This document shows positions 1-64,000 of a DNA stretch of 64,000 nt, piece after piece (within the stretch, counting starts at the first letter, position 1; each line of letters opens with the position of its first letter). Origin of the DNA: Candidatus Woesearchaeota archaeon. GTDB taxonomy: Archaea > Nanobdellota > Nanobdellia > SCGC-AAA011-G17 > JACPIM01. Made by a program: the position numbers and the translations under genes. The notes below the pieces were generated by a model, which did no database searches, was not told the DNA's origin, and saw only the letters and a program-made list of their open reading frames with translations. The stretch covers positions 15,691 to 79,690 of the forward strand of contig CAYWEX010000002.1 of NCBI GenBank assembly GCA_964457785.1, given 5' to 3'.

Positions 1-80
1 TCTAATTTGGTTTTAATTCCAAATTGAGATTCTAGCTTATTGTTGATTTCTTTTATTTCCTTGCTGTTTAGGGGTTTCAT
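1..80 (-). CDS. 5' end of a CDS running off the window (MKPLNSKEIKEINNKLESQFGIKTKL...), function unknown
   Basis: ATG at complement(78..80); frame stays open to the window edge. Only 26 codons are visible, with a weak NIP7/PUA-like N-terminal flavour. Confidence 0.3.
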   Translation of the reverse strand, partial: MKPLNSKEIKEINNKLESQFGIKTKL

Positions 81-131
81 TGTTTTTTATAGAAAGAGTA
101 ACTTTAAAAATTAAATAGTTTATGATTAATT

Positions 132-1778
132 ATGCACAATGTTATTTTAAAGTATGCTCTGCAAAATGCAGCAAAATATGAGGGAAAAGCAAACTTAAAT
201 GCAGTTATTGGAAAGGTTTTTTCTGAGTTAAAAGATCTCAATAAAGGAAAGGTTGTTGAAGAAGCCAAGAAAATAATTAATGAAGTTAATTCTCTTAAAA
301 TAGATGAACAGTTAAAAAAATTACAAGAGTTAGCTCCTGAATTGTTAGAAGAAAAGAAAACAGAGGAAAAAGAAAGACCTATTCCTGATTTAGAAGGTGC
401 TGTGAAAGGAAAAGTAGTAATGAGATTTGCTCCAAATCCAGATGGGCCGCCTTCTTTAGGAAGAATGAGGCCGGGTTATTGGAGCTGGATTTTGACAAAA
501 AAATACAATGGAAAATACTTGCTGAGATTTGACGATACTGATCCGAGAACAAAATATCCAATTAAAGAGGCTTACAAATGGATGGTTGAGGATTTAAAAT
601 TCATGGGTGTAAAACCAGACAAAGTAATTATACAGTCAAAGAGATTTAAAATTTATTACAAGTATGCTGAAAAAGTAATCAAAGATGGGAATGCTTATGT
701 TTGTATTTGCAATGTTGAAGAATGGAGAAAATTAATCTGGAAATCTATTGAATGCAAATGCAGATCTTTACCATTTCAAGAACATCTAAAAAGATGGAAA
801 AAGATGTTTAAAGAATATAAAGAGGGAGAGGCTGTTTTAAGAATTAAAACAGATATTGATGCTCCAAATCCTGCATTGAGAGACTGGCCAGCTTTTAGAA
901 TTATTGAAAAACACAAGCATCCATTAAATAAAAAAGCAAGAGTATGGCCTTTATTGAATTTTGCATCTGCAATTGATGATCATGAATTGGGTGTAACGCA
1001 TATTTTAAGAGGAATTGACTTAATGATTTCTGATGAAAGACAAAAATATTTGTATAAGTTTTTTGGGTGGACTTACCCAAAAACAAAATATGCTGGAAAA
1101 TTATTATTTCATGGAATTAAAAGCACTTCCAAATCAAGAAAATTAATTGAAGAGGGAAAATTAACTGGGTGGGATGATCCTAGATTACCAACTATTAAAG
1201 CTTTAAGACGAAGAGGTTTTAGGGCAGAGGCTTTACAAAAATTCTTAATTGATTCTGGATTAGGAAAATCAGACATTAAAATTCCTGTTGATAAATTAGC
1301 TTTTTACAATAAGGAGATTATTGACAAGGATACAAACAGATACTTTTTTATTCAGGACCCTAAGAAAATTAAGATTAAGAATGTACCTAAATTAAAAACA
1401 AAAATTGAATTACACCCAGATTTTCCAAAAAAAGGATTCAGGAATTTTGAGACTTCAGATGAATTTTATATTGAAGACAATCTGGAAAAAGACAAATATT
1501 ATAGATTTATGCATTTGTTTAATTTTAAAAATAATGAATTTCACTCTGTTGAATTGAACAAAGAATTAAATGCTAAATTAATTCACTGGCTGCCTGTTTC
1601 AAAAGATTTAGTTAATGTTGAAATTGTAATGGATGATGCTTCTATTGTTAAAGGCTTAGCAGAACCTGCTGTAAAAAAAGTCAAGGTAAATGAAATTGTA
1701 CAATTTGAAAGGAAGTTTTTTGCAAAATGTGATAAAAAGGAGAAAAGTAAATTAATATTTTATTATTTACACAGATGA
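132..1778 (+). CDS. gltX: Glutamyl-tRNA synthetase, archaeal type (class I)
   Basis: N-terminal GatB/YqeY-like helix (ALQNAAKYEGKANLNAVIGKV), RFAPNPDGP, LLRFDDTDP, STSKSRKL (KMSKS equivalent), GWDDPRLPTIKALRRRG. HIGH position reads SLGR. Confidence 0.9.
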   Translation: MHNVILKYALQNAAKYEGKANLNAVIGKVFSELKDLNKGKVVEEAKKIINEVNSLKIDEQLKKLQELAPELLEEKKTEEKERPIPDLEGAVKGKVVMRFAPNPDGPPSLGRMRPGYWSWILTKKYNGKYLLRFDDTDPRTKYPIKEAYKWMVEDLKFMGVKPDKVIIQSKRFKIYYKYAEKVIKDGNAYVCICNVEEWRKLIWKSIECKCRSLPFQEHLKRWKKMFKEYKEGEAVLRIKTDIDAPNPALRDWPAFRIIEKHKHPLNKKARVWPLLNFASAIDDHELGVTHILRGIDLMISDERQKYLYKFFGWTYPKTKYAGKLLFHGIKSTSKSRKLIEEGKLTGWDDPRLPTIKALRRRGFRAEALQKFLIDSGLGKSDIKIPVDKLAFYNKEIIDKDTNRYFFIQDPKKIKIKNVPKLKTKIELHPDFPKKGFRNFETSDEFYIEDNLEKDKYYRFMHLFNFKNNEFHSVELNKELNAKLIHWLPVSKDLVNVEIVMDDASIVKGLAEPAVKKVKVNEIVQFERKFFAKCDKKEKSKLIFYYLHR

Positions 1779-2374
1779 TAGACTTACAATCTTTTGTTTT
1801 AAATTATGTTAACAGTTTTTCTTACTTTGGATTATTTATATTAATGGCAGTAATAGCCTTAGTTCCTGTTCCAGAAGAGGTTGTTTTATTATTTGCCGGA
1901 TATTTTGCTGGTTTAGGTTTTGCTGAACTGGATAAAATCTTAATAGCCAGCTTTTTAGGTGTTTTAGTTGGAGATAATTTAATTTATTTTGTAAGCAGAA
2001 GGGGGCATTATTATTTTAAAAAAATAAAAAACAAAATAGCTCCAAAAAAATTATTAAAGTACGAGAAATTAATGAAAGAGCATTCAGGAAAAACAATTTT
2101 TCTTCTCAGATTTATTGTTGGATTGAGATTTTTAGGGCCCTTTATGGCTGGACATATGAAAATTAAGTGGAGTACGTTTTTCTTTTTCAATCTGCTTGCT
2201 GTTTTGATTTATGTGCCTGTTTTTGTTTTAATTGGATATAATTTTACAACAATATTAGACATAATTATTGAAAATATAAATAAAGTCAGGCATGGAATTT
2301 TTTTAATTATTTTGTTAATAGTTGCGATATTTGTTTACCAGTTTATTGACAAGAAATTTTTAAATAAAAAATAA
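1775..2374 (+). CDS. DedA/VTT-family membrane protein
   Basis: LFAGYFAG...GDNLIYFVSRRG...RFIVGLRFLGPFMAG motifs; multi-TM; 4-nt overlap with gltX. Confidence 0.85.
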   Translation: MIDLQSFVLNYVNSFSYFGLFILMAVIALVPVPEEVVLLFAGYFAGLGFAELDKILIASFLGVLVGDNLIYFVSRRGHYYFKKIKNKIAPKKLLKYEKLMKEHSGKTIFLLRFIVGLRFLGPFMAGHMKIKWSTFFFFNLLAVLIYVPVFVLIGYNFTTILDIIIENINKVRHGIFLIILLIVAIFVYQFIDKKFLNKK

Positions 2375-2376
2375 CC

Positions 2377-2979
2377 TTAGATTAAAAATACACTGAAACC
2401 TGTCCTGAACAAGTAAATAACTGTGCCTGCAACCAGAGGAACAATGAAGTTATCGTCTATATCTGAAACACCAATTTTAAAACCAGCTCCCTCGACTATC
2501 ATTGCAAACAAGCTTGCGAAAAAAGCTTCTGTATAGCTCACAAATAAAATACTGCTTAAAAATGCAAAAAACATTCCAGCCAAGATTCCTTCTAATTTTT
2601 TAAGACCATTAAAAGCTAATTTTGTTTTTCCAAGAAAATGACCTACTAAGTAGGCTGTTGAATCTCCAAATGTCAGGATTATTATAGAGGCTAAGGCTAT
2701 ATCTTTATCAAATATTTTGATTACTAATAAAGAACCACCTAGAAAAAAGACCATGCCTTTAAATGGAAATTTTTTAATGTATTTCTTTCTTTCAAAATTT
2801 GTTAAAAGGAAGTTGATTACAGGAATTTTAAATTTCATGCTTAATAGCGAGAGAATGCCAAAGAAAATTATTAAAAAGAACAGATATTTTTGGGTTAAGA
2901 CATTATAGTAATATGTTAAGACAATAAACAAACCTGTACAAATGTGAGCTAATTTTCTTTTTACTTCTAAATTGTCCAT
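2377..2979 (-). CDS. CdsA-superfamily CTP-dependent polyprenol (dolichol) kinase / cytidylyltransferase-like membrane protein
   Basis: KRKLAHI N-terminus and GDSTAYLVGHFLGKTKL signature of the CdsA/SEC59 family; multi-TM. Confidence 0.6.
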   Translation of the reverse strand: MDNLEVKRKLAHICTGLFIVLTYYYNVLTQKYLFFLIIFFGILSLLSMKFKIPVINFLLTNFERKKYIKKFPFKGMVFFLGGSLLVIKIFDKDIALASIIILTFGDSTAYLVGHFLGKTKLAFNGLKKLEGILAGMFFAFLSSILFVSYTEAFFASLFAMIVEGAGFKIGVSDIDDNFIVPLVAGTVIYLFRTGFSVFLI

Positions 2980-2980
2980 T

Positions 2981-3008
2981 TTAACCTTTTTATAAAAAGC
3001 TTAACCAA
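2981..3008 (-). repeat. Stem-loop element copy (RNA sense UUGG-UUAAGCUUUU-UAUA-AAAAGGUUAA), ends 1 nt before the ATG at 2979
   Basis: Family member: 10-bp stem with a central G.G mismatch. A U-A pair replaces the consensus G-C pair. Confidence 0.65.
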
Positions 3009-3021
3009 AAACTTTTTGCTT

Positions 3022-3561
3022 TTAATTTTTGTTATTAAACAGCTTTATAATATTTACCCCAACTAAAATCCCAATCAACATTCCACCAATTATATCTGAT
3101 AAATGATGAACACCCAAATATATTCTTGAGAGAGCAACAAGCAAGGAAATTGTTAACCAGGTATATTTGTATTCTTTAAAATTTGAATAAAATATTGGGA
3201 GTAAAGCAAACATTATGGTTGTGTGGCCAGAAGGAAAAGAAAAACTTGATGTTTCAATTAAATTGATTAACGGCCTTGGTCTTTGTATAATTATCTTCAG
3301 AATAAAAACCAATAATCCTGCTGCGAGAAAAGAAGTCCAAAGAGCTATAAGGTTTTTTAACTTCTGATTTTTAAATAATGGAATTAATGTAATTATTACA
3401 GCTAAAAAGTAATAATTAAAGTATTTTGAGAAGAAAATAAAGAATTTATTCAAGCTTTCGATTCTTAAATATTCGATTAAATCTAAAATAAACTTGTCTA
3501 TATAAAAACTTAAAATCAGCATAAAAGTTAAACCAAGCAGTATTTTAGTTGTTTTTTGCAT
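3022..3561 (-). CDS. PAP2-family (polyprenyl-diphosphate/lipid) phosphatase
   Basis: All three PAP2 motifs are present: KIIIQRPRP, PSGHT, SRIYLGVHHLSD. Multi-TM. Confidence 0.85.
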   Translation of the reverse strand: MQKTTKILLGLTFMLILSFYIDKFILDLIEYLRIESLNKFFIFFSKYFNYYFLAVIITLIPLFKNQKLKNLIALWTSFLAAGLLVFILKIIIQRPRPLINLIETSSFSFPSGHTTIMFALLPIFYSNFKEYKYTWLTISLLVALSRIYLGVHHLSDIIGGMLIGILVGVNIIKLFNNKN

Positions 3562-3609
3562 CTTTTGGAAATCCTATAACTTTTTATAAACTTAACTTTT
3601 TATACTTTT

Positions 3610-4128
3610 ATGAAATACTTGCATAATTTAGGAATAAGGCTTTTAACAGCTTTGTTTTTATCTATTTTTGGAATCTATATAGTTTATTTTTTATTAACTT
3701 TACCTACTTTCTTTGCTTCTTATTTAACTTTATTTTTTTATAATCCCGCTATTTTTGGAAATATTTTAGTTATAAATGATATACATCTAGAATTTATTCC
3801 AGCCTGCATGGCTGCTTCAGCTTATGTTTTATTTGCTATTTTAATTTTATTAACAAAAGATATTGACTTTAAAAAGGGAATAAAGATGTTTTTATTAGGG
3901 GGCTTTATTTTATTTATGGTAAATATATTAAGAATATTTGTTTTGGCAATTGCGCTTATTGAATTTGACAAAAGATGGTTTGACACATTACATTTGTTTT
4001 TCTGGCAGATTTTTTCTACTTTTTTTGTTGTTATGACTTGGATTTATTTGACTAAGAAATTCAAAGTTAAGACAATTCCGATTTATTCTGATTTTATGTA
4101 TTTGAAGAGGCATTTAAGGATAAAGTAA
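3610..4128 (+). CDS. Minimal exosortase/archaeosortase-family protein (candidate)
   Basis: 172-aa polytopic protein with a Cys/Arg/His triad in family-typical contexts: IPACMAAS, VNILRIFV, DTLHLFFW. Confidence 0.5.
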   Translation: MKYLHNLGIRLLTALFLSIFGIYIVYFLLTLPTFFASYLTLFFYNPAIFGNILVINDIHLEFIPACMAASAYVLFAILILLTKDIDFKKGIKMFLLGGFILFMVNILRIFVLAIALIEFDKRWFDTLHLFFWQIFSTFFVVMTWIYLTKKFKVKTIPIYSDFMYLKRHLRIK

Positions 4129-4169
4129 ACTTTTTTAAATATTTAATTCCTTAAAGATAGTGTGTTGTT

Positions 4170-4652
4170 CTAGAAGTCTAAATCCTTCAATTCTACAATT
4201 TCTTTAAATCCTTTTAATCCTACACCTACAGATGCAATGGTTTGTGCTCGTGCTTTCATAACCTTTAATAATCCAGAATTAGGCCTTGAATGGAAATAAA
4301 TAGCTACACTATTATATGCTGGACAAGGAAACCTATTCTTATTTTTATTAGTTAAGAGTGCGAGATTGCCTTTTCCATCATTACCATATCTTGGATTTGG
4401 AAAAATCGAAACAGGTCTATGACATCCATGTTCATCTGGAACTTGAACAACTAAGTCTTCAAGTTTAGCAACTATATGTGGAATCTCTTTTTGAGCAATT
4501 TATGCTTCTTCTTTTCCAACTTCGCACTCTCCGATTTGACCAGTCACATATGCACAAATTTCTCTTTCAAAACTGCCTGCATATGTATCAGTATCTATAA
4601 CAAATAAATAATGGTCAGGTTCTTCTCGCTTAACAGGCTTTACCATAAACAT
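4170..4652 (-). pseudogene. 160-codon frame interrupted by one in-frame TAA (codon 51, complement 4500..4502); product unknown
   Basis: Manual translation: MFMVKPVKREEPDHYLFVIDTDTYAGSFEREICAYVTGQIGECEVGKEEA*IAQKEIPHIVAKLEDLVVQVPDEHGCHRPVSIFPNPRYGNDG...KDLDF. A TATA-like AAAATTATAAAG lies ~20 nt upstream. Absent from the ORF track. Confidence 0.55.
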
Positions 4653-4703
4653 AGGAATAAAGCAAGGCTTTATAATTTTTTGCAGGGAAACTCAAGATAA
4701 TTG

Positions 4704-4718
4704 CGAAAAGTTTAAATA
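4704..4718 (+). promoter_or_regulatory. BRE/TATA promoter (CGAAAAG-TTTAAATA) for the 4741 gene
   Basis: TATA centre is ~26 nt upstream of the ATG, consistent with a leaderless or short-leader archaeal mRNA. Confidence 0.5.
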
Positions 4719-4740
4719 TTACTTTGTATTACTTGGTAAT

Positions 4741-5001
4741 ATGATGGAAACTGTGAGCTTAAAATTAGAAAAGAAATTTTCCAAACACCTAGATAAAGTT
4801 ATGAAAAAACATAGTTATAGCACTAAAACTGAATTTATAAGAGAAGCTATTAGAGACAAGATTAATGAATTAGAAACAAAGCAAGCTTTAGAAAGGGCAA
4901 GAAAGATATACGGAGCTTCAAGATTAAAAACTACAGATGAACAATTACATAAAGCAAGAGAGAAAGCAGTTAAAGAGCTAGAGAACGAATTTGGATTGTA
5001 G
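4741..5001 (+). CDS. Ribbon-helix-helix (CopG/RHH) antitoxin-like DNA-binding protein
   Basis: N-terminal beta-strand VSLKLEKKF followed by TKTEFIREAIRDKI, the RHH pattern. Small, with a charged C-terminus. Confidence 0.7.
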   Translation: MMETVSLKLEKKFSKHLDKVMKKHSYSTKTEFIREAIRDKINELETKQALERARKIYGASRLKTTDEQLHKAREKAVKELENEFGL

Positions 5002-5024
5002 CAATTCTTTGGGTTTTTTTACTT

Positions 5025-5399
5025 CTATAATGTTATCAGTTTTTCAAAATGTTTATCTCTAGAAACCATAATCGCGTCATTATCTCTTGAAATGACGGCG
5101 TGTAAAACATCTCCTTTAGGTATATCTTTTTGAGAAGCTAATTTTTTTGATTCTTTTTCTTGATTTCTAGTTATGTGCACTCTTTTTATGTTTCCTAACC
5201 TAAATATTCTAAAAATCGAATTTATTTCGTCTAAATTATAATTTAAATCTTTTAATTCTTTAATGTGAAGATCAGATAAAATAATGGTGACATTCTCTTC
5301 AATTAACTTTAATATTAATTTGAGGGCTTCTTCACCATTTTCGCCTCTTTTTTCATAAGCATCTAATAAAATAGATGTATCTAAATTATAAGTTGTCAT
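5025..5399 (-). CDS. PIN-domain (VapC-like) nuclease
   Basis: LDTSILLD N-terminal acidic motif and SRDNDAIMVSRDKHF distal acidic residues; ~124 aa. Confidence 0.7.
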   Translation of the reverse strand: MTTYNLDTSILLDAYEKRGENGEEALKLILKLIEENVTIILSDLHIKELKDLNYNLDEINSIFRIFRLGNIKRVHITRNQEKESKKLASQKDIPKGDVLHAVISRDNDAIMVSRDKHFEKLITL

Positions 5400-5483
5400 A
5401 ATTTATAAAAAATAATTTGTTGCTTATAACTCTTCTCTAAAAGTTTACGAAAAATCTGAAAGATTTTCGAAATAATTCGTAAG

Positions 5484-6128
5484 TTAATGAAGTTTTTTAT
5501 TATTTAAATAATGGAAGAATATTTCTTTTATTAATGGAATTAATGAGACTATTATAATTAATATTATGACTATATTAAAATTATTCTGAACAAATGGAAT
5601 ATTTCCGAAGAAATAACCAGTAAAAATAAACAGACTACACCAAAGAAAAGCACCAATTGCATTATATTTTAAAAAAGTTGAATATGACATTTTCCCAATA
5701 CCCGCAACAAAAGGAGCAAATGTTCTTATTATGGGTATAAACCTTGCAAGAATTATTGTTTTTTTACCGTGTTTTTCATAAAATAACTGGGAGCGTGTTA
5801 AATGCTCTTTATGGAATAAAAATGAATTTTCTTTATGAAATATTTTTGGACCAATATATTTGCCAACATGATAGTTTACTGCATCTCCCATAATAGCAGC
5901 GATTAAGATTATAAAAAAAACGAATTTTATATTTAGAGAACCCAAAGCAGCTAAAGCCCCAACAACAAATAAAAGAGAGTCACCTGGAAGAAAAGGAGCT
6001 ACAATAAGACCAGTCTCCATAAATATAACAAGAAATAAAAAAACATAACTTAAGGAAGAATATTCCTGGACTACTATTTGGAGATATTTGTCTAAATGTA
6101 AGAAAATATCTATTAATTTTATTGCCAT
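5484..6128 (-). CDS. DedA/VTT-family membrane protein (second paralog)
   Basis: VAPFLPGDSLLFVVGALAA...GDAVNYHVGKYIG...ILARFIPIIRTFAPFVAG. Confidence 0.85.
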   Translation of the reverse strand: MAIKLIDIFLHLDKYLQIVVQEYSSLSYVFLFLVIFMETGLIVAPFLPGDSLLFVVGALAALGSLNIKFVFFIILIAAIMGDAVNYHVGKYIGPKIFHKENSFLFHKEHLTRSQLFYEKHGKKTIILARFIPIIRTFAPFVAGIGKMSYSTFLKYNAIGAFLWCSLFIFTGYFFGNIPFVQNNFNIVIILIIIVSLIPLIKEIFFHYLNNKKLH

Positions 6129-6142
6129 ATTTTTAAGAAATA

Positions 6143-7009
6143 TTACTGTTCATTTTTAAGCTTTCCCTGCATTACTATTAAATCTTCTGTTGTTAATTTA
6201 ACTCTATTTTTTATTTTTTCTTCTACAATCTTTGATTTTTCCTCTATTATCCTTTCCTCTTCTTTTTTTCTTGCTTCTTTTTTATTACTTTCTCTAAAAG
6301 ATGGATTTATTTTTCCAATTTCTATTAAGTTTGTATTTAGTTCTAAGCTTAAATTTTCAGAGTTTTTATTAATTTCATCTACTTCTTTTTGTTTGTCTTC
6401 TTGTGATTTTCTTAATTTATCCAATTGCCTGAATAAATCTTTAAATCCTTTATTTTCTTCTTTATTACAATTCAGGATTTCTTTTATTTTATTATGATAT
6501 GAATTTGCCTTTTCTCTTTCTTCTCTGATATCTTTTGATAATTTTTCTATTTTTTCCTGAATTACAAATAATTCCCCAGAATTCTTAAAATCTGTCTTCA
6601 ATTTTCTTATTTCAGCCATCAGCTTTTTCTCTTTTTCAAAAGAAATAACTTCTGTCTGGATTTTTATCTCTATTTTATCGATTTTTTCCTTTAAAGCCAA
6701 AGGATTGTAATTTATTTTAAATTTCTTTTCCACTTCCTTAGTTTGGATATTTAATGCTTTTAAGGCAGAAACTAAATTTTTAACATTTGTATTATGAGAA
6801 TCTCTTTGTTTTTTTAATTCTTCTAATTCAGCAGAAAATGTATTTTTTTTGTTTTTGAATTCGTTTACTTTATTTAGAACTTCCCTAATTTCAGATCTTA
6901 TTTTTTGTATTTCTTTTAATTTTTCTCTTTTTGTTAAATTTAAGCTGTTAAGGTTACTTCTAAGTAGATTAATGTCCTTTTTTAATTTATATAAGTCAGC
7001 TTTCTCCAT
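6143..7009 (-). CDS. Long coiled-coil protein (archaeal COG1340-like)
   Basis: Heptad-rich K/E/L/N composition throughout and no enzymatic motifs; lies downstream of the stalk operon. Confidence 0.55.
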   Translation of the reverse strand: MEKADLYKLKKDINLLRSNLNSLNLTKREKLKEIQKIRSEIREVLNKVNEFKNKKNTFSAELEELKKQRDSHNTNVKNLVSALKALNIQTKEVEKKFKINYNPLALKEKIDKIEIKIQTEVISFEKEKKLMAEIRKLKTDFKNSGELFVIQEKIEKLSKDIREEREKANSYHNKIKEILNCNKEENKGFKDLFRQLDKLRKSQEDKQKEVDEINKNSENLSLELNTNLIEIGKINPSFRESNKKEARKKEEERIIEEKSKIVEEKIKNRVKLTTEDLIVMQGKLKNEQ

Positions 7010-7051
7010 ATTAAAAATAAAATAACTGAAGTCATCAGTTTAAGGCAAGGC

Positions 7052-7351
7052 TTATCCAAATAATGAGCCTAAACCTGCGGCTGCTGCTTCTTCAGCTTTC
7101 TTTTCGTCTTCTGCTGATTTCTTTTCTTCTTTCTTGGCTTCTGCTTTTGTTTCTGCTGCTGGTGCTGCAACTGGTATAGCTGCTTGTTTTATGACTTCGT
7201 CTATATTTACGCCGTCTAAAGCTGCTAATAAAGCTCTTGCTTTCATTTCGTCTGCATGACCACCTGCTGCATCTACAACTTTTTTAACTCTATCAGTTGT
7301 CAATTCTGCTCCAAGTTTATGGATCAGCAAAGCTGAATAAACATATTCCAT
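7052..7351 (-). CDS. rpl12: Ribosomal stalk protein P1 (aL12)
   Basis: [15 protein letters not shown]-terminus, Ala/Glu/Lys hinge and conserved C-terminal GLGSLFG. SD GGAGGT lies 5 nt upstream. Confidence 0.92.
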
Positions 7352-7366
7352 ATTTAACCTCCGAAA

Positions 7367-8473
7367 TTATATTTCTCCTCTAATTTTTTTATCAGTAAGC
7401 TGTCTTAAGATATCTGCTGCTCTCTGCATTTCATCTTTTTCAGCATTAACTTTTTTCATTTCAACTTTAGTATCATTATTTTCTTTTACTTTTTCAATTT
7501 CTTCTTTTAAGGAATCTTTTTGAAAAGAAGCTTCACCAAGAGCTGGTTTTTCTTCAACATTTTTCGGTTCTTCTTTCAATTCTTCAGTTTTTTGTTCTGG
7601 TTCTGAAACTATTTCTTCAGAAATTTCATTAACTTCTTGTTTTACTTCCTCTTTTGATATTTCTATATTTTTTGTTTCAACTGAATCTAAATTTGGTACT
7701 TTTGTTTCTAAAGCTGATGCTTCTAAATAGGCTTTCTTCACTAATATTTCTATAGTTTCCTTTACTGGATATGATATGTTTACTGCTAAGTTTATAGATT
7801 CATGGAAAGCTAATTTTAAATTGTTTAGGAATTCCTCTTCATTTATATCCAAGATGTCTTTTGTCAATATTTCTCCATTTTTATAGGTTAATATTAGATT
7901 AAAACCAATTTCCATTGGCGCAATTCCTAGTTTGCTTAGAATACTAGCTACTTTTGAATTTATTTCTTCGCCTTCTCTTACAATTAGTTTATCTTCTTTT
8001 ATATGTATTTTTCCTTCTAAAACTTGAGTCTTAATTCCTAGCTGTCCGAATTCACCAATCATAGGGCCTGGTGTAAATTGTGTTGGACCTGCATTTATTG
8101 TAATGTCTTTATTTGCAATCTGACCTGGCTTAGCAAAAGCACTTGATTTATTTTTATTTAAGTTTTTTTGCAGCTTGAATTCATCTTCATTTGTGAATAA
8201 TAATGCTGGTGATCCCTTAATCATGTCTCCTATTTTGGAAATTTCTTTTTTTTCTTTTTCCAATTGAGACAATGCTATTTTTATCAATCTTTTTTTAGTG
8301 ACTTTTATAGAGACCTTATCTTTTAATTTATGCTTTATTTTCAAAAACTGGCTGGCTGGGAGATTTTGAAGATTTAAAACTCCAATTACATTATGCTTTC
8401 TAATTAAATCTTTTAATTGCTCTATTTCTTTCTTTTTATATTCACTTACATGAGCTACTTGGACTTGCTGCAT
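7367..8473 (-). CDS. rpl10: Ribosomal protein uL10 (P0) with a long K/E-rich C-terminal extension
   Basis: N-terminal P0 domain (EYKKKEIEQLKDLIRKHNVIGVLNLQNLPASQ...). Sits between L1 and L12. Confidence 0.88.
   Translation of the reverse strand: MQQVQVAHVSEYKKKEIEQLKDLIRKHNVIGVLNLQNLPASQFLKIKHKLKDKVSIKVTKKRLIKIALSQLEKEKKEISKIGDMIKGSPALLFTNEDEFKLQKNLNKNKSSAFAKPGQIANKDITINAGPTQFTPGPMIGEFGQLGIKTQVLEGKIHIKEDKLIVREGEEINSKVASILSKLGIAPMEIGFNLILTYKNGEILTKDILDINEEEFLNNLKLAFHESINLAVNISYPVKETIEILVKKAYLEASALETKVPNLDSVETKNIEISKEEVKQEVNEISEEIVSEPEQKTEELKEEPKNVEEKPALGEASFQKDSLKEEIEKVKENNDTKVEMKKVNAEKDEMQRAADILRQLTDKKIRGEI
7511..7539 (-). repeat. Stem-loop element copy inside the uL10 coding tail (translated ALGEASFQKDS)
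   Basis: CTTGGTGAAGCTTCTTTTCAAAAAGATTCC; stem GAAGCUU/AAGAUUC with a G.A mismatch. Shares an extra ~15 nt (GAAGAAAAACCAGC) with the uS3 copy. Confidence 0.7.
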
Positions 8474-8501
8474 TTAAACTTTTAGAAAAGTTTAATCAAA
8501 C

Positions 8502-8521
8502 ATAAGAACCTAGGTTCTTAT
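8502..8521. promoter_or_regulatory. Perfect 20-bp palindrome ATAAGAACCTAGGTTCTTAT in the L1-L10 intercistronic spacer
   Basis: Self-complementary by direct reading. As RNA it gives an 8-bp stem with a CUAG loop. Confidence 0.6.
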
Positions 8522-8535
8522 AATCTCCTAAACTT

Positions 8536-9264
8536 TTAATTTACCTCCTTAGTTTTCTTGACTTTTGGTTTTTGAATTATCATTTCCAATTCTTCTTTTT
8601 TATATTCTTTTTCTAAATGAACTGGAGAGCCCATGGACATTTTTATAATTGCACTTTTAATATTATTTTTTTCTTGAGGTAATGAGTGTAATACTGATGT
8701 ATAAACATGCAAGATATTATCTGCCAATTCTTCGTCTTTCATAGATTCATTTCCAACCAAGGCTTTAACTGTCGGCTCATTTTTAGTCTGCAATCTTATT
8801 GTTTTTCTTAATTTTTCTGCCAATGGCTTTAATGTTGGAACAGCTCCAGGTATTACTGCGCCGACTTTAGGATTTGGCATTTTTCCCAATGGTCCAAGTA
8901 TTTTACCAAATAATGTAGCTATTTTTGGCATTATATCTGCTTGTGCAATAAAAAAATCATTCTGCCTACCTATTTTTTTTAATTCTTTTTTTTTGTCTTC
9001 ATATTTTGGAAACTGGTCTTTTAGAATTATAATGTCGGCAATTTCTTTTGATTGCTTTTCTAGATCATAATCTACTAATGCTGCTATTTTTACTTGTTTT
9101 CCTGTAGAATGCGGGAGCTGTAGGAATAAATCAACATTACCTTCTGGTTTTTTTACATTCATATTTTTTAGATTTATGACTATGTCAAAACCTTGCTTAA
9201 AATTTCTTTTCTTAGAAAGTTCTCTTGCTAATTTTATTGCTTCTAAAACTTCATTCTTTTCCAT
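8536..9264 (-). CDS. rpl1: Ribosomal protein uL1
   Basis: MEKNEVLEAIKLARE...FDIVINLK...; AGGAGG SD 7 nt upstream of the ATG at 9264. The track's TTG start at 9306 reads through the stem-loop element and is rejected. Confidence 0.9.
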   Translation of the reverse strand: MEKNEVLEAIKLARELSKKRNFKQGFDIVINLKNMNVKKPEGNVDLFLQLPHSTGKQVKIAALVDYDLEKQSKEIADIIILKDQFPKYEDKKKELKKIGRQNDFFIAQADIMPKIATLFGKILGPLGKMPNPKVGAVIPGAVPTLKPLAEKLRKTIRLQTKNEPTVKALVGNESMKDEELADNILHVYTSVLHSLPQEKNNIKSAIIKMSMGSPVHLEKEYKKEELEMIIQKPKVKKTKEVN

Positions 9265-9277
9265 TAATTCCCTCCTA

Positions 9278-9306
9278 CGAACCTTTTTTGGGAAAAGCTT
9301 CACCAA
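9278..9306 (-). repeat. Stem-loop element copy (UUGG-UGAAGCUUUU-CCCAA-AAAAGGUUCG) 13 nt upstream of the uL1 ATG
   Basis: 10-bp stem with a G.G mismatch. One C-G pair of the consensus is replaced by U-A. Confidence 0.8.
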
Positions 9307-9469
9307 AAAGCTACGGATAAACCGTTGTAGTTCAAATGGGTTATATTTTTTGTAAATTTAGGATTTATAAAACTTAGTATTTATTCTGTTATTTCTTTAG
9401 AATAGTAACAAAAAGAAAGGTTTAAATACAAGTTTATGGCTTTTATGGCAAAATGGAAGAAGGTATAAA

Positions 9470-10270
9470 ATGAGCTATTCAAGAAAATTAAGTAAAGCAG
9501 AAAGAGAATTAATAGGACAAAAAGTAGCTGAATTAGGAACTTCAAAATCCCAAATAGTTAAGGAACTTGCTTTGGAACTTGCAGAATCAAGGAAAGCTGT
9601 TTCTAATAAATTTTATGGCCATTCTAATCTTTTTGATATTGAAGCTAATGTTTTATACAGAATTTTAGGAGAAGATCCAATATTGAATTTTTTAGCTGAT
9701 TACAAACCATTAGTAGAACCAATTGAAGTTAAAGAACCAAGAAAAGTAAGGGAAAAAGAACAAATTGAAGAAAAGAAAAGCTACCAAAGAAAATTAAGTA
9801 AAAAAGAAATAGAGAAAATATCACAAAAAGTAAATGAATTGGGAACTTCAAAATCACAAATAGTTAAAAGATTTTATCAACAAACAGGTATGAAAAAGAG
9901 TTCTGCCGGGTATAAATTCTTTGGGTTATGCCCAATAACTGAAGAGGAAGCTGGGGTTTTGTATAAAGTTTTGGGAGAGGATCATAATTTAGATTTTTTA
10001 ATTAATTATAGAGCTACGGAAGTAAAAAATCCAGAATTAGTTGGAGAGAAAAAACCAAAGAAAGAAAATGAAATTTTTCCTGAAGAAAAAGAAATATCTG
10101 AAAAACCAAGATTACTGAAAACTTCTTTGTCTGCTATTGAAAAAGCCAGGGAAAAATTAATTGATATTTACCTGGAACATATTAAATCTGATTATTTACA
10201 AGGTGATTCAGAGAGAAGAATAGAACTTACACATGGATTGGAAAAATTATTAGAAGACTTGGAAAAATAA
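9470..10270 (+). CDS. Tandem-duplicated HTH-like protein, unknown function
   Basis: Two ~78-aa repeats (aa 2-79 and 104-181: SY.RKLSK.E...KV.ELGTSKSQIVK...VLY+.LGED..L.FL..Y). The C-terminal motif is shared with the next gene. Confidence 0.55.
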   Translation: MSYSRKLSKAERELIGQKVAELGTSKSQIVKELALELAESRKAVSNKFYGHSNLFDIEANVLYRILGEDPILNFLADYKPLVEPIEVKEPRKVREKEQIEEKKSYQRKLSKKEIEKISQKVNELGTSKSQIVKRFYQQTGMKKSSAGYKFFGLCPITEEEAGVLYKVLGEDHNLDFLINYRATEVKNPELVGEKKPKKENEIFPEEKEISEKPRLLKTSLSAIEKAREKLIDIYLEHIKSDYLQGDSERRIELTHGLEKLLEDLEK

Positions 10271-10298
10271 TTAATCTTTAGTTTTGTTTAAAACAAAA

Positions 10299-12254
10299 AT
10301 GCTCAGCTATGATTTAGAACAATTTGTAAATGATCCTGAAAAGCAGAGGTCAAGAGATTTAATTAGAGAACAAGTTGAAAAAACTTTTCCAGGAGACAGA
10401 TCTAATTTAAGAGTTGCTTTTTTTACTGGCCCTTCTTTAAAAGAAAGCGAAATATATGAAAAAGCTGGAATTAAACCTGGAAATATTTATGGGATAGAAA
10501 GAGATTCAGAAGCGTTTAATTTGGCACAATTAGAAAATCAGAGAAGGTCTTTAGAAAAAAAAATTGTCCTTTATCATGGGGATTTTGAGAGATTTGTAAG
10601 ACATGGAACTAGACTAGATGTAATTTCCTTGGATTATATTCAGACTTATGGTTCTGAAGTAATTAATGGAATTAATTCTGTTTTTGATACTCCTGGAATT
10701 TTGGCTGACAAGACTTTGCTTGTTGTTAATACGCAAGCAAGAAGAGAAGCTGCTGTTAATCAAATGAGATTGAGATTTTTGACTTTTGCAGGAATGGCAT
10801 TGAATGGAGCAGATGCTGCTTTATGGTGCGAAGTTATAGATGAAATTTCTGGGTCTCCCAAAAAGTTTGACAGGCAACATCTCGAAAACATGGATGAAAT
10901 TTTAGTTGATACTTTGATGGGCCCATTAATTCAAAGACATAAAGGGGTAAATGTAAAAAGCACTGAGTATTTGGCTTATTCACGTTATGGTTTATTTCAA
11001 GAAGTTTTGATCAGAGCTGCTTATCCTTTATTGAGGGGACTTCAAGGAGTTAGAATAGATGATTTATTTTATAATGAACATTTTGGTGAAGAAGTCAAAA
11101 AAGCTGGAAGCGAAGAAAAGAGAGAAAGTTTTAGATTTTTAGCCAAGGCTTTGGATGATATTTTAGTAGAAAAAGGAGATTCTTTATCAGATCCAGTTAG
11201 ATTAGCATATGTCGGATCTTTATCAAGCGGACGTTTTTTCCCGCTTCTTTTTAAAATGCTTTCAAAAAATCTTCCTATGCCAAATATTGAGTTAAAGGAT
11301 AAGCAAAAGATTCATTCGGCTTATTTATATAACAGGAGTGTAGCAAGAATGATTAGTTCTTATTCTACATTTAGCTATACTAGCCAGAGTAAAACACCAA
11401 TGCTTATGCATTTTTTTAATTTGGAAAGAGCACATAAACTTGATGAATTTGTAGAAGGAATGCAAGGAGGTCAAAAAACAAGAGAAACAGCACAAACTTT
11501 TAATAATCTTTTTTTTAGCATGGATCTAAAATATAAGGAATTTAGAAATTTTTTAGTAGAGAAATTTGGAAGAGTTTCAATGAAAGATATTTTCTCCATG
11601 GATGTTAAGACTTTAAAATCTTTTAGAGCTGGCCAGGAAATAATTAATAAGTTTTTTTCCAAAGAAGGAAAAAATGAAAAGTCTTCTATTTCCAAATTTA
11701 TGAAAGAGACAACATCTTTTATTGATAGAGATATAACTTTCCAAATGCAGGAATCAAAAATTATGCTTGAATATGTAGACTTTGTCAAGGGAATAGGAAG
11801 TAAATTAAGAGAAGAAGAATTAAGTAAAATAGAAAAGAAGAAATCAAGAATAGAGGGAGAAAATATGAATGAACCTAAGAAAGAACTGGAATATAAGTCT
11901 CCTGGGAAGTCCCTGGAAGAACCAGCTCCTGGGTTGAGTATTGATGGCTATTTAGATAGAATTAAAGATAAATATCTTAATGGTGATGCTGATCAAAGAT
12001 TTAAAGTTACAAAAGGGCTGGAAAAAGTAATTGGAAATATAAATAATGGAGATACGAAATTTGAGAATCTTTCTGATCTTTCTCCTGAAGATAAAAACAA
12101 AATAAGAAAAATGAATTTAGACGGTAAAACTCCAAAGGAAATTCATACAACACATTTTAAAGAAAGCAATGTAAGTGTTTATCAGATTGCAGCTATTTGT
12201 GCATGGAATAAAATATGGAGAAACAAGTATCCTGATAGAATACAGGTTTCTTAA
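10299..12254 (+). CDS. Large uncharacterised protein; N-terminal Rossmann/methyltransferase-like pattern and C-terminal HTH-like segment
   Basis: ATG at 10299 is preferred over the TTG at 10284. Strand-loop pattern RVAFFTGP / IYGIERD / LYHGDFERF / LDVISLDY / LLVVNTQ. C-terminus DGKTPKEIHTTHFKESNVSVYQIAAI. Confidence 0.5.
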   Translation: MLSYDLEQFVNDPEKQRSRDLIREQVEKTFPGDRSNLRVAFFTGPSLKESEIYEKAGIKPGNIYGIERDSEAFNLAQLENQRRSLEKKIVLYHGDFERFVRHGTRLDVISLDYIQTYGSEVINGINSVFDTPGILADKTLLVVNTQARREAAVNQMRLRFLTFAGMALNGADAALWCEVIDEISGSPKKFDRQHLENMDEILVDTLMGPLIQRHKGVNVKSTEYLAYSRYGLFQEVLIRAAYPLLRGLQGVRIDDLFYNEHFGEEVKKAGSEEKRESFRFLAKALDDILVEKGDSLSDPVRLAYVGSLSSGRFFPLLFKMLSKNLPMPNIELKDKQKIHSAYLYNRSVARMISSYSTFSYTSQSKTPMLMHFFNLERAHKLDEFVEGMQGGQKTRETAQTFNNLFFSMDLKYKEFRNFLVEKFGRVSMKDIFSMDVKTLKSFRAGQEIINKFFSKEGKNEKSSISKFMKETTSFIDRDITFQMQESKIMLEYVDFVKGIGSKLREEELSKIEKKKSRIEGENMNEPKKELEYKSPGKSLEEPAPGLSIDGYLDRIKDKYLNGDADQRFKVTKGLEKVIGNINNGDTKFENLSDLSPEDKNKIRKMNLDGKTPKEIHTTHFKESNVSVYQIAAICAWNKIWRNKYPDRIQVS

Positions 12255-12280
12255 TTTTATTTTTGAGTATTCTAAATTAA

Positions 12281-12556
12281 TTAAGCTATATCTCTGTGAG
12301 TTTCATACATAAATGAAGCTTCTTTGCTGTGCTTTTTTAGTTCTTTTACAACCTGCTTAAAAATATCATTTGAAGTAACTGTTTTTTTAGTTTTAATCCA
12401 TTTTTTTACACAAGCTGTTACTTTCTCACATATTTTTTCAGTTTGTTTTTTATTAAAATTACAACAGCTTAGGGTAGCTTCATAACATGAACCATATATT
12501 TTCCTTTCATCAAATTTTTCCTTATGACCTTTTCTTTTTACAATGTGCTCAACCAT
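12281..12556 (-). CDS. Stand-alone ATP-cone domain protein
   Basis: VKRKGHKEKFDERKIYGSCYEA matches the ATP-cone N-terminal pattern (V.KRdG..E.Fd..KI); 91 aa. Confidence 0.65.
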   Translation of the reverse strand: MVEHIVKRKGHKEKFDERKIYGSCYEATLSCCNFNKKQTEKICEKVTACVKKWIKTKKTVTSNDIFKQVVKELKKHSKEASFMYETHRDIA

Positions 12557-12584
12557 AAACCTTTTTAGGAAAAAGCTTTACTAA
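12556..12584 (-). repeat. Stem-loop element copy (UUAG-UAAAGCUUUUU-CCU-AAAAAGGUUUA); the last stem base is the A of the ATG
   Basis: 11-bp stem with a G.G mismatch. An A-U pair replaces the consensus G-C pair. Confidence 0.65.
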
Positions 12585-12607
12585 AAAAACTTTTTCTTTT
12601 GACCTCC

Positions 12608-13318
12608 TTAACCGAAATTTATTGTTCCATTTGCTATTAATATTAACAGCCAGCCCATGCTAATTAACAACAATCCAGCCATTAATCTCATATACGCCCT
12701 GTTTTCAAATTTCCATTTTTTAATATCATACAATTTCTTTCCAGCAGACACTAATAATAAAATAATAATTAATGGCATTACAAATATTATATTGTATAAA
12801 ATTAACAACATTAAAGCTGTGAAATCAAAATATTGGGATAATAAAGTTATAATTGCCAAATATGGGGCTCCTGTACAAGGAAGCTCTACTGCTGAAACAA
12901 AAGCACCAAGAAAAATTACTCCAAATGCTGATGTATTTGATGCAAGCTTGTCTAATTTTTTTGAGAAAAAATAAGGGATAGCCAAAGAGAAGCCTTTACC
13001 ATACCAGAAAAAATCTTTTAATTCCAATAATCCTGCCAAAATAATTAGAGTTCCAACTGTTATTGAAATATATTCTGTAACAACCAGAGGAATTTTTGTG
13101 AAAAAGTAAACTAGACCCAAACCAGCCAGTAAATAAACAGTTAAAACTGAAGCAATATATAAAAAGCCTAAGAATAATAATTTCTTAATTGATCTGTGGG
13201 CTCCTAATAAAACTGAAATCATTAAAATTAAAACTCCAATAGCACAAGGATTAATTGAATCTATTCCTGCTGTTATTAATACAGTTGTTATAGTTGGAAT
13301 ATATGCTTCAACTGCCAC
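12608..13318 (-). CDS. ccdA: CcdA/DsbD-family thiol:disulfide electron-transfer membrane protein
   Basis: Two membrane-embedded Cys motifs (DSINPCAIGVL and ELPCTGAPYL); ~6 TM. Confidence 0.8.
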   Translation of the reverse strand: MAVEAYIPTITTVLITAGIDSINPCAIGVLILMISVLLGAHRSIKKLLFLGFLYIASVLTVYLLAGLGLVYFFTKIPLVVTEYISITVGTLIILAGLLELKDFFWYGKGFSLAIPYFFSKKLDKLASNTSAFGVIFLGAFVSAVELPCTGAPYLAIITLLSQYFDFTALMLLILYNIIFVMPLIIILLLVSAGKKLYDIKKWKFENRAYMRLMAGLLLISMGWLLILIANGTINFG

Positions 13319-14087
13319 TTAACTCACCTTTTCTTATTGATGTTTTATAACTTTCACAACTATGCTTTGTTTTTTCTTTTCTTTCATCAAATTCTATAAT
13401 AATACAATCTCCTGGGGGAACAGCTGTATAGGGAGAAATTACATAATTATCATAATCTTCTAATTTTTCCTGATTGTAAACCCAGTTTTTTGTATTTTCT
13501 GGATTAATTACTTTTAACAAGAAAACCTGAGTAAATGCTTTTTTTCCATTGCATTTATCGATGTTTAATTTTTCATTATTATGATTAATAAACATCCAGC
13601 GATCTTTTTCTATTTCTGCATCAACCTGTTCAAAAAATTCATGCAAATTTATATCTTTCAAATCAGTTACAACACCTTCAACATGGATTCTATTATCATT
13701 GTGCTCATGATAAACTGGAGATCCTACCCTGTTAAAGAATCCTTCTGGATCTATTAAATCTAATTTTTCTCCACAAGCCCAAAATTCAAAATCAGCATGC
13801 CAGTGAACTGGGCCTTTTGTTATTGAGTTCATATTTAATGAAATAGTTGAATACGATAAGTAAAATGTTGTTGTTAAAGTGATTAATACCATTAATGAAA
13901 ATAAAATTGTTTTTTCATTCTTTTTCAGCTTGTCTTTATGCAGGGAGTAAATTATTAATAAAAGAATTAGAATAAAAGAACCAGCACTTAATTGAAGAGA
14001 ATAATCTTGTTTTTCTATTTCCTGTCCATGAGCAAATACATTAGTTAATAAGATTACAAGTAAAAGAATTAAAAATTTCCACCTCAT
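13308..14087 (-). CDS. Exported/membrane-anchored His-rich protein, unknown function
   Basis: Signal-like N-terminus and further hydrophobic segments, then VHWHADFEFWACGE...VYHEHNDNRIHVEG. 11-nt overlap with ccdA indicates an operon. Confidence 0.5.
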   Translation of the reverse strand: MRWKFLILLLVILLTNVFAHGQEIEKQDYSLQLSAGSFILILLLIIYSLHKDKLKKNEKTILFSLMVLITLTTTFYLSYSTISLNMNSITKGPVHWHADFEFWACGEKLDLIDPEGFFNRVGSPVYHEHNDNRIHVEGVVTDLKDINLHEFFEQVDAEIEKDRWMFINHNNEKLNIDKCNGKKAFTQVFLLKVINPENTKNWVYNQEKLEDYDNYVISPYTAVPPGDCIIIEFDERKEKTKHSCESYKTSIRKGELSGS

Positions 14088-14154
14088 TTTATTTTGTATA
14101 TTTTCAAGAATATATAAATTTAAGTATTAAAAATTAAACATAGTTAATTTAAAA

Positions 14155-14679
14155 ATGGAAGAAGATTATACTTTTTTAAAGGTAGGAAAAATGCTGGATT
14201 CTAATATTTTAAGAAAAACTGGAAAATTAAATGCAGCTGCTGGAAAAATGGGGCAATATGCTTCTCTGCTTCTTGGTGTTTATGCTGTATCCAGAGGAAC
14301 GCCAGATATATTTACAGCTGTTTTGAGTGGTGCCAGTTATGTTACATCTATTGTTTTAGAATCTAATGGAATATCCAAAATCTCAAAAGCAGAAGCAATT
14401 TTAGCTGCTGAAAAAAAAGAAGAATTAGATAGAAGATTAAACCACTTGGAAAGAATTGCAAAAGGAAGAGTAGAAAGCGCCAGAATCATAAAACCTCAAG
14501 GAGAAGATCTTGCTGAACTTGAAAAAGAGATAATTGTGGGTTCTAACCAAAAACCAGAATATGAACGGCTTTTACCTGGAGAGAGAGCAGAAGCAGACAC
14601 AGCAAAAGAGACTTTTCCCAAAAAGGGAGATACTGACAAAATTTCTAAGCCACAAAGCGGTTGGAAAAAACAGGCTTAA
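14155..14679 (+). CDS. Hypothetical protein
   Basis: Intact ORF with a promoter-like AT-rich upstream region; no recognisable motif. Confidence 0.4.
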   Translation: MEEDYTFLKVGKMLDSNILRKTGKLNAAAGKMGQYASLLLGVYAVSRGTPDIFTAVLSGASYVTSIVLESNGISKISKAEAILAAEKKEELDRRLNHLERIAKGRVESARIIKPQGEDLAELEKEIIVGSNQKPEYERLLPGERAEADTAKETFPKKGDTDKISKPQSGWKKQA

Positions 14680-15185
14680 TATATTAAATAAACAAATAGT
14701 TTTTCAAAGAAGAATTTTTGCTCACTTAATTTTTTAAATTTAAATCTGTATTTTTTTATTATTTTATTTACATCTAGAGTTAATGAACTGAAAACAATTA
14801 AGATTTTTCCGTTTTTATTCAAATGTTTTTTAGCCTGTGAGAAGAATTTATCCAATATTTCTGAACCTTTTTTGCCACCAATGTAATTTAGGTCATCTTT
14901 TAAATTTAGATTATCATCTGGAAGATAAGGTGGGTTGAAAATTATTAAATCAAATTTTCCTTGAATATTGCTGAATAGATCTGATTTGACTGCTTTTATT
15001 CCTAATTTTTTACAATTTTTTACTGCTTCTGAATTTATATCAGCTGCCAAAACATCTTTTGTTTTTTCTAATGCTGTTAAGGCTTGAATACCGCTGCCTG
15101 TGCCTAAATCTAAAACTTTACCTTTTGCATATTTTCTTACTTGTTTTTGCAGTAAAAACGAATCTTCAGCAGGCGTGTACAACAT
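14676..15185 (-). CDS. HemK/Mtq2-type N5-glutamine (release factor) methyltransferase
   Basis: VLDLGTGSGI (SAM motif I) and FNPPYLP (NPPY catalytic motif); compact archaeal size. Confidence 0.8.
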   Translation of the reverse strand: MLYTPAEDSFLLQKQVRKYAKGKVLDLGTGSGIQALTALEKTKDVLAADINSEAVKNCKKLGIKAVKSDLFSNIQGKFDLIIFNPPYLPDDNLNLKDDLNYIGGKKGSEILDKFFSQAKKHLNKNGKILIVFSSLTLDVNKIIKKYRFKFKKLSEQKFFFEKLFVYLIY

Positions 15186-15193
15186 AAATTGTT

Positions 15194-15889
15194 TTACGAT
15201 AACAGAATTATAAAAGCCTTTTCTTTGGATTTTTTTACTCTTATTTTGTCTTTTTCATTTAAATAGATCATTTTTTTGTTGTTATCTGCTGAAACCAAGG
15301 CTTTTCCTTTTAATAGAATAAAGTCAATAACGTCATTTTCTTTTAAAAATTCATGAGATCTTGCCAGTACATTGTTGAAAGCAAGACCAATTCCTTTTGT
15401 AAAAGTTAATCTTGTTATAGAATTAAAATAACCAGTAGTACCAAAAACAGTACTTACAACAATGCCATCACCTATAAACTGGGAATTTAAATTTTTATTA
15501 TTTATTTTTACATTAAACCTGATTGCTTCATACTGGTTTTTATTTCTGATTACAATATCGTTTACTGCAAGTAATTTCTTATTATTGTAAGAACCTTCTA
15601 ATTTAGTGTATTCTTTTACTGAAAATTTCTTTTGATTTAATTTTTTAAGAACGAAATCAATATTTTTTATATCATATATTGAGCATAATTTGCATATGCT
15701 GTTGTCCCGAACAAGTATTTTAGGTATTTCTGGGTATTTTCTTTCATTATAGAAATAAGTTCCATCACCACCCAAGCTGATTATAATCTCTGGTTTTTTA
15801 CTTATTTTTAGATTTTTATACTTTAAAATCTGCTTTCTAACAAAAGAAATGCTTTTTGGGTTTCTGCCAACAACTAATATATTTAACAT
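15194..15889 (-). CDS. nadK: NAD kinase
   Basis: MLNILVVGRNPKS start and the IISLGGDGT signature. The track's start at 16168 is a spurious extension antisense to the next gene. Confidence 0.8.
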   Translation of the reverse strand: MLNILVVGRNPKSISFVRKQILKYKNLKISKKPEIIISLGGDGTYFYNERKYPEIPKILVRDNSICKLCSIYDIKNIDFVLKKLNQKKFSVKEYTKLEGSYNNKKLLAVNDIVIRNKNQYEAIRFNVKINNKNLNSQFIGDGIVVSTVFGTTGYFNSITRLTFTKGIGLAFNNVLARSHEFLKENDVIDFILLKGKALVSADNNKKMIYLNEKDKIRVKKSKEKAFIILLS

Positions 15890-15923
15890 TAATTTTATAA
15901 AATGAATTTTATTAATAAATCTT

Positions 15924-16481
15924 ATGGCTATATTTGTTATTGAACATTTAGATGGAAAATTATGGAAATGGTGCTTAATTGAATACAAGCATATTTCTAA
16001 AATAGTTGGAAAAAGGAACTTATTGTTTACAAACATCAAAAATAAAGAATTAAGCAAGTATGGGAAAGTTACTAAGAAATCTGTTTCTGAATTAGATTTA
16101 AAAAATGCATGTGTTTTAGATCCTGATGCAAAGAAAACATTGACACCTAAAGAAGCTAAGAAATTCAAATATTTTATTTTTGGGGGAATTTTAGGAGACT
16201 ATCCTCCGAAGAAAAGAACTAAAAAAGAACTAACTAAAAAATTGAATTTCGCAGCCAGAAACATAGGGAAGAAACAGTTTAGCACAGATAATGCTGCAGC
16301 TGTTGCTAAAGAAATTACAAAAGGAAAGAAATTACAGGATTTAAACTTTAAAGATAAAATCGAGATTCAATTAGGAAAATACGATTCTGTTATTTTACCT
16401 TACAGATATTTACTTGTAAATAATAAACCATTAATTTCTAAAGAGTTAATAGAATACTTGAAAAGAAGAAATGAGTTTTAG
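15924..16481 (+). CDS. DUF431 / Sfm1-like SPOUT methyltransferase
   Basis: MAIFVIEHLDGKLWKWCLIEYKHIS N-terminus is typical of the DUF431 (yeast Sfm1) family. Confidence 0.6.
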   Translation: MAIFVIEHLDGKLWKWCLIEYKHISKIVGKRNLLFTNIKNKELSKYGKVTKKSVSELDLKNACVLDPDAKKTLTPKEAKKFKYFIFGGILGDYPPKKRTKKELTKKLNFAARNIGKKQFSTDNAAAVAKEITKGKKLQDLNFKDKIEIQLGKYDSVILPYRYLLVNNKPLISKELIEYLKRRNEF

Positions 16482-16517
16482 TTTTTACGTTTACATAACG
16501 AAATATTTACAATATTT

Positions 16518-16931
16518 TTATTTTTGTTCTTGAGAAGATAGTTCATTTAATTCCACGGTTAATTGCTCTGAATACATTGCTGCTTTTGTCAATTCTTCTT
16601 TTACAGCTTCCTGAGACTGGTTAATGTTAGTTATCTGTGTTTTTACTAAATGCATGGCTTCATCTAATGTTTTTGTAACTAAAACTCCAGCACCAACATT
16701 TACAATTACATTTCCGGGATCTGCTAGTTTACTATTAATAAAAATTCCTGATCCTAATGAGGAAAATACTTCAGAATCTTTTTTAATATCTCTCATTTCT
16801 ATCATGGAAGTTTCTAAAGTTGTTAATTCACCCAACTGATGCTGTAAAATCATAAATTGTTCCTGGACTTTTTTTATCTGCTGGTTAAGAATCTGCAATT
16901 CAATATATTTTTGCTGGATCTCTTCTTTCAT
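16518..16931 (-). CDS. pfdA: Prefoldin alpha subunit
   Basis: Coiled coil - double beta-hairpin (SLGSGIFINSKL...VIVNVGAGVLV) - coiled coil. Confidence 0.8.
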   Translation of the reverse strand: MKEEIQQKYIELQILNQQIKKVQEQFMILQHQLGELTTLETSMIEMRDIKKDSEVFSSLGSGIFINSKLADPGNVIVNVGAGVLVTKTLDEAMHLVKTQITNINQSQEAVKEELTKAAMYSEQLTVELNELSSQEQK

Positions 16932-16932
16932 T

Positions 16933-16961
16933 TAAATTTTTTTAAAAAAAAGCTTTACCAA
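16933..16961 (-). repeat. Degenerate stem-loop element copy (UUGG-UAAAGCUUUUU-UUU-AAAAAAAUUUA), 1 nt upstream of the prefoldin ATG
   Basis: Keeps the UUGG-UAAAGCUU 5' half; the 3' half has decayed to A/U. Two mismatches. Confidence 0.4.
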
Positions 16962-16967
16962 GAAAAG

Positions 16968-17651
16968 CTATTTCTTTGCTCCTTTTGATTTTTTAGCTTT
17001 AGTTTCTGTTTTAGTTTTTTTAGCTTTGGGTTTTTCTATTTTAACTTTAGGCTCTTTTTTTGCCTCTTTTTTCTCAACAACTTTTTCTTCCTTTTTTATT
17101 TCTTTTTTCTCAGGAAGAACTTTCTTTTCCTTCTTCTGCTTCTCTTTTATTTCATAACCCAATACTTTTAACTCTCTTTTTATTGTTTCAGAAGCTTCAT
17201 TCTTTTTTATCTCTAATTTTTTATCTAAAGTTTTTAAATGAAGAACGTTACATTTTCTTCTTCTTACCTGGCCATCAATTAATACAAAATTATCATCTAT
17301 TTTATCAACAACAACACATACTGAACCTGCTTCTCTTCCTGCTGTTTTTATACAAATCTGGCCTAAATCTAATGGAAGCTCTTTAAGATCTTTGAATTTT
17401 TCTATTATTTTTTCTCTTGAACAGTTTGAACATAAGTTTCCACCATAAGGTCTAGCTACTGTTTTTTGGGAATAAGGCAGGTTTCTAAAATCAGAAGGCC
17501 TTTCTCGAGGAATACCAATTAATTCTTTATGGCAATTACCGCATTTTGCTATACTTGGTTTTCTTTTTTCATAATGAGTAACTAACCTATTTCCAGGAGT
17601 ACGAACTTGAATTCTTCTTAAGCTTCTTGTTGCCTGTGGTTGTATTGCCAT
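16968..17651 (-). CDS. Fusion of ribosomal proteins eL34 (N-terminal) and eL14 (C-terminal) with a Lys-rich tail
   Basis: aa 1-~88: RSLRRIQVRTPGNRLVTHYEKRKP...CGNC...GGNLCSNC (eL34 zinc ribbon). aa ~95-165: GQICIKTAGREAGSVCVVVDKIDDNFVLIDG...RRRKCNVLHL (eL14 KOW). Single uninterrupted frame. Confidence 0.8.
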   Translation of the reverse strand: MAIQPQATRSLRRIQVRTPGNRLVTHYEKRKPSIAKCGNCHKELIGIPRERPSDFRNLPYSQKTVARPYGGNLCSNCSREKIIEKFKDLKELPLDLGQICIKTAGREAGSVCVVVDKIDDNFVLIDGQVRRRKCNVLHLKTLDKKLEIKKNEASETIKRELKVLGYEIKEKQKKEKKVLPEKKEIKKEEKVVEKKEAKKEPKVKIEKPKAKKTKTETKAKKSKGAKK

Positions 17652-17707
17652 TTTAATTCATTTTTACCTTTTCATTGCCCTTTATAAACTCTATTTTTTT
17701 TGACATT

Positions 17708-18160
17708 TTAGTGTATTTTTAATATTTTTCTTAAAGCTATGCTGAATATTATTGAAAACAATATGTAGGAACCAAGCCACCCAAGTTCAATTCCAAAAGG
17801 TAGGTTTAATAATATTTTTTCTGGTGGAAAAGTTGTTCTTAACCAACCAAATATTAATAACAATGGCAATAAAGTTACCAATGTTGCTGGCATGGAATGT
17901 TTCAAGTATTTCATACTTGTTTCCATTGACTTTTTTTGTATTTCTATTAATTTTTGAGGATCATTTTTAAACTTTTTCATTTCCTGCTTAAAGAATTCGG
18001 TTTCTTCTTTTAGGGATTTCATGACATTTTGATTGGTGAAAAATTTCATTGCCAAGTTTACAATTAATGTCAAAATAAAAGAAATTATAATAATATCCCA
18101 AGGACTACCTAAAGCTAAAATAGGTCCAAAGATAAAATTGAAGAAACTTTCTAATGCCAT
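17708..18160 (-). CDS. DUF106 / archaeal YidC-Oxa1-EMC3-like insertase
   Basis: 3-TM topology with the charged coiled hairpin KSLKEETEFFKQEMKKFKNDPQKLIEIQKK; canonical position after secY. Confidence 0.7.
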   Translation of the reverse strand: MALESFFNFIFGPILALGSPWDIIIISFILTLIVNLAMKFFTNQNVMKSLKEETEFFKQEMKKFKNDPQKLIEIQKKSMETSMKYLKHSMPATLVTLLPLLLIFGWLRTTFPPEKILLNLPFGIELGWLGSYILFSIIFSIALRKILKIH

Positions 18161-18165
18161 TTTAT

Positions 18166-19560
18166 TTATTCTATCATTTTCCTTAGAGCTGGATTCATGT
18201 CTGCCATGTGCTGCTTTGTAATATCTTCATATAGTCTATATATAATCATTACTGTAAGAAGAATTCCAGTACCGCTTGATAAGGCGCCAAGCAAGTCAGC
18301 TACTGAAGCTAAAACACCAACTACTATGGCTCCCATTACTGTTAATGGAGAGATATATCTTTCCAGCAATCTTTCAATAACCCTGGGATCACGTCTAAAT
18401 CCAGGAACTTGTAAACCCGAACTAATTATTTGTTTTGCCTGGGATGAAGCATCCATTCCAGATGTTTGAACCCAAAAAACTGAAAATATGATTGAACCGA
18501 CTACAAAAGCCAAAACATAAACCAAAGATTTAAGCAACAGTATTGGGGCGAAACTTCCACCAAGGATTTCAGCTGGCAAATTAGGAGCAAATAACCAAGC
18601 AACTAAACCAGAAGTTGGAACATTTCCTGCAAAAGTCCCTAAAATAGGACGGCCCCAGCTTTCTAATAATCTTGCCCATAACTGAATATTTGCAAATAAA
18701 GCTGCAATTAAAATTACTGGAATATTTGAGGTGTAAATAAATTTCAAAGGCCATCTTATACCATGACCCCTTATTCTTCCAAAACTTAATGGAATTTCAA
18801 CTTTCATTGATTGTGCGTAAACAGCAACTACAAAGATTAAAACTGTAAAGAAAATTAATGCTGCTGCTAAAAATGCTTCTCTTGGATTTCTTCCAATTAA
18901 TGACAAGAAAAATACCCACAACTGACCTACAGGACTTTCTCCTGAACTAAATGCAAGTGTTCCTGCTCTTGTTAATGGAGAAAATATTCTTATAAAAATC
19001 TGCGATGAAACTCCAGCAGCTATAAACAATGATATACCAGAACCAAAACCCCATTTATTCAATACTTCGTCCATGAACATAACTATAACACCACCAATAA
19101 ATAATTGTATAATTAAAAATATTTGAATCAAGAGGAAACTTTGCTGATCTGGTGCAGGTGCAAGTCCACCGAGATAAACATATACAATTGCTTCAAAAAT
19201 TATGAAAAATATTGCTGCTATTTTCTGAACTCCCTGAAATTTCATTCTTCCTTCTTTTGTTGTTGTGTCAAATTTTATTATTTCAGAACCTACCAACAAC
19301 TGAAGAACTATAGAAGCAGTTACTATAGGACCAATACCTAAAGACAAGATACTGCCAAAACTAGCTCCCAATAATATAGACAAGGATTCAAATTGAGACA
19401 GAGCATTTTGCCCCAAGCCATATAAAGGAACTATGCTTAAAATAAAAAAAGCTGATAAAATAATCAAAGTCCATTTTAGTTTTATATTAAAAGCCAGATA
19501 TTTTTCTTCTGGCCCCTTTACTTCCGGCAGTTTATGAATTATATTCTCGAGAATACTCAT
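18166..19560 (-). CDS. secY: Preprotein translocase subunit SecY
   Basis: 10-TM SecY with a typical archaeal N-terminus (LPEVKGPEEK...) and operon position after uL15. Confidence 0.95.
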   Translation of the reverse strand: MSILENIIHKLPEVKGPEEKYLAFNIKLKWTLIILSAFFILSIVPLYGLGQNALSQFESLSILLGASFGSILSLGIGPIVTASIVLQLLVGSEIIKFDTTTKEGRMKFQGVQKIAAIFFIIFEAIVYVYLGGLAPAPDQQSFLLIQIFLIIQLFIGGVIVMFMDEVLNKWGFGSGISLFIAAGVSSQIFIRIFSPLTRAGTLAFSSGESPVGQLWVFFLSLIGRNPREAFLAAALIFFTVLIFVVAVYAQSMKVEIPLSFGRIRGHGIRWPLKFIYTSNIPVILIAALFANIQLWARLLESWGRPILGTFAGNVPTSGLVAWLFAPNLPAEILGGSFAPILLLKSLVYVLAFVVGSIIFSVFWVQTSGMDASSQAKQIISSGLQVPGFRRDPRVIERLLERYISPLTVMGAIVVGVLASVADLLGALSSGTGILLTVMIIYRLYEDITKQHMADMNPALRKMIE

Positions 19561-19561
19561 T

Positions 19562-19972
19562 TTACTTTTCTAAAATTTGTCCACCTATTTTTTCTATTTT
19601 TTCTTTTGCATTTCCTGAAAAGCTTTCAACAATAATTGTAACTTTTCTAGTTATATTTCCTTTGCCTAATAATTTATTATAGCCAAGATCTGTTAAATTT
19701 ATTTTATCTTCCTTGAATTTATTTAAATCTTCAACATTTATTGTTTTTACTTCTGATAATAATTTTTGAGGTCTTCTAAAACCCAATTTACCAAAGTAAG
19801 CATGGCCAAATTGCTTCAAGATCATTGTTTTTCTATGATCAGATCTTTTACCAGTACCAGACATTCCATGACCACCACGATTACCTGCTTTTCTGTGTTT
19901 TTTCTTACTACCCCAGCCATAAGTATAACTTCCTTTCTGTCTTGAATTTTTCTTTCTTTTATTTACCGGCAT
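19562..19972 (-). CDS. rpl15: Ribosomal protein uL15
   Basis: YGWGSKKKHRKAGNRGGHGMSGTGK motif; operon position. Confidence 0.9.
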   Translation of the reverse strand: MPVNKRKKNSRQKGSYTYGWGSKKKHRKAGNRGGHGMSGTGKRSDHRKTMILKQFGHAYFGKLGFRRPQKLLSEVKTINVEDLNKFKEDKINLTDLGYNKLLGKGNITRKVTIIVESFSGNAKEKIEKIGGQILEK

Positions 19973-19973
19973 A

Positions 19974-20001
19974 TGATCTTTTTGTGAAAAAGCTCAACCA
20001 A
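19974..20001 (-). repeat. Stem-loop element copy (UUGGU-UGAGCUUUUU-CAC-AAAAAGAUCA), 1 nt upstream of the uL15 ATG
   Basis: Stem retained after loss of one nucleotide from each arm; G.A mismatch. Confidence 0.55.
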
Positions 20002-20023
20002 AAACGTTAAACTTTTCATCCTC

Positions 20024-20503
20024 CTATAACATCCTCTGGATTAATTCATTTATTTTTTCTTTTCTATAACCTAATGAGCCACCTAATGAATATGGTTTTT
20101 TTGTGCCTTCTTTTTCAAAACCGCCTCTTGGAGGACACAGTTTAAAAAAATTTTTAAGACCAGGAATATCCTTGAAATCTTTTTTTGAATTTATGAATTG
20201 TTCTGAAAAGTCTTCTAATGACAGCTTTACTTTTTCTTTAAGATAATTTTCTGAGAATTTCTCTTTTTTAGTTATCTTTCCTCTTTTTGACAATAATAAT
20301 TTAAAAGTATCTTTATTGATTTCCCCCCATGTAACAAAATCATTTATTTTTTTGACCATGCCAGCATAATTTTGTGAAGAAGGAACAACTATACAAGTAT
20401 ATTTATTATATAATCTTAGAAATTTAAAAGTATCTCGAATATCTTTTTTAACACCAACATTTCCACACATTCTTATGATTGCTAACTTTTTACTATTTTC
20501 CAT
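20024..20503 (-). CDS. rpl30: Ribosomal protein uL30
   Basis: LAIIRMCGNVGVKKDIRDTFKFLRL...; position between S5 and L15. Confidence 0.85.
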   Translation of the reverse strand: MENSKKLAIIRMCGNVGVKKDIRDTFKFLRLYNKYTCIVVPSSQNYAGMVKKINDFVTWGEINKDTFKLLLSKRGKITKKEKFSENYLKEKVKLSLEDFSEQFINSKKDFKDIPGLKNFFKLCPPRGGFEKEGTKKPYSLGGSLGYRKEKINELIQRML

Positions 20504-20505
20504 TT

Positions 20506-21303
20506 TTAGGATATAACCTCTGGAATTGGCTCTCTTCTATTGCTGAATGTTTTTGTTGAGCTTAATTTTTTCAAGGCTTCAAAACATGCTGTGATTAAAT
20601 TTAATTTTGTTCTTGACTGGCCGAAAGTTCTTGAATAAATATCTTTAATTCCTGCAAAAGCCAACATTTTTGCGCATTCTTTTTCAACACACAAGCCAGT
20701 TCCTTTTGGTGCTGGGAATAATTCAATTTCAACTGACCCGCATTTTGACTTAACTGCAAATGGAATTGAATGAGTGCCTTTGCAATTACATTCCCATGAA
20801 CCGCAGCCAGTTTTTATTTTAATCATATTTAATTTTGCTTTTCTTACTGACTTTTCCCTTGCTGGAACTGTTTCTTTTGCTTTACCATAACCATAACCAA
20901 CATAACAATCTTTGTTACCTATTATAGCTAAGGCTGAAAATTTTGGCTTGTTACCTTCTGCTGTTTTTTTCTGAGTTTGCCTCCAAATAGATCTTTTACC
21001 ACCACCAAACTTTCCTTTGCTTTGGCCTACTAGAATAAAATCAGTTTCTAAATTAGGAATTAATAAATCAACAATATTAGCTTCAAGAATTCTCAATCCT
21101 TTTCCTAAAATTTCATCAATATCAGTAATTTTTCTTTCATTTACAAGCTTACCTAAATGTGTTTTAGGTTTCCAGTCACTTAGCTCTTCTCTTATAACTA
21201 CACCAGCAGGCAATTCTGCCTCTACTCCCTCTGTCAAAGCTGCAGCTATTTCAGTGCTTTCAAGCTTGCTTTCTTCTTGTTCTGGTAATTTTTTCTTTTC
21301 CAT
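20506..21303 (-). CDS. rps5: Ribosomal protein uS5
   Basis: dsRBD plus S5 C-terminal domain (FILVGQSKGKFGGGKR...IIGNKDCYVGYGYGKAKE). ATG at 21303 preferred over the GTG at 21330, which reads through the element. Confidence 0.9.
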   Translation of the reverse strand: MEKKKLPEQEESKLESTEIAAALTEGVEAELPAGVVIREELSDWKPKTHLGKLVNERKITDIDEILGKGLRILEANIVDLLIPNLETDFILVGQSKGKFGGGKRSIWRQTQKKTAEGNKPKFSALAIIGNKDCYVGYGYGKAKETVPAREKSVRKAKLNMIKIKTGCGSWECNCKGTHSIPFAVKSKCGSVEIELFPAPKGTGLCVEKECAKMLAFAGIKDIYSRTFGQSRTKLNLITACFEALKKLSSTKTFSNRREPIPEVIS

Positions 21304-21305
21304 TG

Positions 21306-21328
21306 GAACCCTTTTAACAAAAGCGTTC
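21306..21328 (-). repeat. Stem-loop element copy (GAACGCUUUU-GUU-AAAAGGGUUC), 2 nt upstream of the uS5 ATG
   Basis: An extra C-G pair is inserted symmetrically in both arms; G.G mismatch retained. A second small hairpin CACGGAAAACCGTG lies at 21328..21341. Confidence 0.55.
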
Positions 21329-21345
21329 ACGGAAAACCGTGGCTT

Positions 21346-21858
21346 TTATTTTATTATTTTTGCTTTAATTTCATTTATATGTTTTCCTAAATCAGGCACT
21401 TTGTACTGCTTGTTTAGTTTTTGATAGTGATTTGTAATATGCTTGCCTTCTAACCTGTCTTGGGAAGGAAGCACTTCTTTATTATGAGGAATATCAAGGC
21501 CAGCATCCAAAGATCCTTTTAATACTGCATATAATCTTGAGCCTTTTACATTTCTGTAAAGACCTGTATCTAAAATTACTTTTTTAATTCCCTTAGCTAA
21601 AGCTTTTTTACCAACTAACAAGCCAAGCAAATAAGCTGCTGGAATATTTTTTTTAGATGATTTTAAACTGAATTTCTTTTCTAATTCTTTTGTTGATGCT
21701 GACAATAATATTTTATCCCCATTATCGTGATATTCTACTACCTGAGCTATGGTATTTTTCAAAGATTTTCTAACTACTAATCTTGGCAATCTAGATTGGA
21801 CTAGACTTAACCTTTTTCTATAATCAGTACGACCCAGTAACTTTCTTTTGTATTGCAT
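21346..21858 (-). CDS. rpl18: Ribosomal protein uL18
   Basis: GRTDYRKRLSLVQSRLPRLVVRKSLKN motif; operon position. Confidence 0.9.
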   Translation of the reverse strand: MQYKRKLLGRTDYRKRLSLVQSRLPRLVVRKSLKNTIAQVVEYHDNGDKILLSASTKELEKKFSLKSSKKNIPAAYLLGLLVGKKALAKGIKKVILDTGLYRNVKGSRLYAVLKGSLDAGLDIPHNKEVLPSQDRLEGKHITNHYQKLNKQYKVPDLGKHINEIKAKIIK

Positions 21859-21859
21859 T

Positions 21860-22315
21860 TTATTTTCTCTTTACAAATAAGTTATTTTCATCTAAATATA
21901 GTTTCAAGTGTCTTTTACTTCTAAACTGGTTGCCTTTTATCATTCTGTAAATTTTAGTGTAAGTTTCTCGTGCAACCAAATCTTTTAATCTTAAGCTTTT
22001 AATAAATTTTCTCTGGACTCTTACTTTTGTGATCCAAGCTCTTTTTCTTGGTGTTCTTGCTGTTTTTGTTCCTTTTCTTGAACCGGGACCTTTTCTTTTA
22101 CCTTTTCTCTTTTGAGCTCTTAATTTATTTGCCCTGAAAGATGAAATTCCATGTTTTTGTTTTGCTTTTATTGCACCATCATTTATTAACTTCCTGATAT
22201 CTGCTTTTGTGATAGCTTCTTTTATTTCATTTAATCTTGTATTGTCAAACCAAACTCTATTTTGACCTGATTTCAAGATGTCTGCGGATATTCTTTTCTG
22301 AACATTTAATTTCAT
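21860..22315 (-). CDS. rpl19e: Ribosomal protein eL19
   Basis: NVQKRISADILKSGQNRVWFD...RKGKRKGPGSRKGTKTAR. Confidence 0.9.
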   Translation of the reverse strand: MKLNVQKRISADILKSGQNRVWFDNTRLNEIKEAITKADIRKLINDGAIKAKQKHGISSFRANKLRAQKRKGKRKGPGSRKGTKTARTPRKRAWITKVRVQRKFIKSLRLKDLVARETYTKIYRMIKGNQFRSKRHLKLYLDENNLFVKRK

Positions 22316-22764
22316 TGCTTTCCTCTTAATGCTGATTCAACTTTTCTTGTTATTTGTGATAGTTCATATAATGTTAATTCTCTTTGATGATCAGCAGGAC
22401 CAAATGTTGAATCTATTTTCTTTTCTATATCATCAAATTCTACTTCTATAGCTGCTTCTAATCTTCTCTTTGGTTTTAGATTGGAAACTATTCTAATTTT
22501 TTCTACTTGTGTTTGCTTTGATCTAGTATTTTGATAATCTTCAGCAATAATTTTTGCTACATAATTAAATACTAAGTCATGAGGGAGTAATGTTCCATCT
22601 TTTTTAGAAAACATAAATGCAACTGGAAATTTTAAAGGCTTTTTTCCTTTATCTCTAAAAACGCTATAACGTATATATAGGCCTACATTGTCTGCTATTG
22701 ATCCACAAGACTCCATAGCTGAAACATCATAAGTAAATGTTTTTGTTCTTAATTTTGTTGTCAT
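22312..22764 (-). CDS. Uncharacterised 150-aa protein inserted between eL32 and eL19
   Basis: Intact ORF with ATGA stop/start overlaps on both flanks (22761-22764 and 22312-22315); no known motif. Confidence 0.6.
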   Translation of the reverse strand: MTTKLRTKTFTYDVSAMESCGSIADNVGLYIRYSVFRDKGKKPLKFPVAFMFSKKDGTLLPHDLVFNYVAKIIAEDYQNTRSKQTQVEKIRIVSNLKPKRRLEAAIEVEFDDIEKKIDSTFGPADHQRELTLYELSQITRKVESALRGKQ

Positions 22765-23333
22765 AATCCTGCCTCTAGTACTTTTCTTTTTTCTTCTTGT
22801 TCTCTTTTTTTCTTTTCTTCGTCTGTTTCTTCCTTTTCTTCCTTCTTTGATTTTTCTTCTTTTTTCTCTGGCTTCTTTTCTTTTAGTCTTATTCTTTCTT
22901 TCTTTTCCTTTACTCTTTTTTCAAATTCCTGAGTTAAAGTTTTGATTTTTTCATCAATATTTTTTATATTCTGGATTTTGAAGCTTTTTTCTTTTATTTT
23001 CTTTAATATTTCAATTCTTTTCTTGTTTCCAACTGTTCTTCCAATAATTATAATATTATTTTTAGCTACTTTTGCCAAATCATTTAAAGTATGAATTAAA
23101 ATTGGAACTAAACCTTCTCTGCTTAAACCACGAACTAATCTTGGAGATTTATATCCAACACTAGGCTGCTTTCTCTTGCCAAGCTTCTTTTTTCTCATCT
23201 TGGAATGAATTCCTTTTGGTTTTCTCCAAGTTTTCTCCAATCTTTTTCTGGCAGGATACTCTTGCCTGATAAATTCTGGCTTATTATCCTTAATTTTTTC
23301 TCTTAATTCCAATAATTGCTGAAATGTTTTCAT
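22761..23333 (-). CDS. rpl32e: Ribosomal protein eL32 with a K/E-rich C-terminal extension
   Basis: WRKPKGIHSKMRKKKLGKRKQPSVGYKSPRLVRGL core. Confidence 0.85.
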   Translation of the reverse strand: MKTFQQLLELREKIKDNKPEFIRQEYPARKRLEKTWRKPKGIHSKMRKKKLGKRKQPSVGYKSPRLVRGLSREGLVPILIHTLNDLAKVAKNNIIIIGRTVGNKKRIEILKKIKEKSFKIQNIKNIDEKIKTLTQEFEKRVKEKKERIRLKEKKPEKKEEKSKKEEKEETDEEKKKREQEEKRKVLEAGL

Positions 23334-23896
23334 TTTACAGGTTCTCCTGCTTTCTCTATTATAAATACGCCATCTTGGAATACTCTCCTATCTTTATTAG
23401 GAATCTTTGTTGCCATTTCTATATTTGCACTAACTTGGCCTGCTTTTTCCTTGTCAACACTTTCAACAACAATTATATCACCATTGACTTTAACATCTAC
23501 ATTTTCGAGAATATTAGCTATTCTTGCAACTTTTTCACCCAAGAAGTTTTTTATTATTACTTTGTTTTTTTCCACAACAACATTCATAGGAAAATGACCA
23601 GAACAAACTTTTAATTTATATACATAATTTTCCTTTGCGCCCTTTACCATATTATGAAAATGCGAGATTGAGGAATTTAAAAAATCCTTTGACTTTCTTC
23701 CAACACCATGAACAGTGAAATGCAAAGTATTATTTTCTTTTTTCAATTCAGTTTTTAAGAATGTAAAATTTTTATGAACTTCTCCTTTTTGGCCCTTTAT
23801 TTTTAACAGATTTTTATCTAATGAAACCTCTATTCCTTCTGGAATTTCAATTTTTTCTGATAAAACTTTAGCTTTCATTTCAGTAAAAATAAGCAA
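23330..23896 (-). CDS. rpl6: Ribosomal protein uL6
   Basis: IEIPEGIEVSLDKNLLKIKGQKGEV...; two-domain L6; operon position. Confidence 0.9.
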   Translation of the reverse strand: MLIFTEMKAKVLSEKIEIPEGIEVSLDKNLLKIKGQKGEVHKNFTFLKTELKKENNTLHFTVHGVGRKSKDFLNSSISHFHNMVKGAKENYVYKLKVCSGHFPMNVVVEKNKVIIKNFLGEKVARIANILENVDVKVNGDIIVVESVDKEKAGQVSANIEMATKIPNKDRRVFQDGVFIIEKAGEPVK

Positions 23897-24272
23897 ATAA
23901 CCTTCCGCCTAATTTTTTCTCCTTAGCCTCAATATGAGTCATTACACCCTTGGATGTAGAAACAATCAAAAAACCAAAATCTTTAGCAGGAAGATATCTT
24001 TTTTCGAATTTTTCATAATCTGTTTTTTTAATATTATATCTTGGTTTTATAGTACCGCACTTGTTTATGTTGCCTAATAAATGAATTTTAGCAGCACCAC
24101 CTTTAATGTTTTCTGTTAATTCTACATTTCCCAAGTAACTGTTGTTTTTCATGATTTCAAGAACAACTTTTATTGTTTTTGAAATAGGTTTGATTAAACA
24201 AAACTGTTTTCCAATTTTTTCTGCGTTCAATATATTTGACAGCGCAGTTGATAATGTATCGTTCATTGACAT
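23880..24272 (-). CDS. rps8: Ribosomal protein uS8
   Basis: NDTLSTALSNILNAEKIGK...GFLIVSTSKGVMTH. Confidence 0.9.
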   Translation of the reverse strand: MSMNDTLSTALSNILNAEKIGKQFCLIKPISKTIKVVLEIMKNNSYLGNVELTENIKGGAAKIHLLGNINKCGTIKPRYNIKKTDYEKFEKRYLPAKDFGFLIVSTSKGVMTHIEAKEKKLGGRLFAYFY

Positions 24273-24273
24273 T

Positions 24274-24504
24274 TTAGTTGTATTTTTTAAATCCTATATC
24301 ACGAGCTATTTCTCTGAAGCATTGTCTGCATAAATTTAATCCATATTTGCTTATATGCGCTCCAGTTCTTCCACATCTCCTGCATTTATGATGCAATTCC
24401 CCGACACTTCTTTTTTTGGGAGCATTATGTTTTATGAACTTCTTTAATTTCACTGGCTTGTTTTTCAATTGCTTAAATACTTTTTTGTAATTGCTTGTTG
24501 TCAT
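24274..24504 (-). CDS. rps14: Ribosomal protein uS14 (zinc-binding type)
   Basis: [25 protein letters not shown]. Confidence 0.9.
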
Positions 24505-25010
24505 TGCGCTACCTCTAAAGCGAATTTCTTATTTATGAATTCAATTGCTTCTTGTTTTGTTATTTTGTGGTTTGGCGGGATTTTTCTTTTCATTACTGCT
24601 CTTTTTCTAATTCTGAAACCAGGCCTTTCCAATGTTACTGAAATATCAAAGCCAATAATTCCAATAGAAGGATCATATTGTATGCCTTGAATTTCAAGAT
24701 ATTCTGAAACTCCAAATGAAAAATTACCTTGATTATCAAATTTTAATGTATTAACATTTTCTTGGTAAGCTTTTAATATTCTTCCAAGCAATTCCTCAGC
24801 TTTTTTTCCTCTTACTGTAACTTTACAACCAATCTGCAAACCTGGCCTAATGTCCCAAGTTGGAATTCTTTTTTGAGTTGTAGTTGGAACTGCTTTCATA
24901 TTTGTAATTTTATTTAATAATTTCATACCTTTTTCCAGTCTTTCACCTGGACCACCTGTGCCTATATTTAAGGTGATCTTCGCTATCCGAATTTCTTTCA
25001 TTGGGTTCAT
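24501..25010 (-). CDS. rpl5: Ribosomal protein uL5
   Basis: [22 protein letters not shown]...; operon position. Confidence 0.9.
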
Positions 25011-25678
25011 TTTTCAATCACATATGAATAATCTGCTAGTGTTTCATGCATTTTGTTATCTATTTTGAATACAATAATATCTTTTGAAAATCCCGGTGCT
25101 TTCTTGATGTCAACTAAAATTCCCTTGTTTCCTACATGAGAGCCCCCAGTTAAATAAACTAAAGCATTTTTTTCAAATTTTAAGTGCTTTACAATTTTAT
25201 TGTCTTTCAAAATAACAGAATCACGAACTTTGTAACTATCCTTGTCTATCAGCATATTTTCACCATTATAGAAATTTAATTGTGTTTTCTTTTTCTTTAG
25301 AATTGTTTTTCCAATTATCTTGCAAATTTTATAATGACTTTCTTCTTTAGTTGCTTCCTGCAAAGTTAATTTTCCTTTATGAGTGTAACTTATTTTGTAA
25401 TTTTTGTTTAATTCTGGAATTGACAAAATATCAAAAACTCCAACTGGGAAATCAAATTCTTTTCTTGGCTTGTTGTTAACAAGAACTTTTTTGTTATTTA
25501 ATATAATTTTAATTTCCCTTTTGTCTTTACCCAAATCTAATATTTCCCTGAGTATAACTCCCAAAGGCATACTTTCTTCTAATCTATGAGGACCTGGTGA
25601 GGGCTTTGTAATGAAAGTTGTTGTCTTTCTTTCAACAGGCCATGTACTTGGTGCATTAATTCTTTTTAAGTGCGTCAT
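25007..25678 (-). CDS. rps4e: Ribosomal protein eS4
   Basis: MTHLKRINAPSTWPVERKTTTFITKPSPGPH. Confidence 0.9.
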   Translation of the reverse strand: MTHLKRINAPSTWPVERKTTTFITKPSPGPHRLEESMPLGVILREILDLGKDKREIKIILNNKKVLVNNKPRKEFDFPVGVFDILSIPELNKNYKISYTHKGKLTLQEATKEESHYKICKIIGKTILKKKKTQLNFYNGENMLIDKDSYKVRDSVILKDNKIVKHLKFEKNALVYLTGGSHVGNKGILVDIKKAPGFSKDIIVFKIDNKMHETLADYSYVIEK

Positions 25679-26073
25679 TTTTTGACTCCAATAATATTTC
25701 TTTCAATTGCTTTTTTCCTTTCTTTATCTTCTAAATTTAATTCTTTGATCATAACATTGGAAGGGTGGATCGGGTAAAATGCTTTTGTGCCATCTTTCTT
25801 AACCATTTCAGCTCCATCAACAAAAATCCTTAATTTTTTAAGATTTACTTTGTTAATGTTTCCTAATTTTCCTTTGAACTGACCACGCATTATTACTACC
25901 TTATCTCCTTTTTTTACTGAAATATTTCTTCTTTTGTATTTTTTAATTAATTCTTCTGACAAATGCGAGGACATTAAATTTTCTTTTATATTTAACGGAG
26001 CATTGGCTATGTATTTTCTCTGCTTTCTGGGCTGAGTACTTGCAATCCATTTTTTTGAAAATTTATTTTTCAT
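25675..26073 (-). CDS. rpl24: Ribosomal protein uL24
   Basis: KOW motif VKKGDKVVIMRGQFKGKLG; operon position. Confidence 0.9.
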   Translation of the reverse strand: MKNKFSKKWIASTQPRKQRKYIANAPLNIKENLMSSHLSEELIKKYKRRNISVKKGDKVVIMRGQFKGKLGNINKVNLKKLRIFVDGAEMVKKDGTKAFYPIHPSNVMIKELNLEDKERKKAIERNIIGVKK

Positions 26074-26075
26074 TT

Positions 26076-26477
26076 TTATACAACTATGCTAGCAACCTTT
26101 GCTACTGGCGGCCATCTCTCACATACCTCCTTAGCAATTGGTCCTTTGAACATTGTTCCTTTTGGATTTCCTTTTTCATCTTTTAATATAATTACGGCAT
26201 TGTCTGCAAATTTTATTCTTGTTCCATCTTTTCTTCTGTATTCTTTTTTCTGCCTTACAACGATGGCTGGAACAACCTGTTTTCTCATTTCAGTTTCTCC
26301 TTTTTGAACAGCAACCCATATTAAATCTGCAACTCCGCAGGATGGTTTTCTTCTCCTTACTGTTTTTGAACCTTTAACTGATACAATCCTGACTACTTTT
26401 GCTCCTGAATTATCACAGGTTTCTACTACAGAGCCATGATTAAGGCATTTTGTTATTCTTGCTTTAAGCGCTTTCAT
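26076..26477 (-). CDS. rpl14: Ribosomal protein uL14
   Basis: VVETCDNSGAKVVRIVSVKG... Confidence 0.95.
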   Translation of the reverse strand: MKALKARITKCLNHGSVVETCDNSGAKVVRIVSVKGSKTVRRRKPSCGVADLIWVAVQKGETEMRKQVVPAIVVRQKKEYRRKDGTRIKFADNAVIILKDEKGNPKGTMFKGPIAKEVCERWPPVAKVASIVV

Positions 26478-26802
26478 TTTCTATAATTACAAAATTTTTC
26501 ATCTTTGATATTGGCCTGCACTCCATGATTTTTACTACATCACCAACTTTTATATCAATGCAAGGAGTAGAGTGAACGTGAATTCTTGAATTTCTTTTTT
26601 CATATCTTTCATATTTTTGCAAGTAAAACAATCTAGGGAATTCTACACGAGCTGTTTTTTGGGAACCAATTTTTGTAACTTTTCCTGTGAAGAAATTGCC
26701 CCTTATTTTCAGGCCTTTATGGAAAGGACAATGCTTATCATCACAGCTTTTGCTAGGTAATTTCAAATTAATTCCTATTTTTGATACTTCTTGCTTTTTC
26801 AT
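26464..26802 (-). CDS. rps17: Ribosomal protein uS17
   Basis: CDDKHCPFHKGLKIRGNFFTGKVTK... Confidence 0.9.
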   Translation of the reverse strand: MKKQEVSKIGINLKLPSKSCDDKHCPFHKGLKIRGNFFTGKVTKIGSQKTARVEFPRLFYLQKYERYEKRNSRIHVHSTPCIDIKVGDVVKIMECRPISKMKNFVIIENESA

Positions 26803-27077
26803 TTTTTTAATCTGTCTTCCGGTCTTCCAACCAAAAGTTCTCCACTTACTTTTATTTCATTATTATCTACAAAAATTTTTAATGTAACTTGGTCTTTTAA
26901 CAAAGTTTTATTATGATGAGAACCAAGATTATTATTGTCTTCTACTTTAATTTTTAAAGTATTTCTAGTTTCATCTATTATAGTGCCCTTGATTCCGATC
27001 AAGTTCTTGTTTTTTGATTCTATTACTTCCATTTTTAAACCTATCAGCTCATGCCTCAAAAAATCATTTAGATTCAT
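26799..27077 (-). CDS. rnp1: RNase P protein component 1 (Rpp29/Pop4)
   Basis: ELIGLKMEVIESKNKNLIGIKGTIIDETRNTLKI; canonical position between SUI1 and S17. Confidence 0.8.
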   Translation of the reverse strand: MNLNDFLRHELIGLKMEVIESKNKNLIGIKGTIIDETRNTLKIKVEDNNNLGSHHNKTLLKDQVTLKIFVDNNEIKVSGELLVGRPEDRLKK

Positions 27078-27078
27078 T

Positions 27079-27387
27079 TTAGTTTGTTTCTATTGATTCT
27101 GATGAAAAACCCAATCTTACGAGTTCTTCTTTTGTTTTTTCAGCATGTTCTCCCTGTAATTCTATTGTATCTCCTTTGACTGTGCCTCCACAAGCAAATT
27201 TTGATTTTAATTTCTTTGCCAAATCCCTAAGGTCAATTTCCTTGTTGTTTATTCCATAAACAACTGTGATTAATTTTCCGAATTTTCTTTTTTCGATTTT
27301 AACTTTTATTCTTTGACCTTCTTTAGCTATTGTCTCACAAACACAAAGGTCTTTTGGCAAACCACATTTTGAACATATTTCGTTCAT
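27079..27387 (-). CDS. sui1: Translation initiation factor SUI1 (aIF1)
   Basis: N-terminal CxxC...CxC knuckle and [10 protein letters not shown]...[11 protein letters not shown] core. Confidence 0.9.
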
Positions 27388-27605
27388 TTCTTTTTCGCGA
27401 CCTCCACAGACTGGGTCTGATTTTTTGGATTCATTAATGTTAAAATTCTTGCAATTGTCCTTCTTGTATTTCTAATTAAAGCTGGCTTTTCCAGTGTTGT
27501 TCCTCTTGCCCTTTTTGCATTTAAAACAATCAATTCTTTTCTAAGTTCAACTATTTTAGATTTCAAATCTTCTTGTTTTAATTGTCTTAATTCATTGATT
27601 TTCAT
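27384..27605 (-). CDS. rpl29: Ribosomal protein uL29
   Basis: [23 protein letters not shown]. Confidence 0.85.
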
Positions 27606-28395
27606 TTTCTTCTACTTTTTCCACAATTACTTCTTCTGTTTTTTCTTCTACAATTTCTTCTTTGACTTTTTTTGATCTTTTCTTTTTCTCTTTTACTTCT
27701 GAACCTTCTTTGGGAGAAGCTTCACCAAGTGCTGGTTTTTCTTCTACAATTTCTTCTTTTATTTCTGGCTCTGGTTTTTTCTCGACTAGATCCATGTTTT
27801 TATCTAAAATTAATATTTTATCTGGAAGCACTATGTCTGGAGTCATTACACTTACTTTTATTCCAATTACACCAGATTTTAAATTAGCTTGAGCAATTGC
27901 TTTTTTTACTTTATCAGATGCTATATAACCTGATTTTTTTAAATGTCCTGCTTTAAATCTCCAGCTTCTTGCTCTTGCACTTGGGACTTTTCCTGAAATA
28001 ACTATTTCGGCTCCAAGAGCACCAGCATTAATTATATCCTGCAAGGTTTTGTAACCAACTGACTTAAATCTCTTTGAACCAAATCTCACCAGAGTTGATG
28101 ATATTTTATCTGCAATGAAATTTGCATCGAGCATAGGATTTTGCAATTCACCAATTTCAATTTGTGGATTTTCCATTTTGAATTTTCTCTTCAAAACATT
28201 TGTTAGTTTCCTTATGTTTTCTCCTTTTTTACCCACTACTAGACCTGGCCTTGTTGTGTAGATAATTACTTTTTCACCTAAGGGAGTTCTTTGAATATCT
28301 ATATGTGAAAATCCAGTTCCACCAAATTCTCCTTTAATATATTCCTGAATCTGGAATTCCTTTATTTTTTGACTGACAAATTGTCTTTCTATCAT
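27592..28395 (-). CDS. rps3: Ribosomal protein uS3 with a K/E-rich C-terminal extension
   Basis: KH domain GLVVGKKGENIRKL plus the S3 C-terminal domain. Confidence 0.9.
   Translation of the reverse strand: MIERQFVSQKIKEFQIQEYIKGEFGGTGFSHIDIQRTPLGEKVIIYTTRPGLVVGKKGENIRKLTNVLKRKFKMENPQIEIGELQNPMLDANFIADKISSTLVRFGSKRFKSVGYKTLQDIINAGALGAEIVISGKVPSARARSWRFKAGHLKKSGYIASDKVKKAIAQANLKSGVIGIKVSVMTPDIVLPDKILILDKNMDLVEKKPEPEIKEEIVEEKPALGEASPKEGSEVKEKKKRSKKVKEEIVEEKTEEVIVEKVEENENQ
27700..27728 (-). repeat. Stem-loop element copy inside the uS3 coding tail (translated ALGEASPKEGS)
   Basis: UUGG-UGAAGCUUCU-CCCAA-AGAAGGUUCA: 9 of 10 positions paired with a G.G mismatch. 29/30 nt identical to the uL22 copy. 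Confidence 0.8.
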
Positions 28396-28877
28396 TTTTT
28401 TGAACCTTCTTTGGAAGAAGCTTCACCAAGCATTTTTTTGGGTTTTTCTTCAACTTTTGATTTTTGTTTTTCTGAAGCATAAATTTCAACATCAGTTCTT
28501 TTCATTCTTCTTCCTTTATGCCTGCTGTAATGCCATGATACTGATCCTGAATTTGCAATTGCTTTTTCTATTTTCAACAATTCTGAATTTAGGCCTTTAT
28601 TTTTTGCATTGCCTTCTAATGTTTGAAGCAATTGTAAAAAGTGCATTGATGCTTTTTTAGGATAAAAACCAGGACCTTGATGTCCTGCTTTGTGTCCTCT
28701 CTTATGATAAAATCTTTTTAATTTGATTACTTCTTTTTCTTCCAAAACATTGTTCAATACTTTTCTTATTTTTGCAATTTCCTTGCCTTTCATAAATGAA
28801 CAAATTTCAATTGCATGCTTTGTTGAAATAGGCAAACCTGATCCAGATACTTTTGCTAAATTTTTTTCTTCTGTCAT
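28392..28877 (-). CDS. rpl22: Ribosomal protein uL22
   Basis: LPISTKHAIEICSFMKGK...; operon position. Confidence 0.9.
   Translation of the reverse strand: MTEEKNLAKVSGSGLPISTKHAIEICSFMKGKEIAKIRKVLNNVLEEKEVIKLKRFYHKRGHKAGHQGPGFYPKKASMHFLQLLQTLEGNAKNKGLNSELLKIEKAIANSGSVSWHYSRHKGRRMKRTDVEIYASEKQKSKVEEKPKKMLGEASSKEGSKK
28401..28429 (-). repeat. Stem-loop element copy inside the uL22 coding tail (translated MLGEASSKEGSKK*), 5 nt upstream of the uS3 ATG
   Basis: UUGG-UGAAGCUUCU-UCCAA-AGAAGGUUCA. Confidence 0.8.
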
Positions 28878-28878
28878 T

Positions 28879-29277
28879 TTACTTCTTTGGAGATGCTCCT
28901 GAACTAGATCTTGTAGCTCCTATACCAGGGGCTGAATGCTGAACTCTCCTTCTTGTTATTACAAATTCGCCCAAGTAATGGCCTAATTTTTCTACTGTTA
29001 TTGCAACAGGAACAAATTCCTTTCCACTATAAACATGTATTATTGTACCTAAAAATTCAGGTATGACTATCATATCTCTGCAGTGAGTTTTGATATTTTT
29101 CTTTATTTTTCCCAGCTTGAATTTTTTTATTTTTTCAATTAATTTTTTATGCTGGTCTGGAAGACCTCTCTTTAAATTTCTTCTCTGCCTTGAGGTTGTT
29201 AAATTCATGAAATCAATTAGAGTCATATCTTTGAATTCTCTTTCTGTCTTTCCTTTATATGTTGGTTCTTTAGCCAT
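28879..29277 (-). CDS. rps19: Ribosomal protein uS19
   Basis: HCRDMIVIPEFLGTIIHVYSGKEFVPV...GEFVITRR. Confidence 0.9.
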   Translation of the reverse strand: MAKEPTYKGKTEREFKDMTLIDFMNLTTSRQRRNLKRGLPDQHKKLIEKIKKFKLGKIKKNIKTHCRDMIVIPEFLGTIIHVYSGKEFVPVAITVEKLGHYLGEFVITRRRVQHSAPGIGATRSSSGASPKK

Positions 29278-29283
29278 TTTTAA

Positions 29284-29562
29284 TTAGTCCTTATTATTTT
29301 TTTTATGTCTCTTAATTTCTTCCAAAATTCTTTTTTCAACTTCCCCAATTTTTTCATCATCACCGAATAAAACTACTGTCATATAATTATCTGGATAGGA
29401 CCGAGCTTCTGTTTTTATAGCAATATCTTGAAAGAAATGAACATATGTTCCACGTGATATTTCTCTGATAATTGTCTCTGCTCCCATCATATTCATCATA
29501 CCATTAAAAACAAGAGGATTACAGAAATTTTCTTGTGGTCCGTTATAAATTTCTTTAGCCAT
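29284..29562 (-). CDS. Uncharacterised 92-aa protein inserted between uL2 and uS19
   Basis: Intact ORF; 1-nt gap after the uL2 stop and 6 nt before the uS19 ATG; no known motif. Confidence 0.55.
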   Translation of the reverse strand: MAKEIYNGPQENFCNPLVFNGMMNMMGAETIIREISRGTYVHFFQDIAIKTEARSYPDNYMTVVLFGDDEKIGEVEKRILEEIKRHKKNNKD

Positions 29563-29563
29563 T

Positions 29564-30286
29564 TTACTTTCTACCTGTTCTCCTTGCAGCGACTTTACCT
29601 ACTTTTCTTCCTGGTGGAGCATTTCTACTTACTACTTTAATCTTTGCGTGCATTCTTCCTCTACCAGAACCATAAGGATGATTCAAAGCATTCATAGCAA
29701 CTGCTGAAGTTTGAGGATATATTTTTCCTCTTGTTCTCATATAATGCCATCTTTTTCCAGCTTTTACAAACGGCTTGTCTTTTCTTCCGTGACCAGACAA
29801 AGTTCCTATTGTTGCCCTGCAATCTGGCTGGAATTTTTTTTGTTTTTTTGACGGCAACTCAATTAAAATTGAATCTTTAGTTGAGCTGATTATTTTTGCA
29901 AATGTTCCTGCAGCTCTGCAGAATTTACCGCCATCTCCTGGGGAGCTTTCTATATTATATATTAAAGTTCCCTCTGGAATTACTTTTAATGGAATTGTAT
30001 TTCCGTTGTTAATGGCTGAAGTGAAACCTGATTCTATAATATCATTGACTCTTATATTCAAAGGAGCCAGAATATATGCTTCTTCATTATTAGCGAATTT
30101 TATTTTTGCCAAAGGTGTTGTGTGGCCAGGACACTTTACTAAATCGATAACTTTGCCTGAAATTTTTGATGATTTTTCAATTTGATCATATTTTCTGTAT
30201 TTTACATCTGCCAAAAAATGACCAGAGTTAGCTCTATAAACTGGTGTTCCACGTCCACGTCTTCTGATCATTATTCTCTTTCCCAT
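29564..30286 (-). CDS. rpl2: Ribosomal protein uL2
   Basis: GTLIYNIESSPGDGGKFCRAAG...HPYGSGRGR. Confidence 0.95.
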   Translation of the reverse strand: MGKRIMIRRRGRGTPVYRANSGHFLADVKYRKYDQIEKSSKISGKVIDLVKCPGHTTPLAKIKFANNEEAYILAPLNIRVNDIIESGFTSAINNGNTIPLKVIPEGTLIYNIESSPGDGGKFCRAAGTFAKIISSTKDSILIELPSKKQKKFQPDCRATIGTLSGHGRKDKPFVKAGKRWHYMRTRGKIYPQTSAVAMNALNHPYGSGRGRMHAKIKVVSRNAPPGRKVGKVAARRTGRK

Positions 30287-30610
30287 TTATAATTGAGCTC
30301 CTACATCAGCTAATATTTTTACTAGTCTTGATCTTTCGCTTTCTGGAAATATTTGAATTCTATCTTTTGTTAAATGCATCATGCTGAATGAGGATATTGG
30401 TTTGTAAGTTACAATTCCATCTAATTCCATTATCCAATGATCTCGTGCTATGATAAATTCATTTTGTTTTCCTCTTTTTTTAAAAACGTGCTCTCTTTTT
30501 GTTTCTGATAATCCTAAATATTCAGCTTCTTCTATTTCTCCGTTTGGATATTTTTCTACACGATAAACATTTCCTTTTGTGAGTGCTGGTTTTTTAAAAT
30601 ATTCTTGCAT
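30287..30610 (-). CDS. Uncharacterised 107-aa protein inserted between uL23 and uL2
   Basis: Intact ORF abutting the uL2 ATG (0-nt gap) and 1 nt after the uL23 stop; no known motif. Confidence 0.55.
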   Translation of the reverse strand: MQEYFKKPALTKGNVYRVEKYPNGEIEEAEYLGLSETKREHVFKKRGKQNEFIIARDHWIMELDGIVTYKPISSFSMMHLTKDRIQIFPESERSRLVKILADVGAQL

Positions 30611-30611
30611 T

Positions 30612-30869
30612 TTACATTAGTCCTAGTTTTGTTGCTACATCCATGGCATTATTTTCCTTATTTAATTTGACGTATGCTTTTTTTCCTTCTACTCCTATTA
30701 GAGTATTTATTTTTTGAACTTTCACGTTGAACAGTTCTTCAACTGCTTTTTTTATATCTGGTTTTTTTGCTTTTCTGTCTACTATAAAAACAATTTTATT
30801 TTCTGTTTCCATTAACTTGAAACATTTTTCAGTTGCTACAGGATATTTTATTATTTCGTGACTTTCCAT
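30612..30869 (-). CDS. rpl23: Ribosomal protein uL23
   Basis: IIKYPVATEKCFKLMETENKIVFIVDRKAKKPDIKKAVE. Confidence 0.9.
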   Translation of the reverse strand: MESHEIIKYPVATEKCFKLMETENKIVFIVDRKAKKPDIKKAVEELFNVKVQKINTLIGVEGKKAYVKLNKENNAMDVATKLGLM

Positions 30870-31748
30870 TTACTTTTTTACCTTTGAACCTTCTTTTGAA
30901 GAAGCTTTACCAATAACCTTTTTTGAAACTTCTTGCTTTATTTCATTTGTAAATAATTTTTTTTCATTTAATATATCAATTGCGTCTTTTGTGAATAAAG
31001 TTAATCTTCCTGGTGTTCCACCTGGCGCTAATAACTCGACATTGATATTATTTATTAAAGTACAGTCAATTCCTTTAATTGAAGTTAAAACTTTTGAAAC
31101 CTCATGCTTTTTACCGAGAACAAATAAGGGACCTTTTTTATTTTGATATTTTCTTCCTCTTTTACTTCCCTGGCCTGCCTTTACTTTTTTTACATCCAAT
31201 CTTTGAAGTTCATTTTCAAGACCAATTTTTTCCAAGAATTTTAGTAAATCTTTTGTTTTCTTTAGATCATATAATTTATTATCAATAATTAAGGGCAGGT
31301 ATTTGAATAAATGGCCACGAGCTTTTACTAATTCCTGATTTATTACTGCGCTTAATGCAGACCTGATTGCTTTTCTGTTTTCTTTTTTATTTATTTTTTC
31401 ATCATAAATTTTGTAAGCTTTTGGAACATGAGCTCTTCTACCTTTGTATGTTCCTGGAGCAAATGCACCCATCCATTGGAATTGTGATCCTCTTCTTAAC
31501 AATATTTTTCTAGGTGCTCTGGAAATCCCTTTACCATAAGAACCTCTAAAGTCGCGTCTTCTTCTTGATATTTTTGCAGAAACTCTCTGACCTGCAGTTG
31601 GATAAGAACCATAAGGTTGTTTTTTATTTGATCTAATTGCCAAGAAAGCTCTTTGAATTAAATCTTTTCTTAAAGGCTCATTAAACTGACTAGGCAATTC
31701 AACTGAACCTGATTTACTTCCATCTGTGTTATATATATCTGCTTTCAT
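30870..31748 (-). CDS. rpl4: Ribosomal protein uL4
   Basis: L4/L1e family core (SYGKGISRAPR...GRRAHVPK); operon position. Confidence 0.9.
   Translation of the reverse strand: MKADIYNTDGSKSGSVELPSQFNEPLRKDLIQRAFLAIRSNKKQPYGSYPTAGQRVSAKISRRRRDFRGSYGKGISRAPRKILLRRGSQFQWMGAFAPGTYKGRRAHVPKAYKIYDEKINKKENRKAIRSALSAVINQELVKARGHLFKYLPLIIDNKLYDLKKTKDLLKFLEKIGLENELQRLDVKKVKAGQGSKRGRKYQNKKGPLFVLGKKHEVSKVLTSIKGIDCTLINNINVELLAPGGTPGRLTLFTKDAIDILNEKKLFTNEIKQEVSKKVIGKASSKEGSKVKK
30885..30913 (-). repeat. Stem-loop element copy inside the uL4 coding tail (translated VIGKASSKEGSKVKK*), 15 nt upstream of the uL23 ATG
   Basis: UUGG-UAAAGCUUCU-UCAAA-AGAAGGUUCA; 27/30 nt identical to the uL22 copy. Confidence 0.75.
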
Positions 31749-32707
31749 TGTTTAACCTTTAAATTTAATGATGTTATTTCAAAAGATTCTGATTTTTTAG
31801 GCAGTCTTGTTGGCTCTGTCAATACAACTGCTCTTTTTCTTGTTCCTGGCAGGGAACCTTTTATCAAAATAAAATCATTTTTAACTAAACCATATTTATG
31901 AAATCCTGAACTTGGATTTATTTCTTTAGAATTATTACTTACTTTTACAATTAATTTGTTATATTCTGTTCTTTGATGATAACCCATTTTACCTGTATTG
32001 GGAACTGTATATCTAACTTTTGAAGGATTCCATGGGCCTGGTGTACCGATTCCACGTACTTTTTTCTTTGACTTGTGCCTTAATCTTTTTACACCGAATC
32101 TTTTAATCGGGCTTTGGAAACCTTTTCCTTTTGTCACACCATGAACATCAATTAACTGATTATTTTTGAAAACATCTGATATTTTTATTTCCTTATCCAA
32201 GAATTGCTTTAAAAATTCTAATTTTTCTTTTAAACTTTTTCCGCCTGATCCTAATTCCAATATCTCTGGTTTTTTCCTTTCAACTGTTGTCAAAGATGGT
32301 TTTGTATAAACTACTAATCTTACATCATCAAAATTTTCAGGAATCTGGTTTTGTTTTTTAGGAATATGAATTCTTCTTTTAATTTCTTTATCAATATTTT
32401 TTGAAAAAACTTCAGAAAGAACTTTTAAACCATCAAAATGTTGTTTGTAAAATCTTAAAGAAAGAGCTTTTAACGGCGGGCACTCGAGAATTGTTAATGG
32501 GATGGAAATAATTTGATTTTTTGTGATAGAATTTGGAGTATTATCTTTGACCATTGCGTGAGTCATTCCCACTTTATAGCCAATGAAACCAAGTAATTTT
32601 GATTCTTCTCTTTTGACCCAATTTTTTATTCTAGCGTATGATCTTTGAGACCTCTTTCTAGGCCAGACCTGCATACTTCCCCGTCTTGGATGATGCCACT
32701 TTGACAT
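31745..32707 (-). CDS. rpl3: Ribosomal protein uL3
   Basis: HPRRGSMQVWPRKR...GYKVGMTH...; first gene of the cluster. Confidence 0.95.
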   Translation of the reverse strand: MSKWHHPRRGSMQVWPRKRSQRSYARIKNWVKREESKLLGFIGYKVGMTHAMVKDNTPNSITKNQIISIPLTILECPPLKALSLRFYKQHFDGLKVLSEVFSKNIDKEIKRRIHIPKKQNQIPENFDDVRLVVYTKPSLTTVERKKPEILELGSGGKSLKEKLEFLKQFLDKEIKISDVFKNNQLIDVHGVTKGKGFQSPIKRFGVKRLRHKSKKKVRGIGTPGPWNPSKVRYTVPNTGKMGYHQRTEYNKLIVKVSNNSKEINPSSGFHKYGLVKNDFILIKGSLPGTRKRAVVLTEPTRLPKKSESFEITSLNLKVKQ

Positions 32708-32806
32708 TTTATTATTTTCTCTTTTATTCTCTCTTTTTGGTAGTTCTAGCTAAGAATCAGCGACTAATTTCTGATACAGTAAGGGTAATTTTTTAGAGAA
32801 ATAGGA

Positions 32807-32816
32807 TATTTATAAA
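32807..32816 (-). promoter_or_regulatory. TATA box (AGC-TTTATAAATA in gene sense) of the r-protein supercluster, ~100 nt upstream of the uL3 ATG
   Basis: Matches the local promoter consensus seen at other genes. Implies an ~80-nt leader, unlike the short-leader genes nearby. Confidence 0.45.
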
Positions 32817-32844
32817 GCTGCTGGTTTTTTCAAAAAAAGAAAAA

Positions 32845-32854
32845 TTTAAATATA
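32845..32854 (+). promoter_or_regulatory. TATA box (TTTAAATATA) for the 32876 gene
   Basis: Centre is ~27 nt upstream of the ATG. Confidence 0.45.
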
Positions 32855-32875
32855 AGTTAATTACTAAAAAGTAGT

Positions 32876-33298
32876 ATGGATGAAGCAAAAATAGATTGGG
32901 AAGAAGTGAGAAGGCAAATAGATGTATATTTAACAAATCCCCAAGAAAAGCCAGAACAGAATTTTCATCTACTAAAAGGTAAAATAAAAAATGAAGATAT
33001 TCTAAGAAAGTTTCGAGAAAAAGGAATAGAAATAAGAGAAGCAGCTGCTTTTGATATTCATGCGGAACCAATTCCTGGTATGGTTGCAGTTTATAGAAAG
33101 AGAAAAGAAGGACAAGCACCATTAGTGATAAGAGAAGGTTGGAAAAAATCTAAATTAGAGGAAGAATTAGAAAAAGATGGCTGGGAATTTATTGGTAATT
33201 ATGCTAAACCCGAGTATGCCGAGTATGCGAGACAACCAAAAACCCTTGGATACGGTTTTAATAGAACTAATGATATCCAAATCAACGATATCAAATAA
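32876..33298 (+). CDS. Hypothetical protein
   Basis: Intact ORF with a promoter at the proper distance; no recognisable motif. Confidence 0.4.
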   Translation: MDEAKIDWEEVRRQIDVYLTNPQEKPEQNFHLLKGKIKNEDILRKFREKGIEIREAAAFDIHAEPIPGMVAVYRKRKEGQAPLVIREGWKKSKLEEELEKDGWEFIGNYAKPEYAEYARQPKTLGYGFNRTNDIQINDIK

Positions 33299-33357
33299 TT
33301 TAGACTTTAATTTTGACGACCAAAAACATTAAAAATAATGAAATCTATTAAAATTGT

Positions 33358-33498
33358 ATGGCGCAAGAAACGGTTACAATAACAAAAGAAGAATACGAAT
33401 TGCTTAAAAAGCAGTCCACAATAGATTTAGCTTTACTAAAACAATTCGTAGAAAGTTTTAAAGATATTAAAGAAGGTAGAATTAGAAGAGTTAAGTAG
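33358..33498 (+). CDS. Small antitoxin-like ORF (46 aa: MAQETVTITKEEYELLKKQSTIDLALLKQFVESFKDIKEGRIRRVK)
   Basis: Manual translation; below the ORF-track cutoff. Its 3' end overlaps the RelE-like gene by 8 nt in convergent orientation. Confidence 0.35.
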   Translation: MAQETVTITKEEYELLKKQSTIDLALLKQFVESFKDIKEGRIRRVK

Positions 33499-33826
33499 GC
33501 AGTTTATCTTCACTGATTAATTTTGTTATCTCTTCCTTAAATAAATCAAATAAAAACTTTATGGTGTTAATTATTTTTTGTTGGTCATTTTTATCACTAG
33601 TAGCAACCATAAAAACAGCATTCATTTCTTCATAAATAATAAAATAGATTCTATATTTTCCATAACGTTTTTCTCTAAACCATTCATAATCTATTTTATC
33701 GCCCAAATAAGGATTTTCTACAAGCTGATCTTCTATTTTATCAACGCGATTTAGAAAGTCTTTATCAGATTTCTTTAGCTCATCATCAAATCTTTTAGAA
33801 TGATAAACTTTGAACCTCTTTTCCAT
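33491..33826 (-). CDS. RelE/ParE-superfamily toxin-like protein
   Basis: Size and pattern fit the family: ...LVENPYLGDKI...EKRYGKYRIYFIIYEEMNAVFMVATSDKNDQ. Confidence 0.6.
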   Translation of the reverse strand: MEKRFKVYHSKRFDDELKKSDKDFLNRVDKIEDQLVENPYLGDKIDYEWFREKRYGKYRIYFIIYEEMNAVFMVATSDKNDQQKIINTIKFLFDLFKEEITKLISEDKLPT

Positions 33827-33864
33827 CAGGTTTTTGTATCTTTTATTTATATATAAATTTGCAA

Positions 33865-34254
33865 TTAGATCTTGAATACTAAATCTTTAGCTTTTACGCG
33901 AGAATTTACTTTTAGACCAATTTCAAGACCTTTTTTTGCTTCTTTAATTTGTTCGTGCTCCATTTGCATTGAATCTACTTTTTGCTTAAAAGATTTTCCA
34001 TGACCTTCTATGTGGATTGTGTCTCCTTTTTTAAGAATATTACTGAGTTTTACAACTGCTACTGAGATATGATCATAGAAATGAGTTATTTCACCAATTT
34101 TTGTTTTCTTTACTGTTTTTTGTTTTGAAGGTTGTTTTAAAGCTATTTTTTTGGCTGGCTTTCTTTTAGATACTGTTACTTTTTTTAGTTTAGAAACCTT
34201 TTTTGGTCTAGTTTTAGAAACTTTCTTTTTAGAAGATGATTTCTTCTTAACCAT
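33865..34254 (-). CDS. Lys-rich N-terminal tail fused to an EF-Tu-domain-2-like beta-barrel; function unknown
   Basis: aa 1-50 are K/S/P-rich. The C-terminus IGEITHFYDHISVAVVKLSN.LKKGDTIHIEG...GLEIGLKV resembles a translation-protein beta-barrel. Confidence 0.45.
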   Translation of the reverse strand: MVKKKSSSKKKVSKTRPKKVSKLKKVTVSKRKPAKKIALKQPSKQKTVKKTKIGEITHFYDHISVAVVKLSNILKKGDTIHIEGHGKSFKQKVDSMQMEHEQIKEAKKGLEIGLKVNSRVKAKDLVFKI

Positions 34255-34273
34255 TAAAAATTACATAATTCTA

Positions 34274-34288
34274 TTATATTTAAAGCTT
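34274..34288 (-). promoter_or_regulatory. BRE/TATA promoter (AAGC-TTTAAATATAAT in gene sense) for the 33865..34254 gene
   Basis: TATA centre is ~25 nt upstream of the ATG at 34254. Confidence 0.45.
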
Positions 34289-34350
34289 CTGGCGGGACAT
34301 GTTTTCTTTTAGTTTTAGCATATAATTTATAAATTTCGCCTTTAAATTAA

Positions 34351-35259
34351 ATGGCTATGAAAAAATTGACTTTGTTGATAATAGACTATAATTCTGGTCA
34401 TCATATACTTGAATTGCTTGATAGTTTAAAATATTCTAGTTTCAAAGACTATGATTTTTTAATATTAGATAATAATTCTACAAAACCAGAAGCTGTTGAG
34501 GCAAGAAGTAAAATTGAAAAAATTTCTAATATTAAATTAATTAAACTAACTAAGAATATTGGATTAACGGGCGGAGTAAATGAAGCTATTAAATATATTA
34601 AAACCAAATATGTTCTTTTAATAAATCCAGATACAATTATTGACAAAGATACTATAAAGGAAATGATAGATTTAATTGAAAGCGACGAGAAAATAGCTTT
34701 TGTCAGTGCAGCAATTTATAATTACAAACATAGGAATATAATTGACTCTTTTGGAGGAAAAATTAATTTTTTTACAGGTATTGGAAAACCATTAAGAGCT
34801 GAAAACGAAATAAGAGCACTGAGGTTCGGAGAGTATTGCGATGCGTGCTGTCTTATGTTTAACAGAGAAATATTTGAAGAATTGGGCAAATATGATGACA
34901 GGTATTTTGCATATGCTGAAACAGAAGATGTTTTGTTCAAAGCTATGAAAAAAGGATACAAAGTTTACATTAATCCAAAAGCTAAAGTGTGGCATAAGTT
35001 ATATGGCGGCTCTGGCGGAAAAAGGAGCAAAATTGCAACATATCTTTTGGCTAGAAATAGAATTTTGCTTATGAAAAAATATCTTAACTTACCAAAATTT
35101 AGTTTATTTTTATTTATTAATTTATTTGCAACTATGCCTATTCAAACCTTATTATTTATAAAAAGAAAGCAATTTGATTTAATGCCAAGTTATTATAAAG
35201 GAATTTTACATGGATTAATTGGAAGATATGGCAATTCTTTTTTGAATAATCATTCATAA
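34351..35259 (+). CDS. GT2-family glycosyltransferase (rhamnosyltransferase-like)
   Basis: LLIIDYNSG...ILDNNST...LINPDT (DxD-like) GT-A pattern; first gene of the rhamnose block. Confidence 0.8.
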   Translation: MAMKKLTLLIIDYNSGHHILELLDSLKYSSFKDYDFLILDNNSTKPEAVEARSKIEKISNIKLIKLTKNIGLTGGVNEAIKYIKTKYVLLINPDTIIDKDTIKEMIDLIESDEKIAFVSAAIYNYKHRNIIDSFGGKINFFTGIGKPLRAENEIRALRFGEYCDACCLMFNREIFEELGKYDDRYFAYAETEDVLFKAMKKGYKVYINPKAKVWHKLYGGSGGKRSKIATYLLARNRILLMKKYLNLPKFSLFLFINLFATMPIQTLLFIKRKQFDLMPSYYKGILHGLIGRYGNSFLNNHS

Positions 35260-35299
35260 GTTTTTTAAATAAAAGAATTGGGTTTGCTGGTTGATTAAG

Positions 35300-36283
35300 A
35301 TGAAGCTTTTTATAACTGGGGGTTGCGGATTTATTGGAAGTAATTTTGTCAGATTTGTTTTGAATAATTTTACAGACGTTGATATAATTAACTATGACCT
35401 GCTTACTTATGCAGCAAATCCCTTACCGGATTTTTCTCACTCTTATAATCTCTCTGATATTGAAAAAAATAACAATTACAAATTTGTAAGGGGAGATATA
35501 TGCAATGAGATTCTGCTGGACAAGCATATGAAAGACGTTGATTTTGTGGTTCATTTTGCTGCAGAATCTCATGTTGATAATGCTTTGAAGAACAATGATG
35601 TATTTTTAAATTCAAATACAATTGGCACAAAGAAATTATTGGAAGCTGCGCTTAAAAACAATGTTAAAAGATTTCATTTTGTATCCACTGATGAAGTTTA
35701 TGGGAGTATTGAGAAGGGGTATTTTAAGGAAGATGCCCAATTAAAGCCAAGCAACATTTATTCTGTTTCAAAAGCAGCAGGCGAACTATTATGCCAAGCA
35801 TTTTGGAAAACTTATAACTTGCCATTTACTATTACGAGAGGCGCAAATAATTTCGGACCTTATCAATTTCCTGAGAAAGTTATTCCATTGTTTATAACTA
35901 ATCTTCTGGATGGGAAAAAAGTTCCTCTTTATGGAGATGGGCTACATAGAAGAGACTGGATTTTTGTTGAGGATCATTGCAGGGCTATTTGGCATGTTTT
36001 AAAAAATGGCAAAACTGGTGAGTCGTATAATGTTACAGCAAACAATGAACTGGCTAATATTGAACTTACCAAACTTTTATTAGAAAAAACTGACAGAGAT
36101 GAATCTTTTATTGAGCATGTAACTGACAGGCCGGGGCATGATAGGAGATATGCAATGAATGCAGAAAAACTTAATGAATTGGGATGGAGACCTAGTTATA
36201 GTTTTTCAGAAGCTTTAGATAATACTGTTAATTGGTATAAAAATAATGTAAGCTGGTGGAAAAGACTTAAGAATACAAAATGA
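35300..36283 (+). CDS. rfbB: dTDP-glucose 4,6-dehydratase
   Basis: ITGGCGFIGSNF and YSVSKAAGE (YxxxK) with full-length RmlB pattern. ATG at 35300 preferred over the TTG at 35291. Confidence 0.9.
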   Translation: MKLFITGGCGFIGSNFVRFVLNNFTDVDIINYDLLTYAANPLPDFSHSYNLSDIEKNNNYKFVRGDICNEILLDKHMKDVDFVVHFAAESHVDNALKNNDVFLNSNTIGTKKLLEAALKNNVKRFHFVSTDEVYGSIEKGYFKEDAQLKPSNIYSVSKAAGELLCQAFWKTYNLPFTITRGANNFGPYQFPEKVIPLFITNLLDGKKVPLYGDGLHRRDWIFVEDHCRAIWHVLKNGKTGESYNVTANNELANIELTKLLLEKTDRDESFIEHVTDRPGHDRRYAMNAEKLNELGWRPSYSFSEALDNTVNWYKNNVSWWKRLKNTK

Positions 36284-37122
36284 AATTTCTGATTTTTGGA
36301 AACGGGTGGCTGGGAAATAAGTTTCATAATTTTTTTACTGAAAGTTCTATTTCCACTAGCGATATAACAAAATTTGATTTGGTTGAAAAAGAGATAATTT
36401 CGAAAAAACCGGAAGTAGTCATTAATTGCGCTGGAAAAACAGGAAGACCAAATATTGACTGGTGTGAAGATCATAAATTTGAAACTTATTCTTCAAATGT
36501 AACTGGACCATTTACTCTTGCTTCTGCCTGCAGCAAGCTAAATATCAAGTTAGTACATATTGGCTCGGGATGTATTTATCAGGGAGACAATAACGGCAAA
36601 GGATATTCTGAAACTGACGAACCTAATTTTTTCGGTAGTTTTTATTCAAGAACAAAAATATGGAGCGAGGAAGCTTTAAAAGAATTTCCAAACGTTTTGC
36701 AGGTAAGAATAAGAATGCCAATAGACGGAATTCCTTCTGATAGAAATTTAATAACTAAAATTACAAATTATAAAAGAGTTATTAGTGTAAAAAATTCAAT
36801 TACTGCTTTAACTCCTGATTTTTTTAATGCTGTAAGAATTTTATGCGAGAGAAATAAAACTGGGATTTATAATTTAACTTTTCCCGGTTCTATTGAGCAT
36901 AAAGAAATTTTGGATTTATACAAAGAAATTGTTGACAGAAATTTTTCTTATGAACTTTTTTCTTTGGATGAATTGCATAATGTAACAAAAGCAAAGAGAT
37001 CAAATTGTGTTTTGAATAATGACAAGATTACCAGAGAAATTCAATTACCAAATGTCAGAGAGGCTTTAAAGGAATGCTTATATGAATATTCAAATAATTT
37101 TAACAAGGTGATTTCAAAATGA
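36280..37122 (+). CDS. NRS/ER-type 4-keto-6-deoxyglucose 3,5-epimerase/4-reductase (RmlD-like)
   Basis: Full-length colinearity with plant NRS/ER: [67 protein letters not shown]. Confidence 0.75.
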
Positions 37123-37997
37123 AAGGAATAATTTTGGCTGGAGGGTTAGGGACAAGGCTTTATCCAATTACCAGAGCTGTATGCAAACAATTACTTCCTA
37201 TTTATGACAAACCAATGATATATTATCCTCTATCAGTCCTTATGCTGGCTGGAATAAGAGAAGTTTTGATAATTTCAACACCTCAAGACCTGCCAAGGTT
37301 TAAAGATTTGCTTGGTGATGGTTCTAGTTTAGGTATGAAATTTTTTTATAAAGAACAGGCAAATCCAAATGGGCTTGCAGAAGCATTTATTATTGGAAAT
37401 GATTTTATTGGAAAAGACAATGTCTGCTTAATTTTGGGAGATAACATTTTTTACGGCAGCGAGTTTCATAATAAACTGGTTGAAGCGAGGACTTTTGTTG
37501 AGAAATATGGCGGCGGTTTAGTTTTTGGTTATCATGTCAATGATCCAGAAAGATATGGTGTAGTTTGTTTTGATGAAAATAAACAAGCATTATCTATAGA
37601 AGAGAAACCGAAAAATCCCAAGTCAAATTATGCTGTTACTGGTTTATATTTCTTTGATAATAATGTTGTCGAAATCGCCAAAAATCTAAGGCCTTCAAAT
37701 AGAGGAGAGTTAGAGATTACTGATGTAAACAATGAATATTTGAAAAAAGGCAAGCTAAAAGTAGAACTTCTTGGAAGAGGTTTTGCCTGGTTGGACACAG
37801 GAACTTATGAAAGTCTTTCTGAGGCTGGAAATTATATATCAACAATTGAAAAAAGACAAGGCTTGAAAATAGCCTGTATAGAGGAAATAGCTTTTCAATT
37901 AGGTTTTATTAATAAAGATCAATTGCTAAAACTCTCGGAATCATTAAAAAAAACTGCTTATGGACAATATTTAGTCGGTTTGGCTAATGGTTTATAA
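37119..37997 (+). CDS. rfbA: Glucose-1-phosphate thymidylyltransferase
   Basis: [18 protein letters not shown]...[17 protein letters not shown]. Confidence 0.92.
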
Positions 37998-38028
37998 TTA
38001 TTAATAAATTAATATTTAAGAAGCATAT

Positions 38029-39417
38029 TTAAGAAGCGCCGGATAATTTAATTCCATACAACTGATTATCTTTATGACTTCTAAATTTATTATAAACAAA
38101 TTTGTATAAGTTTTTTATGTGTTTATTATCTGGCATGTTAATTAAAACTTTTAACAAGCCAGTTTTGTATATGATTGGGTAAGCTGAGGCAACTGCAAAC
38201 CATTTTTGCAAATGCTCTACTTGTTTTTTATTTTCCAGTTTTACTATTGTAGTTTCAAAGAATTTAGGACCAATATCATTAAAGTCACCCTCTAATAATC
38301 CTCTTGATGCTGCATATTCTGTTAATGGCAAACCAGGATAAGGCTGGAAAATTGAGCACCAAGCATACAAAGGCTTACATTTTATATTCATCTTTAAGGT
38401 TTCCAAATCTGTTTCCAAACTAGATTCTGGCAAGCCTAAAATATTTTGAAGCATAATTCTTATTCCATATTTATGAAGCAAGTCTGCGGCTTTGTAAACT
38501 GTTTCTTTATCCATTTCTCTTTTAATTACAACATTTCTTATGTAATCATCTGCTGCTTCCAAAGCCATATGAACTGAATAACAACCAGCCTCTTTCAATA
38601 ATCGCGCTGTATTTTCATCTACTGTATTTGGTCTTACATGACAATGAAAGGGCAAGTTAATTTCTTTTTTGTATTTTTCCGAAAATTCTTTTAGCCATGG
38701 CTTATTCATTACAAAAATATCGTCCTGGAAATAAACAAATTTTCCACCGTGTTTTTGGAATACTTCTTTTATTTCAGTAATTAAATTATCTACAGATCTC
38801 CATCTCACCCATTTTCCTTTTCCACCATATATCTTATCTATAGATGCATTAAAACAGTACTGGCATTTATAGGCGCAACCTCTGCAAGCAATGAAATGTC
38901 TTATTGGTTCATCTTTCCATAACTTATGTTCATATGCGACGTCTCTGTCTGGAAAAGGCAATGTGTCCAGACTTTCATTTAAATTTCTAATTTCATTTTT
39001 GTAAATTTTTCCATCTTTTTTTATCCAAAGATTCTGGATTTTTGTATAATCTTTTCCCTGATCATAATTATCTGCAAATTCTGCAATTGCTTCTTCACAT
39101 TCACCCTGTGCTACAATATCCAAACCCTCTTCTTCCAGTACTTGCGGATGAAAAGTTGGATGAGTTCCGCCCATTAATGTTAAAAAGTTATGGTGCTGTT
39201 TTAACTCATTTGTTATTCTTAAAAATTCTGTCTGACCGCCAGTCATTACTGAACCTGCAACAACATCTGGCTTGAAATCCTGGACAACTTTTTTTAAATC
39301 GTCTTCACCAATAACAGCTATTTTTGTTTGATGATTATATTTTTTTAGAATTGCACTTATGTATAATAAACCTAATGGTTCTACAGGATGCTTCCATGCC
39401 AAAAATAGAAATTTCAT
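38029..39417 (-). CDS. B12-binding-domain radical SAM enzyme (paralog 1)
   Basis: N-terminal cobalamin-binding-like Rossmann domain plus CAYKCQYC (CxxxCxxC). Confidence 0.8.
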   Translation of the reverse strand: MKFLFLAWKHPVEPLGLLYISAILKKYNHQTKIAVIGEDDLKKVVQDFKPDVVAGSVMTGGQTEFLRITNELKQHHNFLTLMGGTHPTFHPQVLEEEGLDIVAQGECEEAIAEFADNYDQGKDYTKIQNLWIKKDGKIYKNEIRNLNESLDTLPFPDRDVAYEHKLWKDEPIRHFIACRGCAYKCQYCFNASIDKIYGGKGKWVRWRSVDNLITEIKEVFQKHGGKFVYFQDDIFVMNKPWLKEFSEKYKKEINLPFHCHVRPNTVDENTARLLKEAGCYSVHMALEAADDYIRNVVIKREMDKETVYKAADLLHKYGIRIMLQNILGLPESSLETDLETLKMNIKCKPLYAWCSIFQPYPGLPLTEYAASRGLLEGDFNDIGPKFFETTIVKLENKKQVEHLQKWFAVASAYPIIYKTGLLKVLINMPDNKHIKNLYKFVYNKFRSHKDNQLYGIKLSGAS

Positions 39418-39465
39418 TTTTACCTCTAAACTATTGTTAATTAAGTATTTTTATAAAGATTTCGA

Positions 39466-40740
39466 TTAAAGTGATTCTATTTGTAATCTTTTAGAAATAT
39501 CTTTTCCTTGTTCATGCATTAGAATAGTCTCAGCCATATATTCTATGCCATCTAAAGTTCCGTATTTTTCTTTTAGTCTTTCATTAAATCCTTTATTCAT
39601 TTCTGCCCTTTTTATTGCTTTTTCTAAACACTTTCTTGGATCTTCTTGATCAATTTCAACACCTAATTCAAGATCTAAAACACCCATATTATTCATTAAT
39701 ATTTCCGGATCGTCTTTTGGTTGATATTCTGGAAATAGTAATCCAACATTTAAACTCAGTTCTGCTAACATATGAACAGACCATACAGAAGACCAGCCTG
39801 TTCTTGCTATCTGTGCTTTAATTTTTGGATTTCCTATTTTATTAAAAGGAAGTTTTATTCCGTTAACTCTTGCGTTAAACTCATCATCATTAGAATAAAT
39901 TTGCAAACCCATTTCTCTTGCAGAATCATAAATTCCAGATTCAGCTACTCCTTTAATTCCTGTTACAGCAACATAAATTCCATCTGTTGGTAATTCTGTT
40001 GTATCTAATTTAGGAACATGAATTTGTGGTGGACATGGCAATTCTGTTAGTTTGCTTTTTCTTCTTTCAACATCGTATGAAAATACTCCTGGATCTGAAA
40101 TGAAATGTAATTTTTGATAATTTGTTAATCTTTCTGCAAGAGGAATTACTTGCTCTAACAATTTTGGATTTATTTCTGAATTAAGAGCTAAAAGATCTAA
40201 TGCTCTTTCTAGAACTTCTGAAAAGTAGCCTGCACCAGCATTCATATAAAAAGCATTTTTATGTGGGAATCTTATTCTGTTATTAAAATCAAAAACCGCT
40301 GTTATGTCTCTTGCATCTATTGGAACTTTTTCTCCAGATAATGTTTCAACTTCTCTTTTTCCATTTTCAATTAATCTTTTTAATTCTTCTTCATTTTCTG
40401 CATTATGTTCCAAGAAAGCTCTTAAAGCATCTTCGTAATTTGATCCTTTGAAAAAAACCTTATCTAATAAAGCACCAACTTTTAAATCTAATAAAAATTC
40501 ATCAGGATGTTTATCAAGAAAATCTTTTCCTGCTGCTTCTTCAGCTGTTTCTTTCATAATTCTTCTTTGTTTAGAACCAGGAATTTTATTTTTATCAATA
40601 TAAGAAGGAATTAAAGGAAATACTGCCGGCAGTCTTGAAAGTCCTCTTTGTTCTCTTTGATTATTGTAAGAAATAACTAAATCAACCATTCTTGAGAATG
40701 GCCCATTTCCATGCGCAAAATTAACATAAATGTGATTCAT
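39466..40740 (-). CDS. Uncharacterised protein, possibly a GT-B-fold glycosyltransferase
   Basis: N-terminus FAHGNGPFSR and C-terminus ARTGWSSVWSV...PEY..KDDPE...N loosely match GT1/GT28 patterns. By eye, less Lys/Asn-rich than its neighbours. Confidence 0.35.
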   Translation of the reverse strand: MNHIYVNFAHGNGPFSRMVDLVISYNNQREQRGLSRLPAVFPLIPSYIDKNKIPGSKQRRIMKETAEEAAGKDFLDKHPDEFLLDLKVGALLDKVFFKGSNYEDALRAFLEHNAENEEELKRLIENGKREVETLSGEKVPIDARDITAVFDFNNRIRFPHKNAFYMNAGAGYFSEVLERALDLLALNSEINPKLLEQVIPLAERLTNYQKLHFISDPGVFSYDVERRKSKLTELPCPPQIHVPKLDTTELPTDGIYVAVTGIKGVAESGIYDSAREMGLQIYSNDDEFNARVNGIKLPFNKIGNPKIKAQIARTGWSSVWSVHMLAELSLNVGLLFPEYQPKDDPEILMNNMGVLDLELGVEIDQEDPRKCLEKAIKRAEMNKGFNERLKEKYGTLDGIEYMAETILMHEQGKDISKRLQIESL

Positions 40741-40812
40741 TTTTTTAAGAGTCTTTATTGTGTTTATATAAAACTGATTTATCTGCTTTAAGTAATGAAA
40801 ATTTGTTATTTT

Positions 40813-41067
40813 TTAATTATTTTTTATTTTTAAGATTAATATTGAAAAGGCAAAAATAAAAGTTATTGAATTTGCAACTAAAAGTGGTATGTCTTTAATA
40901 AAAAATCCATAAGCTAACCAAAGAAAAGTACCACTACAAAGAATTATGTACATTAAGATAGAGATATCATCTGTTTTTCTTGTTTTAAAAGTTTTAATCA
41001 CTTGTGGCAGAAAAGAAATGGTTGTTAATGTTCCTGCCAGTAATCCAAGGTATATTATTAAGCTCAT
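40813..41067 (-). CDS. SemiSWEET / PQ-loop 3-TM sugar transporter
   Basis: 84 aa, 3 TM, with PQ motif in TM1 (ISFLPQVIKTFKTRKT). Confidence 0.7.
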   Translation of the reverse strand: MSLIIYLGLLAGTLTTISFLPQVIKTFKTRKTDDISILMYIILCSGTFLWLAYGFFIKDIPLLVANSITFIFAFSILILKIKNN

Positions 41068-42911
41068 TTTTTAATGATTACATTTAACCACATTGACAAT
41101 CTAGCAAAGAATAGTAAAATAGTCCAGTAAAATTCTCGTATATTTCTTGGGTATGATAATGCTGAGATAGTACCTTTAATTATTTCATTTTTTAGAGATT
41201 TTACTTTCGCTTCCTTTATATGCAACTTGTTTTGAATAATTTCGTGCTTTTTAGCGTGTTTTGTTTTTTCTTCGAACCATTCATTTAGAGTAACTGGGTT
41301 TTTTATTAGTACTTTTGCATTTTCCAAGTATTTTATTTTGTAGAAATTCCTCCAAAAGATATATGGTATTAAATGGTCTTCTGCAACTCCAACAGGAATT
41401 TCCTTTACAAATCCATTTTTAAAAGCAAATAAATAGTTGGTACATTCAAAGAATTTTTCTTGTTCTGATAATTCTTTTCTTATTCTATGGGCTCCAGCAT
41501 CTAATAATAGATGAGACCAGTAACCTAGTAAATTATTTTTTGAATTTAGTGAAACTGGTCTGCCAGTTACACATCCTACTGTGGGATCTTTAAATGCATT
41601 TAGTGCTTCATTTATTGAATTCTTTATTAAGATTGCCTGATCTGTTGTGACTAAAATTATTTTATTTTTTGCCATTTCAAGACCAGCATTTATTAAATTT
41701 GAAGAATTTTCTTTTTGCAAAATAATCTTAATATTATCATATTTTTTAACAAGATCTTTTACTTTTTTGTCTTTGGAAGAAATAATAATTTCGCAAGGAG
41801 CATTTATTTTTTGGTCTAAAATTGATCTTAATGTTTTTTCAGTTTCTTCTAATTTATTAGACATTAAAATTATTGACAAGGATTGTTTTTTTACTTCTAG
41901 AACTGCATTAAACAAGTCTTTTACATGAACGCCATCTATACAACTTGGAGTTCTTCCATCATAAGAAGAGTAACAGCCTACACAATCTGACTGAGTATAA
42001 ATCTTTAAGCCCTGATTATACATTTCTATTTCCTGAGGTGCTGTCTGTCCAAAGAATGTAATTGTATTTCTTTTTAGAGCCAATGCAATATGCAAGCCCA
42101 AAGAATCTGATGTAACAACTGTGTCACAAACTGAGATTAAAGAAGCTAATTCAAAAATATAATTGCCGCAGCCAGCATTTATCAAAGGAACTCTTGCTTC
42201 TGTCATTATTTTGTCATTTCTTTCAATTTGATCTTGTCCACCTAAAAGAATTATTTTTGCATTAAGTTCTTTGTATAATCTCTGGATTAATTCTATTGTT
42301 TTGTCTATTGGCAATGATTTTAAAGGCCATCTTGTTCCTGCCCCTGTATTAATTCCTATGATAAAATCATCTTTCTTTAAATTATATCTTCTTAGGAAAT
42401 CTTTTGCAAATTCTTTTTGTTTTCTAGTTAAAATCAAAATTGGCGGGTCTTTTTTATATGTTAATTCAGCTAATTCATAAATAATTTCAGGATAAGTTTT
42501 CTTGTTTTTCTTTTTTAGAATATCATTCATTGGTTTTGGACCAATAAAAGATGTTTTGAAGTAGTATTCTGCTGACGGAGTAGGAACTATTTTGTTTTCA
42601 TTATTTACATAATATCCAAATATTCTTGATTTTTTATTTAAAAAATGGGAAGTTAAAGAGCAAGCTTCAAAATCTTCATCCAAATTAATTACTATATCAA
42701 AACTTTCCTGCTTAATATTTAGAATATTTTCTTTTCCATAAATAATAATTCTATTAATGTATGGGTTTGTTTTTACAAGATCCAATGCTTCTAATTTTGT
42801 GAACCATGTTATTTTAGAATTTTGATATTTTCTTTTTATACCGGCAAGTATACAAGTTGATCTAAGTACATCACCCAATGCACCCTGTTTTATTACGAGG
42901 ATATTTGTCAA
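41064..42911 (-). CDS. Bifunctional glycosyltransferase: GT9 (heptosyltransferase-like) N-terminal domain fused to a GT2 C-terminal domain
   Basis: ILVIKQGALGDVLRST and GDSLGLHIALAL (GT9), then SIILMSNK...TLRSILDQ... GT-A-like region. Confidence 0.65.
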   Translation of the reverse strand: MTNILVIKQGALGDVLRSTCILAGIKRKYQNSKITWFTKLEALDLVKTNPYINRIIIYGKENILNIKQESFDIVINLDEDFEACSLTSHFLNKKSRIFGYYVNNENKIVPTPSAEYYFKTSFIGPKPMNDILKKKNKKTYPEIIYELAELTYKKDPPILILTRKQKEFAKDFLRRYNLKKDDFIIGINTGAGTRWPLKSLPIDKTIELIQRLYKELNAKIILLGGQDQIERNDKIMTEARVPLINAGCGNYIFELASLISVCDTVVTSDSLGLHIALALKRNTITFFGQTAPQEIEMYNQGLKIYTQSDCVGCYSSYDGRTPSCIDGVHVKDLFNAVLEVKKQSLSIILMSNKLEETEKTLRSILDQKINAPCEIIISSKDKKVKDLVKKYDNIKIILQKENSSNLINAGLEMAKNKIILVTTDQAILIKNSINEALNAFKDPTVGCVTGRPVSLNSKNNLLGYWSHLLLDAGAHRIRKELSEQEKFFECTNYLFAFKNGFVKEIPVGVAEDHLIPYIFWRNFYKIKYLENAKVLIKNPVTLNEWFEEKTKHAKKHEIIQNKLHIKEAKVKSLKNEIIKGTISALSYPRNIREFYWTILLFFARLSMWLNVIIKK

Positions 42912-42916
42912 TATAA

Positions 42917-43192
42917 TTAATTATATTCTGATTCTTGTTCTAATCCTGATTTTCGGATTGATCTATCGCTTTGCTCTTTTTTTCTTCCTTTTTCTGAATC
43001 ATAACCTCTTTTACTTAAGTAATCGCGAATTCTTTTTTCTTTATTTGGAAATTGCAATAAAGCAACATATAATAATCTATTCGCAACTATGCTTTTAGCA
43101 ATCTTTAGTTCAACCTTACTTACTCTTCTTTTAGAGGCCATATTTTCAAACCTATTTATTTTATCATCTAAAAATTCTTCTAATTCACTCAT
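42917..43192 (-). CDS. Hypothetical protein
   Basis: Intact ORF with a 4-nt overlap with the upstream gene; no motif. Confidence 0.4.
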   Translation of the reverse strand: MSELEEFLDDKINRFENMASKRRVSKVELKIAKSIVANRLLYVALLQFPNKEKRIRDYLSKRGYDSEKGRKKEQSDRSIRKSGLEQESEYN

Positions 43193-43767
43193 TTTAATTC
43201 ATCATCCTGGACATATTCTAAATTTTCCTGCAATGCTATATAGGCCTTTTGCAATTCTCTACCTAAATAAGCACAATGATCTTTTCTAATTGGTATTTTT
43301 TCTTTATTGATAATTGTTTGATAAATGTCAATTGGTTTTTTCCCATTTATTTTTAAAACTAACTTATTTCTTTCATTACAAAAACCAACTTCAATTAAGT
43401 TTTTTTCTTTATTTATTCTTATTAAAAAATAACCTGCTGGATCTAAGACAAATTCTTTATCATCATCATATTCGGCTTCTATTTCCCTTACATTATTTTC
43501 TTGAAGCTCAGTTGTTACTAATTCTCTTTTATCCTGAACATCAATTACTTTTATTGAATTTGTAGGGCAAGAACTGGCTGCTTTAATCAATTTTTCAGCT
43601 TCCTCGTCAGAAAGTTCTATATTCAAGATTTGAAAATTGTTTTTTGTTTCTCCTTTTTTTAAACTCGCTTTCTTGTTTTTTGTTTCAAAATGAGAAGGAT
43701 CTATATTTATACAGCTCCTGTTATCTATACATTTTTCCATATCTAATTCTACTCTTAATTTTTTCAT
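43189..43767 (-). CDS. Ferredoxin-like domain fused to a DUF4346 domain
   Basis: N-terminal CIDNRSC...SSCPTNSIKV, then DPAGYFLIRI...HCAYLGRELQKAYIALQENLEYVQDDEL (DUF4346 pattern). Confidence 0.5.
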   Translation of the reverse strand: MKKLRVELDMEKCIDNRSCINIDPSHFETKNKKASLKKGETKNNFQILNIELSDEEAEKLIKAASSCPTNSIKVIDVQDKRELVTTELQENNVREIEAEYDDDKEFVLDPAGYFLIRINKEKNLIEVGFCNERNKLVLKINGKKPIDIYQTIINKEKIPIRKDHCAYLGRELQKAYIALQENLEYVQDDELK

Positions 43768-43852
43768 TTTGCTAAGAACACCTTATTTTTGTAGATTTAA
43801 TGGTATTAATAAGGTTTATAAATTTTAAGGTGGTTTTAGTCTTTACAAGGGT

Positions 43853-44923
43853 TTATTTTTGATTAGCTAAAATTTGTTGATTTATTTCTTTACATATTAA
43901 ATCAGCTGCTTTTACACAAGTTCCTATTTTGCCTGAAAATATGGAAAATTCGTTATTTGAAATTCTTCTAACAATTGTAGGCCTTGCATCATCATGCTCG
44001 TGACCTGGAAGAACTGTTCTAAATGTATACATAGAACCAATATGAACTGCTTTTTCTATATTTACAAAGTATTCTTTAGCTGAATCTATGAATTTTGAAA
44101 AGTTTGTTATTTCTGGGTTTTTTACAATTCCTTTATTTAACAGATTTCTGAATTTATCTGGTATATGAGGAAATTTACCTGTATTAACATGATGAATAGC
44201 ATGAACAACATTACCCATCACGTGAAATTCTGAATCTCCTAAAGGATCTATACACATAAATGGGCCATCTAATATTACAATGCTTTTATTTTTGTATTCT
44301 TCGGGCAATTTCAATACAAGCTTTTCACATAATTCAAACTGATAATCTTTTTGAAAATGCTCTCTATCTTGAAATGGGTGGTTATTGTTTGCATAAAGGG
44401 CATAAATTAAGTAATTATAATCTTTAGAAAATCCCTTATTCCATTCTTTAAAAATTACATTTACTTTATTTTCATTTAATTTATTCCAGCATAATTTACG
44501 CAGTTTGTTGGCATCAAATAAATATTCTTTTGGCTTAATTGACAATGAAATAGATTCTTTTTTTACTAAATTTGTATAAGCTTCTTTGTGTTCAAGATTT
44601 AAATCTCTGCAAAATTTTAAAAAATCAAGATGATTTACTTTTGATTCTCTTTTTGAAATACAATAGTAATTATCAGTTTCAACCAAGCAATCTTTATATT
44701 CTTGAGCAAAACTTTCAAATTGCTCTTTACAATCCAGAGCAGTTTCCTTGCTTCTGGGATAATGATAACCGCGATGAAGCCTATATTGATTTATTCCAGA
44801 GGCTGCCTGAAGAATGTCTTTTTCTTTTTCATATAAATCTACTTGGTGGCCGAGATTTGCCAGTTTCCAGGCTGATGTGACTCCAAATATTCCACCACCA
44901 ACAATCCCAATCTTTAATGCCAT
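43853..44923 (-). CDS. FAD-dependent oxidoreductase
   Basis: IGIVGGGIFGVTSAWKLANLGHQVDLYEK dinucleotide-binding fingerprint. Confidence 0.7.
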   Translation of the reverse strand: MALKIGIVGGGIFGVTSAWKLANLGHQVDLYEKEKDILQAASGINQYRLHRGYHYPRSKETALDCKEQFESFAQEYKDCLVETDNYYCISKRESKVNHLDFLKFCRDLNLEHKEAYTNLVKKESISLSIKPKEYLFDANKLRKLCWNKLNENKVNVIFKEWNKGFSKDYNYLIYALYANNNHPFQDREHFQKDYQFELCEKLVLKLPEEYKNKSIVILDGPFMCIDPLGDSEFHVMGNVVHAIHHVNTGKFPHIPDKFRNLLNKGIVKNPEITNFSKFIDSAKEYFVNIEKAVHIGSMYTFRTVLPGHEHDDARPTIVRRISNNEFSIFSGKIGTCVKAADLICKEINQQILANQK

Positions 44924-44924
44924 G

Positions 44925-46073
44925 TTATTTTTTTGCTAGCTGTTCTTTATATAAATTTAAAGTTTTTTCTGCTATTAAATCCCAATCATAGTTTTTAGCT
45001 TTTTCTATGTTGTTTTTAGAAATTTCTTTTGCTAGTTTTTTATTTTCCAATAGAAACAAAATTTTCTCTTTTAATTTTGCTATGTCCCCATATTTTACAA
45101 AAAATCCATTTTCTGGATCAGATATTTCAAAAGGAATACCGTTTACAGGAGACGCAACTATTGGAAGACCAGATGCCAAGGCCTCAATTAAAGTCAGTGG
45201 CAATCCCTCGCGATAGCTAGGCATTACATAAACTTCAGAAGACTGGTACATTTGGACGATTTTTTCTTTTTCTCTTATTGGACCTAAAATAATTATATTT
45301 TTTTCATCTTTGCTTAATTCTTTTACTTTATTTAGCATGCCTTCATCAGGACCGACTATTAAGAATTTAACATCTTTTCTTTCTTTTAGAATTTCTTTTG
45401 CAGCCAAGACAAATTTATCAGGGCCTTTTGTTGGATTTAGTCTGCCAAAGAACAAGACTATTGGATCATTAATTTTTAATTCTTTTTTAAAGTCATTATT
45501 TTTTATTTTCTGGAAAAATATCTTGTCAACGCCATTTGGTATTGTTATTATTTTATTTTTATTTCCTCCATATTTTTCTATAAATGGAATTTCCCATGGA
45601 GTAATTGCAATTATTTTATCTGAGAGTTTAAAACTTATTCTATTTATTGTTTTATATGAAAAATTAACCAGAATTCTTCCTGCCAGGGATCTAAAACCTT
45701 CTGTCCAAGGACAATGAGTTGTATGAATTAATGGTGTGCTTTTTAGTTTAGCAATTATAGATCCAAAAAAAGTATGTGCATGGCCAGAAACATGAGTATG
45801 AATAATGTCAAATTTGTATCTTGATAAAGTCCATAATACTGAAGGAAAAATAGAGGCAAAATTTGCTATTTTTAAAATATGAAAATGCCTATGAACTTTA
45901 ACTCCATTAATTATTTCTTCTTTTAGTTTTATCCTATTTTTTTTATCCCAATCTGATGTAAAAACATGAACTTCGTGGCCCTGCTTTACATATCTTTCTG
46001 CCAATTCCTTTACAACCTGTTCGACACCGCCAATTGTTGGATAATAGAAGGCTGTTACATAAGCAATTTTCAT
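44925..46073 (-). CDS. GT4-family glycosyltransferase
   Basis: MKIAYVTAFYYPTIGGVEQVV... and C-terminal EGLPLTLIEALASGLPIV. Confidence 0.85.
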   Translation of the reverse strand: MKIAYVTAFYYPTIGGVEQVVKELAERYVKQGHEVHVFTSDWDKKNRIKLKEEIINGVKVHRHFHILKIANFASIFPSVLWTLSRYKFDIIHTHVSGHAHTFFGSIIAKLKSTPLIHTTHCPWTEGFRSLAGRILVNFSYKTINRISFKLSDKIIAITPWEIPFIEKYGGNKNKIITIPNGVDKIFFQKIKNNDFKKELKINDPIVLFFGRLNPTKGPDKFVLAAKEILKERKDVKFLIVGPDEGMLNKVKELSKDEKNIIILGPIREKEKIVQMYQSSEVYVMPSYREGLPLTLIEALASGLPIVASPVNGIPFEISDPENGFFVKYGDIAKLKEKILFLLENKKLAKEISKNNIEKAKNYDWDLIAEKTLNLYKEQLAKK

Positions 46074-46157
46074 AAGAGATCCCCCAATTTGAGTATTTCC
46101 TTAAATTTTAAAAACCTTCCCAAAGGCTTAAAAATTAAATATATATAGGTTTTGATC

Positions 46158-47252
46158 ATGAAAATCTTATACTCTAACAGGACTTTGTATCCTTATGAGG
46201 GAGGAGCTGATATATCTGCTTCTATTCTATTAGAACATTTGTCTAAAAATCATGATGTTAGTGCTGTATATATTGGCAAGGAATTAGAAAATTCAAAGAT
46301 AAAATGCTATCCACAAAACCTAAAAAAGAAAAGAGGAATATGGATTAATTTATATTTTCTAAATAAAAAGTGGTTTAATATATTAAGTGCAATTGTGAAA
46401 AAAGAGAAACCTGATTTGATTATTGCCCAGGATTATTTAATTCCCGCAACTATAAAAGTTGCCAAAAAATTTGGAATAAAAACAATTTCATTTTTGAGAA
46501 GTTATGTGCATATAAGCATTGATGGTTTTATGACTTATTTGCCTGAAGACAAAAAACCTGGAAAAACTTCTGATTTTATCCACAAAATACAGTATCCATT
46601 TTATTCTAGAGTTGTAAAAGATTTTGAATGGGCTCTTAAGAATACTAACTTAATTATTTGCAACAGCCATTATCTGAGCAGAGTTACTAATGATTATTAT
46701 AAAGTTAAATCTGAAGTTTTAAGACCATTTGTTCCTGTTGAAAAATATAAAGTTGAAAACAAAGGAGAATATATTACTTATATTAATCCAGATATTCACA
46801 AAGGGGTTAAAATTTTTGAACAACTTGCTGAAAAGATGCCAGACAAAAAATTCCTGGTCGCTGGAAAAGAAGGATACAAGCTAAACAAACCAAATGTTGA
46901 AGTAATTGGCTGGATTAAAGACATGAAGGAGGTTTATGCAAAAACAAGATTACTGGTTGTTCCTTCTATATGGCCTGATACTTGCCCAAGAGTCTGCATA
47001 GAAGTTATGCAATCTGGAATTCCCTTTATAGTAAGTGACAGGGGAGGTTTAACAGAGGAAGCTGAGGACTGCGGAATTGTTGTTAAAAATATTTTCAATA
47101 CGAATGAATGGATAAATGCAATCAACAAATTTGATGACAAGAAATTTTATAATGAAATGTCAAAAAATGCCATAAAGAAATCTTCTGAATTTGAGTCAAA
47201 AGGACAGCTTAAAAAGTTTGACTTATTACTGCAAGATTTATTTAAATTATAA
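46158..47252 (+). CDS. GT4-family glycosyltransferase
   Basis: C-terminal PSIWPDTCPRVCIEVMQSGIPFIVSDRGGL (E(x7)E-like region). ATG at 46158 preferred over the TTG at 46152. Confidence 0.75.
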   Translation: MKILYSNRTLYPYEGGADISASILLEHLSKNHDVSAVYIGKELENSKIKCYPQNLKKKRGIWINLYFLNKKWFNILSAIVKKEKPDLIIAQDYLIPATIKVAKKFGIKTISFLRSYVHISIDGFMTYLPEDKKPGKTSDFIHKIQYPFYSRVVKDFEWALKNTNLIICNSHYLSRVTNDYYKVKSEVLRPFVPVEKYKVENKGEYITYINPDIHKGVKIFEQLAEKMPDKKFLVAGKEGYKLNKPNVEVIGWIKDMKEVYAKTRLLVVPSIWPDTCPRVCIEVMQSGIPFIVSDRGGLTEEAEDCGIVVKNIFNTNEWINAINKFDDKKFYNEMSKNAIKKSSEFESKGQLKKFDLLLQDLFKL

Positions 47253-48752
47253 TCTTTTCATTGCTTTATTTTTAATATCTTTAATTAATTCAAAGTCTTC
47301 ATTGTCAAAAATCTTTAGAAGATAAACTAAAACTGAATAAATTACAAGTATGATTATTATGAAAAAAAACAAATTAAATAAAGGCGAAAATTTAATCTGC
47401 ATTTTTATTAGAGAAGTTAAAATCAAAGTTAAACCCAGAACTAGCAAAATTCTTGAGTAATTAAACATAAATGGGTGCAGTCTGCTGTAATGGTAAGAAA
47501 TTGACATCATTAAAACAGCACCAATAAAAAAAGATATTGAAGTTGCTATACCAGCTCCAACAATTCCATATTTTGGAATTAAAAAATAATTTAAAACAAC
47601 ATTTGACAAGGCAAAAGTCGCTATTATGCAAAATATTGTTTTTGTTCGTTTTAATACTGACAATATGTTCATGCTTATGTCGCTTAAGGAGAAAAGCAAA
47701 TACCCTATGCTTAAAATTGTCAATGGTAAGGCTGCCTTAACATATTCTTTTCCAAACAAGGCAGAAATAATGTCTTCTGACAGCAAGGATATTATTATGA
47801 AAATTGGTATGTTCATTAACAAGGAGTATTTGGATATTTTTTTGTAAATTTCTTTTATTTCAGTTAAATTATTTTTTCCATACAATTCGCTTATTATTGG
47901 AAAGAACAAGTACATAATTCCATAAATAGGGACAATTATAAGATTAGAAGTTGGCAAAGCAACATTATAGATACCAACGTCAGAAGTGGTTTTAAAATAA
48001 CCTATCATCAACAAATCTGTCCAGGCTATAATAAACCACATAAAATTTTTCAGCATTAATGGCAAAGAATAATTTAAAAGTTCTTTTTTATTTCCTTGTT
48101 CTTGAATTTCTTTTGAAAAAATATTGAATATTTTTTTGTTAAATGTTATAAAAACCAGGAAAAACATAATAATAGCTGCCAATGATAAACCAATTAGAGC
48201 GCCTGTTAATTTAAATCCAAGAGCTATCAATATTAAAGTTAATACAAGTCTTAAAGATTTTTCCAATAATTCCTTAAAAATAACTTCGTATTCTGGTTTT
48301 TGAAAGGCTCTAAACGACACTAAGAAAATATTTGACAATGCTCCAAACGGCAATATTATAGCCATAAAAAAAAGAACTTTTACCAACTCGTATTCATCAA
48401 ATATATTTGAAATAAAATCTGAAAAAACAATAAGAAGGACTGCAAAAAACAAACTAGAATTTAATACTGTTTTTAATGCTGTCAAAATTGTGCCCTTTAA
48501 AAGAGCTTGTTCATTTTTCCCCCTATAAAAAGAAACAAACCTGATTACTCCCTCATCCAGGCCTAATAATGAAAAGGCTATAAAGAAAGATATTATTGCA
48601 ATACCAAGACTTAACAAACCATATTCATAAGAACCCAGTTTAACAGCAACCAAAATAACAAAAAGATAGGAAAAAAGTTTTCCGAAAATCATTGAAAATA
48701 GAACGAGAAAAGCTCCTTTCATGATTTTTTCTATATATTGGAAAGAATTCAT
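47247..48752 (-). CDS. wzx: Wzx-like MOP-superfamily oligosaccharide flippase
   Basis: ~14 TM polysaccharide-biosynthesis-protein architecture in glycan-cluster context. Confidence 0.75.
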   Translation of the reverse strand: MNSFQYIEKIMKGAFLVLFSMIFGKLFSYLFVILVAVKLGSYEYGLLSLGIAIISFFIAFSLLGLDEGVIRFVSFYRGKNEQALLKGTILTALKTVLNSSLFFAVLLIVFSDFISNIFDEYELVKVLFFMAIILPFGALSNIFLVSFRAFQKPEYEVIFKELLEKSLRLVLTLILIALGFKLTGALIGLSLAAIIMFFLVFITFNKKIFNIFSKEIQEQGNKKELLNYSLPLMLKNFMWFIIAWTDLLMIGYFKTTSDVGIYNVALPTSNLIIVPIYGIMYLFFPIISELYGKNNLTEIKEIYKKISKYSLLMNIPIFIIISLLSEDIISALFGKEYVKAALPLTILSIGYLLFSLSDISMNILSVLKRTKTIFCIIATFALSNVVLNYFLIPKYGIVGAGIATSISFFIGAVLMMSISYHYSRLHPFMFNYSRILLVLGLTLILTSLIKMQIKFSPLFNLFFFIIIILVIYSVLVYLLKIFDNEDFELIKDIKNKAMKRL

Positions 48753-48805
48753 CTTTTTTAAAAAGAAGTGTTAAATTTAAAAACCTTTCAGTATGGCTTT
48801 CTGGG

Positions 48806-50680
48806 ATGTGCGGAATAGCTGGATTTAATTTTGAGGACAAAGAGCTAATCAGGAAGATGTGCGATAGCATGGAATACAGAGGGCCTGATGATTCTGGCTA
48901 TTACACAGACAAGAATGTTTCTTTAGGAAACAGAAGACTAAGCATTATTGATTTAAGCACAGGCAAGCAACCAATTCATAATCAGGATAAAACAATATGG
49001 GTTGTTTTTAATGGTGAGATCTATAATTTTATGGATATTAAGGATGAATTAGAAAAAAGAGGGCATAATTTTTATACAAATACAGATACTGAAGTTATTG
49101 TTCATGCATATCAAGAATATAAAGAGGATTGCGTCAAACTATTCAGGGGGATGTTTGCTTTTTGTCTTTATGATATTAATGAAAAGAAATTATTTCTAGC
49201 AAGGGACAGGACAGGAAAAAAACCTCTTTATTATAAGGATGATGCTGAGAGATTTTTATTTGCTTCTGAATTAAAGGCTTTATTATGCGATGAAGAACTG
49301 AAAAAAGAAATTAACCCTGAAGCTGTACATCATTATCTTACTTTTGGCTATGTTCCTACGCCATTAACAATTTTAAAAGGAATAAAAAAACTAGAACCAG
49401 GCCATTATTTAGTTTTAAAAAACAAAGAGATAACTATAGAAAAATACTGGGATTTAAATTTTAATGAGCTTAAAAGCAGCGAGGGATATTTTGCAAACAG
49501 AGTTTATGAAATTTTGAAAGACAGTGTAAAATTAAGATTAATCAGTGATGTTCCTTTGGGTGCATTATTATCTGGTGGCATAGATTCAAGCATAATTGTT
49601 GGATTAATGAGCAAATTAACTGACAATGTAAAGACGTTTTCTATTGGTTTTAGTGAAAAAGATTTTGATGAATTAAAATATGCAAAAATTCTAAGTGAAA
49701 AATTTAATACAGATCATAAGGAATTTAATGTAAATGTCAATTTAGTAAAAGATCTTCCATTAATTGCAAAGCAATTAGATGAACCATTTGTCGACCCCTC
49801 CGCCTTGTCAACTTATTATTTATGCAATTTAGCTAGAAAACATGTAAAGGTTGTTTTAAGCGGTGACGGGGGAGATGAAATTTTTGCAGGCTATACAAGA
49901 TATAATTCTGCCTGGGAACAGGACAAGATTGTGAAATTTTACAAAGTAATGCCTTCTTTTTTAAGAGCAGGATTCAGCAAAGCTTCCGGCTTATTGTATG
50001 ACAAAACTGAAAATAATTTTTTCAGGAAATTCAAAAAAATCAATGACTTAAGCAACCTAAATAAAGAGGAGAGATGGATGAGCAAGTTAAATTTATTTAA
50101 TGAAGAGGAAAAAAAAGAACTATATAATGAAGCACCCAATGTTCCAAATTCTTTTACTGTTTTGAAATATCATTTTACAAAATGCAATTCAAATTTTTTA
50201 AACAAGCAATTATATGCTGATGTGAAAACTTTCCTATTAGATGACGGTCTTGCCAAGGTTGACAGGATGAGCATGATTAATTCTCTTGAAGTCAGGTGCC
50301 CTTTTTTGGATACTTATGTTATTGACATGGCTTCCAATATTCCCTCTTATCTTAAAATAAAAAACAATGAAAATAAATACATCTTGAAAAAGGCTTTTTC
50401 AGATTTACTTCCCAAAGAAATTTTAGAGAGGAAAAAACAAGGTTTTGATGTTCCAATCAAGCATTGGATAAAGAACGAATTAAAAGACCTAATCAATACA
50501 GATTTAATTAATGATATTAAACAGAGAGGAAATTTCAAAATTAGTTATATAAAGAAAATAATTGATGAACATAATTCAGACAGAAGAGATAATTCAAGAA
50601 GAATTTGGAGCTTGTTAATGCTTGAATTATGGAACAAGATTTATATTGACAATATTGATGTTAAGAAAATCAAATTATAA
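48806..50680 (+). CDS. asnB: Asparagine synthase (glutamine-hydrolysing) family amidotransferase
   Basis: MCGIAGF Ntn nucleophile and SGGIDSS PP-loop. Confidence 0.9.
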   Translation: MCGIAGFNFEDKELIRKMCDSMEYRGPDDSGYYTDKNVSLGNRRLSIIDLSTGKQPIHNQDKTIWVVFNGEIYNFMDIKDELEKRGHNFYTNTDTEVIVHAYQEYKEDCVKLFRGMFAFCLYDINEKKLFLARDRTGKKPLYYKDDAERFLFASELKALLCDEELKKEINPEAVHHYLTFGYVPTPLTILKGIKKLEPGHYLVLKNKEITIEKYWDLNFNELKSSEGYFANRVYEILKDSVKLRLISDVPLGALLSGGIDSSIIVGLMSKLTDNVKTFSIGFSEKDFDELKYAKILSEKFNTDHKEFNVNVNLVKDLPLIAKQLDEPFVDPSALSTYYLCNLARKHVKVVLSGDGGDEIFAGYTRYNSAWEQDKIVKFYKVMPSFLRAGFSKASGLLYDKTENNFFRKFKKINDLSNLNKEERWMSKLNLFNEEEKKELYNEAPNVPNSFTVLKYHFTKCNSNFLNKQLYADVKTFLLDDGLAKVDRMSMINSLEVRCPFLDTYVIDMASNIPSYLKIKNNENKYILKKAFSDLLPKEILERKKQGFDVPIKHWIKNELKDLINTDLINDIKQRGNFKISYIKKIIDEHNSDRRDNSRRIWSLLMLELWNKIYIDNIDVKKIKL

Positions 50681-50682
50681 TT

Positions 50683-51063
50683 TTATTTTAGAGACTCGTA
50701 TAAACTATCCATGATAACCATCAATGCTTTTGGACTTACTGGTTTTCTTATGAAATAATCTATTTCCAAACCTTTCCATTCTTCTATTCCATTTGCTGCG
50801 CCAGAAGTAGCTACTACTCTTACTTTACTAATTTCCTTTGCTCGCGAAACTATTCTTGGGCCATATGGAATATTAGCACAATAAGTATCTGAAACAATAA
50901 TATCAAATTTCTTTTGAGAAACTAATTCAAGGCCTTCTTCTTCTGATGCTGCCCAATCTGGGTTAAATCCACTTCTTCTTAAAACTGCTGATAAAAAATC
51001 AGCTACCAGGTATTCATCTTCTATTATTAAAACTCCTAAATCTTTCTTTTCTTTCTTTTCCAT
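50683..51063 (-). CDS. Stand-alone response-regulator receiver (CheY-like) domain
   Basis: LIIEDE acidic pocket, IIVSD phospho-acceptor, ATSG and IRKP Lys positions. Confidence 0.75.
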   Translation of the reverse strand: MEKKEKKDLGVLIIEDEYLVADFLSAVLRRSGFNPDWAASEEEGLELVSQKKFDIIVSDTYCANIPYGPRIVSRAKEISKVRVVATSGAANGIEEWKGLEIDYFIRKPVSPKALMVIMDSLYESLK

Positions 51064-51153
51064 TTTGTTATTACTTCTAAATAGTATATATAAAGTTTTC
51101 GGTTTAGGGAATAGATTTATTAATTTATTTTAAAGTTTCCTGCTCGAAAGAAC

Positions 51154-52314
51154 ATGAAAGAAATAAGTTTTTTTGGAACATTACCTCCTTTAAAGCAGAA
51201 TGTTTATTATTGTGTACCTTTTTTAAAAGCATTAGTAAAAAAAACAGATGTTCATTTTATTTCTATAAAAAAATTATATCCTGAATTTTTATATCCTGGA
51301 GGAAAGCTGGAAGACAATACTTTTGAATTTAATGAAAAAGAATATAAGAATTTGGATGTAAAAAGGATACCGACATATGCCAATCCATTAAGCTGGATTT
51401 ATACTGGATTAAAAGTTAGAAACAAAATTTTTCATATACAGTGGTGGGGAAGCTTACCATTATTTCCAATGTTTTTTACAATAGCTTTTATAACTAAAAT
51501 CAGGGGCATTAAGAATATTATAACTGTACATAATATACAGAGTCATGAAAAAGGCGGGTTTTTATACAGATTTTTAAATAATTTGCTGTACAATGTATCA
51601 GAACATTTTATTGTTCATTCTTTAGACAATAAAAAGGTCTTTTGTGAAGTTTTCAAGATAAAAGAAGAAGATGTTAGTGTAATTCCAATGGGCATTCATG
51701 ACAGCTATATACAAAGAAAAATAAGCAAGGAAGAAGCAAGAAAAGAACTTGGATTTACAAAAGATGATTTTATTATTTTTAATTTTGGAAGCATTAGAGA
51801 ATATAAGGGAGTTGATGTATTAATCAAGGCTTTTGCAATTGCATCAAAAGAAAACAAAAATGCAAAATTGGTTATAGCTGGAAAACCTTGGATTGATTTT
51901 AAAGAGTATGAAAAATTAATTTTAGATTTAAACGTAAAAGACAAAGTACATTTATTTTTAGATTATGTTCCAATGAATAAAGTAGAAAGTTTTTATGCTG
52001 CTTGTGATTTATTTGTATTACCATATAAATTTTTTGATGCCCAAAGCGGACCTGGAAATATTGCCTTGGCATTTAACAAGCCAATTATTGTAACTAATGT
52101 CGGGGGTTTGCCTGATTTAGTAAAAGACAAGGAAGCTGTTGTTGAAAAAGATAATTTTAATGAAATGGGGAAGATTATTTTAAAAGTTTCCAATGACAAG
52201 AATCTGCTTAAAAAATTAGAAGAAGATTCCAAAGAATTATCAGAATATTTTTCCTGGGATTCTATTGCTGATGAAACAATTGAACTGTATAAAAAACTCT
52301 CAAGTGTTAATTAA
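51154..52314 (+). CDS. GT4-family glycosyltransferase
   Basis: FGSIREYKGVDVLIKAF...LPYKFFDAQSGPGNIALAFNKPIIVT. Confidence 0.8.
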   Translation: MKEISFFGTLPPLKQNVYYCVPFLKALVKKTDVHFISIKKLYPEFLYPGGKLEDNTFEFNEKEYKNLDVKRIPTYANPLSWIYTGLKVRNKIFHIQWWGSLPLFPMFFTIAFITKIRGIKNIITVHNIQSHEKGGFLYRFLNNLLYNVSEHFIVHSLDNKKVFCEVFKIKEEDVSVIPMGIHDSYIQRKISKEEARKELGFTKDDFIIFNFGSIREYKGVDVLIKAFAIASKENKNAKLVIAGKPWIDFKEYEKLILDLNVKDKVHLFLDYVPMNKVESFYAACDLFVLPYKFFDAQSGPGNIALAFNKPIIVTNVGGLPDLVKDKEAVVEKDNFNEMGKIILKVSNDKNLLKKLEEDSKELSEYFSWDSIADETIELYKKLSSVN

Positions 52315-53455
52315 CAATCATATTTTTTATAACTTTTAATGCTGTTCTTACATTTAAAGGAATATTTACATATGATACTCCAGCCAATGGACAGTGACAT
52401 TTTTTATTAAATATATATTGTCTTACATCCTTTGCCTGATCAGAGTAATATAGTTTCTTGAAATCATAATTAAAATCTCTTACATTTCCCATTGGTTTGT
52501 TATAAGCTAAAGTTGCACAAGACCACAACTGACCACGAGCACTTAAATGAACACTACCAGAACCTGCATAACATTGTATTACCTGCCTTTGTTCTTTGAT
52601 TATTTTAATTGCAAGATCATAATAAGTAAGCCTAAAAGCCTGAATAAATTTTGACAAAAAACTTTTTCCTTTCATATTTCTTTTAACTTCTTCCTTAAAT
52701 GTATTTACAACTTTTTCATATTCTTCTGGAGAAGGAGTCACATCATCTTCAAGATTAAACATTTCTTCCCTTTTTTCTGCAATTTCGTTTATGTATGTGT
52801 CAACATCCTGTTTTTTTGCATAATCTGCTATTTCCTTTATTTTATGCATATTTAATTTTGAAATTACAGTTCCAAGGCCAATATCCAAATTAGAATATTC
52901 TTTTTTTAATTTCTTTAATTTCTCTAATGTTTCCATTAGTTTCACAAAGTTTCCCTTTACGCCTCTTATATAGTCATGATCTTCACCAATACCATCGTAA
53001 GAAGGCTTTATTGTAAAAATAGTTTTGTTGCCGTATTTTTTTATTATTTCCATTATCTCTTTTGTTTTCTTTTCTATTACATCAGGAGATAAAGCGTTTG
53101 TTGGGGTATGAATAACTTTTGGCTTTAAATATTTACAAGCTAATTCAACTATCTTTGGCAAGTCTGTTCTTAAAAATGGCTCACCTCCACTAATATTAAA
53201 ATAAAAAACTGGATCCATTGAACTAAATACTTTCTCTATTTCTTCAATCTTTAAATCGTCCTTAATCATAGAAGGATTTTTTTGAAAGACTAGGCCAATA
53301 TTGCATGATTTACATAAAGACTGACAGGCACTTGTAACTGAATAAACTAAAATTACTGGTTGGGGAGATTTAATTAGACCTAATTTACTTAATCTGTAGC
53401 CAATCATTCTAGGAACTACAAATTTTGCATATTTTAGATTTTGAAGAAGGCCCAT
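52307..53455 (-). CDS. Radical SAM enzyme with a SPASM/twitch-like C-terminus
   Basis: CQSLCKSC (CxxxCxxC) plus C-terminal Cys cluster (CYAGSG...WSC...CHCPLAG). Confidence 0.8.
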   Translation of the reverse strand: MGLLQNLKYAKFVVPRMIGYRLSKLGLIKSPQPVILVYSVTSACQSLCKSCNIGLVFQKNPSMIKDDLKIEEIEKVFSSMDPVFYFNISGGEPFLRTDLPKIVELACKYLKPKVIHTPTNALSPDVIEKKTKEIMEIIKKYGNKTIFTIKPSYDGIGEDHDYIRGVKGNFVKLMETLEKLKKLKKEYSNLDIGLGTVISKLNMHKIKEIADYAKKQDVDTYINEIAEKREEMFNLEDDVTPSPEEYEKVVNTFKEEVKRNMKGKSFLSKFIQAFRLTYYDLAIKIIKEQRQVIQCYAGSGSVHLSARGQLWSCATLAYNKPMGNVRDFNYDFKKLYYSDQAKDVRQYIFNKKCHCPLAGVSYVNIPLNVRTALKVIKNMIVN

Positions 53456-53516
53456 AAAAGCACCTTTTCTAATAAAAGAAGATATATTTATAAATTTTCT
53501 TAAAAAGGTGAATAGA

Positions 53517-54293
53517 ATGGTAGAAGTTGAGGCTTTTGGTGTTGATTATGAAAGATATGCTTTAAATAAATGCATGAAAAGAATTGTAAACAAATTAAAA
53601 ATAAAAACTATTTTAGAAATTCCAGCATCTGGGATGAAGTTGATGCCTGGTTTGTATTCTTTAGGATTTGGTAATGCTGGCTGTGAAGTTACTTTAGTGA
53701 ACTGCCATGAAAAAACAAAAAAAATATGGAAAGAACTGGGATTTAATGCTAATTTTATTGAAATTAAGGATTTAAATAAAACTGAATTTGAAAGTAATTC
53801 TTTTGATTTTGTATGGAACATGGCTACTTTACCATTAAGCACGGATATTAAAAATAATTTTGAAGAAATGTGCAGAGTGTCAAGAAAATATGTAGGTTAT
53901 TTTGGTGTAAATGGTTTGAATGTTGGGTTTCCAGTTCATAATCTAGTTCACAAGATAAACAAAGTTCCATGGACTCATGGAGATAGAAGATGGTTTTTTC
54001 CTTTTTTAGTTAAGAGATATTTTAAAAAAAATAATTTAAAAATTGTAAAAAATAATGTTGTTGACTGCCCGCCATGGCCTGATACTTTAGGGTTTAGAGA
54101 TATGAGGCTACATAGAATGAACTTAAATAATGATGACATAGACTGGTATTCAAATACAATTGATTTTATGATGAAAAGAAAAGAGTATCCAAAATGGATA
54201 AAATATGTTTATGCTTTTGAAAGATTTCCAATGCCATTAGCAATAAAGTATCTTTATTCGCATTTATATTATGTAATTGGAGAAAAGAAATGA
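53517..54293 (+). CDS. Class I SAM-methyltransferase-like protein
   Basis: ILEIPASG / EVTLVNC / FDFVWNMATL beta-strand pattern. ATG at 53517 preferred over the GTG at 53508. Confidence 0.45.
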   Translation: MVEVEAFGVDYERYALNKCMKRIVNKLKIKTILEIPASGMKLMPGLYSLGFGNAGCEVTLVNCHEKTKKIWKELGFNANFIEIKDLNKTEFESNSFDFVWNMATLPLSTDIKNNFEEMCRVSRKYVGYFGVNGLNVGFPVHNLVHKINKVPWTHGDRRWFFPFLVKRYFKKNNLKIVKNNVVDCPPWPDTLGFRDMRLHRMNLNNDDIDWYSNTIDFMMKRKEYPKWIKYVYAFERFPMPLAIKYLYSHLYYVIGEKK

Positions 54294-55300
54294 TTAAGTT
54301 TGCATTAATTGGAACAGGACATATTGCCCATGTTCATGCCAAAGCTATAAAGAGAATCAAAGGAGCAGAATTAATTGCAGTAAAAGGGAGTGATAATCAG
54401 AGAACAAAAGATTTTGCAGGAAAATACAATATAAAAGATTATTTAGATTATGATGAATTATTAAAAAATAAAGATATTAATGCTGTTGATATAGTTACTT
54501 TAAATAATTTGCATGCAGATTTAGGAATAAAAGCTGCGCAAGCAGGCAAGCATGTTCTTGTAGAAAAACCAATTGATATTTCATTGGAAAAAGCCGAAAA
54601 TTTAATAAGAACCTGCCAAAAAAATAAAGTTAAATTAGGAGTTATTTCTCAAAAAAGATTTGATAAATCAATTTTATGGCTAAAAAAAGAAATAAATTCA
54701 GGGACTTTTGGAAATTTAATCTTAGGAAATGCTTCTGTAAAATGGAATAGGACAAGGAAATATTTTGATTCTTCACAACAATGGAGAAAGAAGAATGAAA
54801 TTTCAGGCGGAGGGGTATTAATTCTTCAAGCAATTCATTATATAGATTTATTATTATGGTTATTTGGAGGTGCAGAAAGTGTTTATGGAAAAATTGACAC
54901 AAAACTTCATGATATTGAAGGAGAAGACATTGGTTTAGGCATAATAAAATTTAAATCAGGAGCATTAGCTACTATCAGTGCAACAACAACAGTTGTAAAA
55001 AATTTGCCAGATATATTGGAAGTTCACGGCGATAAAGGTTCAGCAGTTTTGACAGCTGGAAAATACAGAAATTATGTTTCTATACTTAATTTGAAAAACA
55101 GAATCAAAAAGTTTAAAGTTAAATTCTATAATTATTTTGTTTTTAGAAAAGGCACTATAAAAGACCAGATTAAAAATTTCGTATATTCTATTCAAGAAGA
55201 AAAAGAACCTCTCGTTACTGGAATTGATGGAAAGAATGCATTAGAATTAGTGCTTGCTATTTATAAATCTTCAAAAACAGGCAAGGAAATAAAATTATAA
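54290..55300 (+). CDS. Gfo/Idh/MocA-family NAD(P)-dependent sugar oxidoreductase
   Basis: IKFALIGTGHIAHVHAKAI...HVLVEKP. Confidence 0.85.
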   Translation: MIKFALIGTGHIAHVHAKAIKRIKGAELIAVKGSDNQRTKDFAGKYNIKDYLDYDELLKNKDINAVDIVTLNNLHADLGIKAAQAGKHVLVEKPIDISLEKAENLIRTCQKNKVKLGVISQKRFDKSILWLKKEINSGTFGNLILGNASVKWNRTRKYFDSSQQWRKKNEISGGGVLILQAIHYIDLLLWLFGGAESVYGKIDTKLHDIEGEDIGLGIIKFKSGALATISATTTVVKNLPDILEVHGDKGSAVLTAGKYRNYVSILNLKNRIKKFKVKFYNYFVFRKGTIKDQIKNFVYSIQEEKEPLVTGIDGKNALELVLAIYKSSKTGKEIKL

Positions 55301-56152
55301 TTCTTCTGGTGAATCAGCTTTGTTTAGTTTATTTTTTGATTTATTTTTAATTAAGTCTTTTATCTCTTTTCCAATTAGTAAGAAATAAAAACCACCAAAG
55401 ATGAAATGGGGGAGCATAGATATAATTCTGTAAAGCAATACTGCCAGAGCAGATATTTTTACATCTATATTTAGCAGGAGTACAAGAATGCTGCCCATAG
55501 TAAGATCTCTTGCTCCAAATCCGCCTGGAATGCCTGAAATAAATCCTATTGTAAGACTAAGCCAGTAAGCTATGAAAGCTATAAGATAGGTAGTGTTTAT
55601 TGATAATGACAGGAAAATAAAATAAACCATTAATGGAATTAAAAAGACAAATATCACTGCTGCAACAAGATACTTAATTAAAAATTCTTTTGTTGAAATT
55701 AATTTTTTTAAATTATTTAAAATATCATTTGCTATTGACAGAAAACGATTTCTAACTTTAAATATCATTAATATGAAGACTAAGAAAATTGAGAGTGCAA
55801 TTATGAGCTTAATGTAGTTTTTGTCTGTTAAATTTGGAATAAACTTGAAGAAAAGACTAACAACCAGTACCTGGATTAAAAGATATAACAGAATATCCAG
55901 AAAAAACACAGCACAGGTTTTATCAGTTGGAACATTGTACTTATATTTGTATAAAATTGGGGCTGATACTGCAGAAGTGTATCTAAACGGTGTCAAGTAA
56001 CCGATTAAAAAAATAAAATTGTTTATTAAAAAAAGATCTTTTATTTTTAGTTTTATGTCTAGAACTTTAAAAGCAATCAAGTTCCTATAACTTATGATAA
56101 ATAAAGCAATAAGGTTTATAATCAAGCTTAAAAATAGAAAAGATATTTTCAT
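55295..56152 (-). CDS. LPG-synthase-TM / UPF0104 flippase-like membrane protein
   Basis: 8-TM protein with the IPGGFGARDLT motif. Confidence 0.55.
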   Translation of the reverse strand: MKISFLFLSLIINLIALFIISYRNLIAFKVLDIKLKIKDLFLINNFIFLIGYLTPFRYTSAVSAPILYKYKYNVPTDKTCAVFFLDILLYLLIQVLVVSLFFKFIPNLTDKNYIKLIIALSIFLVFILMIFKVRNRFLSIANDILNNLKKLISTKEFLIKYLVAAVIFVFLIPLMVYFIFLSLSINTTYLIAFIAYWLSLTIGFISGIPGGFGARDLTMGSILVLLLNIDVKISALAVLLYRIISMLPHFIFGGFYFLLIGKEIKDLIKNKSKNKLNKADSPEEL

Positions 56153-57582
56153 AACACTGAATTTTTTATATAACCCATTGCATTTTTTACATATTTATTA
56201 AACTGAGATAAACTTTGAACCTCTTTAAATCTTCTTAATATGTATTTAGGCCTGAAATAAAATTCTCTATAAGCTTGTTTCTGAATTTTTATCAGATATT
56301 CTTTTGTTAATCCTTCTGGAACATATACTGGGCGAGCTGAATGCCCGCTCATAAAATCAGGATTGTCTTCAAATTCTCCAGCACCACTTTTGGCTATTTC
56401 GTATAATTCGGTGCCTGGATAAGGGATTGCAAAATTAAACTGAACACTAAAGAATGGAAGGCTTTTGGCAAAGTCTATTGTTTCTCTAATTGTTTCTTTG
56501 GTGTCTGTAGGATGGCCCAACATAAAAAATCCTCTTGTTGAAATTCCTTTTGCTTCACATGCTGTTATTACTTTTCTTACTTGATCTACAGTTGTTGGCT
56601 TTCTAATATCTTTCATGACTTTTGCATTTCCTGATTCAATTCCAAAAGAAATGTGCCAGCAACCACTTTTTCTCATGCTTTCAATTAATTCATTATGGTT
56701 GTTTATAGTTGCTATTGTACCTAAACATGACCATGAAACATCTATATTTTCTTTTATTATTAAATCTGAAATTTTCTTTACTCTTTCTGTGTCAACTAAG
56801 AAATTGTCATCAAAATATTTTATGTCTTTAATTCCCCATTTTTCTTGCAAATATTTTATTTCTTTTACAACATATTCTGGTGAATGTGGTCTATAGTCCC
56901 AATCCCAAATAGTATGAATTGCACAGAAATTGCATTTGTAAGGGCAACCTCTACTGCTTATTGAGATAGTTGTTGGCAGTCTTTTATATTGATAAGGAGT
57001 TTTATAATACTCAGATGTAATTGAAGGTTCTAATAAGTGTCTTGCTGGAAATGGTAAAATATCTATGTTTTTTATAAAATCTCTGTTTGGCGTTTCAATT
57101 ATTTTATTATCTTTTAAATAACTTATACCTAGAATTTTACTAAAGTCTGGATTTTTTTCATTTAATAAGGCATCACATAATTCTAGAAATGTAAACTCAG
57201 CTTCTCCTTTGACAATAAAATCAATATTTTTCTCTCTTAGAAAATCTTCTTTCAAAGATTGGAGATAGCCGCCAGCTATTACATAAATAGATTTATTGAA
57301 ATCTTTAATTTGTTTACTAACTTCTCTTACTGGATTTAGCATTATTGAAGAGCTACAACTTAAACCAATTACAGACGGGTCGTAATTTTTTATATATTTA
57401 ATTAGATCTTCTACTGACATATTAAGAGAATAAGCATCAATGACTTTAACTTCTGGAAATTTTGTGTTTAATAGTCCTGCTATGTAGCAAAGCCCCATTG
57501 GAGGAGAGGTAGTCATTTTTTGACCCCATCTAAAACTTTGATTACCAGTATCTGGAGTATTAATCAAAAGAATTTTATTCAT
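56149..57582 (-). CDS. B12-binding-domain radical SAM enzyme (paralog 2)
   Basis: N-terminal B12-like domain plus CPYKCNFC. Confidence 0.85.
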   Translation of the reverse strand: MNKILLINTPDTGNQSFRWGQKMTTSPPMGLCYIAGLLNTKFPEVKVIDAYSLNMSVEDLIKYIKNYDPSVIGLSCSSSIMLNPVREVSKQIKDFNKSIYVIAGGYLQSLKEDFLREKNIDFIVKGEAEFTFLELCDALLNEKNPDFSKILGISYLKDNKIIETPNRDFIKNIDILPFPARHLLEPSITSEYYKTPYQYKRLPTTISISSRGCPYKCNFCAIHTIWDWDYRPHSPEYVVKEIKYLQEKWGIKDIKYFDDNFLVDTERVKKISDLIIKENIDVSWSCLGTIATINNHNELIESMRKSGCWHISFGIESGNAKVMKDIRKPTTVDQVRKVITACEAKGISTRGFFMLGHPTDTKETIRETIDFAKSLPFFSVQFNFAIPYPGTELYEIAKSGAGEFEDNPDFMSGHSARPVYVPEGLTKEYLIKIQKQAYREFYFRPKYILRRFKEVQSLSQFNKYVKNAMGYIKNSVL

Positions 57583-57675
57583 CTTAAGCCACCTTTACTT
57601 TTATTATTACTTAAATTTATAAAGTATTCGCTTGTTATTTTTTGACACTACATGCTTTTCTTGAATTTAGAAAAC

Positions 57676-57684
57676 TTTTTATAT
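57676..57684 (+). promoter_or_regulatory. TATA-like box (TTTTTATAT) for the 57705 gene
   Basis: Centre is ~25 nt upstream of the ATG at 57705. Confidence 0.4.
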
Positions 57685-57704
57685 CGAATATATTAAGAAA
57701 TTTT

Positions 57705-58259
57705 ATGCAAAAATTAAATCTTGGTTGTGGGACAAGAGTCTATAAAGATTATGTAAATATAGATTATCATAAACATTCAGGTGTAGATGTTGTGCATAAT
57801 TTAAGCGAGTTTCCCTGGCCTTTTAAAGATAACACTTTTGATGAAATTTTAGCTATTGATATAGTCGAGCATTTGCCTGATGTTACTAAATCTATGAAAG
57901 AAATGCATAGAATATGCAAAAATGGGGCTGTAATAAGGATTCAGGTACCTCATTTTTCTTCTGCAACAGCTCATCATGAGGAGCATTATCATTTTTTCAG
58001 GTGGAAAAGTTTTGGAGATGGTGTAAAGGATCTTGATAAGGTGCTAGTTTTTGGCAAATTGTTTAAATTAAGAAAGAAAAAAATTCATTTTTTTAATGCG
58101 CCTTATACACCAAGCCTTTTACATAGAGCTTTGTTTTATAATTATTTTATAGAAAAATTAGTTAATATATGGAGACTGCCTTTACTTTATGAAAATACTT
58201 TCTTAAGAAGTTTGTTTCCTGCTATTGCTATGTATTTTGAATTAGAAGTTGTCAAATAG
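57705..58259 (+). CDS. Class I SAM-dependent methyltransferase (type 11)
   Basis: LNLGCGTRVYKDYVNID and ILAIDIVEHL. ATG at 57705 preferred over the TTG at 57642. Confidence 0.7.
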   Translation: MQKLNLGCGTRVYKDYVNIDYHKHSGVDVVHNLSEFPWPFKDNTFDEILAIDIVEHLPDVTKSMKEMHRICKNGAVIRIQVPHFSSATAHHEEHYHFFRWKSFGDGVKDLDKVLVFGKLFKLRKKKIHFFNAPYTPSLLHRALFYNYFIEKLVNIWRLPLLYENTFLRSLFPAIAMYFELEVVK

Positions 58260-58341
58260 CTTAATTATTAATTTATGTGCAAAGCCTTTTAAACAAGAAG
58301 CTTTATAAAGTTTTTAATGTATAAATCTTCAGATTACTGGG

Positions 58342-59838
58342 GTGATCAAAATTAAAATATTGTTTATTATTCCACCAAACACTTTTTTTAAGGGAGATTT
58401 TAGAGGATATATCCCTTTTCCTATTGGAATAGCTTATTTAGCTGCAGTAACTGAGAAGTATGGTTGTGAAACGCATGTTTTAGACTGCATGATAGAAGAT
58501 GAGAGTGAAAAGGATATTGGTGGAAGCCAAGTACATGTCGGTTTAAGCTGGGAAGAGATTGGAAAAAGAGTGAAAGAAATAAATCCCGATATTGTAGGCA
58601 TCAGTTGTTCTTATTCTGCACAATATGATAATTCTGCAAAAGTTGCTAAAATTGTAAAAGAAGTTAACAATAAGGCACTTACTTTTATTGGCGGGTCTTA
58701 TCATTCTGCAATGCCAAAAGATGGATTAAAAGACAGCAATATTGATTATGTTTTTATTGGAGAGGCTGAAAATACTATTATTGATGTTCTTGATTCTTTG
58801 CATGGAAAAAAAGATTTAACGAAAATAGACGGGATTGCATATAGGAAAAGCAATGAAATTGTCATTAACCCAAAAACAAAATTCATTGAAAATGTTGATG
58901 AACTACCGTTCCCAGCAAGGCATTTATTTAAGTTTGAAAAATATACCAAGTATGACACTTCATATACAATAAGAAAACCACATGCAACAATGATTACATC
59001 AAGAGGCTGTCCATATGATTGTACTTTCTGCTCTATTCATTCAATCTGGGGATATAAGTTTAGGGGCAGGAGTCCTGAAAATGTAGCTGATGAAATTCAA
59101 TTTCTAGAAAAAGAATATGGAATAAAAGAGATTTATTTTTTAGATGATATAATAAATTTTGACAGAAAAAGAATGATGGGTATATGTGATGAAATTATAA
59201 AAAGAAAAATAGATATAAAATTTGTAACTCCAAATGGAATAAGAGTGGACAGGCTAGACAGAGAATTGTTAGTAAAAATGAAAGAAGCTGGATGCAGTAC
59301 TTTAATGTGCAGTGTTGAAAGTGCAGATGAGTTTATTTTGAACAAAGTTATTAGAAAAAATTCCAATCTGCCAAAAGTTATAGAAAATGTTAAGATAATG
59401 AATGAAATTGGAATAAGAACAGTTGGTTACTTTATAGTTGGAATGCCAGGAGATACACAGGAAACGATTATGAAAAGTGCTGACTTGGCAGTTGAACTTG
59501 ATTTTTGGGATGCTTACTTTGCAATAGCAACTCCATTACCAGGAACTCATTTATGGAAGATGTGCAAAGAAAATAAATATGTTGATGAAGATATAGATAC
59601 AAAACCCACCATGAGAATGAGATATGCTAATATAAGCACACCACAGCTAAGCGCCAAAGAAGTTGAGAGATTAAGAAACAGGGCATTGCTTAAGTACAAT
59701 TTTTATAAAGCAAAAAGGCATCCTATTGAATTCTTTTCCAACCCAAACCATACATGGAAATTAAAGAACTATTCCAAGGTGCTTGCCAGAAAGATTTCGA
59801 ATAAATTGAAGAATACAGCTTTAAGCATAGTCAGCTAG
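58342..59838 (+). CDS. B12-binding-domain radical SAM enzyme (paralog 3)
   Basis: N-terminal B12-like domain plus CPYDCTFC. GTG start. Confidence 0.85.
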   Translation: MIKIKILFIIPPNTFFKGDFRGYIPFPIGIAYLAAVTEKYGCETHVLDCMIEDESEKDIGGSQVHVGLSWEEIGKRVKEINPDIVGISCSYSAQYDNSAKVAKIVKEVNNKALTFIGGSYHSAMPKDGLKDSNIDYVFIGEAENTIIDVLDSLHGKKDLTKIDGIAYRKSNEIVINPKTKFIENVDELPFPARHLFKFEKYTKYDTSYTIRKPHATMITSRGCPYDCTFCSIHSIWGYKFRGRSPENVADEIQFLEKEYGIKEIYFLDDIINFDRKRMMGICDEIIKRKIDIKFVTPNGIRVDRLDRELLVKMKEAGCSTLMCSVESADEFILNKVIRKNSNLPKVIENVKIMNEIGIRTVGYFIVGMPGDTQETIMKSADLAVELDFWDAYFAIATPLPGTHLWKMCKENKYVDEDIDTKPTMRMRYANISTPQLSAKEVERLRNRALLKYNFYKAKRHPIEFFSNPNHTWKLKNYSKVLARKISNKLKNTALSIVS

Positions 59839-61556
59839 AGTTGATATATTTTTATATTCTCTGTTTGATAAACTAAATTAAGTTTGTTTAAATTATCTCT
59901 AGTTATGAAAAAATCCATATTACCAGTATTTTTTACATCGCCAAAATACAGATTGTCATTTGTCCAAAACCCAATGTAACTTAGAAATTGTTTTTCTTTT
60001 AATTCGTCATAAAGAGCTGTATTGTTTGTGAAGGGACTTCCTTTATACTTTGAATCAATAAGAATGTTTGATATTTTTTTGTCATTGCTATTGAGCCATA
60101 ACCCAATTTGAAACTGTTCATTGTCTGACTGAGAGCTGGCTCTATAATAAGAGAAAGAAAAGTTTATTGCACTAGTTAACAAGAAGAAAACCAATGTTAA
60201 ATAAAATATTTTTTTAAAGTCTAATTTATCTATTAATAATATAGAAAAAGCAACTAAGATAAATATAATTGACATGATAACATATACAATTAAATTAAAA
60301 GAAGAACTAAATGTTACTCCGTTGTTTATTAGAGATTCTATTAATATTTTCACGGCTCCAATAAGAGAAAGTGATAAATTATTGATAGGCAACAAAGGAT
60401 AAATTAAGAGCTGAGAACCTATTATGAAAAATGGAATGCTTAAAACAAATGTTTTGTTTAATGTTTTTTTATTTGGTTTTTCTTTGTAGTTATTAAGACC
60501 AACGGCCCCTAGGATTATAATCAAAGGGGTTAACATATCCAAGTATCTTGTTATTGGTCTGTTTGTTAAAAAGGAGAATATTGCTGGAAGTTCAAGCGGC
60601 TGTGGGCCGAGAGAATTATTTGCCAGAATAAGCACATAACTTATTAATGTTATCAGAGTTACTATGAACAGAATCTTTAACTCTCTGCTGCTTTGTGATT
60701 TAAGAGCGAAAACAGAGAGGAAAAAAAAGAAAATACCAGAAGCCAGAGCTAAAGTAACCAAATTTAGTATTATCCAGTTTAACAAAGCAAATAAAAAGAA
60801 ATCTCCGTATCTTGAAACTGAATTTATGTTGTCATTTGCTCCTCCCCCCAATATACCATAAACGCTAAACCCGAAATGAGAGGAATTTCTTATAACTAAT
60901 GGAGAGATAATTAAGAAAATTATTAAGAATCCTAAAAATATATTCTTAATTCTTAATTTTTCTTTTAATATTATTTTATTAAGCAGATGAGCTATCAAAT
61001 AAATTAAAATAAGCACTACTCCTGCTGGTTTAGTTAAAAATGACAGTGCTATGAAAACAGCTGCCAAAAAATTATTTTTCTTAGTGTTTTCTTTTAAAGA
61101 CTTATAAATATAAAATATAGAGAATAAAAATAATGGGAAAAAAAGATTTTCTGATAAAATGTAAGTTGAGAAAGAAAAATTAGAAGGCAATAAAGCTATT
61201 AAAATAGGAATGTAGATTTTTTGTTTTTCTTCTAGAAATTCTTTTGACAATAAATATGCGGGAATAATTATTAATGATGAAATAAAGGCATTTATTATTT
61301 TCATTAAAAAATAGACTACTTGCATATCATTTGCTATATAGGCTAGTGAAATGACAATAGAATATAATGGGGGATAAAATGGGGAGGGCTGGTTTTCTAT
61401 ATCCAAATTCAAGTTATAAAAAAAACTTTTCCCTACTTTTGAATAAATATATTCGTCCCAGAATCCTGTTGGTGAGGTAATAAAAAAAGCCAGAACTATT
61501 TTAATTAAAATTATTAAAACAAAAGCAAACATTAGTTTCTTGGAGCCTGGGTTCAT
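59835..61556 (-). CDS. GT-C-fold (GT39/GT83, ArnT/PMT-like) polyprenyl-phosphate-sugar-dependent glycosyltransferase
   Basis: Polytopic 573-aa protein with a first-loop DE motif (GFWDEYIYS). Confidence 0.7.
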   Translation of the reverse strand: MNPGSKKLMFAFVLIILIKIVLAFFITSPTGFWDEYIYSKVGKSFFYNLNLDIENQPSPFYPPLYSIVISLAYIANDMQVVYFLMKIINAFISSLIIIPAYLLSKEFLEEKQKIYIPILIALLPSNFSFSTYILSENLFFPLFLFSIFYIYKSLKENTKKNNFLAAVFIALSFLTKPAGVVLILIYLIAHLLNKIILKEKLRIKNIFLGFLIIFLIISPLVIRNSSHFGFSVYGILGGGANDNINSVSRYGDFFLFALLNWIILNLVTLALASGIFFFFLSVFALKSQSSRELKILFIVTLITLISYVLILANNSLGPQPLELPAIFSFLTNRPITRYLDMLTPLIIILGAVGLNNYKEKPNKKTLNKTFVLSIPFFIIGSQLLIYPLLPINNLSLSLIGAVKILIESLINNGVTFSSSFNLIVYVIMSIIFILVAFSILLIDKLDFKKIFYLTLVFFLLTSAINFSFSYYRASSQSDNEQFQIGLWLNSNDKKISNILIDSKYKGSPFTNNTALYDELKEKQFLSYIGFWTNDNLYFGDVKNTGNMDFFITRDNLNKLNLVYQTENIKIYQL

Positions 61557-61604
61557 TTTATTTTTAATTTAACAGCTATTTAATAGCCTTTGGGTGGGTT
61601 TTTG

Positions 61605-61618
61605 GAAAAGTTTATAAT
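61605..61618 (+). promoter_or_regulatory. BRE/TATA promoter (GAAAAG-TTTATAAT) for the 61643 gene
   Basis: Centre is ~29 nt upstream of the ATG. Confidence 0.5.
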
Positions 61619-61642
61619 AAGACTCCCTGAATATAGAAACCC

Positions 61643-62668
61643 ATGAGAAATGAATTTTATTTAGAATTAATAAATGAAGGCATTACCAAGATTACAAGTT
61701 TTCAAGACATTAAACCTAATTCAATGACAGAGGGGTGTTTTTATTATCCTTACTGGAGGTTAAAAAAAGAAAACTTTGTGAATGCAAGATGGCAGGAGGC
61801 TGTCCTAAGCTTGAGCTGGTTTTACAATAAATATACATCTGAGGAGATCTGGCCAAAAATTATCAAGGGAATAGATTTTTGGTGCAAATTACAACATAAA
61901 AATGGTTCTTTCCCAGAATACTCCAGATTAGACAGAAGCTTTTCAGCAACAGCATTTTCAACTCTAGCTGTTGTAAATTCTATTATTTTATTAAATTATT
62001 CAAAGGAAAAATGGCTTGAAAAAATCAGGAACAGCTGTGAATATCTTATTAAAAATGATGAATTATTTTTAATTAATCAAGAAGCGGCAGCTGCATTAAC
62101 ATTATTGAAAGTTGGAAACTATACAAACAATATAAGATATGTAAAAGAAAGCGAGAAAAAACTAGATTTAGTTTTAAAAAACCAAAGTTCAAAAGGATAT
62201 TATAAAGAATTTAATGGGTTTGATTTAGGGTATAGTTCATTAACTCTGGAAATTCTGGGGCATTATTATCTTGCAACAAATGACCAAAAAATTTTGGATT
62301 CTGTTTCTAAATTCATAAAATTTATACTTAATCTTGATTTTAAATCAATTAGAAACGGCAGAAATACCAACTGGGTAATTATTGATGGTTTTGAGATTTT
62401 TGCTGATTCTGTTTTAAATGGCGAAGAGGCTCTTAAGAAAATCCTGAATAATTTTAATATCCAGCATTTGGAATCTGACAAAAATTACTGCACTGACTTG
62501 TACAGGTTATGTTATGCTTATGATAATGCGAAAAATGAAGTAGAGCACAGAGATTTGGAAAAAATCCAAAATGTAAAAAATCCCTTTTACAGACCTTCAA
62601 AAATTATTAATCTTTTAAGACCATTTGGGATACATAAATTCAGAAAATACAAATATATTTTTACTTAA
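61643..62668 (+). CDS. Uncharacterised protein, possibly an alpha/alpha-toroid (prenyltransferase/terpene-cyclase-like repeat)
   Basis: Weak repeat pattern (LQHKNGSFPEY, QSSKGYYKEF); low confidence. Confidence 0.3.
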   Translation: MRNEFYLELINEGITKITSFQDIKPNSMTEGCFYYPYWRLKKENFVNARWQEAVLSLSWFYNKYTSEEIWPKIIKGIDFWCKLQHKNGSFPEYSRLDRSFSATAFSTLAVVNSIILLNYSKEKWLEKIRNSCEYLIKNDELFLINQEAAAALTLLKVGNYTNNIRYVKESEKKLDLVLKNQSSKGYYKEFNGFDLGYSSLTLEILGHYYLATNDQKILDSVSKFIKFILNLDFKSIRNGRNTNWVIIDGFEIFADSVLNGEEALKKILNNFNIQHLESDKNYCTDLYRLCYAYDNAKNEVEHRDLEKIQNVKNPFYRPSKIINLLRPFGIHKFRKYKYIFT

Positions 62669-62670
62669 AG

Positions 62671-63534
62671 ATGGAAAAAATTTCTGTAATTGTAATAAGC
62701 TTTAATGAAGAAAAAAATATTCGAGAATGTTTAAATTCTTTAAACAGTCAGGATTTTAATAAAAATGATTATGAAATTTTAGTTGTTGATGCTTCTATTG
62801 ACAACACCAAAGAGATTATCAAGGAATTTAAAGATGTAAGGCTAATTAATTCTGAAAAAAAAGCATATGGCTATCAAAGAAATTTGGGAATAAAAAATTC
62901 AAGATATAATTTAATTGCATTTACAGATGCTGATTGTGCTGCTCCAAGTGATTGGTTAAGCAATCTTGTTAATAATTTAGAAGAATGTTCCTGCTTAGGA
63001 GGATCTGTAAAATATCCAAATAATACGAGATTAATTGGAAGAGCTATTACTGCTTTGGGATTTCCAGCTGGCGGATCTTTGGGTATTGAGAATTTTGGAA
63101 ATATTTCAACCTGCAATTCTATTTTTAGAAAAGAAGTTTTTAATAAATCCGGCTTGTTTAATGAAGAATTAATTTTTGGCGGTGAAGACAGCGAGCTAAT
63201 GGAAAGAGTAAAGAAAAATAATTTTAAAATAAAATTAACTAACAACTGTTTTGTATATCACAAGCCAAGAAACTTCATTGATTTTTTAAAATGGAATTTC
63301 AAAAGGGGGGCGGCAAGATACCATCTTTATAAAAATTTATCTCATTTATTTATGCCTTTATCTGTTGTTGTATATCCCTTCACAAAAAAATTCAGACTTT
63401 TACTAAAAAACAGAAATAAAATAGGATTAAATATTATCTCTTTATTCACAATAGTAATCTTTTTATTCTTTTTGAGACAGTTATTTATGTCTTTTGGATG
63501 GGCATATGGATTTAGACAAAGTATTCGAAAATAG
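62671..63534 (+). CDS. GT2-family glycosyltransferase
   Basis: ISVIVISFNEEKNI...ILVVDASIDNT...FTDADC. Confidence 0.8.
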   Translation: MEKISVIVISFNEEKNIRECLNSLNSQDFNKNDYEILVVDASIDNTKEIIKEFKDVRLINSEKKAYGYQRNLGIKNSRYNLIAFTDADCAAPSDWLSNLVNNLEECSCLGGSVKYPNNTRLIGRAITALGFPAGGSLGIENFGNISTCNSIFRKEVFNKSGLFNEELIFGGEDSELMERVKKNNFKIKLTNNCFVYHKPRNFIDFLKWNFKRGAARYHLYKNLSHLFMPLSVVVYPFTKKFRLLLKNRNKIGLNIISLFTIVIFLFFLRQLFMSFGWAYGFRQSIRK

Positions 63535-64000
63535 AAGGAGCATTAGATTTTTTCAAAATTCTCCAGTTGATATAGAGTTAGTGAAAACTATAATTGCTGC
63601 AGGAAAACACGCTCCCAGAGCATCGAACAGACAGCATTGGGAAGCAGTAATAGTAGAGGACAAAGAGCTTAAAGAAAAATTAGTAAAAGACGGGGGAGCA
63701 CAAAGAACAGTTATAGGTGCGCCGGTAATTGTGGTTATTCTTGTTGATATGAGATATAATATAGCTAATTATGACAATATTCAAAGTGCAAGTGCGTCTG
63801 TCCAGAATATGCTACTGAAGGCTGTTGATGTTGGTTTGGGCAGCTGCTGGGTTGTTGGATTTGGAAGCAAAGAAAATGTCAGAAAAATACTGAACATACC
63901 AGAATATTTTGAACCTATGTGTTATATTTTACTGGGAAACAAAGATGAAAAGATGAAAATCCCATTTATTCCACCGCAAAAAAAACTTGATGAAGTTATT
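63506..64000 (+). CDS. Nitroreductase-family protein (3' end outside the window)
   Basis: Manual translation MDLDKVFENRRSIRFFQNSPVDIELVKTIIAAGKHAPRASNRQHWE...; frame stays open to the window edge; overlaps the previous gene by 29 nt. Confidence 0.75.
   Translation, partial: MDLDKVFENRRSIRFFQNSPVDIELVKTIIAAGKHAPRASNRQHWEAVIVEDKELKEKLVKDGGAQRTVIGAPVIVVILVDMRYNIANYDNIQSASASVQNMLLKAVDVGLGSCWVVGFGSKENVRKILNIPEYFEPMCYILLGNKDEKMKIPFIPPQKKLDEVI

Follow-up and report, generated by a model that had tools for sequence, protein, structure and literature searches.

Ten hairpin-like elements, which an initial annotation had described in the window (the whole analysed stretch of 64,000 nucleotides from a Candidatus Woesearchaeota archaeon), are real, and they belong to a large family of short palindromic repeats in DPANN archaea that is apparently undescribed. 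The best explanation of this family is a REP/RPE-like, copy-proliferating hairpin repeat that acts at the DNA level and was possibly co-opted as a gene-boundary signal, to which a probability of about 0.5 is assigned. The interpretation first proposed is partly supported. A start-codon switch specific to the genes of the window is not supported and was rejected in favour of a widely copied repeat family.

A consensus search of the window allowing three mismatches recovered the core copies against 0.01 matches expected. Nine strong copies and one divergent copy are present, all on the minus strand between positions 2979 and 30918. With a covariance model of 39 copies, the nine score 34–51 bits (E 3e-8 to 7e-5), and no further copy was detected between 32 and 64 kb of the window. 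All ten elements occur where they had been reported, far above chance, and re-reading of the minus strand reproduced the pairing scheme with its central G.G, which is replaced by G.A in copies 7511 and 19974. The claimed co-orientation with genes also holds inside the window (10/10), as does proximity to start codons, with the next ATG at 0, 1, 1, 1, 2, 6, 13, and 15 nt for eight copies. A coding location that had been missed was found for four copies (7511, 27700, 28401, and 30885), which lie inside the upstream ORF, share one frame, and read LGEAS.KEGS as C-terminal tails of uL10/P0, uS3, uL22, and uL4. The 5' T-run (TTTTTGG) extends the element in 6/6 intergenic and 0/4 coding copies of the window.

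The A-type copy at 2979..3013 (TTTTTGG-TTAAGC-TTTTT-AT-AAAAA-GGTTAA, 41.2 bits) is intergenic between a PAP2 gene and a CTP_transf_1-family gene, with an ATG 1 nt past the stem. The A-type copy at 9276..9311 (50.3 bits) occupies the divergent intergenic region upstream of uL1, where a GGAGG Shine-Dalgarno sequence separates the element from the uL1 ATG (13 nt). At 12554..12589 (50.8 bits), an intergenic A-type copy has an A-U outer pair, and its last stem base is overlapped by the ATG of an ATP-cone gene. The A-type copy at 16931..16966 (44 bits), whose right arm is decayed, lies between an eL34-KOW fusion gene and prefoldin with the ATG 1 nt on, and that at 19971..20006 (34.2 bits), which lacks one base per arm, is located at the uL30-uL15 junction with the ATG 1 nt past the element. 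The divergent copy at the uL18-uS5 junction, 21303..21338, is B-type (TTTTCCG-TGAACGC-TTTT-GTT-AAAA-GGGTTC) and reaches only 10.9 bits with the A-type model. It retains the G.G, has an extra C-G pair and an ATG 2 nt on, and represents a separate conserved subfamily (TTTTCCG-TGAACGC...GGGTTC) that also occurs in L053, L147, and L170. Among the coding copies, 7509..7544 (41.2 bits; LGEASFQKDS) falls in the C-terminal region of uL10/P0 (Pfam Ribosomal_L10), has no T-runs, and has a degenerate right arm (G.A plus C.A). The uS3 tail copy at 27698..27733 (40.8 bits; LGEASPKEGS) has C-G in place of a U-A stem pair. The uL22 C-terminal extension contains the copy at 28399..28434 (47.8 bits; LGEASSKEGS), with the uS3 ATG 6 nt downstream and overlapping the uL22 stop, and the uL4 tail contains that at 30883..30918 (43.9 bits; IGKASSKEGS), with the uL23 ATG 15 nt downstream.

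Scans of public genomes and metagenomes revealed the same 32–36 nt element at more than 100 places, with matches in Woesearchaeota/Nanoarchaeota, Micrarchaeota, and Iainarchaeota/Diapherotrites assemblies. The genome matches comprise 36 archaeal loci and the metagenomes at least 80, and copies elsewhere score 45–57 bits. The family consensus is TTTTTGG-TGAAGC-TTTTT-YYY-AAAAA-GGTTCA, that is, a 5' T-run with GG, a 10-bp A/T-rich stem, and a pyrimidine triloop. The purine-purine mismatch adjoins the sole internal C-G pair of the stem. No matching family was found in Rfam, and the sequence was not found in the literature searched.

The covariation between arms that had been noticed in the window is borne out by the wider family. 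In two samples, in which the 3' partner was free of search-pattern constraint, 36/39 and 68/71 copies have G-C or A-T as the outermost pair, and both pairs are present within the genome of the window. Other subfamilies show C-G for U-A, an inserted C-G pair, or A-T replacing the mismatch. Complementarity that is held through changes in both arms fits intrastrand pairing better than a simple palindrome bound by a protein. Regardless of the direction of transcription, the element retains arm complementarity, the mismatch, the 5' T5GG, and the pyrimidine loop (84% pyrimidine on the sense strand). As RNA, the window copies fold at 0 to -9.6 kcal/mol (z -1.8 to +1.6 versus shuffles); the 16933 copy has no predicted fold at all, and the 7511 copy has a different one. 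As single-stranded DNA, the sense strand is predicted to fold about twice as well as its complement (-7.4/-8.0 kcal/mol, z -3.8/-5.0, versus -3.9/-4.5 kcal/mol, z -1.2/-2.1). The proposal of a structured RNA or ssDNA in place of a protein palindrome is supported as regards intrastrand pairing, and it did allow for ssDNA; the RNA hairpins are marginal.

The element has spread by copying to many unrelated sites, namely gene junctions, in-frame disordered C-terminal protein tails, tRNA-intron loops, RNase P RNA, and an rRNA spacer. RNase P RNA copies occur in three genomes (L045 and L157 sense, L014 antisense), and in L045 the element is a 29-nt insertion in the P3 loop. Canonical tRNA introns contain it in antisense (L069, L002, L025, L104, L130, and L167) and in sense (L009 and L195). 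In the rRNA spacer it lies 5' of the 23S gene, and some copies are within long ORFs, for example of 1224 aa in L010 and of 672 aa in L021. The 79 non-redundant copies from other genomes are oriented both with and against the genes. Where the GGTTC end lies tight against a gene, it most often abuts an antisense stop codon (14/79 copies versus 1.2 expected), and only 5/79 abut a sense ATG (1.1 expected). The placement of the GGTTC end at gene ends, far above chance, suggests a function or a target preference; the copying model leaves it unexplained. On a Hainich contig of 143,890 nt, 5/5 copies share a strand, two sense and three antisense to neighbouring genes, a count that presumes L053 (a GenBank slice) and L134 and L176 (ENA slices) to be co-directional, as verified for a sister contig only. 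Strand concordance along contigs is broken in L006 versus L101, L071, L051, and L184.

Copies have been gained, lost, and tandemly duplicated among close relatives. At the uL18-uS5 junction, L053 (about 80% identical to the window) keeps the B-type variant and has, just upstream of it, an extra 46-nt segment with a canonical A-type copy that the window does not have. At this indel, the one clean case, neither a target-site duplication nor a defined insertion site was seen. In the uS3 tail, L053 has a decayed copy and L118 (about 67% identical) has none. The uL22-tail copy is 29/30 nt identical in L053, with indels in the flanks, and is missing from L118, where uL22 ends about 20 codons sooner. 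L132 has a B+C+A array, and its orthologue L120 has A alone. In L120, L132, and L191, the element is identical over 36/36 nt beside a protein that is only about 50% identical. Such conservation of orthologous copies, far better than that of their flanks, argues for host-level selection or homogenisation and not mere selfish persistence.

Since strand-specific features are kept under either direction of transcription, the unit recognised and selected would be the hairpin on one DNA strand. A conserved DPANN factor would act on it, in the way known for REP elements of bacteria and for the end hairpins of IS200/IS605. In the window, copies would lie close to start codons mainly because they inserted at gene junctions and the genome has hardly any intergenic DNA. 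Some copies may serve as co-opted boundary signals, since the element has T5 runs on each strand and both of its ends carry a stop codon. A screen of the window genes found no transposase, RAYT-like, or integrase gene and linked none to the element.

Bacterial REP/REPIN elements, mobilised by RAYT (Y1 HUH) transposases, resemble the DPANN element as imperfect palindromes of 20–40 nt with a conserved short 5' tag. Both are numerous, lie mainly at gene ends in either orientation, and form tandem arrays that are mosaics of variant subfamilies. In both, a mismatch in the stem marks one strand, and recognition probably involves the single-stranded hairpin. In contrast, the DPANN tag is TTTTTGG instead of GTAG or CGTC, the stem is A/T-rich instead of G+C-rich, arrays are direct instead of alternating, and a sizeable share is intragenic, in RNA genes and, in frame, in protein tails. 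Bacterial REPs are lineage-specific, whereas the DPANN core is nearly identical across three archaeal phyla, which counts against the REP-like reading. Rickettsia palindromic elements (RPEs) add peptide segments by in-frame insertion in tolerant protein surface regions and also occur in RNA genes and intergenic DNA, as the DPANN palindrome does. However, RPEs are 100–150 bp and known only from Rickettsia, whereas the archaeal element is about 32 nt and adds about 10 residues. Intron transposition among tRNA genes in Thermoproteales is similar in that introns of different tRNA genes have near-identical short sequences; in DPANN, sharing is confined to the distal loop of introns that are canonical in all else, and the sequence also occurs outside tRNAs in either orientation. 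The subterminal hairpins of IS200/IS605 are likewise imperfect, recognised on one strand, and identified by a mismatched base, but neither a transposase nor a left/right end pair nor a defined target tetranucleotide was seen for the DPANN element. For IS200/IS605, use of the lagging-strand template predicts an orientation bias along the chromosome (PMC6006769).

A less probable but still appreciable alternative is a portable gene-boundary cassette that acts in transcription. The TTTTTGGT box would be a TATA-like element 24 nt before the transcription start of leaderless mRNAs and tRNAs, incoming transcription would end at the T5 runs, present on both strands, and the palindrome would be a spacer or regulator site. 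Canonical promoters of this genome (RAAAGS+TTTAWATA) end 22–24 nt before the ATG, indicating leaderless mRNAs, and the T-rich box shares this geometry: the T-run+GGT 8-mer lies at ATG-32 to -25 in five ATG-adjacent window copies and in L048, L054, L120, and L132. Equal spacing to the mature tRNA 5' end in L078, L115, and L101 resembles the fixed promoter placement of the leaderless Nanoarchaeum equitans tRNAs (PMC10100707). In the opposite orientation, six genes begin 21–25 nt past the T5GG box, an antisense T5 lies within a few nt after the 14 antisense stop codons, and the restriction of T-runs to intergenic window copies fits as well. However, TTTTTGG is no known TATA sequence, loops are mostly C-rich, and terminators within the spc r-protein operon would be odd. 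In L120 and L132, a canonical TATA lies some 80 nt upstream and a small ORF led by an SD sequence crosses the element, so that there it is transcribed and is not the promoter. Many copies also lie where no promoter can act, and a promoter or terminator would be harmful inside RNase P RNA, tRNA introns, the rRNA spacer, and ORFs.

The cis-acting mRNA hairpin of the initial annotation, controlling translation start or intercistronic processing and stability, perhaps with a protein at the G.G, is improbable. The co-orientation of the window copies, the position of 8/10 of them 0–15 nt before a start codon, and the pairing-preserving double changes agree with it. In L120, L132, and the window uL22-uS3 junction, moreover, the upstream frame crosses the element and its TGA overlaps the next ATG, which fits translational coupling. 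Against this stand RNA folds no better than shuffles, the mixed orientation of the family, the excess of antisense over sense copies at tight gene ends, copies in ORFs and in both orientations in RNA genes, relatives without the element at the same junctions, and strand features conserved even where the transcript would be the C.C version. A translational operator is not supported: AAGGU is unfit as a Shine-Dalgarno sequence because it is too near the ATG for the 16S 3' end, which reads GGATCACCTCCT in L196, and the five ATG-adjacent window copies lack the SD-like GGTGA.

A dyad-symmetric dsDNA site for a conserved DPANN dimer, either a regulator of the translation apparatus or a nucleoid protein, has similarly slim odds. 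The 10-N3-10 layout and the strong conservation of non-A/T positions (GAAGC/GGTTC) across phyla would suit it, as would enrichment beside r-protein, tRNA, rRNA, and RNase P genes, the lack of copies in a 30-kb glycosylation island, and a tandem-RHH protein gene divergent from the uL1 copy. However, one half-site consistently has GAAGC where the other has GAACC, the loop has a strand bias, the complementarity-preserving two-arm changes within one genome are not explained by a symmetric dimer, and sites in RNA genes and ORFs offer no regulatory logic. Selection on LGEAS.KEGS as a peptide motif of ribosomal protein tails, with intergenic copies as decayed coding sequence, is highly improbable despite the shared frame of 4/4 coding copies and related GEAS strings in the L053 uS3 tail: it is already contradicted by six window copies and most copies elsewhere being non-coding or antisense, the tails are missing in relatives, and, as one other frame has a stop (TGA/TAA) and the remaining frame is hydrophobic, the choice of frame reflects tolerance.

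All ten copies of the hairpin element reported in the initial annotation are present in the window, and the distances given there to the next ATG were confirmed. The window has a G+C content of 29% and sits within a 90,366-nt ENA contig. Archaeal translation genes occupy the minus strand of its first half, among them a uL1-uL10-P1 cluster, a long operon of ribosomal proteins from uL3 to uL15, prefoldin and an eL34-KOW fusion. A glycosylation island makes up the second half (34-64 kb). The nearest public sequences are Nanoarchaeota/Woesearchaeota assemblies, the best being a Hainich groundwater MAG with ~80% identity over 8 kb. A search of the window with the consensus recovered the core copies at 3 mismatches, where 0.01 matches are expected. 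With a covariance model trained on 39 copies, nine copies in the window scored 34-51 bits, and every one of them lies on the minus strand from 2979 to 30918; in the remaining 33 kb of the window this model found no copy, and it gave no support to a candidate eleventh copy at 58283-58303. The tenth copy (21303) reached only 10.9 bits with the same model. It belongs to a subfamily, here called B-type (TTTTCCG-TGAACGC...GGGTTC), that retains the G.G mismatch and is also found at the same uL18/uS5 junction of the relative L053 and in unrelated contigs.

The proximity of the window copies to start codons is real, but four of the ten lie inside the upstream ORF, which had been missed; the other six are intergenic. 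The four coding copies share one frame in the C-terminal tails of uL10/P0, uS3, uL22 and uL4, where they are read as LGEAS(F/P/S)(Q/K)(K/E)(D/G)S or IGKASSKEGS. The six intergenic copies have a 5' T-run (TTTTTGG) and T5/A5 in the stem; in the four coding copies both the T-run tag and the stem T5/A5 are interrupted (TTCT/AGAA), and the stem change is compensated.

An exact-pattern scan of species-representative genomes gave at least 115 loci. Among the 115 matches listed, 34 come from DPANN archaeal assemblies with Woesearchaeota, Nanoarchaeota, Micrarchaeota, Iainarchaeum or Diapherotrites labels, as carried by the deposited MAGs, and two further loci look mis-binned. At least 80 metagenome contigs, mostly from groundwater, match a stricter 29-nt pattern. 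Genes in these related loci (L-numbers) are simple ORF calls. Bacterial matches in the genome scan have no T5GG tag and lie within ordinary coding sequence (e.g., one conserved Bacteroidota gene), and they were taken as chance. Several Bacteroidota genomes (L004, L018, L058, L091, L098 and L102) have GGTGAAGCTTTTTTTGAAAAAGGTTT in common within one conserved protein-coding gene (...IGEAFFEKGFGKK...), a chance likeness to the archaeal element that can contaminate pattern searches. No Rfam covariance model matched the window at the gathering threshold, and a tRNA scan of the window gave no match. The element sequence was in no published paper found, and papers on archaeal REPs and MITEs do not describe it.

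The family consensus is TTTTTGG-T(G/A)AAGC-TTTTT-YYY-AAAAA-GGTT(C/T)(A), with TTTTTGG(T) as the conserved 5' tag. The compensatory change proposed for the arms was borne out at the outer pair, where the partner of the G/A position had been left free in both search patterns. In tallies that count copies rather than independent events, this pair was GC in 20, AU in 16 and other in 3 of a 39-copy sample (36/39 complementary), and GC in 42, AT in 26 and other in 3 of a 71-copy sample (68/71 complementary). Both states occur in the window genome, and at least five separate double changes preserve pairing. The loop on the sense strand, which carries the G.G mismatch, is 84% pyrimidine. B-type copies retain complementarity through an inserted C-G pair, C-type copies (GATGAAAC...GTTTC) have A-T in place of the mismatch, and another variant subfamily has swapped U-A for C-G with pairing preserved. 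Mixed-type tandem arrays also exist.

Copies outside the window are mostly intergenic, with several in ORFs, some of them long, and in RNA genes. The GGTTC end of the element abuts or overlaps an antisense stop codon in 14 of 79 non-redundant copies from other genomes, against 1.2 expected (maximum of 4 in 300 randomisations), and a sense ATG lies within 4 nt beyond this end in 5/79 (1.1 expected). The spacer on the T5GG side varies in length. T(G/A)A at either end of the element supplies a one-frame stop codon on each strand. The RNase P RNA of three genomes contains the element, in sense orientation in L045 and L157 and antisense in L014; in L045 it is a 29-nt insertion in the P3 loop. Canonical tRNA introns hold it in their distal loop in both orientations. 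Other copies lie 1-2 nt 5' of tRNA 5' ends (L078, L115, L101), 4 nt past antisense tRNA 3' ends (L051, L133) and, in two cases, in the spacer immediately 5' of 23S rRNA.

Several further arrangements were seen near RNA genes and gene ends. In L196 (2500-3000, minus), related A/T-rich palindromes crowd the 16S-tRNA-23S spacer and tRNA intron of a DPANN rRNA operon; they are GAAACTTTTAAAGAAAAGTTTC, which occurs twice, CAAGCTTTAAAAAAGCTTG and two A-type, i.e., canonical, copies. In L063 (1-180), L097 (43-260), L137 and L182 (minus/plus-strand regions), a complete tRNA (Arg-CCT, Pro-CGG, Ile-TAT or Arg-TCT) is followed by 55-95 nt holding two small conserved hairpins and an A-type element, and then by a repeat of the final 20 nt of the tRNA, from the T-loop; this resembles a very small insertion accompanied by a long duplication of its target, or else an att-like scar. 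In L028 only the element and a tRNA 3' fragment are present. Units of a gene 3' end plus the element are tandemly duplicated in L175 (8790-8918)/L194, L006 (3980-4160) and L043 (5400-5610); they comprise the final ~30 nt of a gene for a class II aminoacyl-tRNA synthetase, a zinc-finger gene end and a repeat of 138-nt period on a Micrarchaeota contig of 52% G+C.

All ten window copies are on one strand. A 143,890-nt Hainich contig has five copies on the same strand though two are sense and three antisense to genes, and a sister contig has two copies on the same strand with opposite relations to genes. The exceptions to strand concordance are L006 versus L101, L071, L051 and L184. As single-stranded DNA, the sense strand is predicted to fold at -7.4 to -8.0 kcal/mol (z -3.8 and -5.0), and the antisense strand at -3.9 to -4.5 kcal/mol.

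Comparison of relatives shows both gain and loss. At uL18/uS5, L053 has a clean 46-nt extra segment with a canonical copy that is missing from the window, and no target-site duplication was found at this indel. The window copy in the uS3 tail corresponds to a decayed copy in L053, which carries an additional partial copy. The uL22-tail copy is identical at 29 of 30 nt between the window and L053, with three indels in its flanks. The more distant relative L118 has neither the uL22-tail nor the uS3-tail copy, and its uL22 stops ~20 codons sooner, overlapping the uS3 start directly. In L120, L132 and L191, an orthologous membrane-protein gene (product ~50% identical between L120 and L132) has a 36/36-identical copy 2 nt upstream of the ATG in each; in L132, B and C units totalling 57 nt have been gained upstream, and a small upstream reading frame stays open. 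This small SD-led ORF runs through the element(s) in all three loci, and its TGA stop overlaps the main ATG. Thus, copies come and go between relatives, but those that are retained are much better conserved than their surroundings.

The element best fits the description of a palindromic repeat that proliferates by copying and acts at the DNA level. Behind this reading stand the retention of its strand-specific features irrespective of the direction of transcription; its presence, in either orientation, in loops of unrelated RNA genes that tolerate it; its in-frame insertion into protein tails that are disordered; its polymorphism between relatives; and its tandem mosaics. Near-identity across phyla and conserved orthologous copies are unusual for selfish repeats, and they suggest either a conserved host factor that recognises the element or a host function. 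In its fullest form, to which we give roughly one chance in four, the element would be a pan-DPANN strand-specific DNA hairpin handled by a conserved host factor, the first archaeal REP/RAYT-like system. It would have spread to gene junctions and protein tails as well as tRNA introns and RNase P RNA, and would have been domesticated as a self-contained gene-boundary cassette that provides a stop codon at either end, a T5 terminator on each strand and a TATA-like box positioned for leaderless mRNAs and tRNAs.

The most concrete functional alternative is that the element is a transcription boundary cassette. In archaeal core promoters, an A/T-rich 8-mer (TATA) is centred ~26 nt before the start of transcription and is directly preceded by a purine-rich BRE. 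Canonical promoters of the window end 22-24 nt upstream of the ATG, adjacent copies place the TTTTTGGT box at exactly this spacing from the ATG or tRNA +1, and T5 runs point both ways. The position would fit a core promoter in ATG-adjacent and tRNA-adjacent copies, taking predicted starts, and the TTTTTGGT sequence is atypical. However, in L120 and L132 the element is preceded by a canonical promoter and a translated leader, and many copies lie where a promoter or terminator would be intolerable. The left arm (GAAGC+TTTTT) was also tried as BRE/TATA and rejected, since it places the predicted start ~12 nt inside genes where there is no other ATG.

A translational operator, as first proposed, accounts for the window but not for the family. 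Fixed orientation and start-codon position hold only in the window; across the 79 copies orientation to neighbouring genes is mixed, and sense ATGs are outnumbered by antisense stops. Nor is a distinct RNA structure evident, as the predicted RNA stability of the window copies is low (0 to -9.6 kcal/mol; z -1.8 to +1.6) and one copy is unfolded. The left-arm GGTGA could pair with the 16S 3' end, read in L196 as GGATCACCTCCT; a Shine-Dalgarno role was rejected because the five ATG-adjacent copies have no GGTGA and AAGGU is 1-4 nt from the ATG. A peptide motif was rejected because the majority of copies are non-coding. A bulge-helix-bulge splice site is unlikely: in the L069 intron the flanks form the splice motif and the element supplies just the distal loop, and coding copies, being in frame, need no splicing. 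Kink-turns, the sites of L7Ae, have a 3-nt bulge followed by tandem sheared G.A pairs; the element, as read from its sequence, has one symmetric purine-purine mismatch with neither bulge nor tandem GA. A virus or plasmid origin was dismissed on exact matches of only 1 and 4 in 2.9 million viral contigs.

The closest kinds are bacterial REPs (of REPIN-RAYT systems) and, for in-frame copies, Rickettsia palindromic elements (RPEs). Like REPs, the element is a short imperfect palindrome with many copies (10 in 64 kb and more than 100 in related assemblies). REPs are extragenic; of the element copies, six of the ten in the window and most of those elsewhere are intergenic, and four in the window are coding. 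Unlike REPs, the element has the TTTTTGG(T) tag in place of a GTAG or CGTC tetranucleotide at one end. REPs go with a cognate single-copy RAYT (Y1 HUH) gene in the same genome; a Pfam screen found no transposase or integrase among the window's own genes. RPEs are 100-150 bp long and belong to the Rickettsia lineage. The element resembles them in being inserted in frame within coding genes (the uL10, uS3, uL22 and uL4 tails, with the L118 orthologues lacking it), but it is 32-36 nt long and occurs in DPANN archaea. It was not filed as a REP or RPE because the REP sequence tag is missing and no cognate nuclease was found among the window genes. MITEs have terminal inverted repeats and a short target-site duplication, and they measure at least ~40-50 bp. 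The smallest archaeal MITE reported is 41 bp (PMC11602168); the element is shorter than this and shows no duplication at the clean window/L053 indel.

DPANN archaea have tiny, densely packed genomes, and to our knowledge almost nothing is known of their non-coding signals and mobile DNA. A near-identical 32-nt sequence across several DPANN phyla, present in ribosomal protein tails, RNase P RNA, tRNA introns and rRNA spacers, implies a conserved and previously undescribed recognition system. If selfish, it illustrates how streamlined genomes of symbionts come to retain repeats and how these lengthen ribosomal proteins; if a boundary signal, it would define transcription start and stop in these organisms. 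In practice, it is a lineage marker for the binning of DPANN contigs, and it is a source of annotation errors, for example ORFs called too long, tRNA introns overlooked and RNase P RNAs wrongly scored.

Other genes of the window also deserve mention. The glycosylation and radical-SAM gene island (33800-64000, both strands) contains no element copies, and nearly all of its genes are preceded by a canonical RAAAGS+TTTAWATA promoter whose end lies 22-24 nt upstream of the ATG (leaderless). A single ORF at 16968-17651 (-) joins Ribosomal_L34e (residues 7-86), a KOW motif under the Pfam cut-off (97-126, E 6e-4) and a lysine-rich tail, and is apparently an eL34/eL14-like fusion. uL10/P0 (7367-8473, -; 368 aa) ends in ...DKKIRGEI without the GLGSLFG stalk tail, which the neighbouring P1 (7052-7351, -) has; downstream of the inserted element it looks unlike a normal P0 C-terminus. 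Toxin-antitoxin genes lie beside translation clusters at 4741-5399 and 33491-33826, comprising an RHH/VapB-like gene that is convergent with a PIN gene, together with a weak ParE-like match. The gene at 9470-10270 (+), divergent from the uL1 operon and the 9276-9311 copy, has weak ribbon-helix-helix matches and contains an 89-nt direct repeat at 306-nt spacing (9473-9561 and 9779-9867) that is 83% identical.

Follow-up and report, generated by a model that had tools for sequence, protein, structure and literature searches.

A strain-specific two-gene operon upstream of rpl1 in a Woesearchaeota-type archaeon and the motif common to its two products

We found that the two products of a tight operon lying divergently from rpl1 in a tiny-genome DPANN archaeon (Woesearchaeota-type, from groundwater; genome 802 kb) carry the same motif, which a sequence-only reading of this DNA had put at ~31 residues and which extends over 34 (16/34 identical and 26/34 positive positions; BLASTP E 1e-7). 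The operon is a strain-specific oddity in a variable slot, not a recurring system. Our preferred explanation, which we hold tentatively and at a little short of an even chance, is a lineage-specific accessory operon that pairs a DNA-binding regulator with a nucleic-acid methyltransferase and uses the shared hairpin as the contact between them.

The cassette and its place in the genome

Within the window (the whole stretch of DNA that was analysed, 64,000 nucleotides), both of the co-directional open reading frames that had been proposed to stand divergent from rpl1 are present, a small gene and a large gene separated by only 28 bp (Table 1). The same reading was right that rpl11 is not at its usual archaeal place near rpl1; it was found on contig C1. 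The large gene could start at 10284 or at 10299, and we favour the ATG at 10299 because of the N-termini of its homologues (MTTYDVKQF...); the start of rpl1 is probably the ATG at 9264, judged from homologue N-termini in sister genomes. The cassette is flanked by rpl1 and an ATP-cone gene, and its surroundings showed neither a tRNA or integrase nor any nuclease or restriction partner. As assembled from the source metagenome, the cassette is contiguous and error-free, with depth equal to that of its flanks. A presence/absence polymorphism in the source metagenomes was considered and rejected, as the contigs show the occupied form only (rare variants could escape contigs). The 30-nt direct repeats found at 9280-9309 and 12558-12587 were considered as scars left by insertion of the cassette and likewise rejected; dozens of copies of the element to which they belong are scattered throughout the genome, and the two also enclose the conserved ATP-cone gene.

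Table 1. Features of the cassette and its upstream region (positions within the window)
Feature	Position	Strand	Description
Divergent intergenic/promoter region, rpl1 to small gene	9265..9469	.	TATA-like stretch and tandem exact 8-mer; read from sequence
A/T-rich TATA-like stretch	about 9422-9429		TTTAAATA; in the rpl1/small-gene intergenic region
Tandem direct repeat	9433..9449	+	TTTATGGC-T-TTTATGGC; 9-bp register; between TATA-like box and start codon
Small orphan gene	9470..10270	+	266 aa: two repeats, K/E-rich linker, C-terminal shared motif; no homologue
Repeat 1	9473..9715	+	small-protein aa 2-82; starts with RHH-like segment RKLSKAERELIGQKVAELGTSKSQIVKEL
Repeat 2	9779..10021	+	small-protein aa 104-184; residues 108-134 match Pfam RHH_1 (CopG)
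Shared motif, small-protein copy	10160..10261	+	aa 231-264: IDIYLEHIKSDYLQGDSERRIELTHGLEKLLEDL
Large gene	10299..12254	+	651 aa; methyltransferase fold plus HTH; divergent within its unannotated archaeal family
Class I methyltransferase-like Rossmann core, β1 to β5	10299..10748	+	aa 1-150; from AlphaFold, Foldseek, 2ift profile match and conservation
Helical insert between β5 and closing hairpin	10752..11342	+	aa 152-348 (~200 aa); no structural match
Conserved β-hairpin	11346..11429	+	aa 350-377; family signature YxYxSxSGxPM
Shared motif, large-protein copy	11940..12041	+	aa 548-581: IDGYLDRIKDKYLNGDADQRFKVTKGLEKVIGNI; insertion without counterpart in relatives
C-terminal three-helix HTH-like domain	12084..12227	+	aa 596-643: ...SPEDKNKIRKMNLDGKTPKEIH...VYQIAAICAWNKI; pLDDT 87-97

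The tandem 8-mer ahead of the small gene is the sole tandem pair of its sort genome-wide, and shuffling the intergenic region produces one of this sort in 132 of 5000 trials; we regard it as a weak candidate operator for the RHH-like small protein.

Upstream of rpl1, the corresponding slot is empty in one of three same-genus genomes, and it contains a MazE-PIN pair in another (G002) and a different orphan in the third (G003); the cassette is thus accessory, in a variable slot. The 200-aa orphan at the G003 slot was tried as kin of either protein and is unrelated to both. The sequence-only reading had itself proposed a search for co-occurrence of the two genes, taking its absence as an argument against a joint module, and the pair was found nowhere else. 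No homologue of the small gene exists in the collections searched, and the large gene's relatives stand alone, with no conserved neighbour or synteny; in 12 of their loci neither a similar partner nor a copy of the motif was present. Because the pair does not recur, functional coupling is without comparative support.

The suggestion of a virus- or defence-derived cassette found no support either. A tblastn search of 50,697 phage records gave no hit and pattern scans of IMG/VR with two subfamily alignments gave no relative, and a viral or phage origin was rejected on these grounds together with the lack of a nearby tRNA or integrase. PADLOC gave no match on the window proteins. Its mad2 model, which represents the methyltransferase of MADS defence (PADLOC PDLC04134; bioRxiv 10.1101/2023.03.30.534895), matches 6/79 members of the large protein's family (best E 5.8e-7), the single defence-model match among relatives; it is non-specific, hitting 18 other genes of this genome, all ordinary methyltransferases, as well as all 14 control genomes and not the large gene itself, and kinship to Mad2 was therefore rejected. 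The remaining MADS genes are all missing, and the locus shows neither the accompanying nuclease or system genes nor the specific model match by which a restriction-modification or MADS system would be recognised.

These results bear on a toxin-antitoxin-like or defence cassette, in which an RHH antitoxin or repressor would neutralise a harmful methyltransferase-fold effector through the hairpin. Such a cassette would fit the tight operon with its RHH-like protein first and its larger enzyme second, as well as the patchiness of the family (7/201 genomes of the order) and the neighbours of two relatives, the closest of which (P0002) adjoins a ParE-like toxin pair and another (P0014) an IS200-type transposase. 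Type II toxin-antitoxin systems, for example the MazE-PIN pair occupying the G002 slot, are likewise accessory, made of two genes with the DNA-binding protein first, and housed in a variable slot. Here, however, the second gene encodes a methyltransferase-fold protein whose 651 residues are atypical among type II toxins, no toxin or antitoxin family matches, and no recurrent co-inherited cognate pair was found, the small gene lacking homologues and the 12 relative loci lacking partners. The enzyme has no inherent need of an antidote, given that its relatives do without any partner. With the silence of the PADLOC models apart from mad2, and the absence of a nuclease or restriction partner nearby and of viral or phage relatives, we consider such a cassette distinctly improbable.

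The large protein and its archaeal family

Among 1.8 billion representatives, the family of the large protein is found as 77 clusters (50% identity), and all placeable members are in Woesearchaeota-type DPANN archaea. It is sparse, patchy, fast-evolving and unannotated, its members being otherwise solo archaeal genes; searches of the family against Pfam, NCBIfam, PHROGs and PADLOC returned no match above threshold, and the large protein itself reaches threshold with none of the methyltransferase families of Pfam, NCBIfam and PADLOC.

An alignment of 79 family sequences, used for conservation as well, gave an AlphaFold model with pLDDT 80.8 and pTM 0.73 (pLDDT 35 from the single sequence of the large protein), with pLDDT above 90 for residues 10-180. 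In this model the protein has a class I methyltransferase fold, with an α/β sandwich, the β1-β5 strand order and a putative closing antiparallel hairpin. The modelled strands (39-42, 63-67, 90-93, 106-112 and 135-146) coincide with the five that had been proposed by eye, and the N-terminal Rossmann methyltransferase fold posited at that stage is one on which the model, Foldseek and the family profile agree. Foldseek returned class I methyltransferases, many at probability 1.00, covering the N-terminal ~150 aa only, with the highest target TM-scores (about 0.6) for the RsmD-like structures 2esr and 2fhp; the family profile matches 2ift, another RsmD-like structure, at E 5.4e-5, spanning motif II to β5. 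The model suggests that the conserved β-hairpin at residues 350-377 closes the methyltransferase sheet, and the helical insert that precedes it may be a target-recognition module. At the other end of the protein, where an HTH-like segment had been anticipated, a three-helix HTH is modelled with confidence (family tail HMM E 5e-17; weak match to PG_1098_N); it is kept in 61/79 members and occurs in two copies in 16. In some relatives a second HTH lies at the position corresponding to the shared motif.

Conserved in the core are K15, R19, G44, E49, E67, D112, R149 and E150. Motif I has the family consensus (L/F)(T/P)G(P/x)S, in which G44 is the only glycine conserved (90% or more); the acid that ends β2 in motif II is E67 of GIE(R)D, kept in 90% or more of the 79 sequences; and motif IV reads LD(Y/F)xxxYG, with D112 invariant and the prolines of (D/N/S)PP(Y/F/W) missing in all members. 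The reduced motif I and the non-canonical motif IV both weigh against the enzyme reading, and with such a motif IV catalysis and substrate are putative.

RsmD-like proteins (Cons_hypoth95, PF03602; 2ift HI0767, 2fpo YhhF, 2esr and 2fhp) have in common with the family the Rossmann methyltransferase fold and the acid and the Asp that terminate β2 and β4, respectively. They differ in carrying a DPPF tetrapeptide where the family has its own motif IV (the HMM alignment to 2ift pairs DPPF with LDYlgnyG), in a motif I that the family has brought down to one glycine, and in lacking the ~200-aa helical insert, the ~200-aa helical C-terminal region and the one to two HTH copies that the family adds. 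Cons_hypoth95 matches 3 family members, and no member reaches its Pfam threshold. Methyltransf_35 (PF20553, a putative O-methyltransferase) weakly matches a few members over the N-terminal helix and Rossmann core (best E 2e-5), every match being below the curated cut-off and the large protein itself unmatched.

We considered whether the large protein could be a housekeeping enzyme like RsmD or TrmN6 that methylates bases of rRNA or tRNA, with its position beside a ribosomal gene meaningful and the small protein irrelevant. The nearest sequence relatives are indeed RsmD-like and TrmM/TrmN6-like RNA methylases, and translation genes stand beside several family members (alaS twice, aIF2-like/S6e, Pus10, EF1-beta/Pelota and eIF2-beta). 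Such adjacency is, however, expected by chance, as small DPANN genomes are dense in these genes, and synteny is not conserved. The RsmD family is universal and housekeeping, whereas the large gene is absent from three same-genus genomes and from 194/201 genomes of the order, which ill fits a core function; the DPPF motif of RsmD is not retained, and one to two HTH copies are no less suited to DNA than to RNA. On balance we judge a housekeeping role unlikely.

The orphan protein and the shared motif

The small protein is a genuine orphan. Searches with its full sequence, with the repeat unit and with the motif came up empty throughout, whether in 5.8 billion protein clusters, in 240 genomes of the order, in its own genome or in the PDB. 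The duplication that the sequence-only reading had seen in it stands (repeat 1 against repeat 2, 49% identity over 95 aa, E 1e-25; 83% DNA identity along an 89-nt stretch), whereas its HTH-like character is now the less likely reading, RHH_1 matching above its cut-off. That match is borderline and confined to repeat 2 (22.5 bits vs. a cut-off of 20.5, E 1e-4), and FliG_N matches at an equal E yet below its own cut-off; the repeats thus resemble ribbon-helix-helix proteins more than HTH proteins, on borderline profile evidence.

CopG/Arc/MetJ repressors would be the closest parallel. As with autoregulatory RHH proteins, the small gene is first in its operon and beside a candidate operator, and two RHH-like units in one chain would make a pseudo-dimer comparable to RHH repressors; a natural example of two RHH units in a single chain is TraY of the F plasmid. 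Unlike CopG, Arc and MetJ, the putative RHH units here are about 80 aa long, with an additional conserved helical part (…VLY+hLGED..L.FL..Y), in a protein without homologues.

The lack of homologues anywhere would fit a small ORF that is no real gene, leaving the large gene alone functional. We regard this as very improbable indeed: an 801-nt open frame is very unlikely by chance at 29% GC, the in-frame repeats have a dN/dS of about 0.47 (dS about 0.93), purine and GC skew agree with the coding strand as in neighbouring genes, Pfam RHH_1 matches, and the motif is kept as protein and not as DNA.

The motif pair scores 89 by Smith-Waterman, where shuffles average 19.4 (z 17.3; 0/2000 shuffles equal it). 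A likeness of the two proteins over about 155 aa that HMMER had suggested was discarded, because with the motif masked out the rest of the two proteins is without similarity (z 0.8). The motif is absent from the other frames of the 802-kb genome, and from all 77 family relatives and their loci. It is not low-complexity either, so the possibility that had been raised against it beforehand, a low-complexity segment found in many unrelated proteins, does not apply. In the model of the large protein it is a predicted helical hairpin of low confidence (pLDDT about 55), poorly modelled because relatives lack that segment. That the motif might be one more, degenerate HTH of the sort found at the C-terminus of the family was also considered and rejected, as an HMM of 77 HTH copies gives the two motifs scores no higher than those of shuffles (p about 0.15-0.2).

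The two copies are ~60% identical as DNA, with a Nei-Gojobori dS of about 1.05 and a dN/dS of about 0.42 (34 codons, and hence imprecise), which indicates that the copying is old and not recent. As the dS of the motif pair and that of the internal repeats are both about 1, the motif copy and the repeats are of roughly equal age, and a dN/dS of about 0.45 for repeats and motif alike points to constraint.

These values also speak to whether the motif has any joint function. It could be the neutral by-product of the burst of local duplication that also made the tandem repeat and left a transcription factor and an independent enzyme as neighbours, a reading to which the matching dS values lend themselves as the mark of one duplication episode, and with which the restriction of motif and pair to this one locus and the solo functioning of the large gene's relatives are in keeping. 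Against it, 47% identity and 76% similarity survive a dS of about 1 in the motif whereas the flanks retain none, and the dN/dS of the pair suggests constraint on both copies, imprecise as a value from so few codons is. We take a motif without joint function to be rather unlikely, if a serious contender.

A proposed regulator-enzyme operon and its meaning

Under the accessory regulator-enzyme operon that we prefer, the cassette occupies a hypervariable slot upstream of rpl1. The large protein would be a self-contained enzyme, probably SAM-binding, that methylates nucleic acid (DNA or RNA) and is tethered to it by its C-terminal HTH. The small gene would have been built by local duplication, its two RHH-like units yielding a pseudo-dimeric DNA-binding module that would bind the candidate operator and repress the operon's own promoter. 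Its C-terminal helical hairpin would be a copy of the hairpin inserted in the large protein, for which protein-protein contact, hairpin pairing with hairpin, seems the likeliest role. Through it the regulator would dock on the enzyme, or compete with the enzyme's self-association, and such a contact would couple expression control to enzyme activity.

A bolder version, which we consider a long shot, is that the large family represents new DPANN-specific, self-targeting nucleic-acid-modifying enzymes with the non-canonical catalytic motif LD(Y/F)...(K/R)RE, one of which has in this lineage been captured by a single-chain double-RHH repressor that mimics its association hairpin. If this were true, the enzyme would be regulated through imitation of its own oligomerisation element, in a manner functionally comparable to toxin-antitoxin or epigenetic-control modules, and a double-RHH repressor that docks on or poisons its enzyme with a copied hairpin would be a new kind of two-component switch.

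The general significance of the pairing is limited because it is unique to one genome. The analysis nonetheless gives a first look at the structure of an archaeal family (77 clusters) without annotation, one that combines a predicted methyltransferase core, an unusual catalytic motif and an HTH of its own. The tandem repeat and the hairpin copied between neighbours offer a view of gene birth via local duplication in progress, and the upstream side of rpl1 stands out as a cargo slot in this genus. As DPANN genomes are very small, a 650-aa accessory enzyme that varies between species likely matters to its carriers, whether in host interaction, in epigenetics or in conflict with mobile elements.

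Genomic setting of the gene pair

The genome that carries the pair (802 kb in 19 contigs, ~29% GC; the window lies on contig C2) comes from a groundwater metagenome. We found the pair contiguous in the source assembly, without errors and at a depth equal to that of its flanks, and its GC/AT skews track the coding strand, as those of the neighbouring genes do. We placed the start of the large gene at the ATG at 10299 because homologue N-termini read MTTYDVKQFERD...; the gap between the small and large genes is only 28 bp, so the two are probably co-transcribed as a single transcript. The listed rpl1 ORF begins at a TTG (9306), and its homologues in three sister genomes of the genus (G001-G003) start at the position corresponding to MEKNEVLEAIKLA; these N-termini point to the ATG at 9264 as the probable true start, which would widen the divergent intergenic region to ~205 bp. 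Downstream of a TATA-like TTTAAATA and ahead of the small-gene start codon, an 8-mer is repeated exactly in tandem (TTTATGGC-T-TTTATGGC). The genome has no other such pair, and 2.6% of shuffles yield a repeat of this type; we regard the pair of 8-mers as a weak operator candidate.

Coordinates of features in the window (nt) and in the two proteins (aa)
Feature	Position	Place or source	Detail
Small ORF	9470-10270	co-directional with large ORF, divergent from rpl1	266 aa
Large ORF	10284/10299-12254	co-directional with small ORF, divergent from rpl1	651 aa from ATG 10299
Dispersed ~30-nt element	9280-9309	rpl1 leader
Dispersed ~30-nt element	12558-12587	between ATP-cone gene and ccdA
Small-protein repeats	aa 2-82 and 104-184		49% identical (E 1e-25)
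Shared motif, small protein	aa 231-264
Shared motif, large protein	aa 548-581
Helical insert, large protein	aa 152-348	AlphaFold model
Beta-hairpin, large protein	aa 350-377	AlphaFold model	family signature YxYxSxSGxPM
Three-helix HTH, large protein	aa 596-643	AlphaFold model	confident

The slot upstream of rpl1 is occupied differently in the sister genomes. In G003, whose rpl1 and CcdA proteins are 79% and 91% identical to those of the window and where the ATP-cone and CcdA genes come next in unchanged order, an unrelated 200-aa orphan stands in place of the pair (L043 2429-3031); G002 has a MazE-PIN toxin-antitoxin pair divergent from rpl1 (L045 4196-4841), and G001 has no insertion (L044 2225-2851). 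The upstream side of rpl1 is therefore a synteny breakpoint and a hotspot for cargo that differs in each species of the genus; rpl11 is located on another contig.

The dispersed element (AACCTTTTT(T/A)GG(G/A)AAAAGCTT(C/T)AC(C/T)AAAAA) recurs on most contigs, with dozens of complete or partial copies found by BLAST, and short contigs of other organisms in the metagenome also stack up at its sites.

Fold and family of the large protein

A word-indexed search with the large protein returned the query as its sole match; HMMER, run exhaustively against 1.8 billion representatives, returned 77 relatives (9 at E ≤ 1e-30), the nearest at 27-39% identity, with Candidatus Woesearchaeota MAGs as the nearest named relatives. 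AlphaFold on a 79-sequence alignment (pLDDT 80.8, pTM 0.73) predicts a Rossmann core of five strands, exactly those that the sequence-only reading had picked out, together with additional helices (one of 60 residues) and, at the C-terminal segment which that reading had called HTH-like, a confident HTH that is present in 61/79 family members and in two copies in 16. Foldseek matches of the model are confined to its first ~150 residues and fall on diverse class I methyltransferases.

The best target coverage came from RsmD-like structures, the family profile matches the RsmD-like HI0767 (E 5.4e-5), and Pfam Cons_hypoth95 and Methyltransf_35 were matched by a few members, below threshold. These matches speak for a rival reading in which the large protein is a housekeeping RNA methylase and its small-gene neighbour is irrelevant; against it speaks the distribution of the family, which was found in 7/201 genomes of the order and in none of the three sister genomes. 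Eight residues are at least 90% conserved (K15, R19, G44, E49, E67, D112, R149 and Y360), D112 being invariant in the family and E150 among the 12 closest relatives, and the large protein keeps the SAM-ribose-binding acidic residue and the Asp ending beta4. The glycine loop of the family is cut down to a single G, and motif IV reads LD(Y/F)xxxYG, in contrast to (D/N)PP(Y/F). From model and alignment, we thus file the large protein under the methyltransferase fold, outside any named methyltransferase family.

Relatives of the large gene are chromosomal and without a conserved neighbour (alaS and pirin; ndk, and a GTPase with S6e; Pus10 and a tandem paralogue; an IS200-type transposase; DNA ligase and eIF2-beta), and searches of phage records and viral contigs turned up none. 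One lies beside a ParE-like toxin pair, which, like the occupant of the slot in G002, recalls the rival reading of our pair as a toxin-antitoxin-like or defence cassette.

Two relatives from different genomes both adjoin alaS (L016 4103-7791, L029 4161-8949), which may be residual synteny or chance. On one metagenome contig two members stand in tandem with a 4-nt overlap (L042 3-683 and 680-2623), so the family duplicates locally; the upstream copy closes with the same ...AVCAWNKI HTH. A ~520-aa subfamily from other Woesearchaeales families (L002/L003 proteins, alignment A6) has two tandem C-terminal HTH copies, each ending in a nearly invariant KAH(V/I)TMGTY, and one member among P0002-P0077 carries a fused HNH endonuclease domain matching ZorE, PHROG HNH and IscB models.

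Mad2 is the N6-adenine methylase of MADS (bioRxiv 10.1101/2023.03.30.534895), and the PADLOC mad2 model matches six family members. This model (PDLC04134) gave 18 matches to ordinary methyltransferases in this 0.8-Mb genome and matched all 14 control genomes; it matches any class I methyltransferase, and isolated mad2 matches are no basis for calling MADS. We rejected the family as mad2, its matches being non-specific and the window's large gene itself unmatched.

The small protein and the shared motif

The tandem duplication proposed for the small protein stood (dN/dS ~0.47 and dS ~0.93 between the repeats), with an 89-nt stretch 83% identical in DNA. The label "HTH-like" probably fits less well: repeat 2 opens with a match to Pfam RHH_1 (CopG) at 22.5 bits, just above the curated cut-off of 20.5, and on this profile match the repeats are better read as RHH-like. 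No homologue of the small protein was found in the cluster database, among 240 genomes of the order, elsewhere in its own genome or in the PDB.

That both proteins share a motif, as first noticed by eye, was borne out by 16/34 identities and 26/34 positives (BLASTP E 1e-7), a local alignment score 17 standard deviations above shuffles; with the motif masked, the remaining proteins are without similarity (z 0.8). Its DNA copies are only ~60% identical (dS ~1.05, dN/dS ~0.42), which marks it as an old copy retained at the protein level, and the like dS of the repeats and of the motif pair suggests that tandem duplication and motif copying date from the same period. Run against all frames of the genome, the 77 relatives of the large protein and 15 loci that are related or syntenic, an HMM built from the two sequences found no further copy. 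When the motif region was searched by words against 5.8 billion clusters, the query itself was the sole match. We ruled out a common coiled-coil segment, the motif being private to the pair.

In the AlphaFold model the large-protein motif is a low-confidence helical hairpin (548-582). Because the relatives lack it, we take the hairpin as an insertion into the enzyme; a duplicate of it sits on the small protein's tail, and the hairpin has remained conserved.

Reading of the pair

These results support an accessory, lineage-specific operon that would pair a DNA-binding-type regulator with a nucleic-acid methyltransferase-fold enzyme carrying its own HTH. In the simplest functional reading, the two proteins would contact each other through the shared hairpin; a further rival is a neutral duplication in two genes without a joint function. 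The pairing is confined to one genome, and we therefore rate its significance as modest; the more general result is an unannotated methyltransferase-HTH family.

What the first reader, a model, noticed from the sequence alone, without database searches (positions are those of the whole stretch)
16968..17651. eL34 and eL14 are fused into one gene, and cmk and adk are missing from the secY-distal operon
One uninterrupted 227-codon frame encodes a complete eL34 zinc-ribbon protein (aa 1-~88), a short linker (junction ~17367-17396), a complete eL14 KOW protein and a ~55-aa Lys-rich tail. In many archaea the order is secY-adk-DUF106-rpl34e-cmk-rpl14e. Here adk is absent between secY (18166) and DUF106 (18160), and cmk is absent. 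The fusion is therefore most simply explained by deletion of cmk with in-frame joining of its neighbours. A covalent fusion of two large-subunit proteins constrains where both can sit on the ribosome, which makes it an unusual natural experiment.
Basis: partly seen in the sequence, partly recalled or inferred. Interest (0 to 1): 0.6.

Follow-up and report, generated by a model that had tools for sequence, protein, structure and literature searches.

The report
Fused eL34-eL14 ribosomal protein gene
A tiny groundwater archaeon (Woesearchaeota, DPANN) makes two normally separate large-subunit ribosomal proteins, eL34 and eL14, as one polypeptide; the fusion is real and inherited across a whole family, and the very short linker implies that the two proteins sit side by side on the ribosome.

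Summary
Window 16968-17651 (-) is one uninterrupted 227-codon gene: eL34 (aa 6-86), a 7-residue junction, eL14 (aa 94-173) and a 54-aa Lys-rich disordered tail. It is the only eL34 and the only eL14 gene in the genome.

It is not an artefact. Contigs from three metagenome runs cover the junction without a difference. The same fusion is intact in 13 of the 16 species-level genomes of the GTDB family (6 of 7 genera, down to about 45% identity) and in about 27 metagenomic protein clusters. Two genomes outside the family carry fusions with unrelated linkers.

The proposed origin, cmk deletion with in-frame joining, is not supported. rpl34e and rpl14e are already directly adjacent, with no cmk, in all 47 unfused relatives sampled and in other phyla. 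The nearest unfused relatives read rpl34e-TAA-A(A)-ATG-rpl14e, so a tiny junction mutation is enough. Archaeal-type adk and cmk are absent across the order, but two PF00406 ADK-type kinases lie elsewhere in the genome.

Best mechanistic reading (inferred): the eL14 domain occupies the second archaeal eL14 site on H58, the eL27-like site, beside eL34. This is a new variant of a known kind and of moderate interest.

The parts
16968..17651 (-). Fused rpl34e::rpl14e gene (227 codons plus TAG)
   Evidence: identical in contigs of three runs
17394..17636 (-). eL34 domain (aa 6-86), with the four zinc-ribbon Cys at C37, C40, C74 and C77
   Evidence: Pfam PF01199 98 bits; NCBIfam NF003143 94.2 bits; PDB eL34 chains E about 1e-18
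17373..17393 (-). Junction/linker (aa 87-93, KDLKELP). It is made of the native eL34 C-tail and the native eL14 N-terminus. The ancestral rpl14e Met is replaced by Pro.
   Evidence: AF2 pLDDT is 82-83 across aa 81-100. There is no in-frame ATG/GTG/TTG here.
17133..17372 (-). eL14 domain (aa 94-173), a KOW/SH3-like barrel plus helix
   Evidence: NCBIfam NF003320 94.9 bits, over the cut-off of 87; Foldseek to archaeal eL14 chains TM 0.77-0.81, rmsd 1.5-1.8 A
16971..17132 (-). Lys/Glu-rich C-terminal tail (aa 174-227), predicted disordered
   Evidence: pLDDT below 50 for aa 175-224; 25 K of 54. Unfused Woesearchaeota eL14 proteins carry the same kind of tail.
17708..18160 (-). DUF106 / EMC3-TMCO1-like membrane protein gene, immediately after secY
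   Evidence: PF01956 26.9 bits, E 4.7e-6
18166..19560 (-). secY
   Evidence: PF00344 225 bits
16518..16931 (-). Prefoldin subunit gene downstream of the fusion
   Evidence: PF02996 63.5 bits

Best explanation
This is a genuine, long-maintained gene fusion of the large-subunit ribosomal proteins eL34 (N-terminal) and eL14 (C-terminal).

Shown:
- The two genes were already neighbours, with no cmk between them, throughout this order of Woesearchaeota.
- In one family the boundary was erased. Its nearest unfused relatives have TAA plus 1-2 nt before the ATG.
- The old rpl14e start Met has since been replaced in every fused lineage.
- The fused gene is the only source of either protein in these genomes.
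- The linker is essentially just the native termini: about 10 residues between the last eL34 helix and the first eL14 strand.

Inferred:
- Such a short tether works only if an eL14 binding site lies next to the C-terminus of eL34.
- Archaeal 50S subunits carry eL14 at two sites. The second site, on H58/ES20L, is the position of eukaryotic eL27, and it lies in the same H58-clamping protein cluster as eL34. The canonical site lies elsewhere, at H41/H25 beside uL6 and eL20.
- The fused eL14 domain is therefore most likely locked into the eL27-like site. This forces 1:1 stoichiometry and co-assembly with eL34.
- The canonical site would then be empty, or filled by a second fusion molecule whose eL34 part dangles.
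For: - Domain calls and full-length matches.
- The fusion gene is the only eL14/eL34 match in G000 and in the 96-98% complete congeners G001-G003.
- The fusion is intact in 13 of 16 family genomes, 6 of 7 genera, and in about 27 metagenomic clusters from JGI, ENA, NCBI and Logan.
- A tree with the 13 fused family members as one clade is not rejected, and its log-likelihood is higher than that of the free search.
- L071 and L086 lie outside the family and have non-homologous linkers.
- Direct adjacency without cmk holds in all 47 unfused relatives. The junctions of the nearest unfused loci read TAAAATG or TAAAAATG.
- No Met is present at the old start in any of 30 fused sequences, and linkers are 5-17 residues.
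- The AF2 model of aa 1-175 has pLDDT 84.5 and pTM 0.66, with a confident linker.
- Literature: two eL14 copies per archaeal 50S, with L14e(2) on H58/ES20L at the eL27 position (PMC3553981). Two eL14 chains per entry also appear in recent P. furiosus, T. kodakarensis, S. acidocaldarius and P. calidifontis structures.
- Literature: eL27 and eL34 are among the proteins that clamp H58 (PMC7145529).
- Literature: structural proximity regions group eL34-eL27-eL30-uL2-eL43 apart from eL14-eL20-eL21-uL16-uL18 (PMC8686616).
Against: - No coordinates could be read here, so the distance from the eL34 C-terminus to the N-terminus of either eL14 copy was not measured. The site assignment rests on published descriptions.
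- No ribosome structure, proteome or transcriptome exists for this lineage, so post-translational cleavage is not excluded.
- Two eL14 sites have been shown for Thermococcales, Crenarchaeota and a few methanogens, not for DPANN.
- AF2 gave no inter-domain error estimate.
- A pTM of 0.66 is only suggestive.
- One family genome (G004) has the two halves on different contig ends, and one genus (g7) is unfused.
Confidence: 0.65

Rival explanations
1. One reading: the fusion arose when cmk was deleted from an rpl34e-cmk-rpl14e block and its neighbours were joined in frame.
For: Some archaea do have cmk between the two genes (established knowledge; also earlier scan notes). The window has no cmk there.
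Against: All 47 unfused genomes of the order already have rpl34e and rpl14e adjacent without cmk. So do loci from Aenigmatarchaeota, Korarchaeota and Thermoproteota and Asgard archaea. Archaeal cmk (TIGR02173) passes its cut-off in only 2 of 31 relatives and in none of the family. The sister genus g7 reads rpl34e-TAA-A(A)-ATG-rpl14e.
Confidence: 0.03
2. Assembly or sequencing artefact: a missed stop or frameshift at the junction, so that two separate genes exist in reality.
For: The genome is a metagenome-assembled draft (19 contigs, 86% complete). The region is AT-rich with homopolymers.
Against: Contigs from three runs and three samples cover the junction with 0 differences. The same open frame occurs in 13 species-level genomes from unrelated studies and in about 27 protein clusters at 35-83% identity. 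The rpl14e start codon is gone in all of them.
Confidence: 0.01
3. The gene is fused, but the proteins function separately. Either the polypeptide is cleaved at the linker, as ubiquitin-ribosomal-protein fusions are in eukaryotes, or eL14 is also made from an internal start. Ribosome architecture would then be unchanged.
For: Cleaved ribosomal-protein fusions exist in eukaryotes (ubiquitin-eL40 and ubiquitin-eS31; established knowledge). If two eL14 copies per ribosome are needed, free eL14 would be useful.
Against: No in-frame ATG/GTG/TTG or conserved Shine-Dalgarno sequence lies at the junction. The linker has no conserved cleavage-like motif across genera: PLE[IV]G in some, KIETG or KLEPG in others. 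The linker is predicted ordered, not an exposed loop. No dedicated protease is known.
Confidence: 0.1
4. The fused eL14 domain sits at the canonical eL14 site (H41/H25, beside uL6 and eL20). Either eL34 has moved, or the DPANN 50S is compact enough for the linker to bridge the two sites. The H58 site is unused.
For: The second eL14 site has never been shown in DPANN. Their rRNAs are reduced.
Against: [quoted passage not shown] Linkers as short as about 5-10 residues recur in independent fusions, which calls for directly adjacent sites.
Confidence: 0.12

Closest known systems
Stand-alone archaeal eL34 (rpl34e) and eL14 (rpl14e), e.g. in the P. furiosus, T. kodakarensis and S. acidocaldarius ribosome structures (4V6U/9QF4, 6SKF, 8HKU)
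   Same: Both domains are full length and match at E about 1e-18. The eL14 fold superposes at rmsd 1.5-1.8 A. The gene order, rpl34e then rpl14e after secY-DUF106, is the same.
   Different: Here the two are one polypeptide with no start codon for eL14, and the genome has no separate copy of either. A 54-aa Lys-rich tail follows, and unfused Woesearchaeota eL14 proteins carry that kind of tail too.
Promiscuous second copy of eL14, L14e(2), at H58/ES20L, and its eukaryotic counterpart eL27 (Armache et al. 2013, PMC3553981)
   Same: An SH3/KOW-type barrel sits in the H58 neighbourhood that also holds eL34. The fusion is what would be expected if eL14 were dedicated to that site.
   Different: Eukaryotes dedicate a diverged paralogue (eL27) to this site. 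Here no paralogue exists and the dedication would be by covalent tether. The protein shows no Pfam match to Ribosomal_L27e. Occupancy of this site in DPANN is untested.
Eukaryotic ribosomal-protein fusions (ubiquitin-eL40, ubiquitin-eS31, FUBI-eS30)
   Same: A ribosomal protein is synthesised as part of a larger fusion polypeptide.
   Different: Those fuse a ribosomal protein to a ubiquitin-like chaperone that is cleaved off. Here two structural ribosomal proteins are joined, with no sign of a cleavage site.
Rosetta-stone fusions of adjacent, translationally coupled operon genes
   Same: The fusion arose from neighbouring co-directional genes by loss of the stop/start boundary. It recurs independently, with at least three separate linkers.
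   Different: Both partners are rRNA-bound components of one rigid particle, so the linker length reports on their spatial arrangement.

Membership tests
eL34 (Ribosomal_L34e, PF01199 / NF003143) | Profile match over the curated cut-off | tested here: met
   Pfam scores 98 bits against a cut-off of 27. The NCBIfam equivalog scores 94.2 bits against 97, just under, as expected for a divergent DPANN sequence.
eL34 (Ribosomal_L34e, PF01199 / NF003143) | Four-cysteine zinc ribbon | tested here: met
   C37, C40, C74 and C77 are present in the window protein. They are lost in genus g4 and some metagenomic relatives.
eL14 (archaeal L14e, NF003320; KOW PF00467) | Profile match over the curated cut-off | tested here: met
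   NF003320 scores 94.9 bits against a cut-off of 87, aa 94-173. The KOW motif scores 19.9 bits, below the Pfam cut-off of 22.3.
eL14 (archaeal L14e, NF003320; KOW PF00467) | SH3-like barrel fold superposable on solved eL14 | tested here: met
   Foldseek gives TM 0.77-0.81 and rmsd 1.5-1.8 A to eL14 chains of 9QF4, 8HKU and 6SKF.
Canonical secY-adk-DUF106-rpl34e-cmk-rpl14e block | adk between secY and DUF106 | tested here: not met
   There is a 5-nt gap between secY and DUF106. Archaeal adk NF003122 is over the cut-off in 0 of 31 relatives. PF00406 kinases lie elsewhere.
Canonical secY-adk-DUF106-rpl34e-cmk-rpl14e block | cmk between rpl34e and rpl14e | tested here: not met
   There is no room for it in the fused gene. 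It is absent at this place in all 60 relatives. TIGR02173 is over the cut-off in 2 of 31 genomes, and those matches are elsewhere.
eL27 (functional analogue considered) | Sequence membership in Ribosomal_L27e | tested here: not met
   No L27e family appears among the Pfam or NCBIfam hits at E <= 0.1. The C-terminal domain is an orthodox eL14.
eL27 (functional analogue considered) | Binding at H58/ES20L next to eL34 | not testable with these tools
   This needs coordinates of 6SKF, 9QF4 or 8HKU, or a structure of a fused-lineage ribosome. Only literature descriptions were available.

The most novel reading that the evidence does not exclude
The fusion is a natural covalent cross-link that dedicates the only eL14 of these archaea to the eL27-like site beside eL34. 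One DPANN family, and at least two other lineages independently, would then have solved the 'promiscuous eL14' problem by tethering, where eukaryotes solved it by evolving the paralogue eL27. Their ribosomes would have a vacant or remodelled canonical eL14 site. Loss of the conserved GNRA hairpin that precedes rpl14e in unfused relatives would mark the loss of separate control of eL14 dosage.
Probability: 0.4. Interest if true: 0.7.

Novelty: new variant of a known kind. Interest (0 to 1): 0.5.

Why it matters
Both partners are rigidly placed on rRNA, so a conserved fusion with a linker of about 10 residues works as a natural distance restraint. It predicts that an eL14 site lies directly beside the C-terminus of eL34. 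That supports the second archaeal eL14 site and the proposed origin of eukaryotic eL27 from it.

The fusion also forces a 1:1 eL34:eL14 ratio in organisms that have no other eL14 gene. This makes the occupancy of the two eL14 sites a concrete, testable question for DPANN ribosomes.

In practice, annotation pipelines label these proteins only as L34e, so eL14 can be wrongly scored as missing in these genomes. That matters for marker-gene completeness estimates and for phylogenies built on concatenated ribosomal proteins.

Tried and rejected
- Stops inside relatives. The '1 TGA inside' flags looked like junction stops. Translation showed they are only the terminal stops, overrun by the alignment of the tail.
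- G018. It seemed fused because both matches reported an open frame of 254 aa. ORF extraction showed two separate genes.
- Same-frame bias. In the genome contigs set, 66 of 77 unfused pairs are in the same frame. I reject this as biology. The tool keeps the 80 best tblastn matches, and in-frame pairs give one long HSP. In the unbiased sample only about a third are in frame.
- Independent origins from the tree. The 162-column tree cannot reject one clade holding all 15 fused rows (p-AU 0.377). The case for independence rests instead on taxonomy (G061 and G062 are not in family f1) and on non-homologous linkers.
- Literature. I found no explicit statement of an eL34-eL14(2) contact or distance, and no prior report of the fusion. 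One guessed PMC id was wrong.
- Rfam. No known RNA family was found in the spacers of 12 unfused loci.
- Public names. No source names the fused proteins.
- RNA-seq. No RNA runs hold this stretch. Only three DNA runs from one groundwater study do.

Full report
**1. What is in the sequence**

The minus strand of window 16968-17651 holds one open frame of 227 codons, from ATG to TAG, with no internal stop.
- NCBIfam places archaeal L34e on aa 6-86 (94.2 bits) and archaeal L14e on aa 94-173 (94.9 bits, over its equivalog cut-off of 87). Pfam Ribosomal_L34e scores 98 bits.
- Against PDB sequences, aa 7-85 align to residues 6-83 of the 89-91-residue eL34 of Thermococcales. Residues aa 94-166 align from residue 2-4 of archaeal eL14.
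- Both proteins are therefore complete. The join consists of little more than their native termini.
The tail is 54 residues with 25 Lys, and the whole protein is 26.1 kDa with pI about 10.
- Upstream lie secY and, 5 nt later, a DUF106/EMC3-like gene. Downstream lies a prefoldin gene.

**2. It is real and maintained**

- Logan contigs from three groundwater metagenome runs (three samples, one study) cover 17360-17400 without a single difference.
- The window's genome is 0.80 Mb in 19 contigs and 86% complete. It has no other eL14 match. The 96-98% complete congeners likewise show only the fused gene.
- A protein search returned about 27 further clusters of 190-240 aa with both domains, at 35-83% identity, from JGI, ENA, NCBI and Logan assemblies.
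- The GTDB family has 16 species-level genomes in 7 genera. In 13 genomes of 6 genera the frame is intact across the junction.
- The 'TGA inside' flags in those results are only terminal stops.
- Record titles identify the group as Woesearchaeota, i.e. Nanoarchaeota/DPANN.

**3. How the fusion arose**

The comparative data contradict that.
- In every one of the 47 unfused genomes sampled from the order, the eL34 and eL14 matches are directly adjacent on one strand, with no room for cmk.
- The same adjacency is seen in Aenigmatarchaeota, Korarchaeota and Thermoproteota loci and is described for Asgard archaea (PMC10833476).
- The one unfused genus of the family (g7: G009, G013) and the nearest unfused loci in the tree read rpl34e-TAA-A-ATG-rpl14e or TAA-AA-ATG.
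- A 1-4-nt change at the boundary, removing the stop and restoring the frame, is therefore enough.
- In all 30 fused sequences aligned, the position of the old rpl14e Met holds another residue (P, K, S, I and others). No in-frame ATG/GTG/TTG is present at the window's junction. The fusion is therefore old, and there is no obvious internal start.

How many times it happened:
- A maximum-likelihood tree of the two domains puts all family members in one well-supported group (SH-aLRT 96).
- Constraining the 13 fused members to a clade gives a higher likelihood than the free quick search. A single fusion after the split from g7 fits the data.
- Two further fused genes, L071 and L086, belong to genomes outside the family. 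Their linkers are unrelated and longer, and L086 has an acidic tail instead of a basic one. I read these as independent fusions, although the short protein tree alone cannot prove it.

**4. adk and cmk**

- Archaeal cmk (TIGR02173) passes its cut-off in only 2 of 31 relatives, and in none of the family.
- Archaeal adk (NF003122) passes in 0 of 31.
- Their absence from the operon is therefore an old trait of the order, not an event tied to the fusion.
- The genome is not without such kinases. Two tandem PF00406 (ADK/UMP-CMP kinase family) genes lie on another contig (G000:C1:35807-37023, 148-159 bits). Most family members have at least one.

**5. How it most likely works**

Shown: about 10 residues separate the end of the last eL34 helix (aa 85) from the first eL14 strand (aa 98). 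One metagenomic variant has only about 5, and the independent fusions have 14-17.

Structure predictions:
- AlphaFold2 on aa 1-175 with 30 fused sequences gives mean pLDDT 84.5 and pTM 0.66. The linker scores pLDDT 82-83, so it is not predicted as a floppy loop.
- The tail (aa 175-224) is predicted disordered.
- The eL14 part superposes on solved archaeal eL14 at rmsd 1.5-1.8 A.

Inferred: a tether this short requires an eL14 site immediately next to the C-terminus of eL34. The literature points to one.
- Armache et al. showed two eL14 copies per archaeal 50S. [quoted passage not shown] L14e(2) sits on H58 and the tip of ES20L, the place of eukaryotic eL27 (PMC3553981).
- Two eL14 chains per entry are also present in recent P. 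furiosus, T. kodakarensis, S. acidocaldarius and P. calidifontis structures.
- In yeast, eL27 and eL34 are among the proteins that clamp H58 (PMC7145529).
- Structure-derived proximity regions group eL34-eL27-eL30-uL2-eL43 separately from eL14-eL20-eL21-uL16-uL18 (PMC8686616).
- In archaea, canonical eL14 contacts uL6 and eL20 (PMC9932298).

I therefore think the fused eL14 domain occupies the eL27-like site. This gives obligatory 1:1 stoichiometry and co-assembly with eL34. The canonical site would be empty, or would bind a second fusion molecule with its eL34 part free. I could not read coordinates, so this step remains inference.

**6. Rivals**

- An assembly artefact is excluded for practical purposes (section 2).
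- Cleavage into two proteins or internal initiation cannot be excluded without proteomics. However, there is no start codon and no conserved cleavage-like motif, and the linker is predicted ordered (about 0.1).
- Placement at the canonical site would need a long reach that linkers of 5-10 residues do not allow, according to published descriptions (about 0.12).

**7. Novelty**

- Full-text searches found no report of an eL34-eL14 fusion.
- Public sources give the proteins no name, and the precomputed Pfam annotation lists only L34e.
- Earlier notes of this scan record the same fusion in three other genomes of the clade and reach similar readings. I reached the core points independently here.
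  - the boundary sequence of the nearest unfused relatives;
  - the universal loss of the old start codon;
  - the fusions outside the family;
  - contig-level confirmation in three runs;
  - the PF00406 kinases;
  - the spacer hairpin.
- It is a new variant of a known kind: fusion of adjacent operon genes, both orthodox ribosomal proteins. Its particular value is as a natural distance restraint.

**8. Side finding: a spacer hairpin in unfused relatives**

- In 54 of 77 unfused loci the rpl34e-rpl14e spacer carries a hairpin capped by G[GNRA]C. These 54 are nearly all of those with a spacer of 30 nt or more.
- Among the 48 copies extracted for pair counting, the cap is GGCGAC in 27, GGUGAC in 16, GGCAAC in 4 and GGUAAC in 1.
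- The pair next to the closing G-C is a standard pair in all 47 distinct copies, with five different pair types. With a slid register, 38-40% are paired.
- Strict hairpins of this form are about 60 times denser in these spacers than in the rest of 1.2 Mb of loci.
- No Rfam family matches.
- An outer stem often pairs the bases just after the rpl34e stop with those just 5' of the rpl14e Shine-Dalgarno sequence.
- This looks like a position-specific cis-element controlling rpl14e. It is absent from the compact-junction relatives, and necessarily from the fused genes.

Noticed in passing
Unfused relatives, e.g. L029:4244-4300, L036, L049, L027, L031 (spacer between rpl34e and rpl14e); absent from the window: A conserved hairpin capped by G[GNRA]C (GGCGAC, GGUGAC or GGCAAC) occurs in 54 of 77 unfused Woesearchaeota loci. 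Its stem covaries: the first pair is 100% paired with 5 pair types. An outer stem joins the rpl34e stop region to the rpl14e Shine-Dalgarno region. There is no Rfam match, and the element is about 60-fold enriched in this spacer. It is a candidate translational operator or processing site for rpl14e.
   Followed up: partly
G000 contig C1:35807-37023 (outside the window): Two tandem PF00406 (ADK / UMP-CMP kinase family) genes score 148-159 bits. They probably replace the archaeal-type adk and cmk that are missing from the ribosomal operon across the order.
   Followed up: partly
G000 contig C10:25916-26251 (outside the window): A 165-aa P-loop kinase ORF matches archaeal cmk TIGR02173 only weakly (53.8 bits, positions 2-115 of 169). 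It is conserved at similar length across the order. It may be a different nucleotide kinase, for example Fap7/AK6-like, and not cmk.
   Followed up: no
L100 (G004:C23 end) and L101 (G004:C15 end): In one family genome the eL34 half and the eL14 half lie at the ends of two contigs, broken exactly at the junction. The eL34 frame runs on for 20 unrelated codons, and the eL14 half has no start codon. This is either an insertion into the fused gene or an assembly break. It is unresolved.
   Followed up: partly
L013 (G006), L102 (G011), P0024-P0029: In genus g4 and related metagenomic sequences, all or nearly all of the zinc-ribbon cysteines of the eL34 domain are replaced (for example by D/P/T and S). 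The zinc site has been lost while the fusion is kept.
   Followed up: no
L086:2671-3546: This independently fused eL34-eL14 has a long acidic (D/E-rich) C-terminal tail in place of the Lys-rich one. That suggests a halophilic lineage.
   Followed up: no
window 17681-17688 (-): A TTTATAAA box lies 34 nt upstream of the fusion gene's ATG, in the 56-nt spacer after the DUF106 gene. It may be an archaeal TATA box giving the fusion gene its own short-leader transcript.
   Followed up: no
Related-loci output: Method note. The 80 loci kept are ranked by tblastn E-value, which favours gene pairs in the same frame because they give one long HSP. This produced a spurious excess of in-frame pairs, 66 of 77.
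   Followed up: yes
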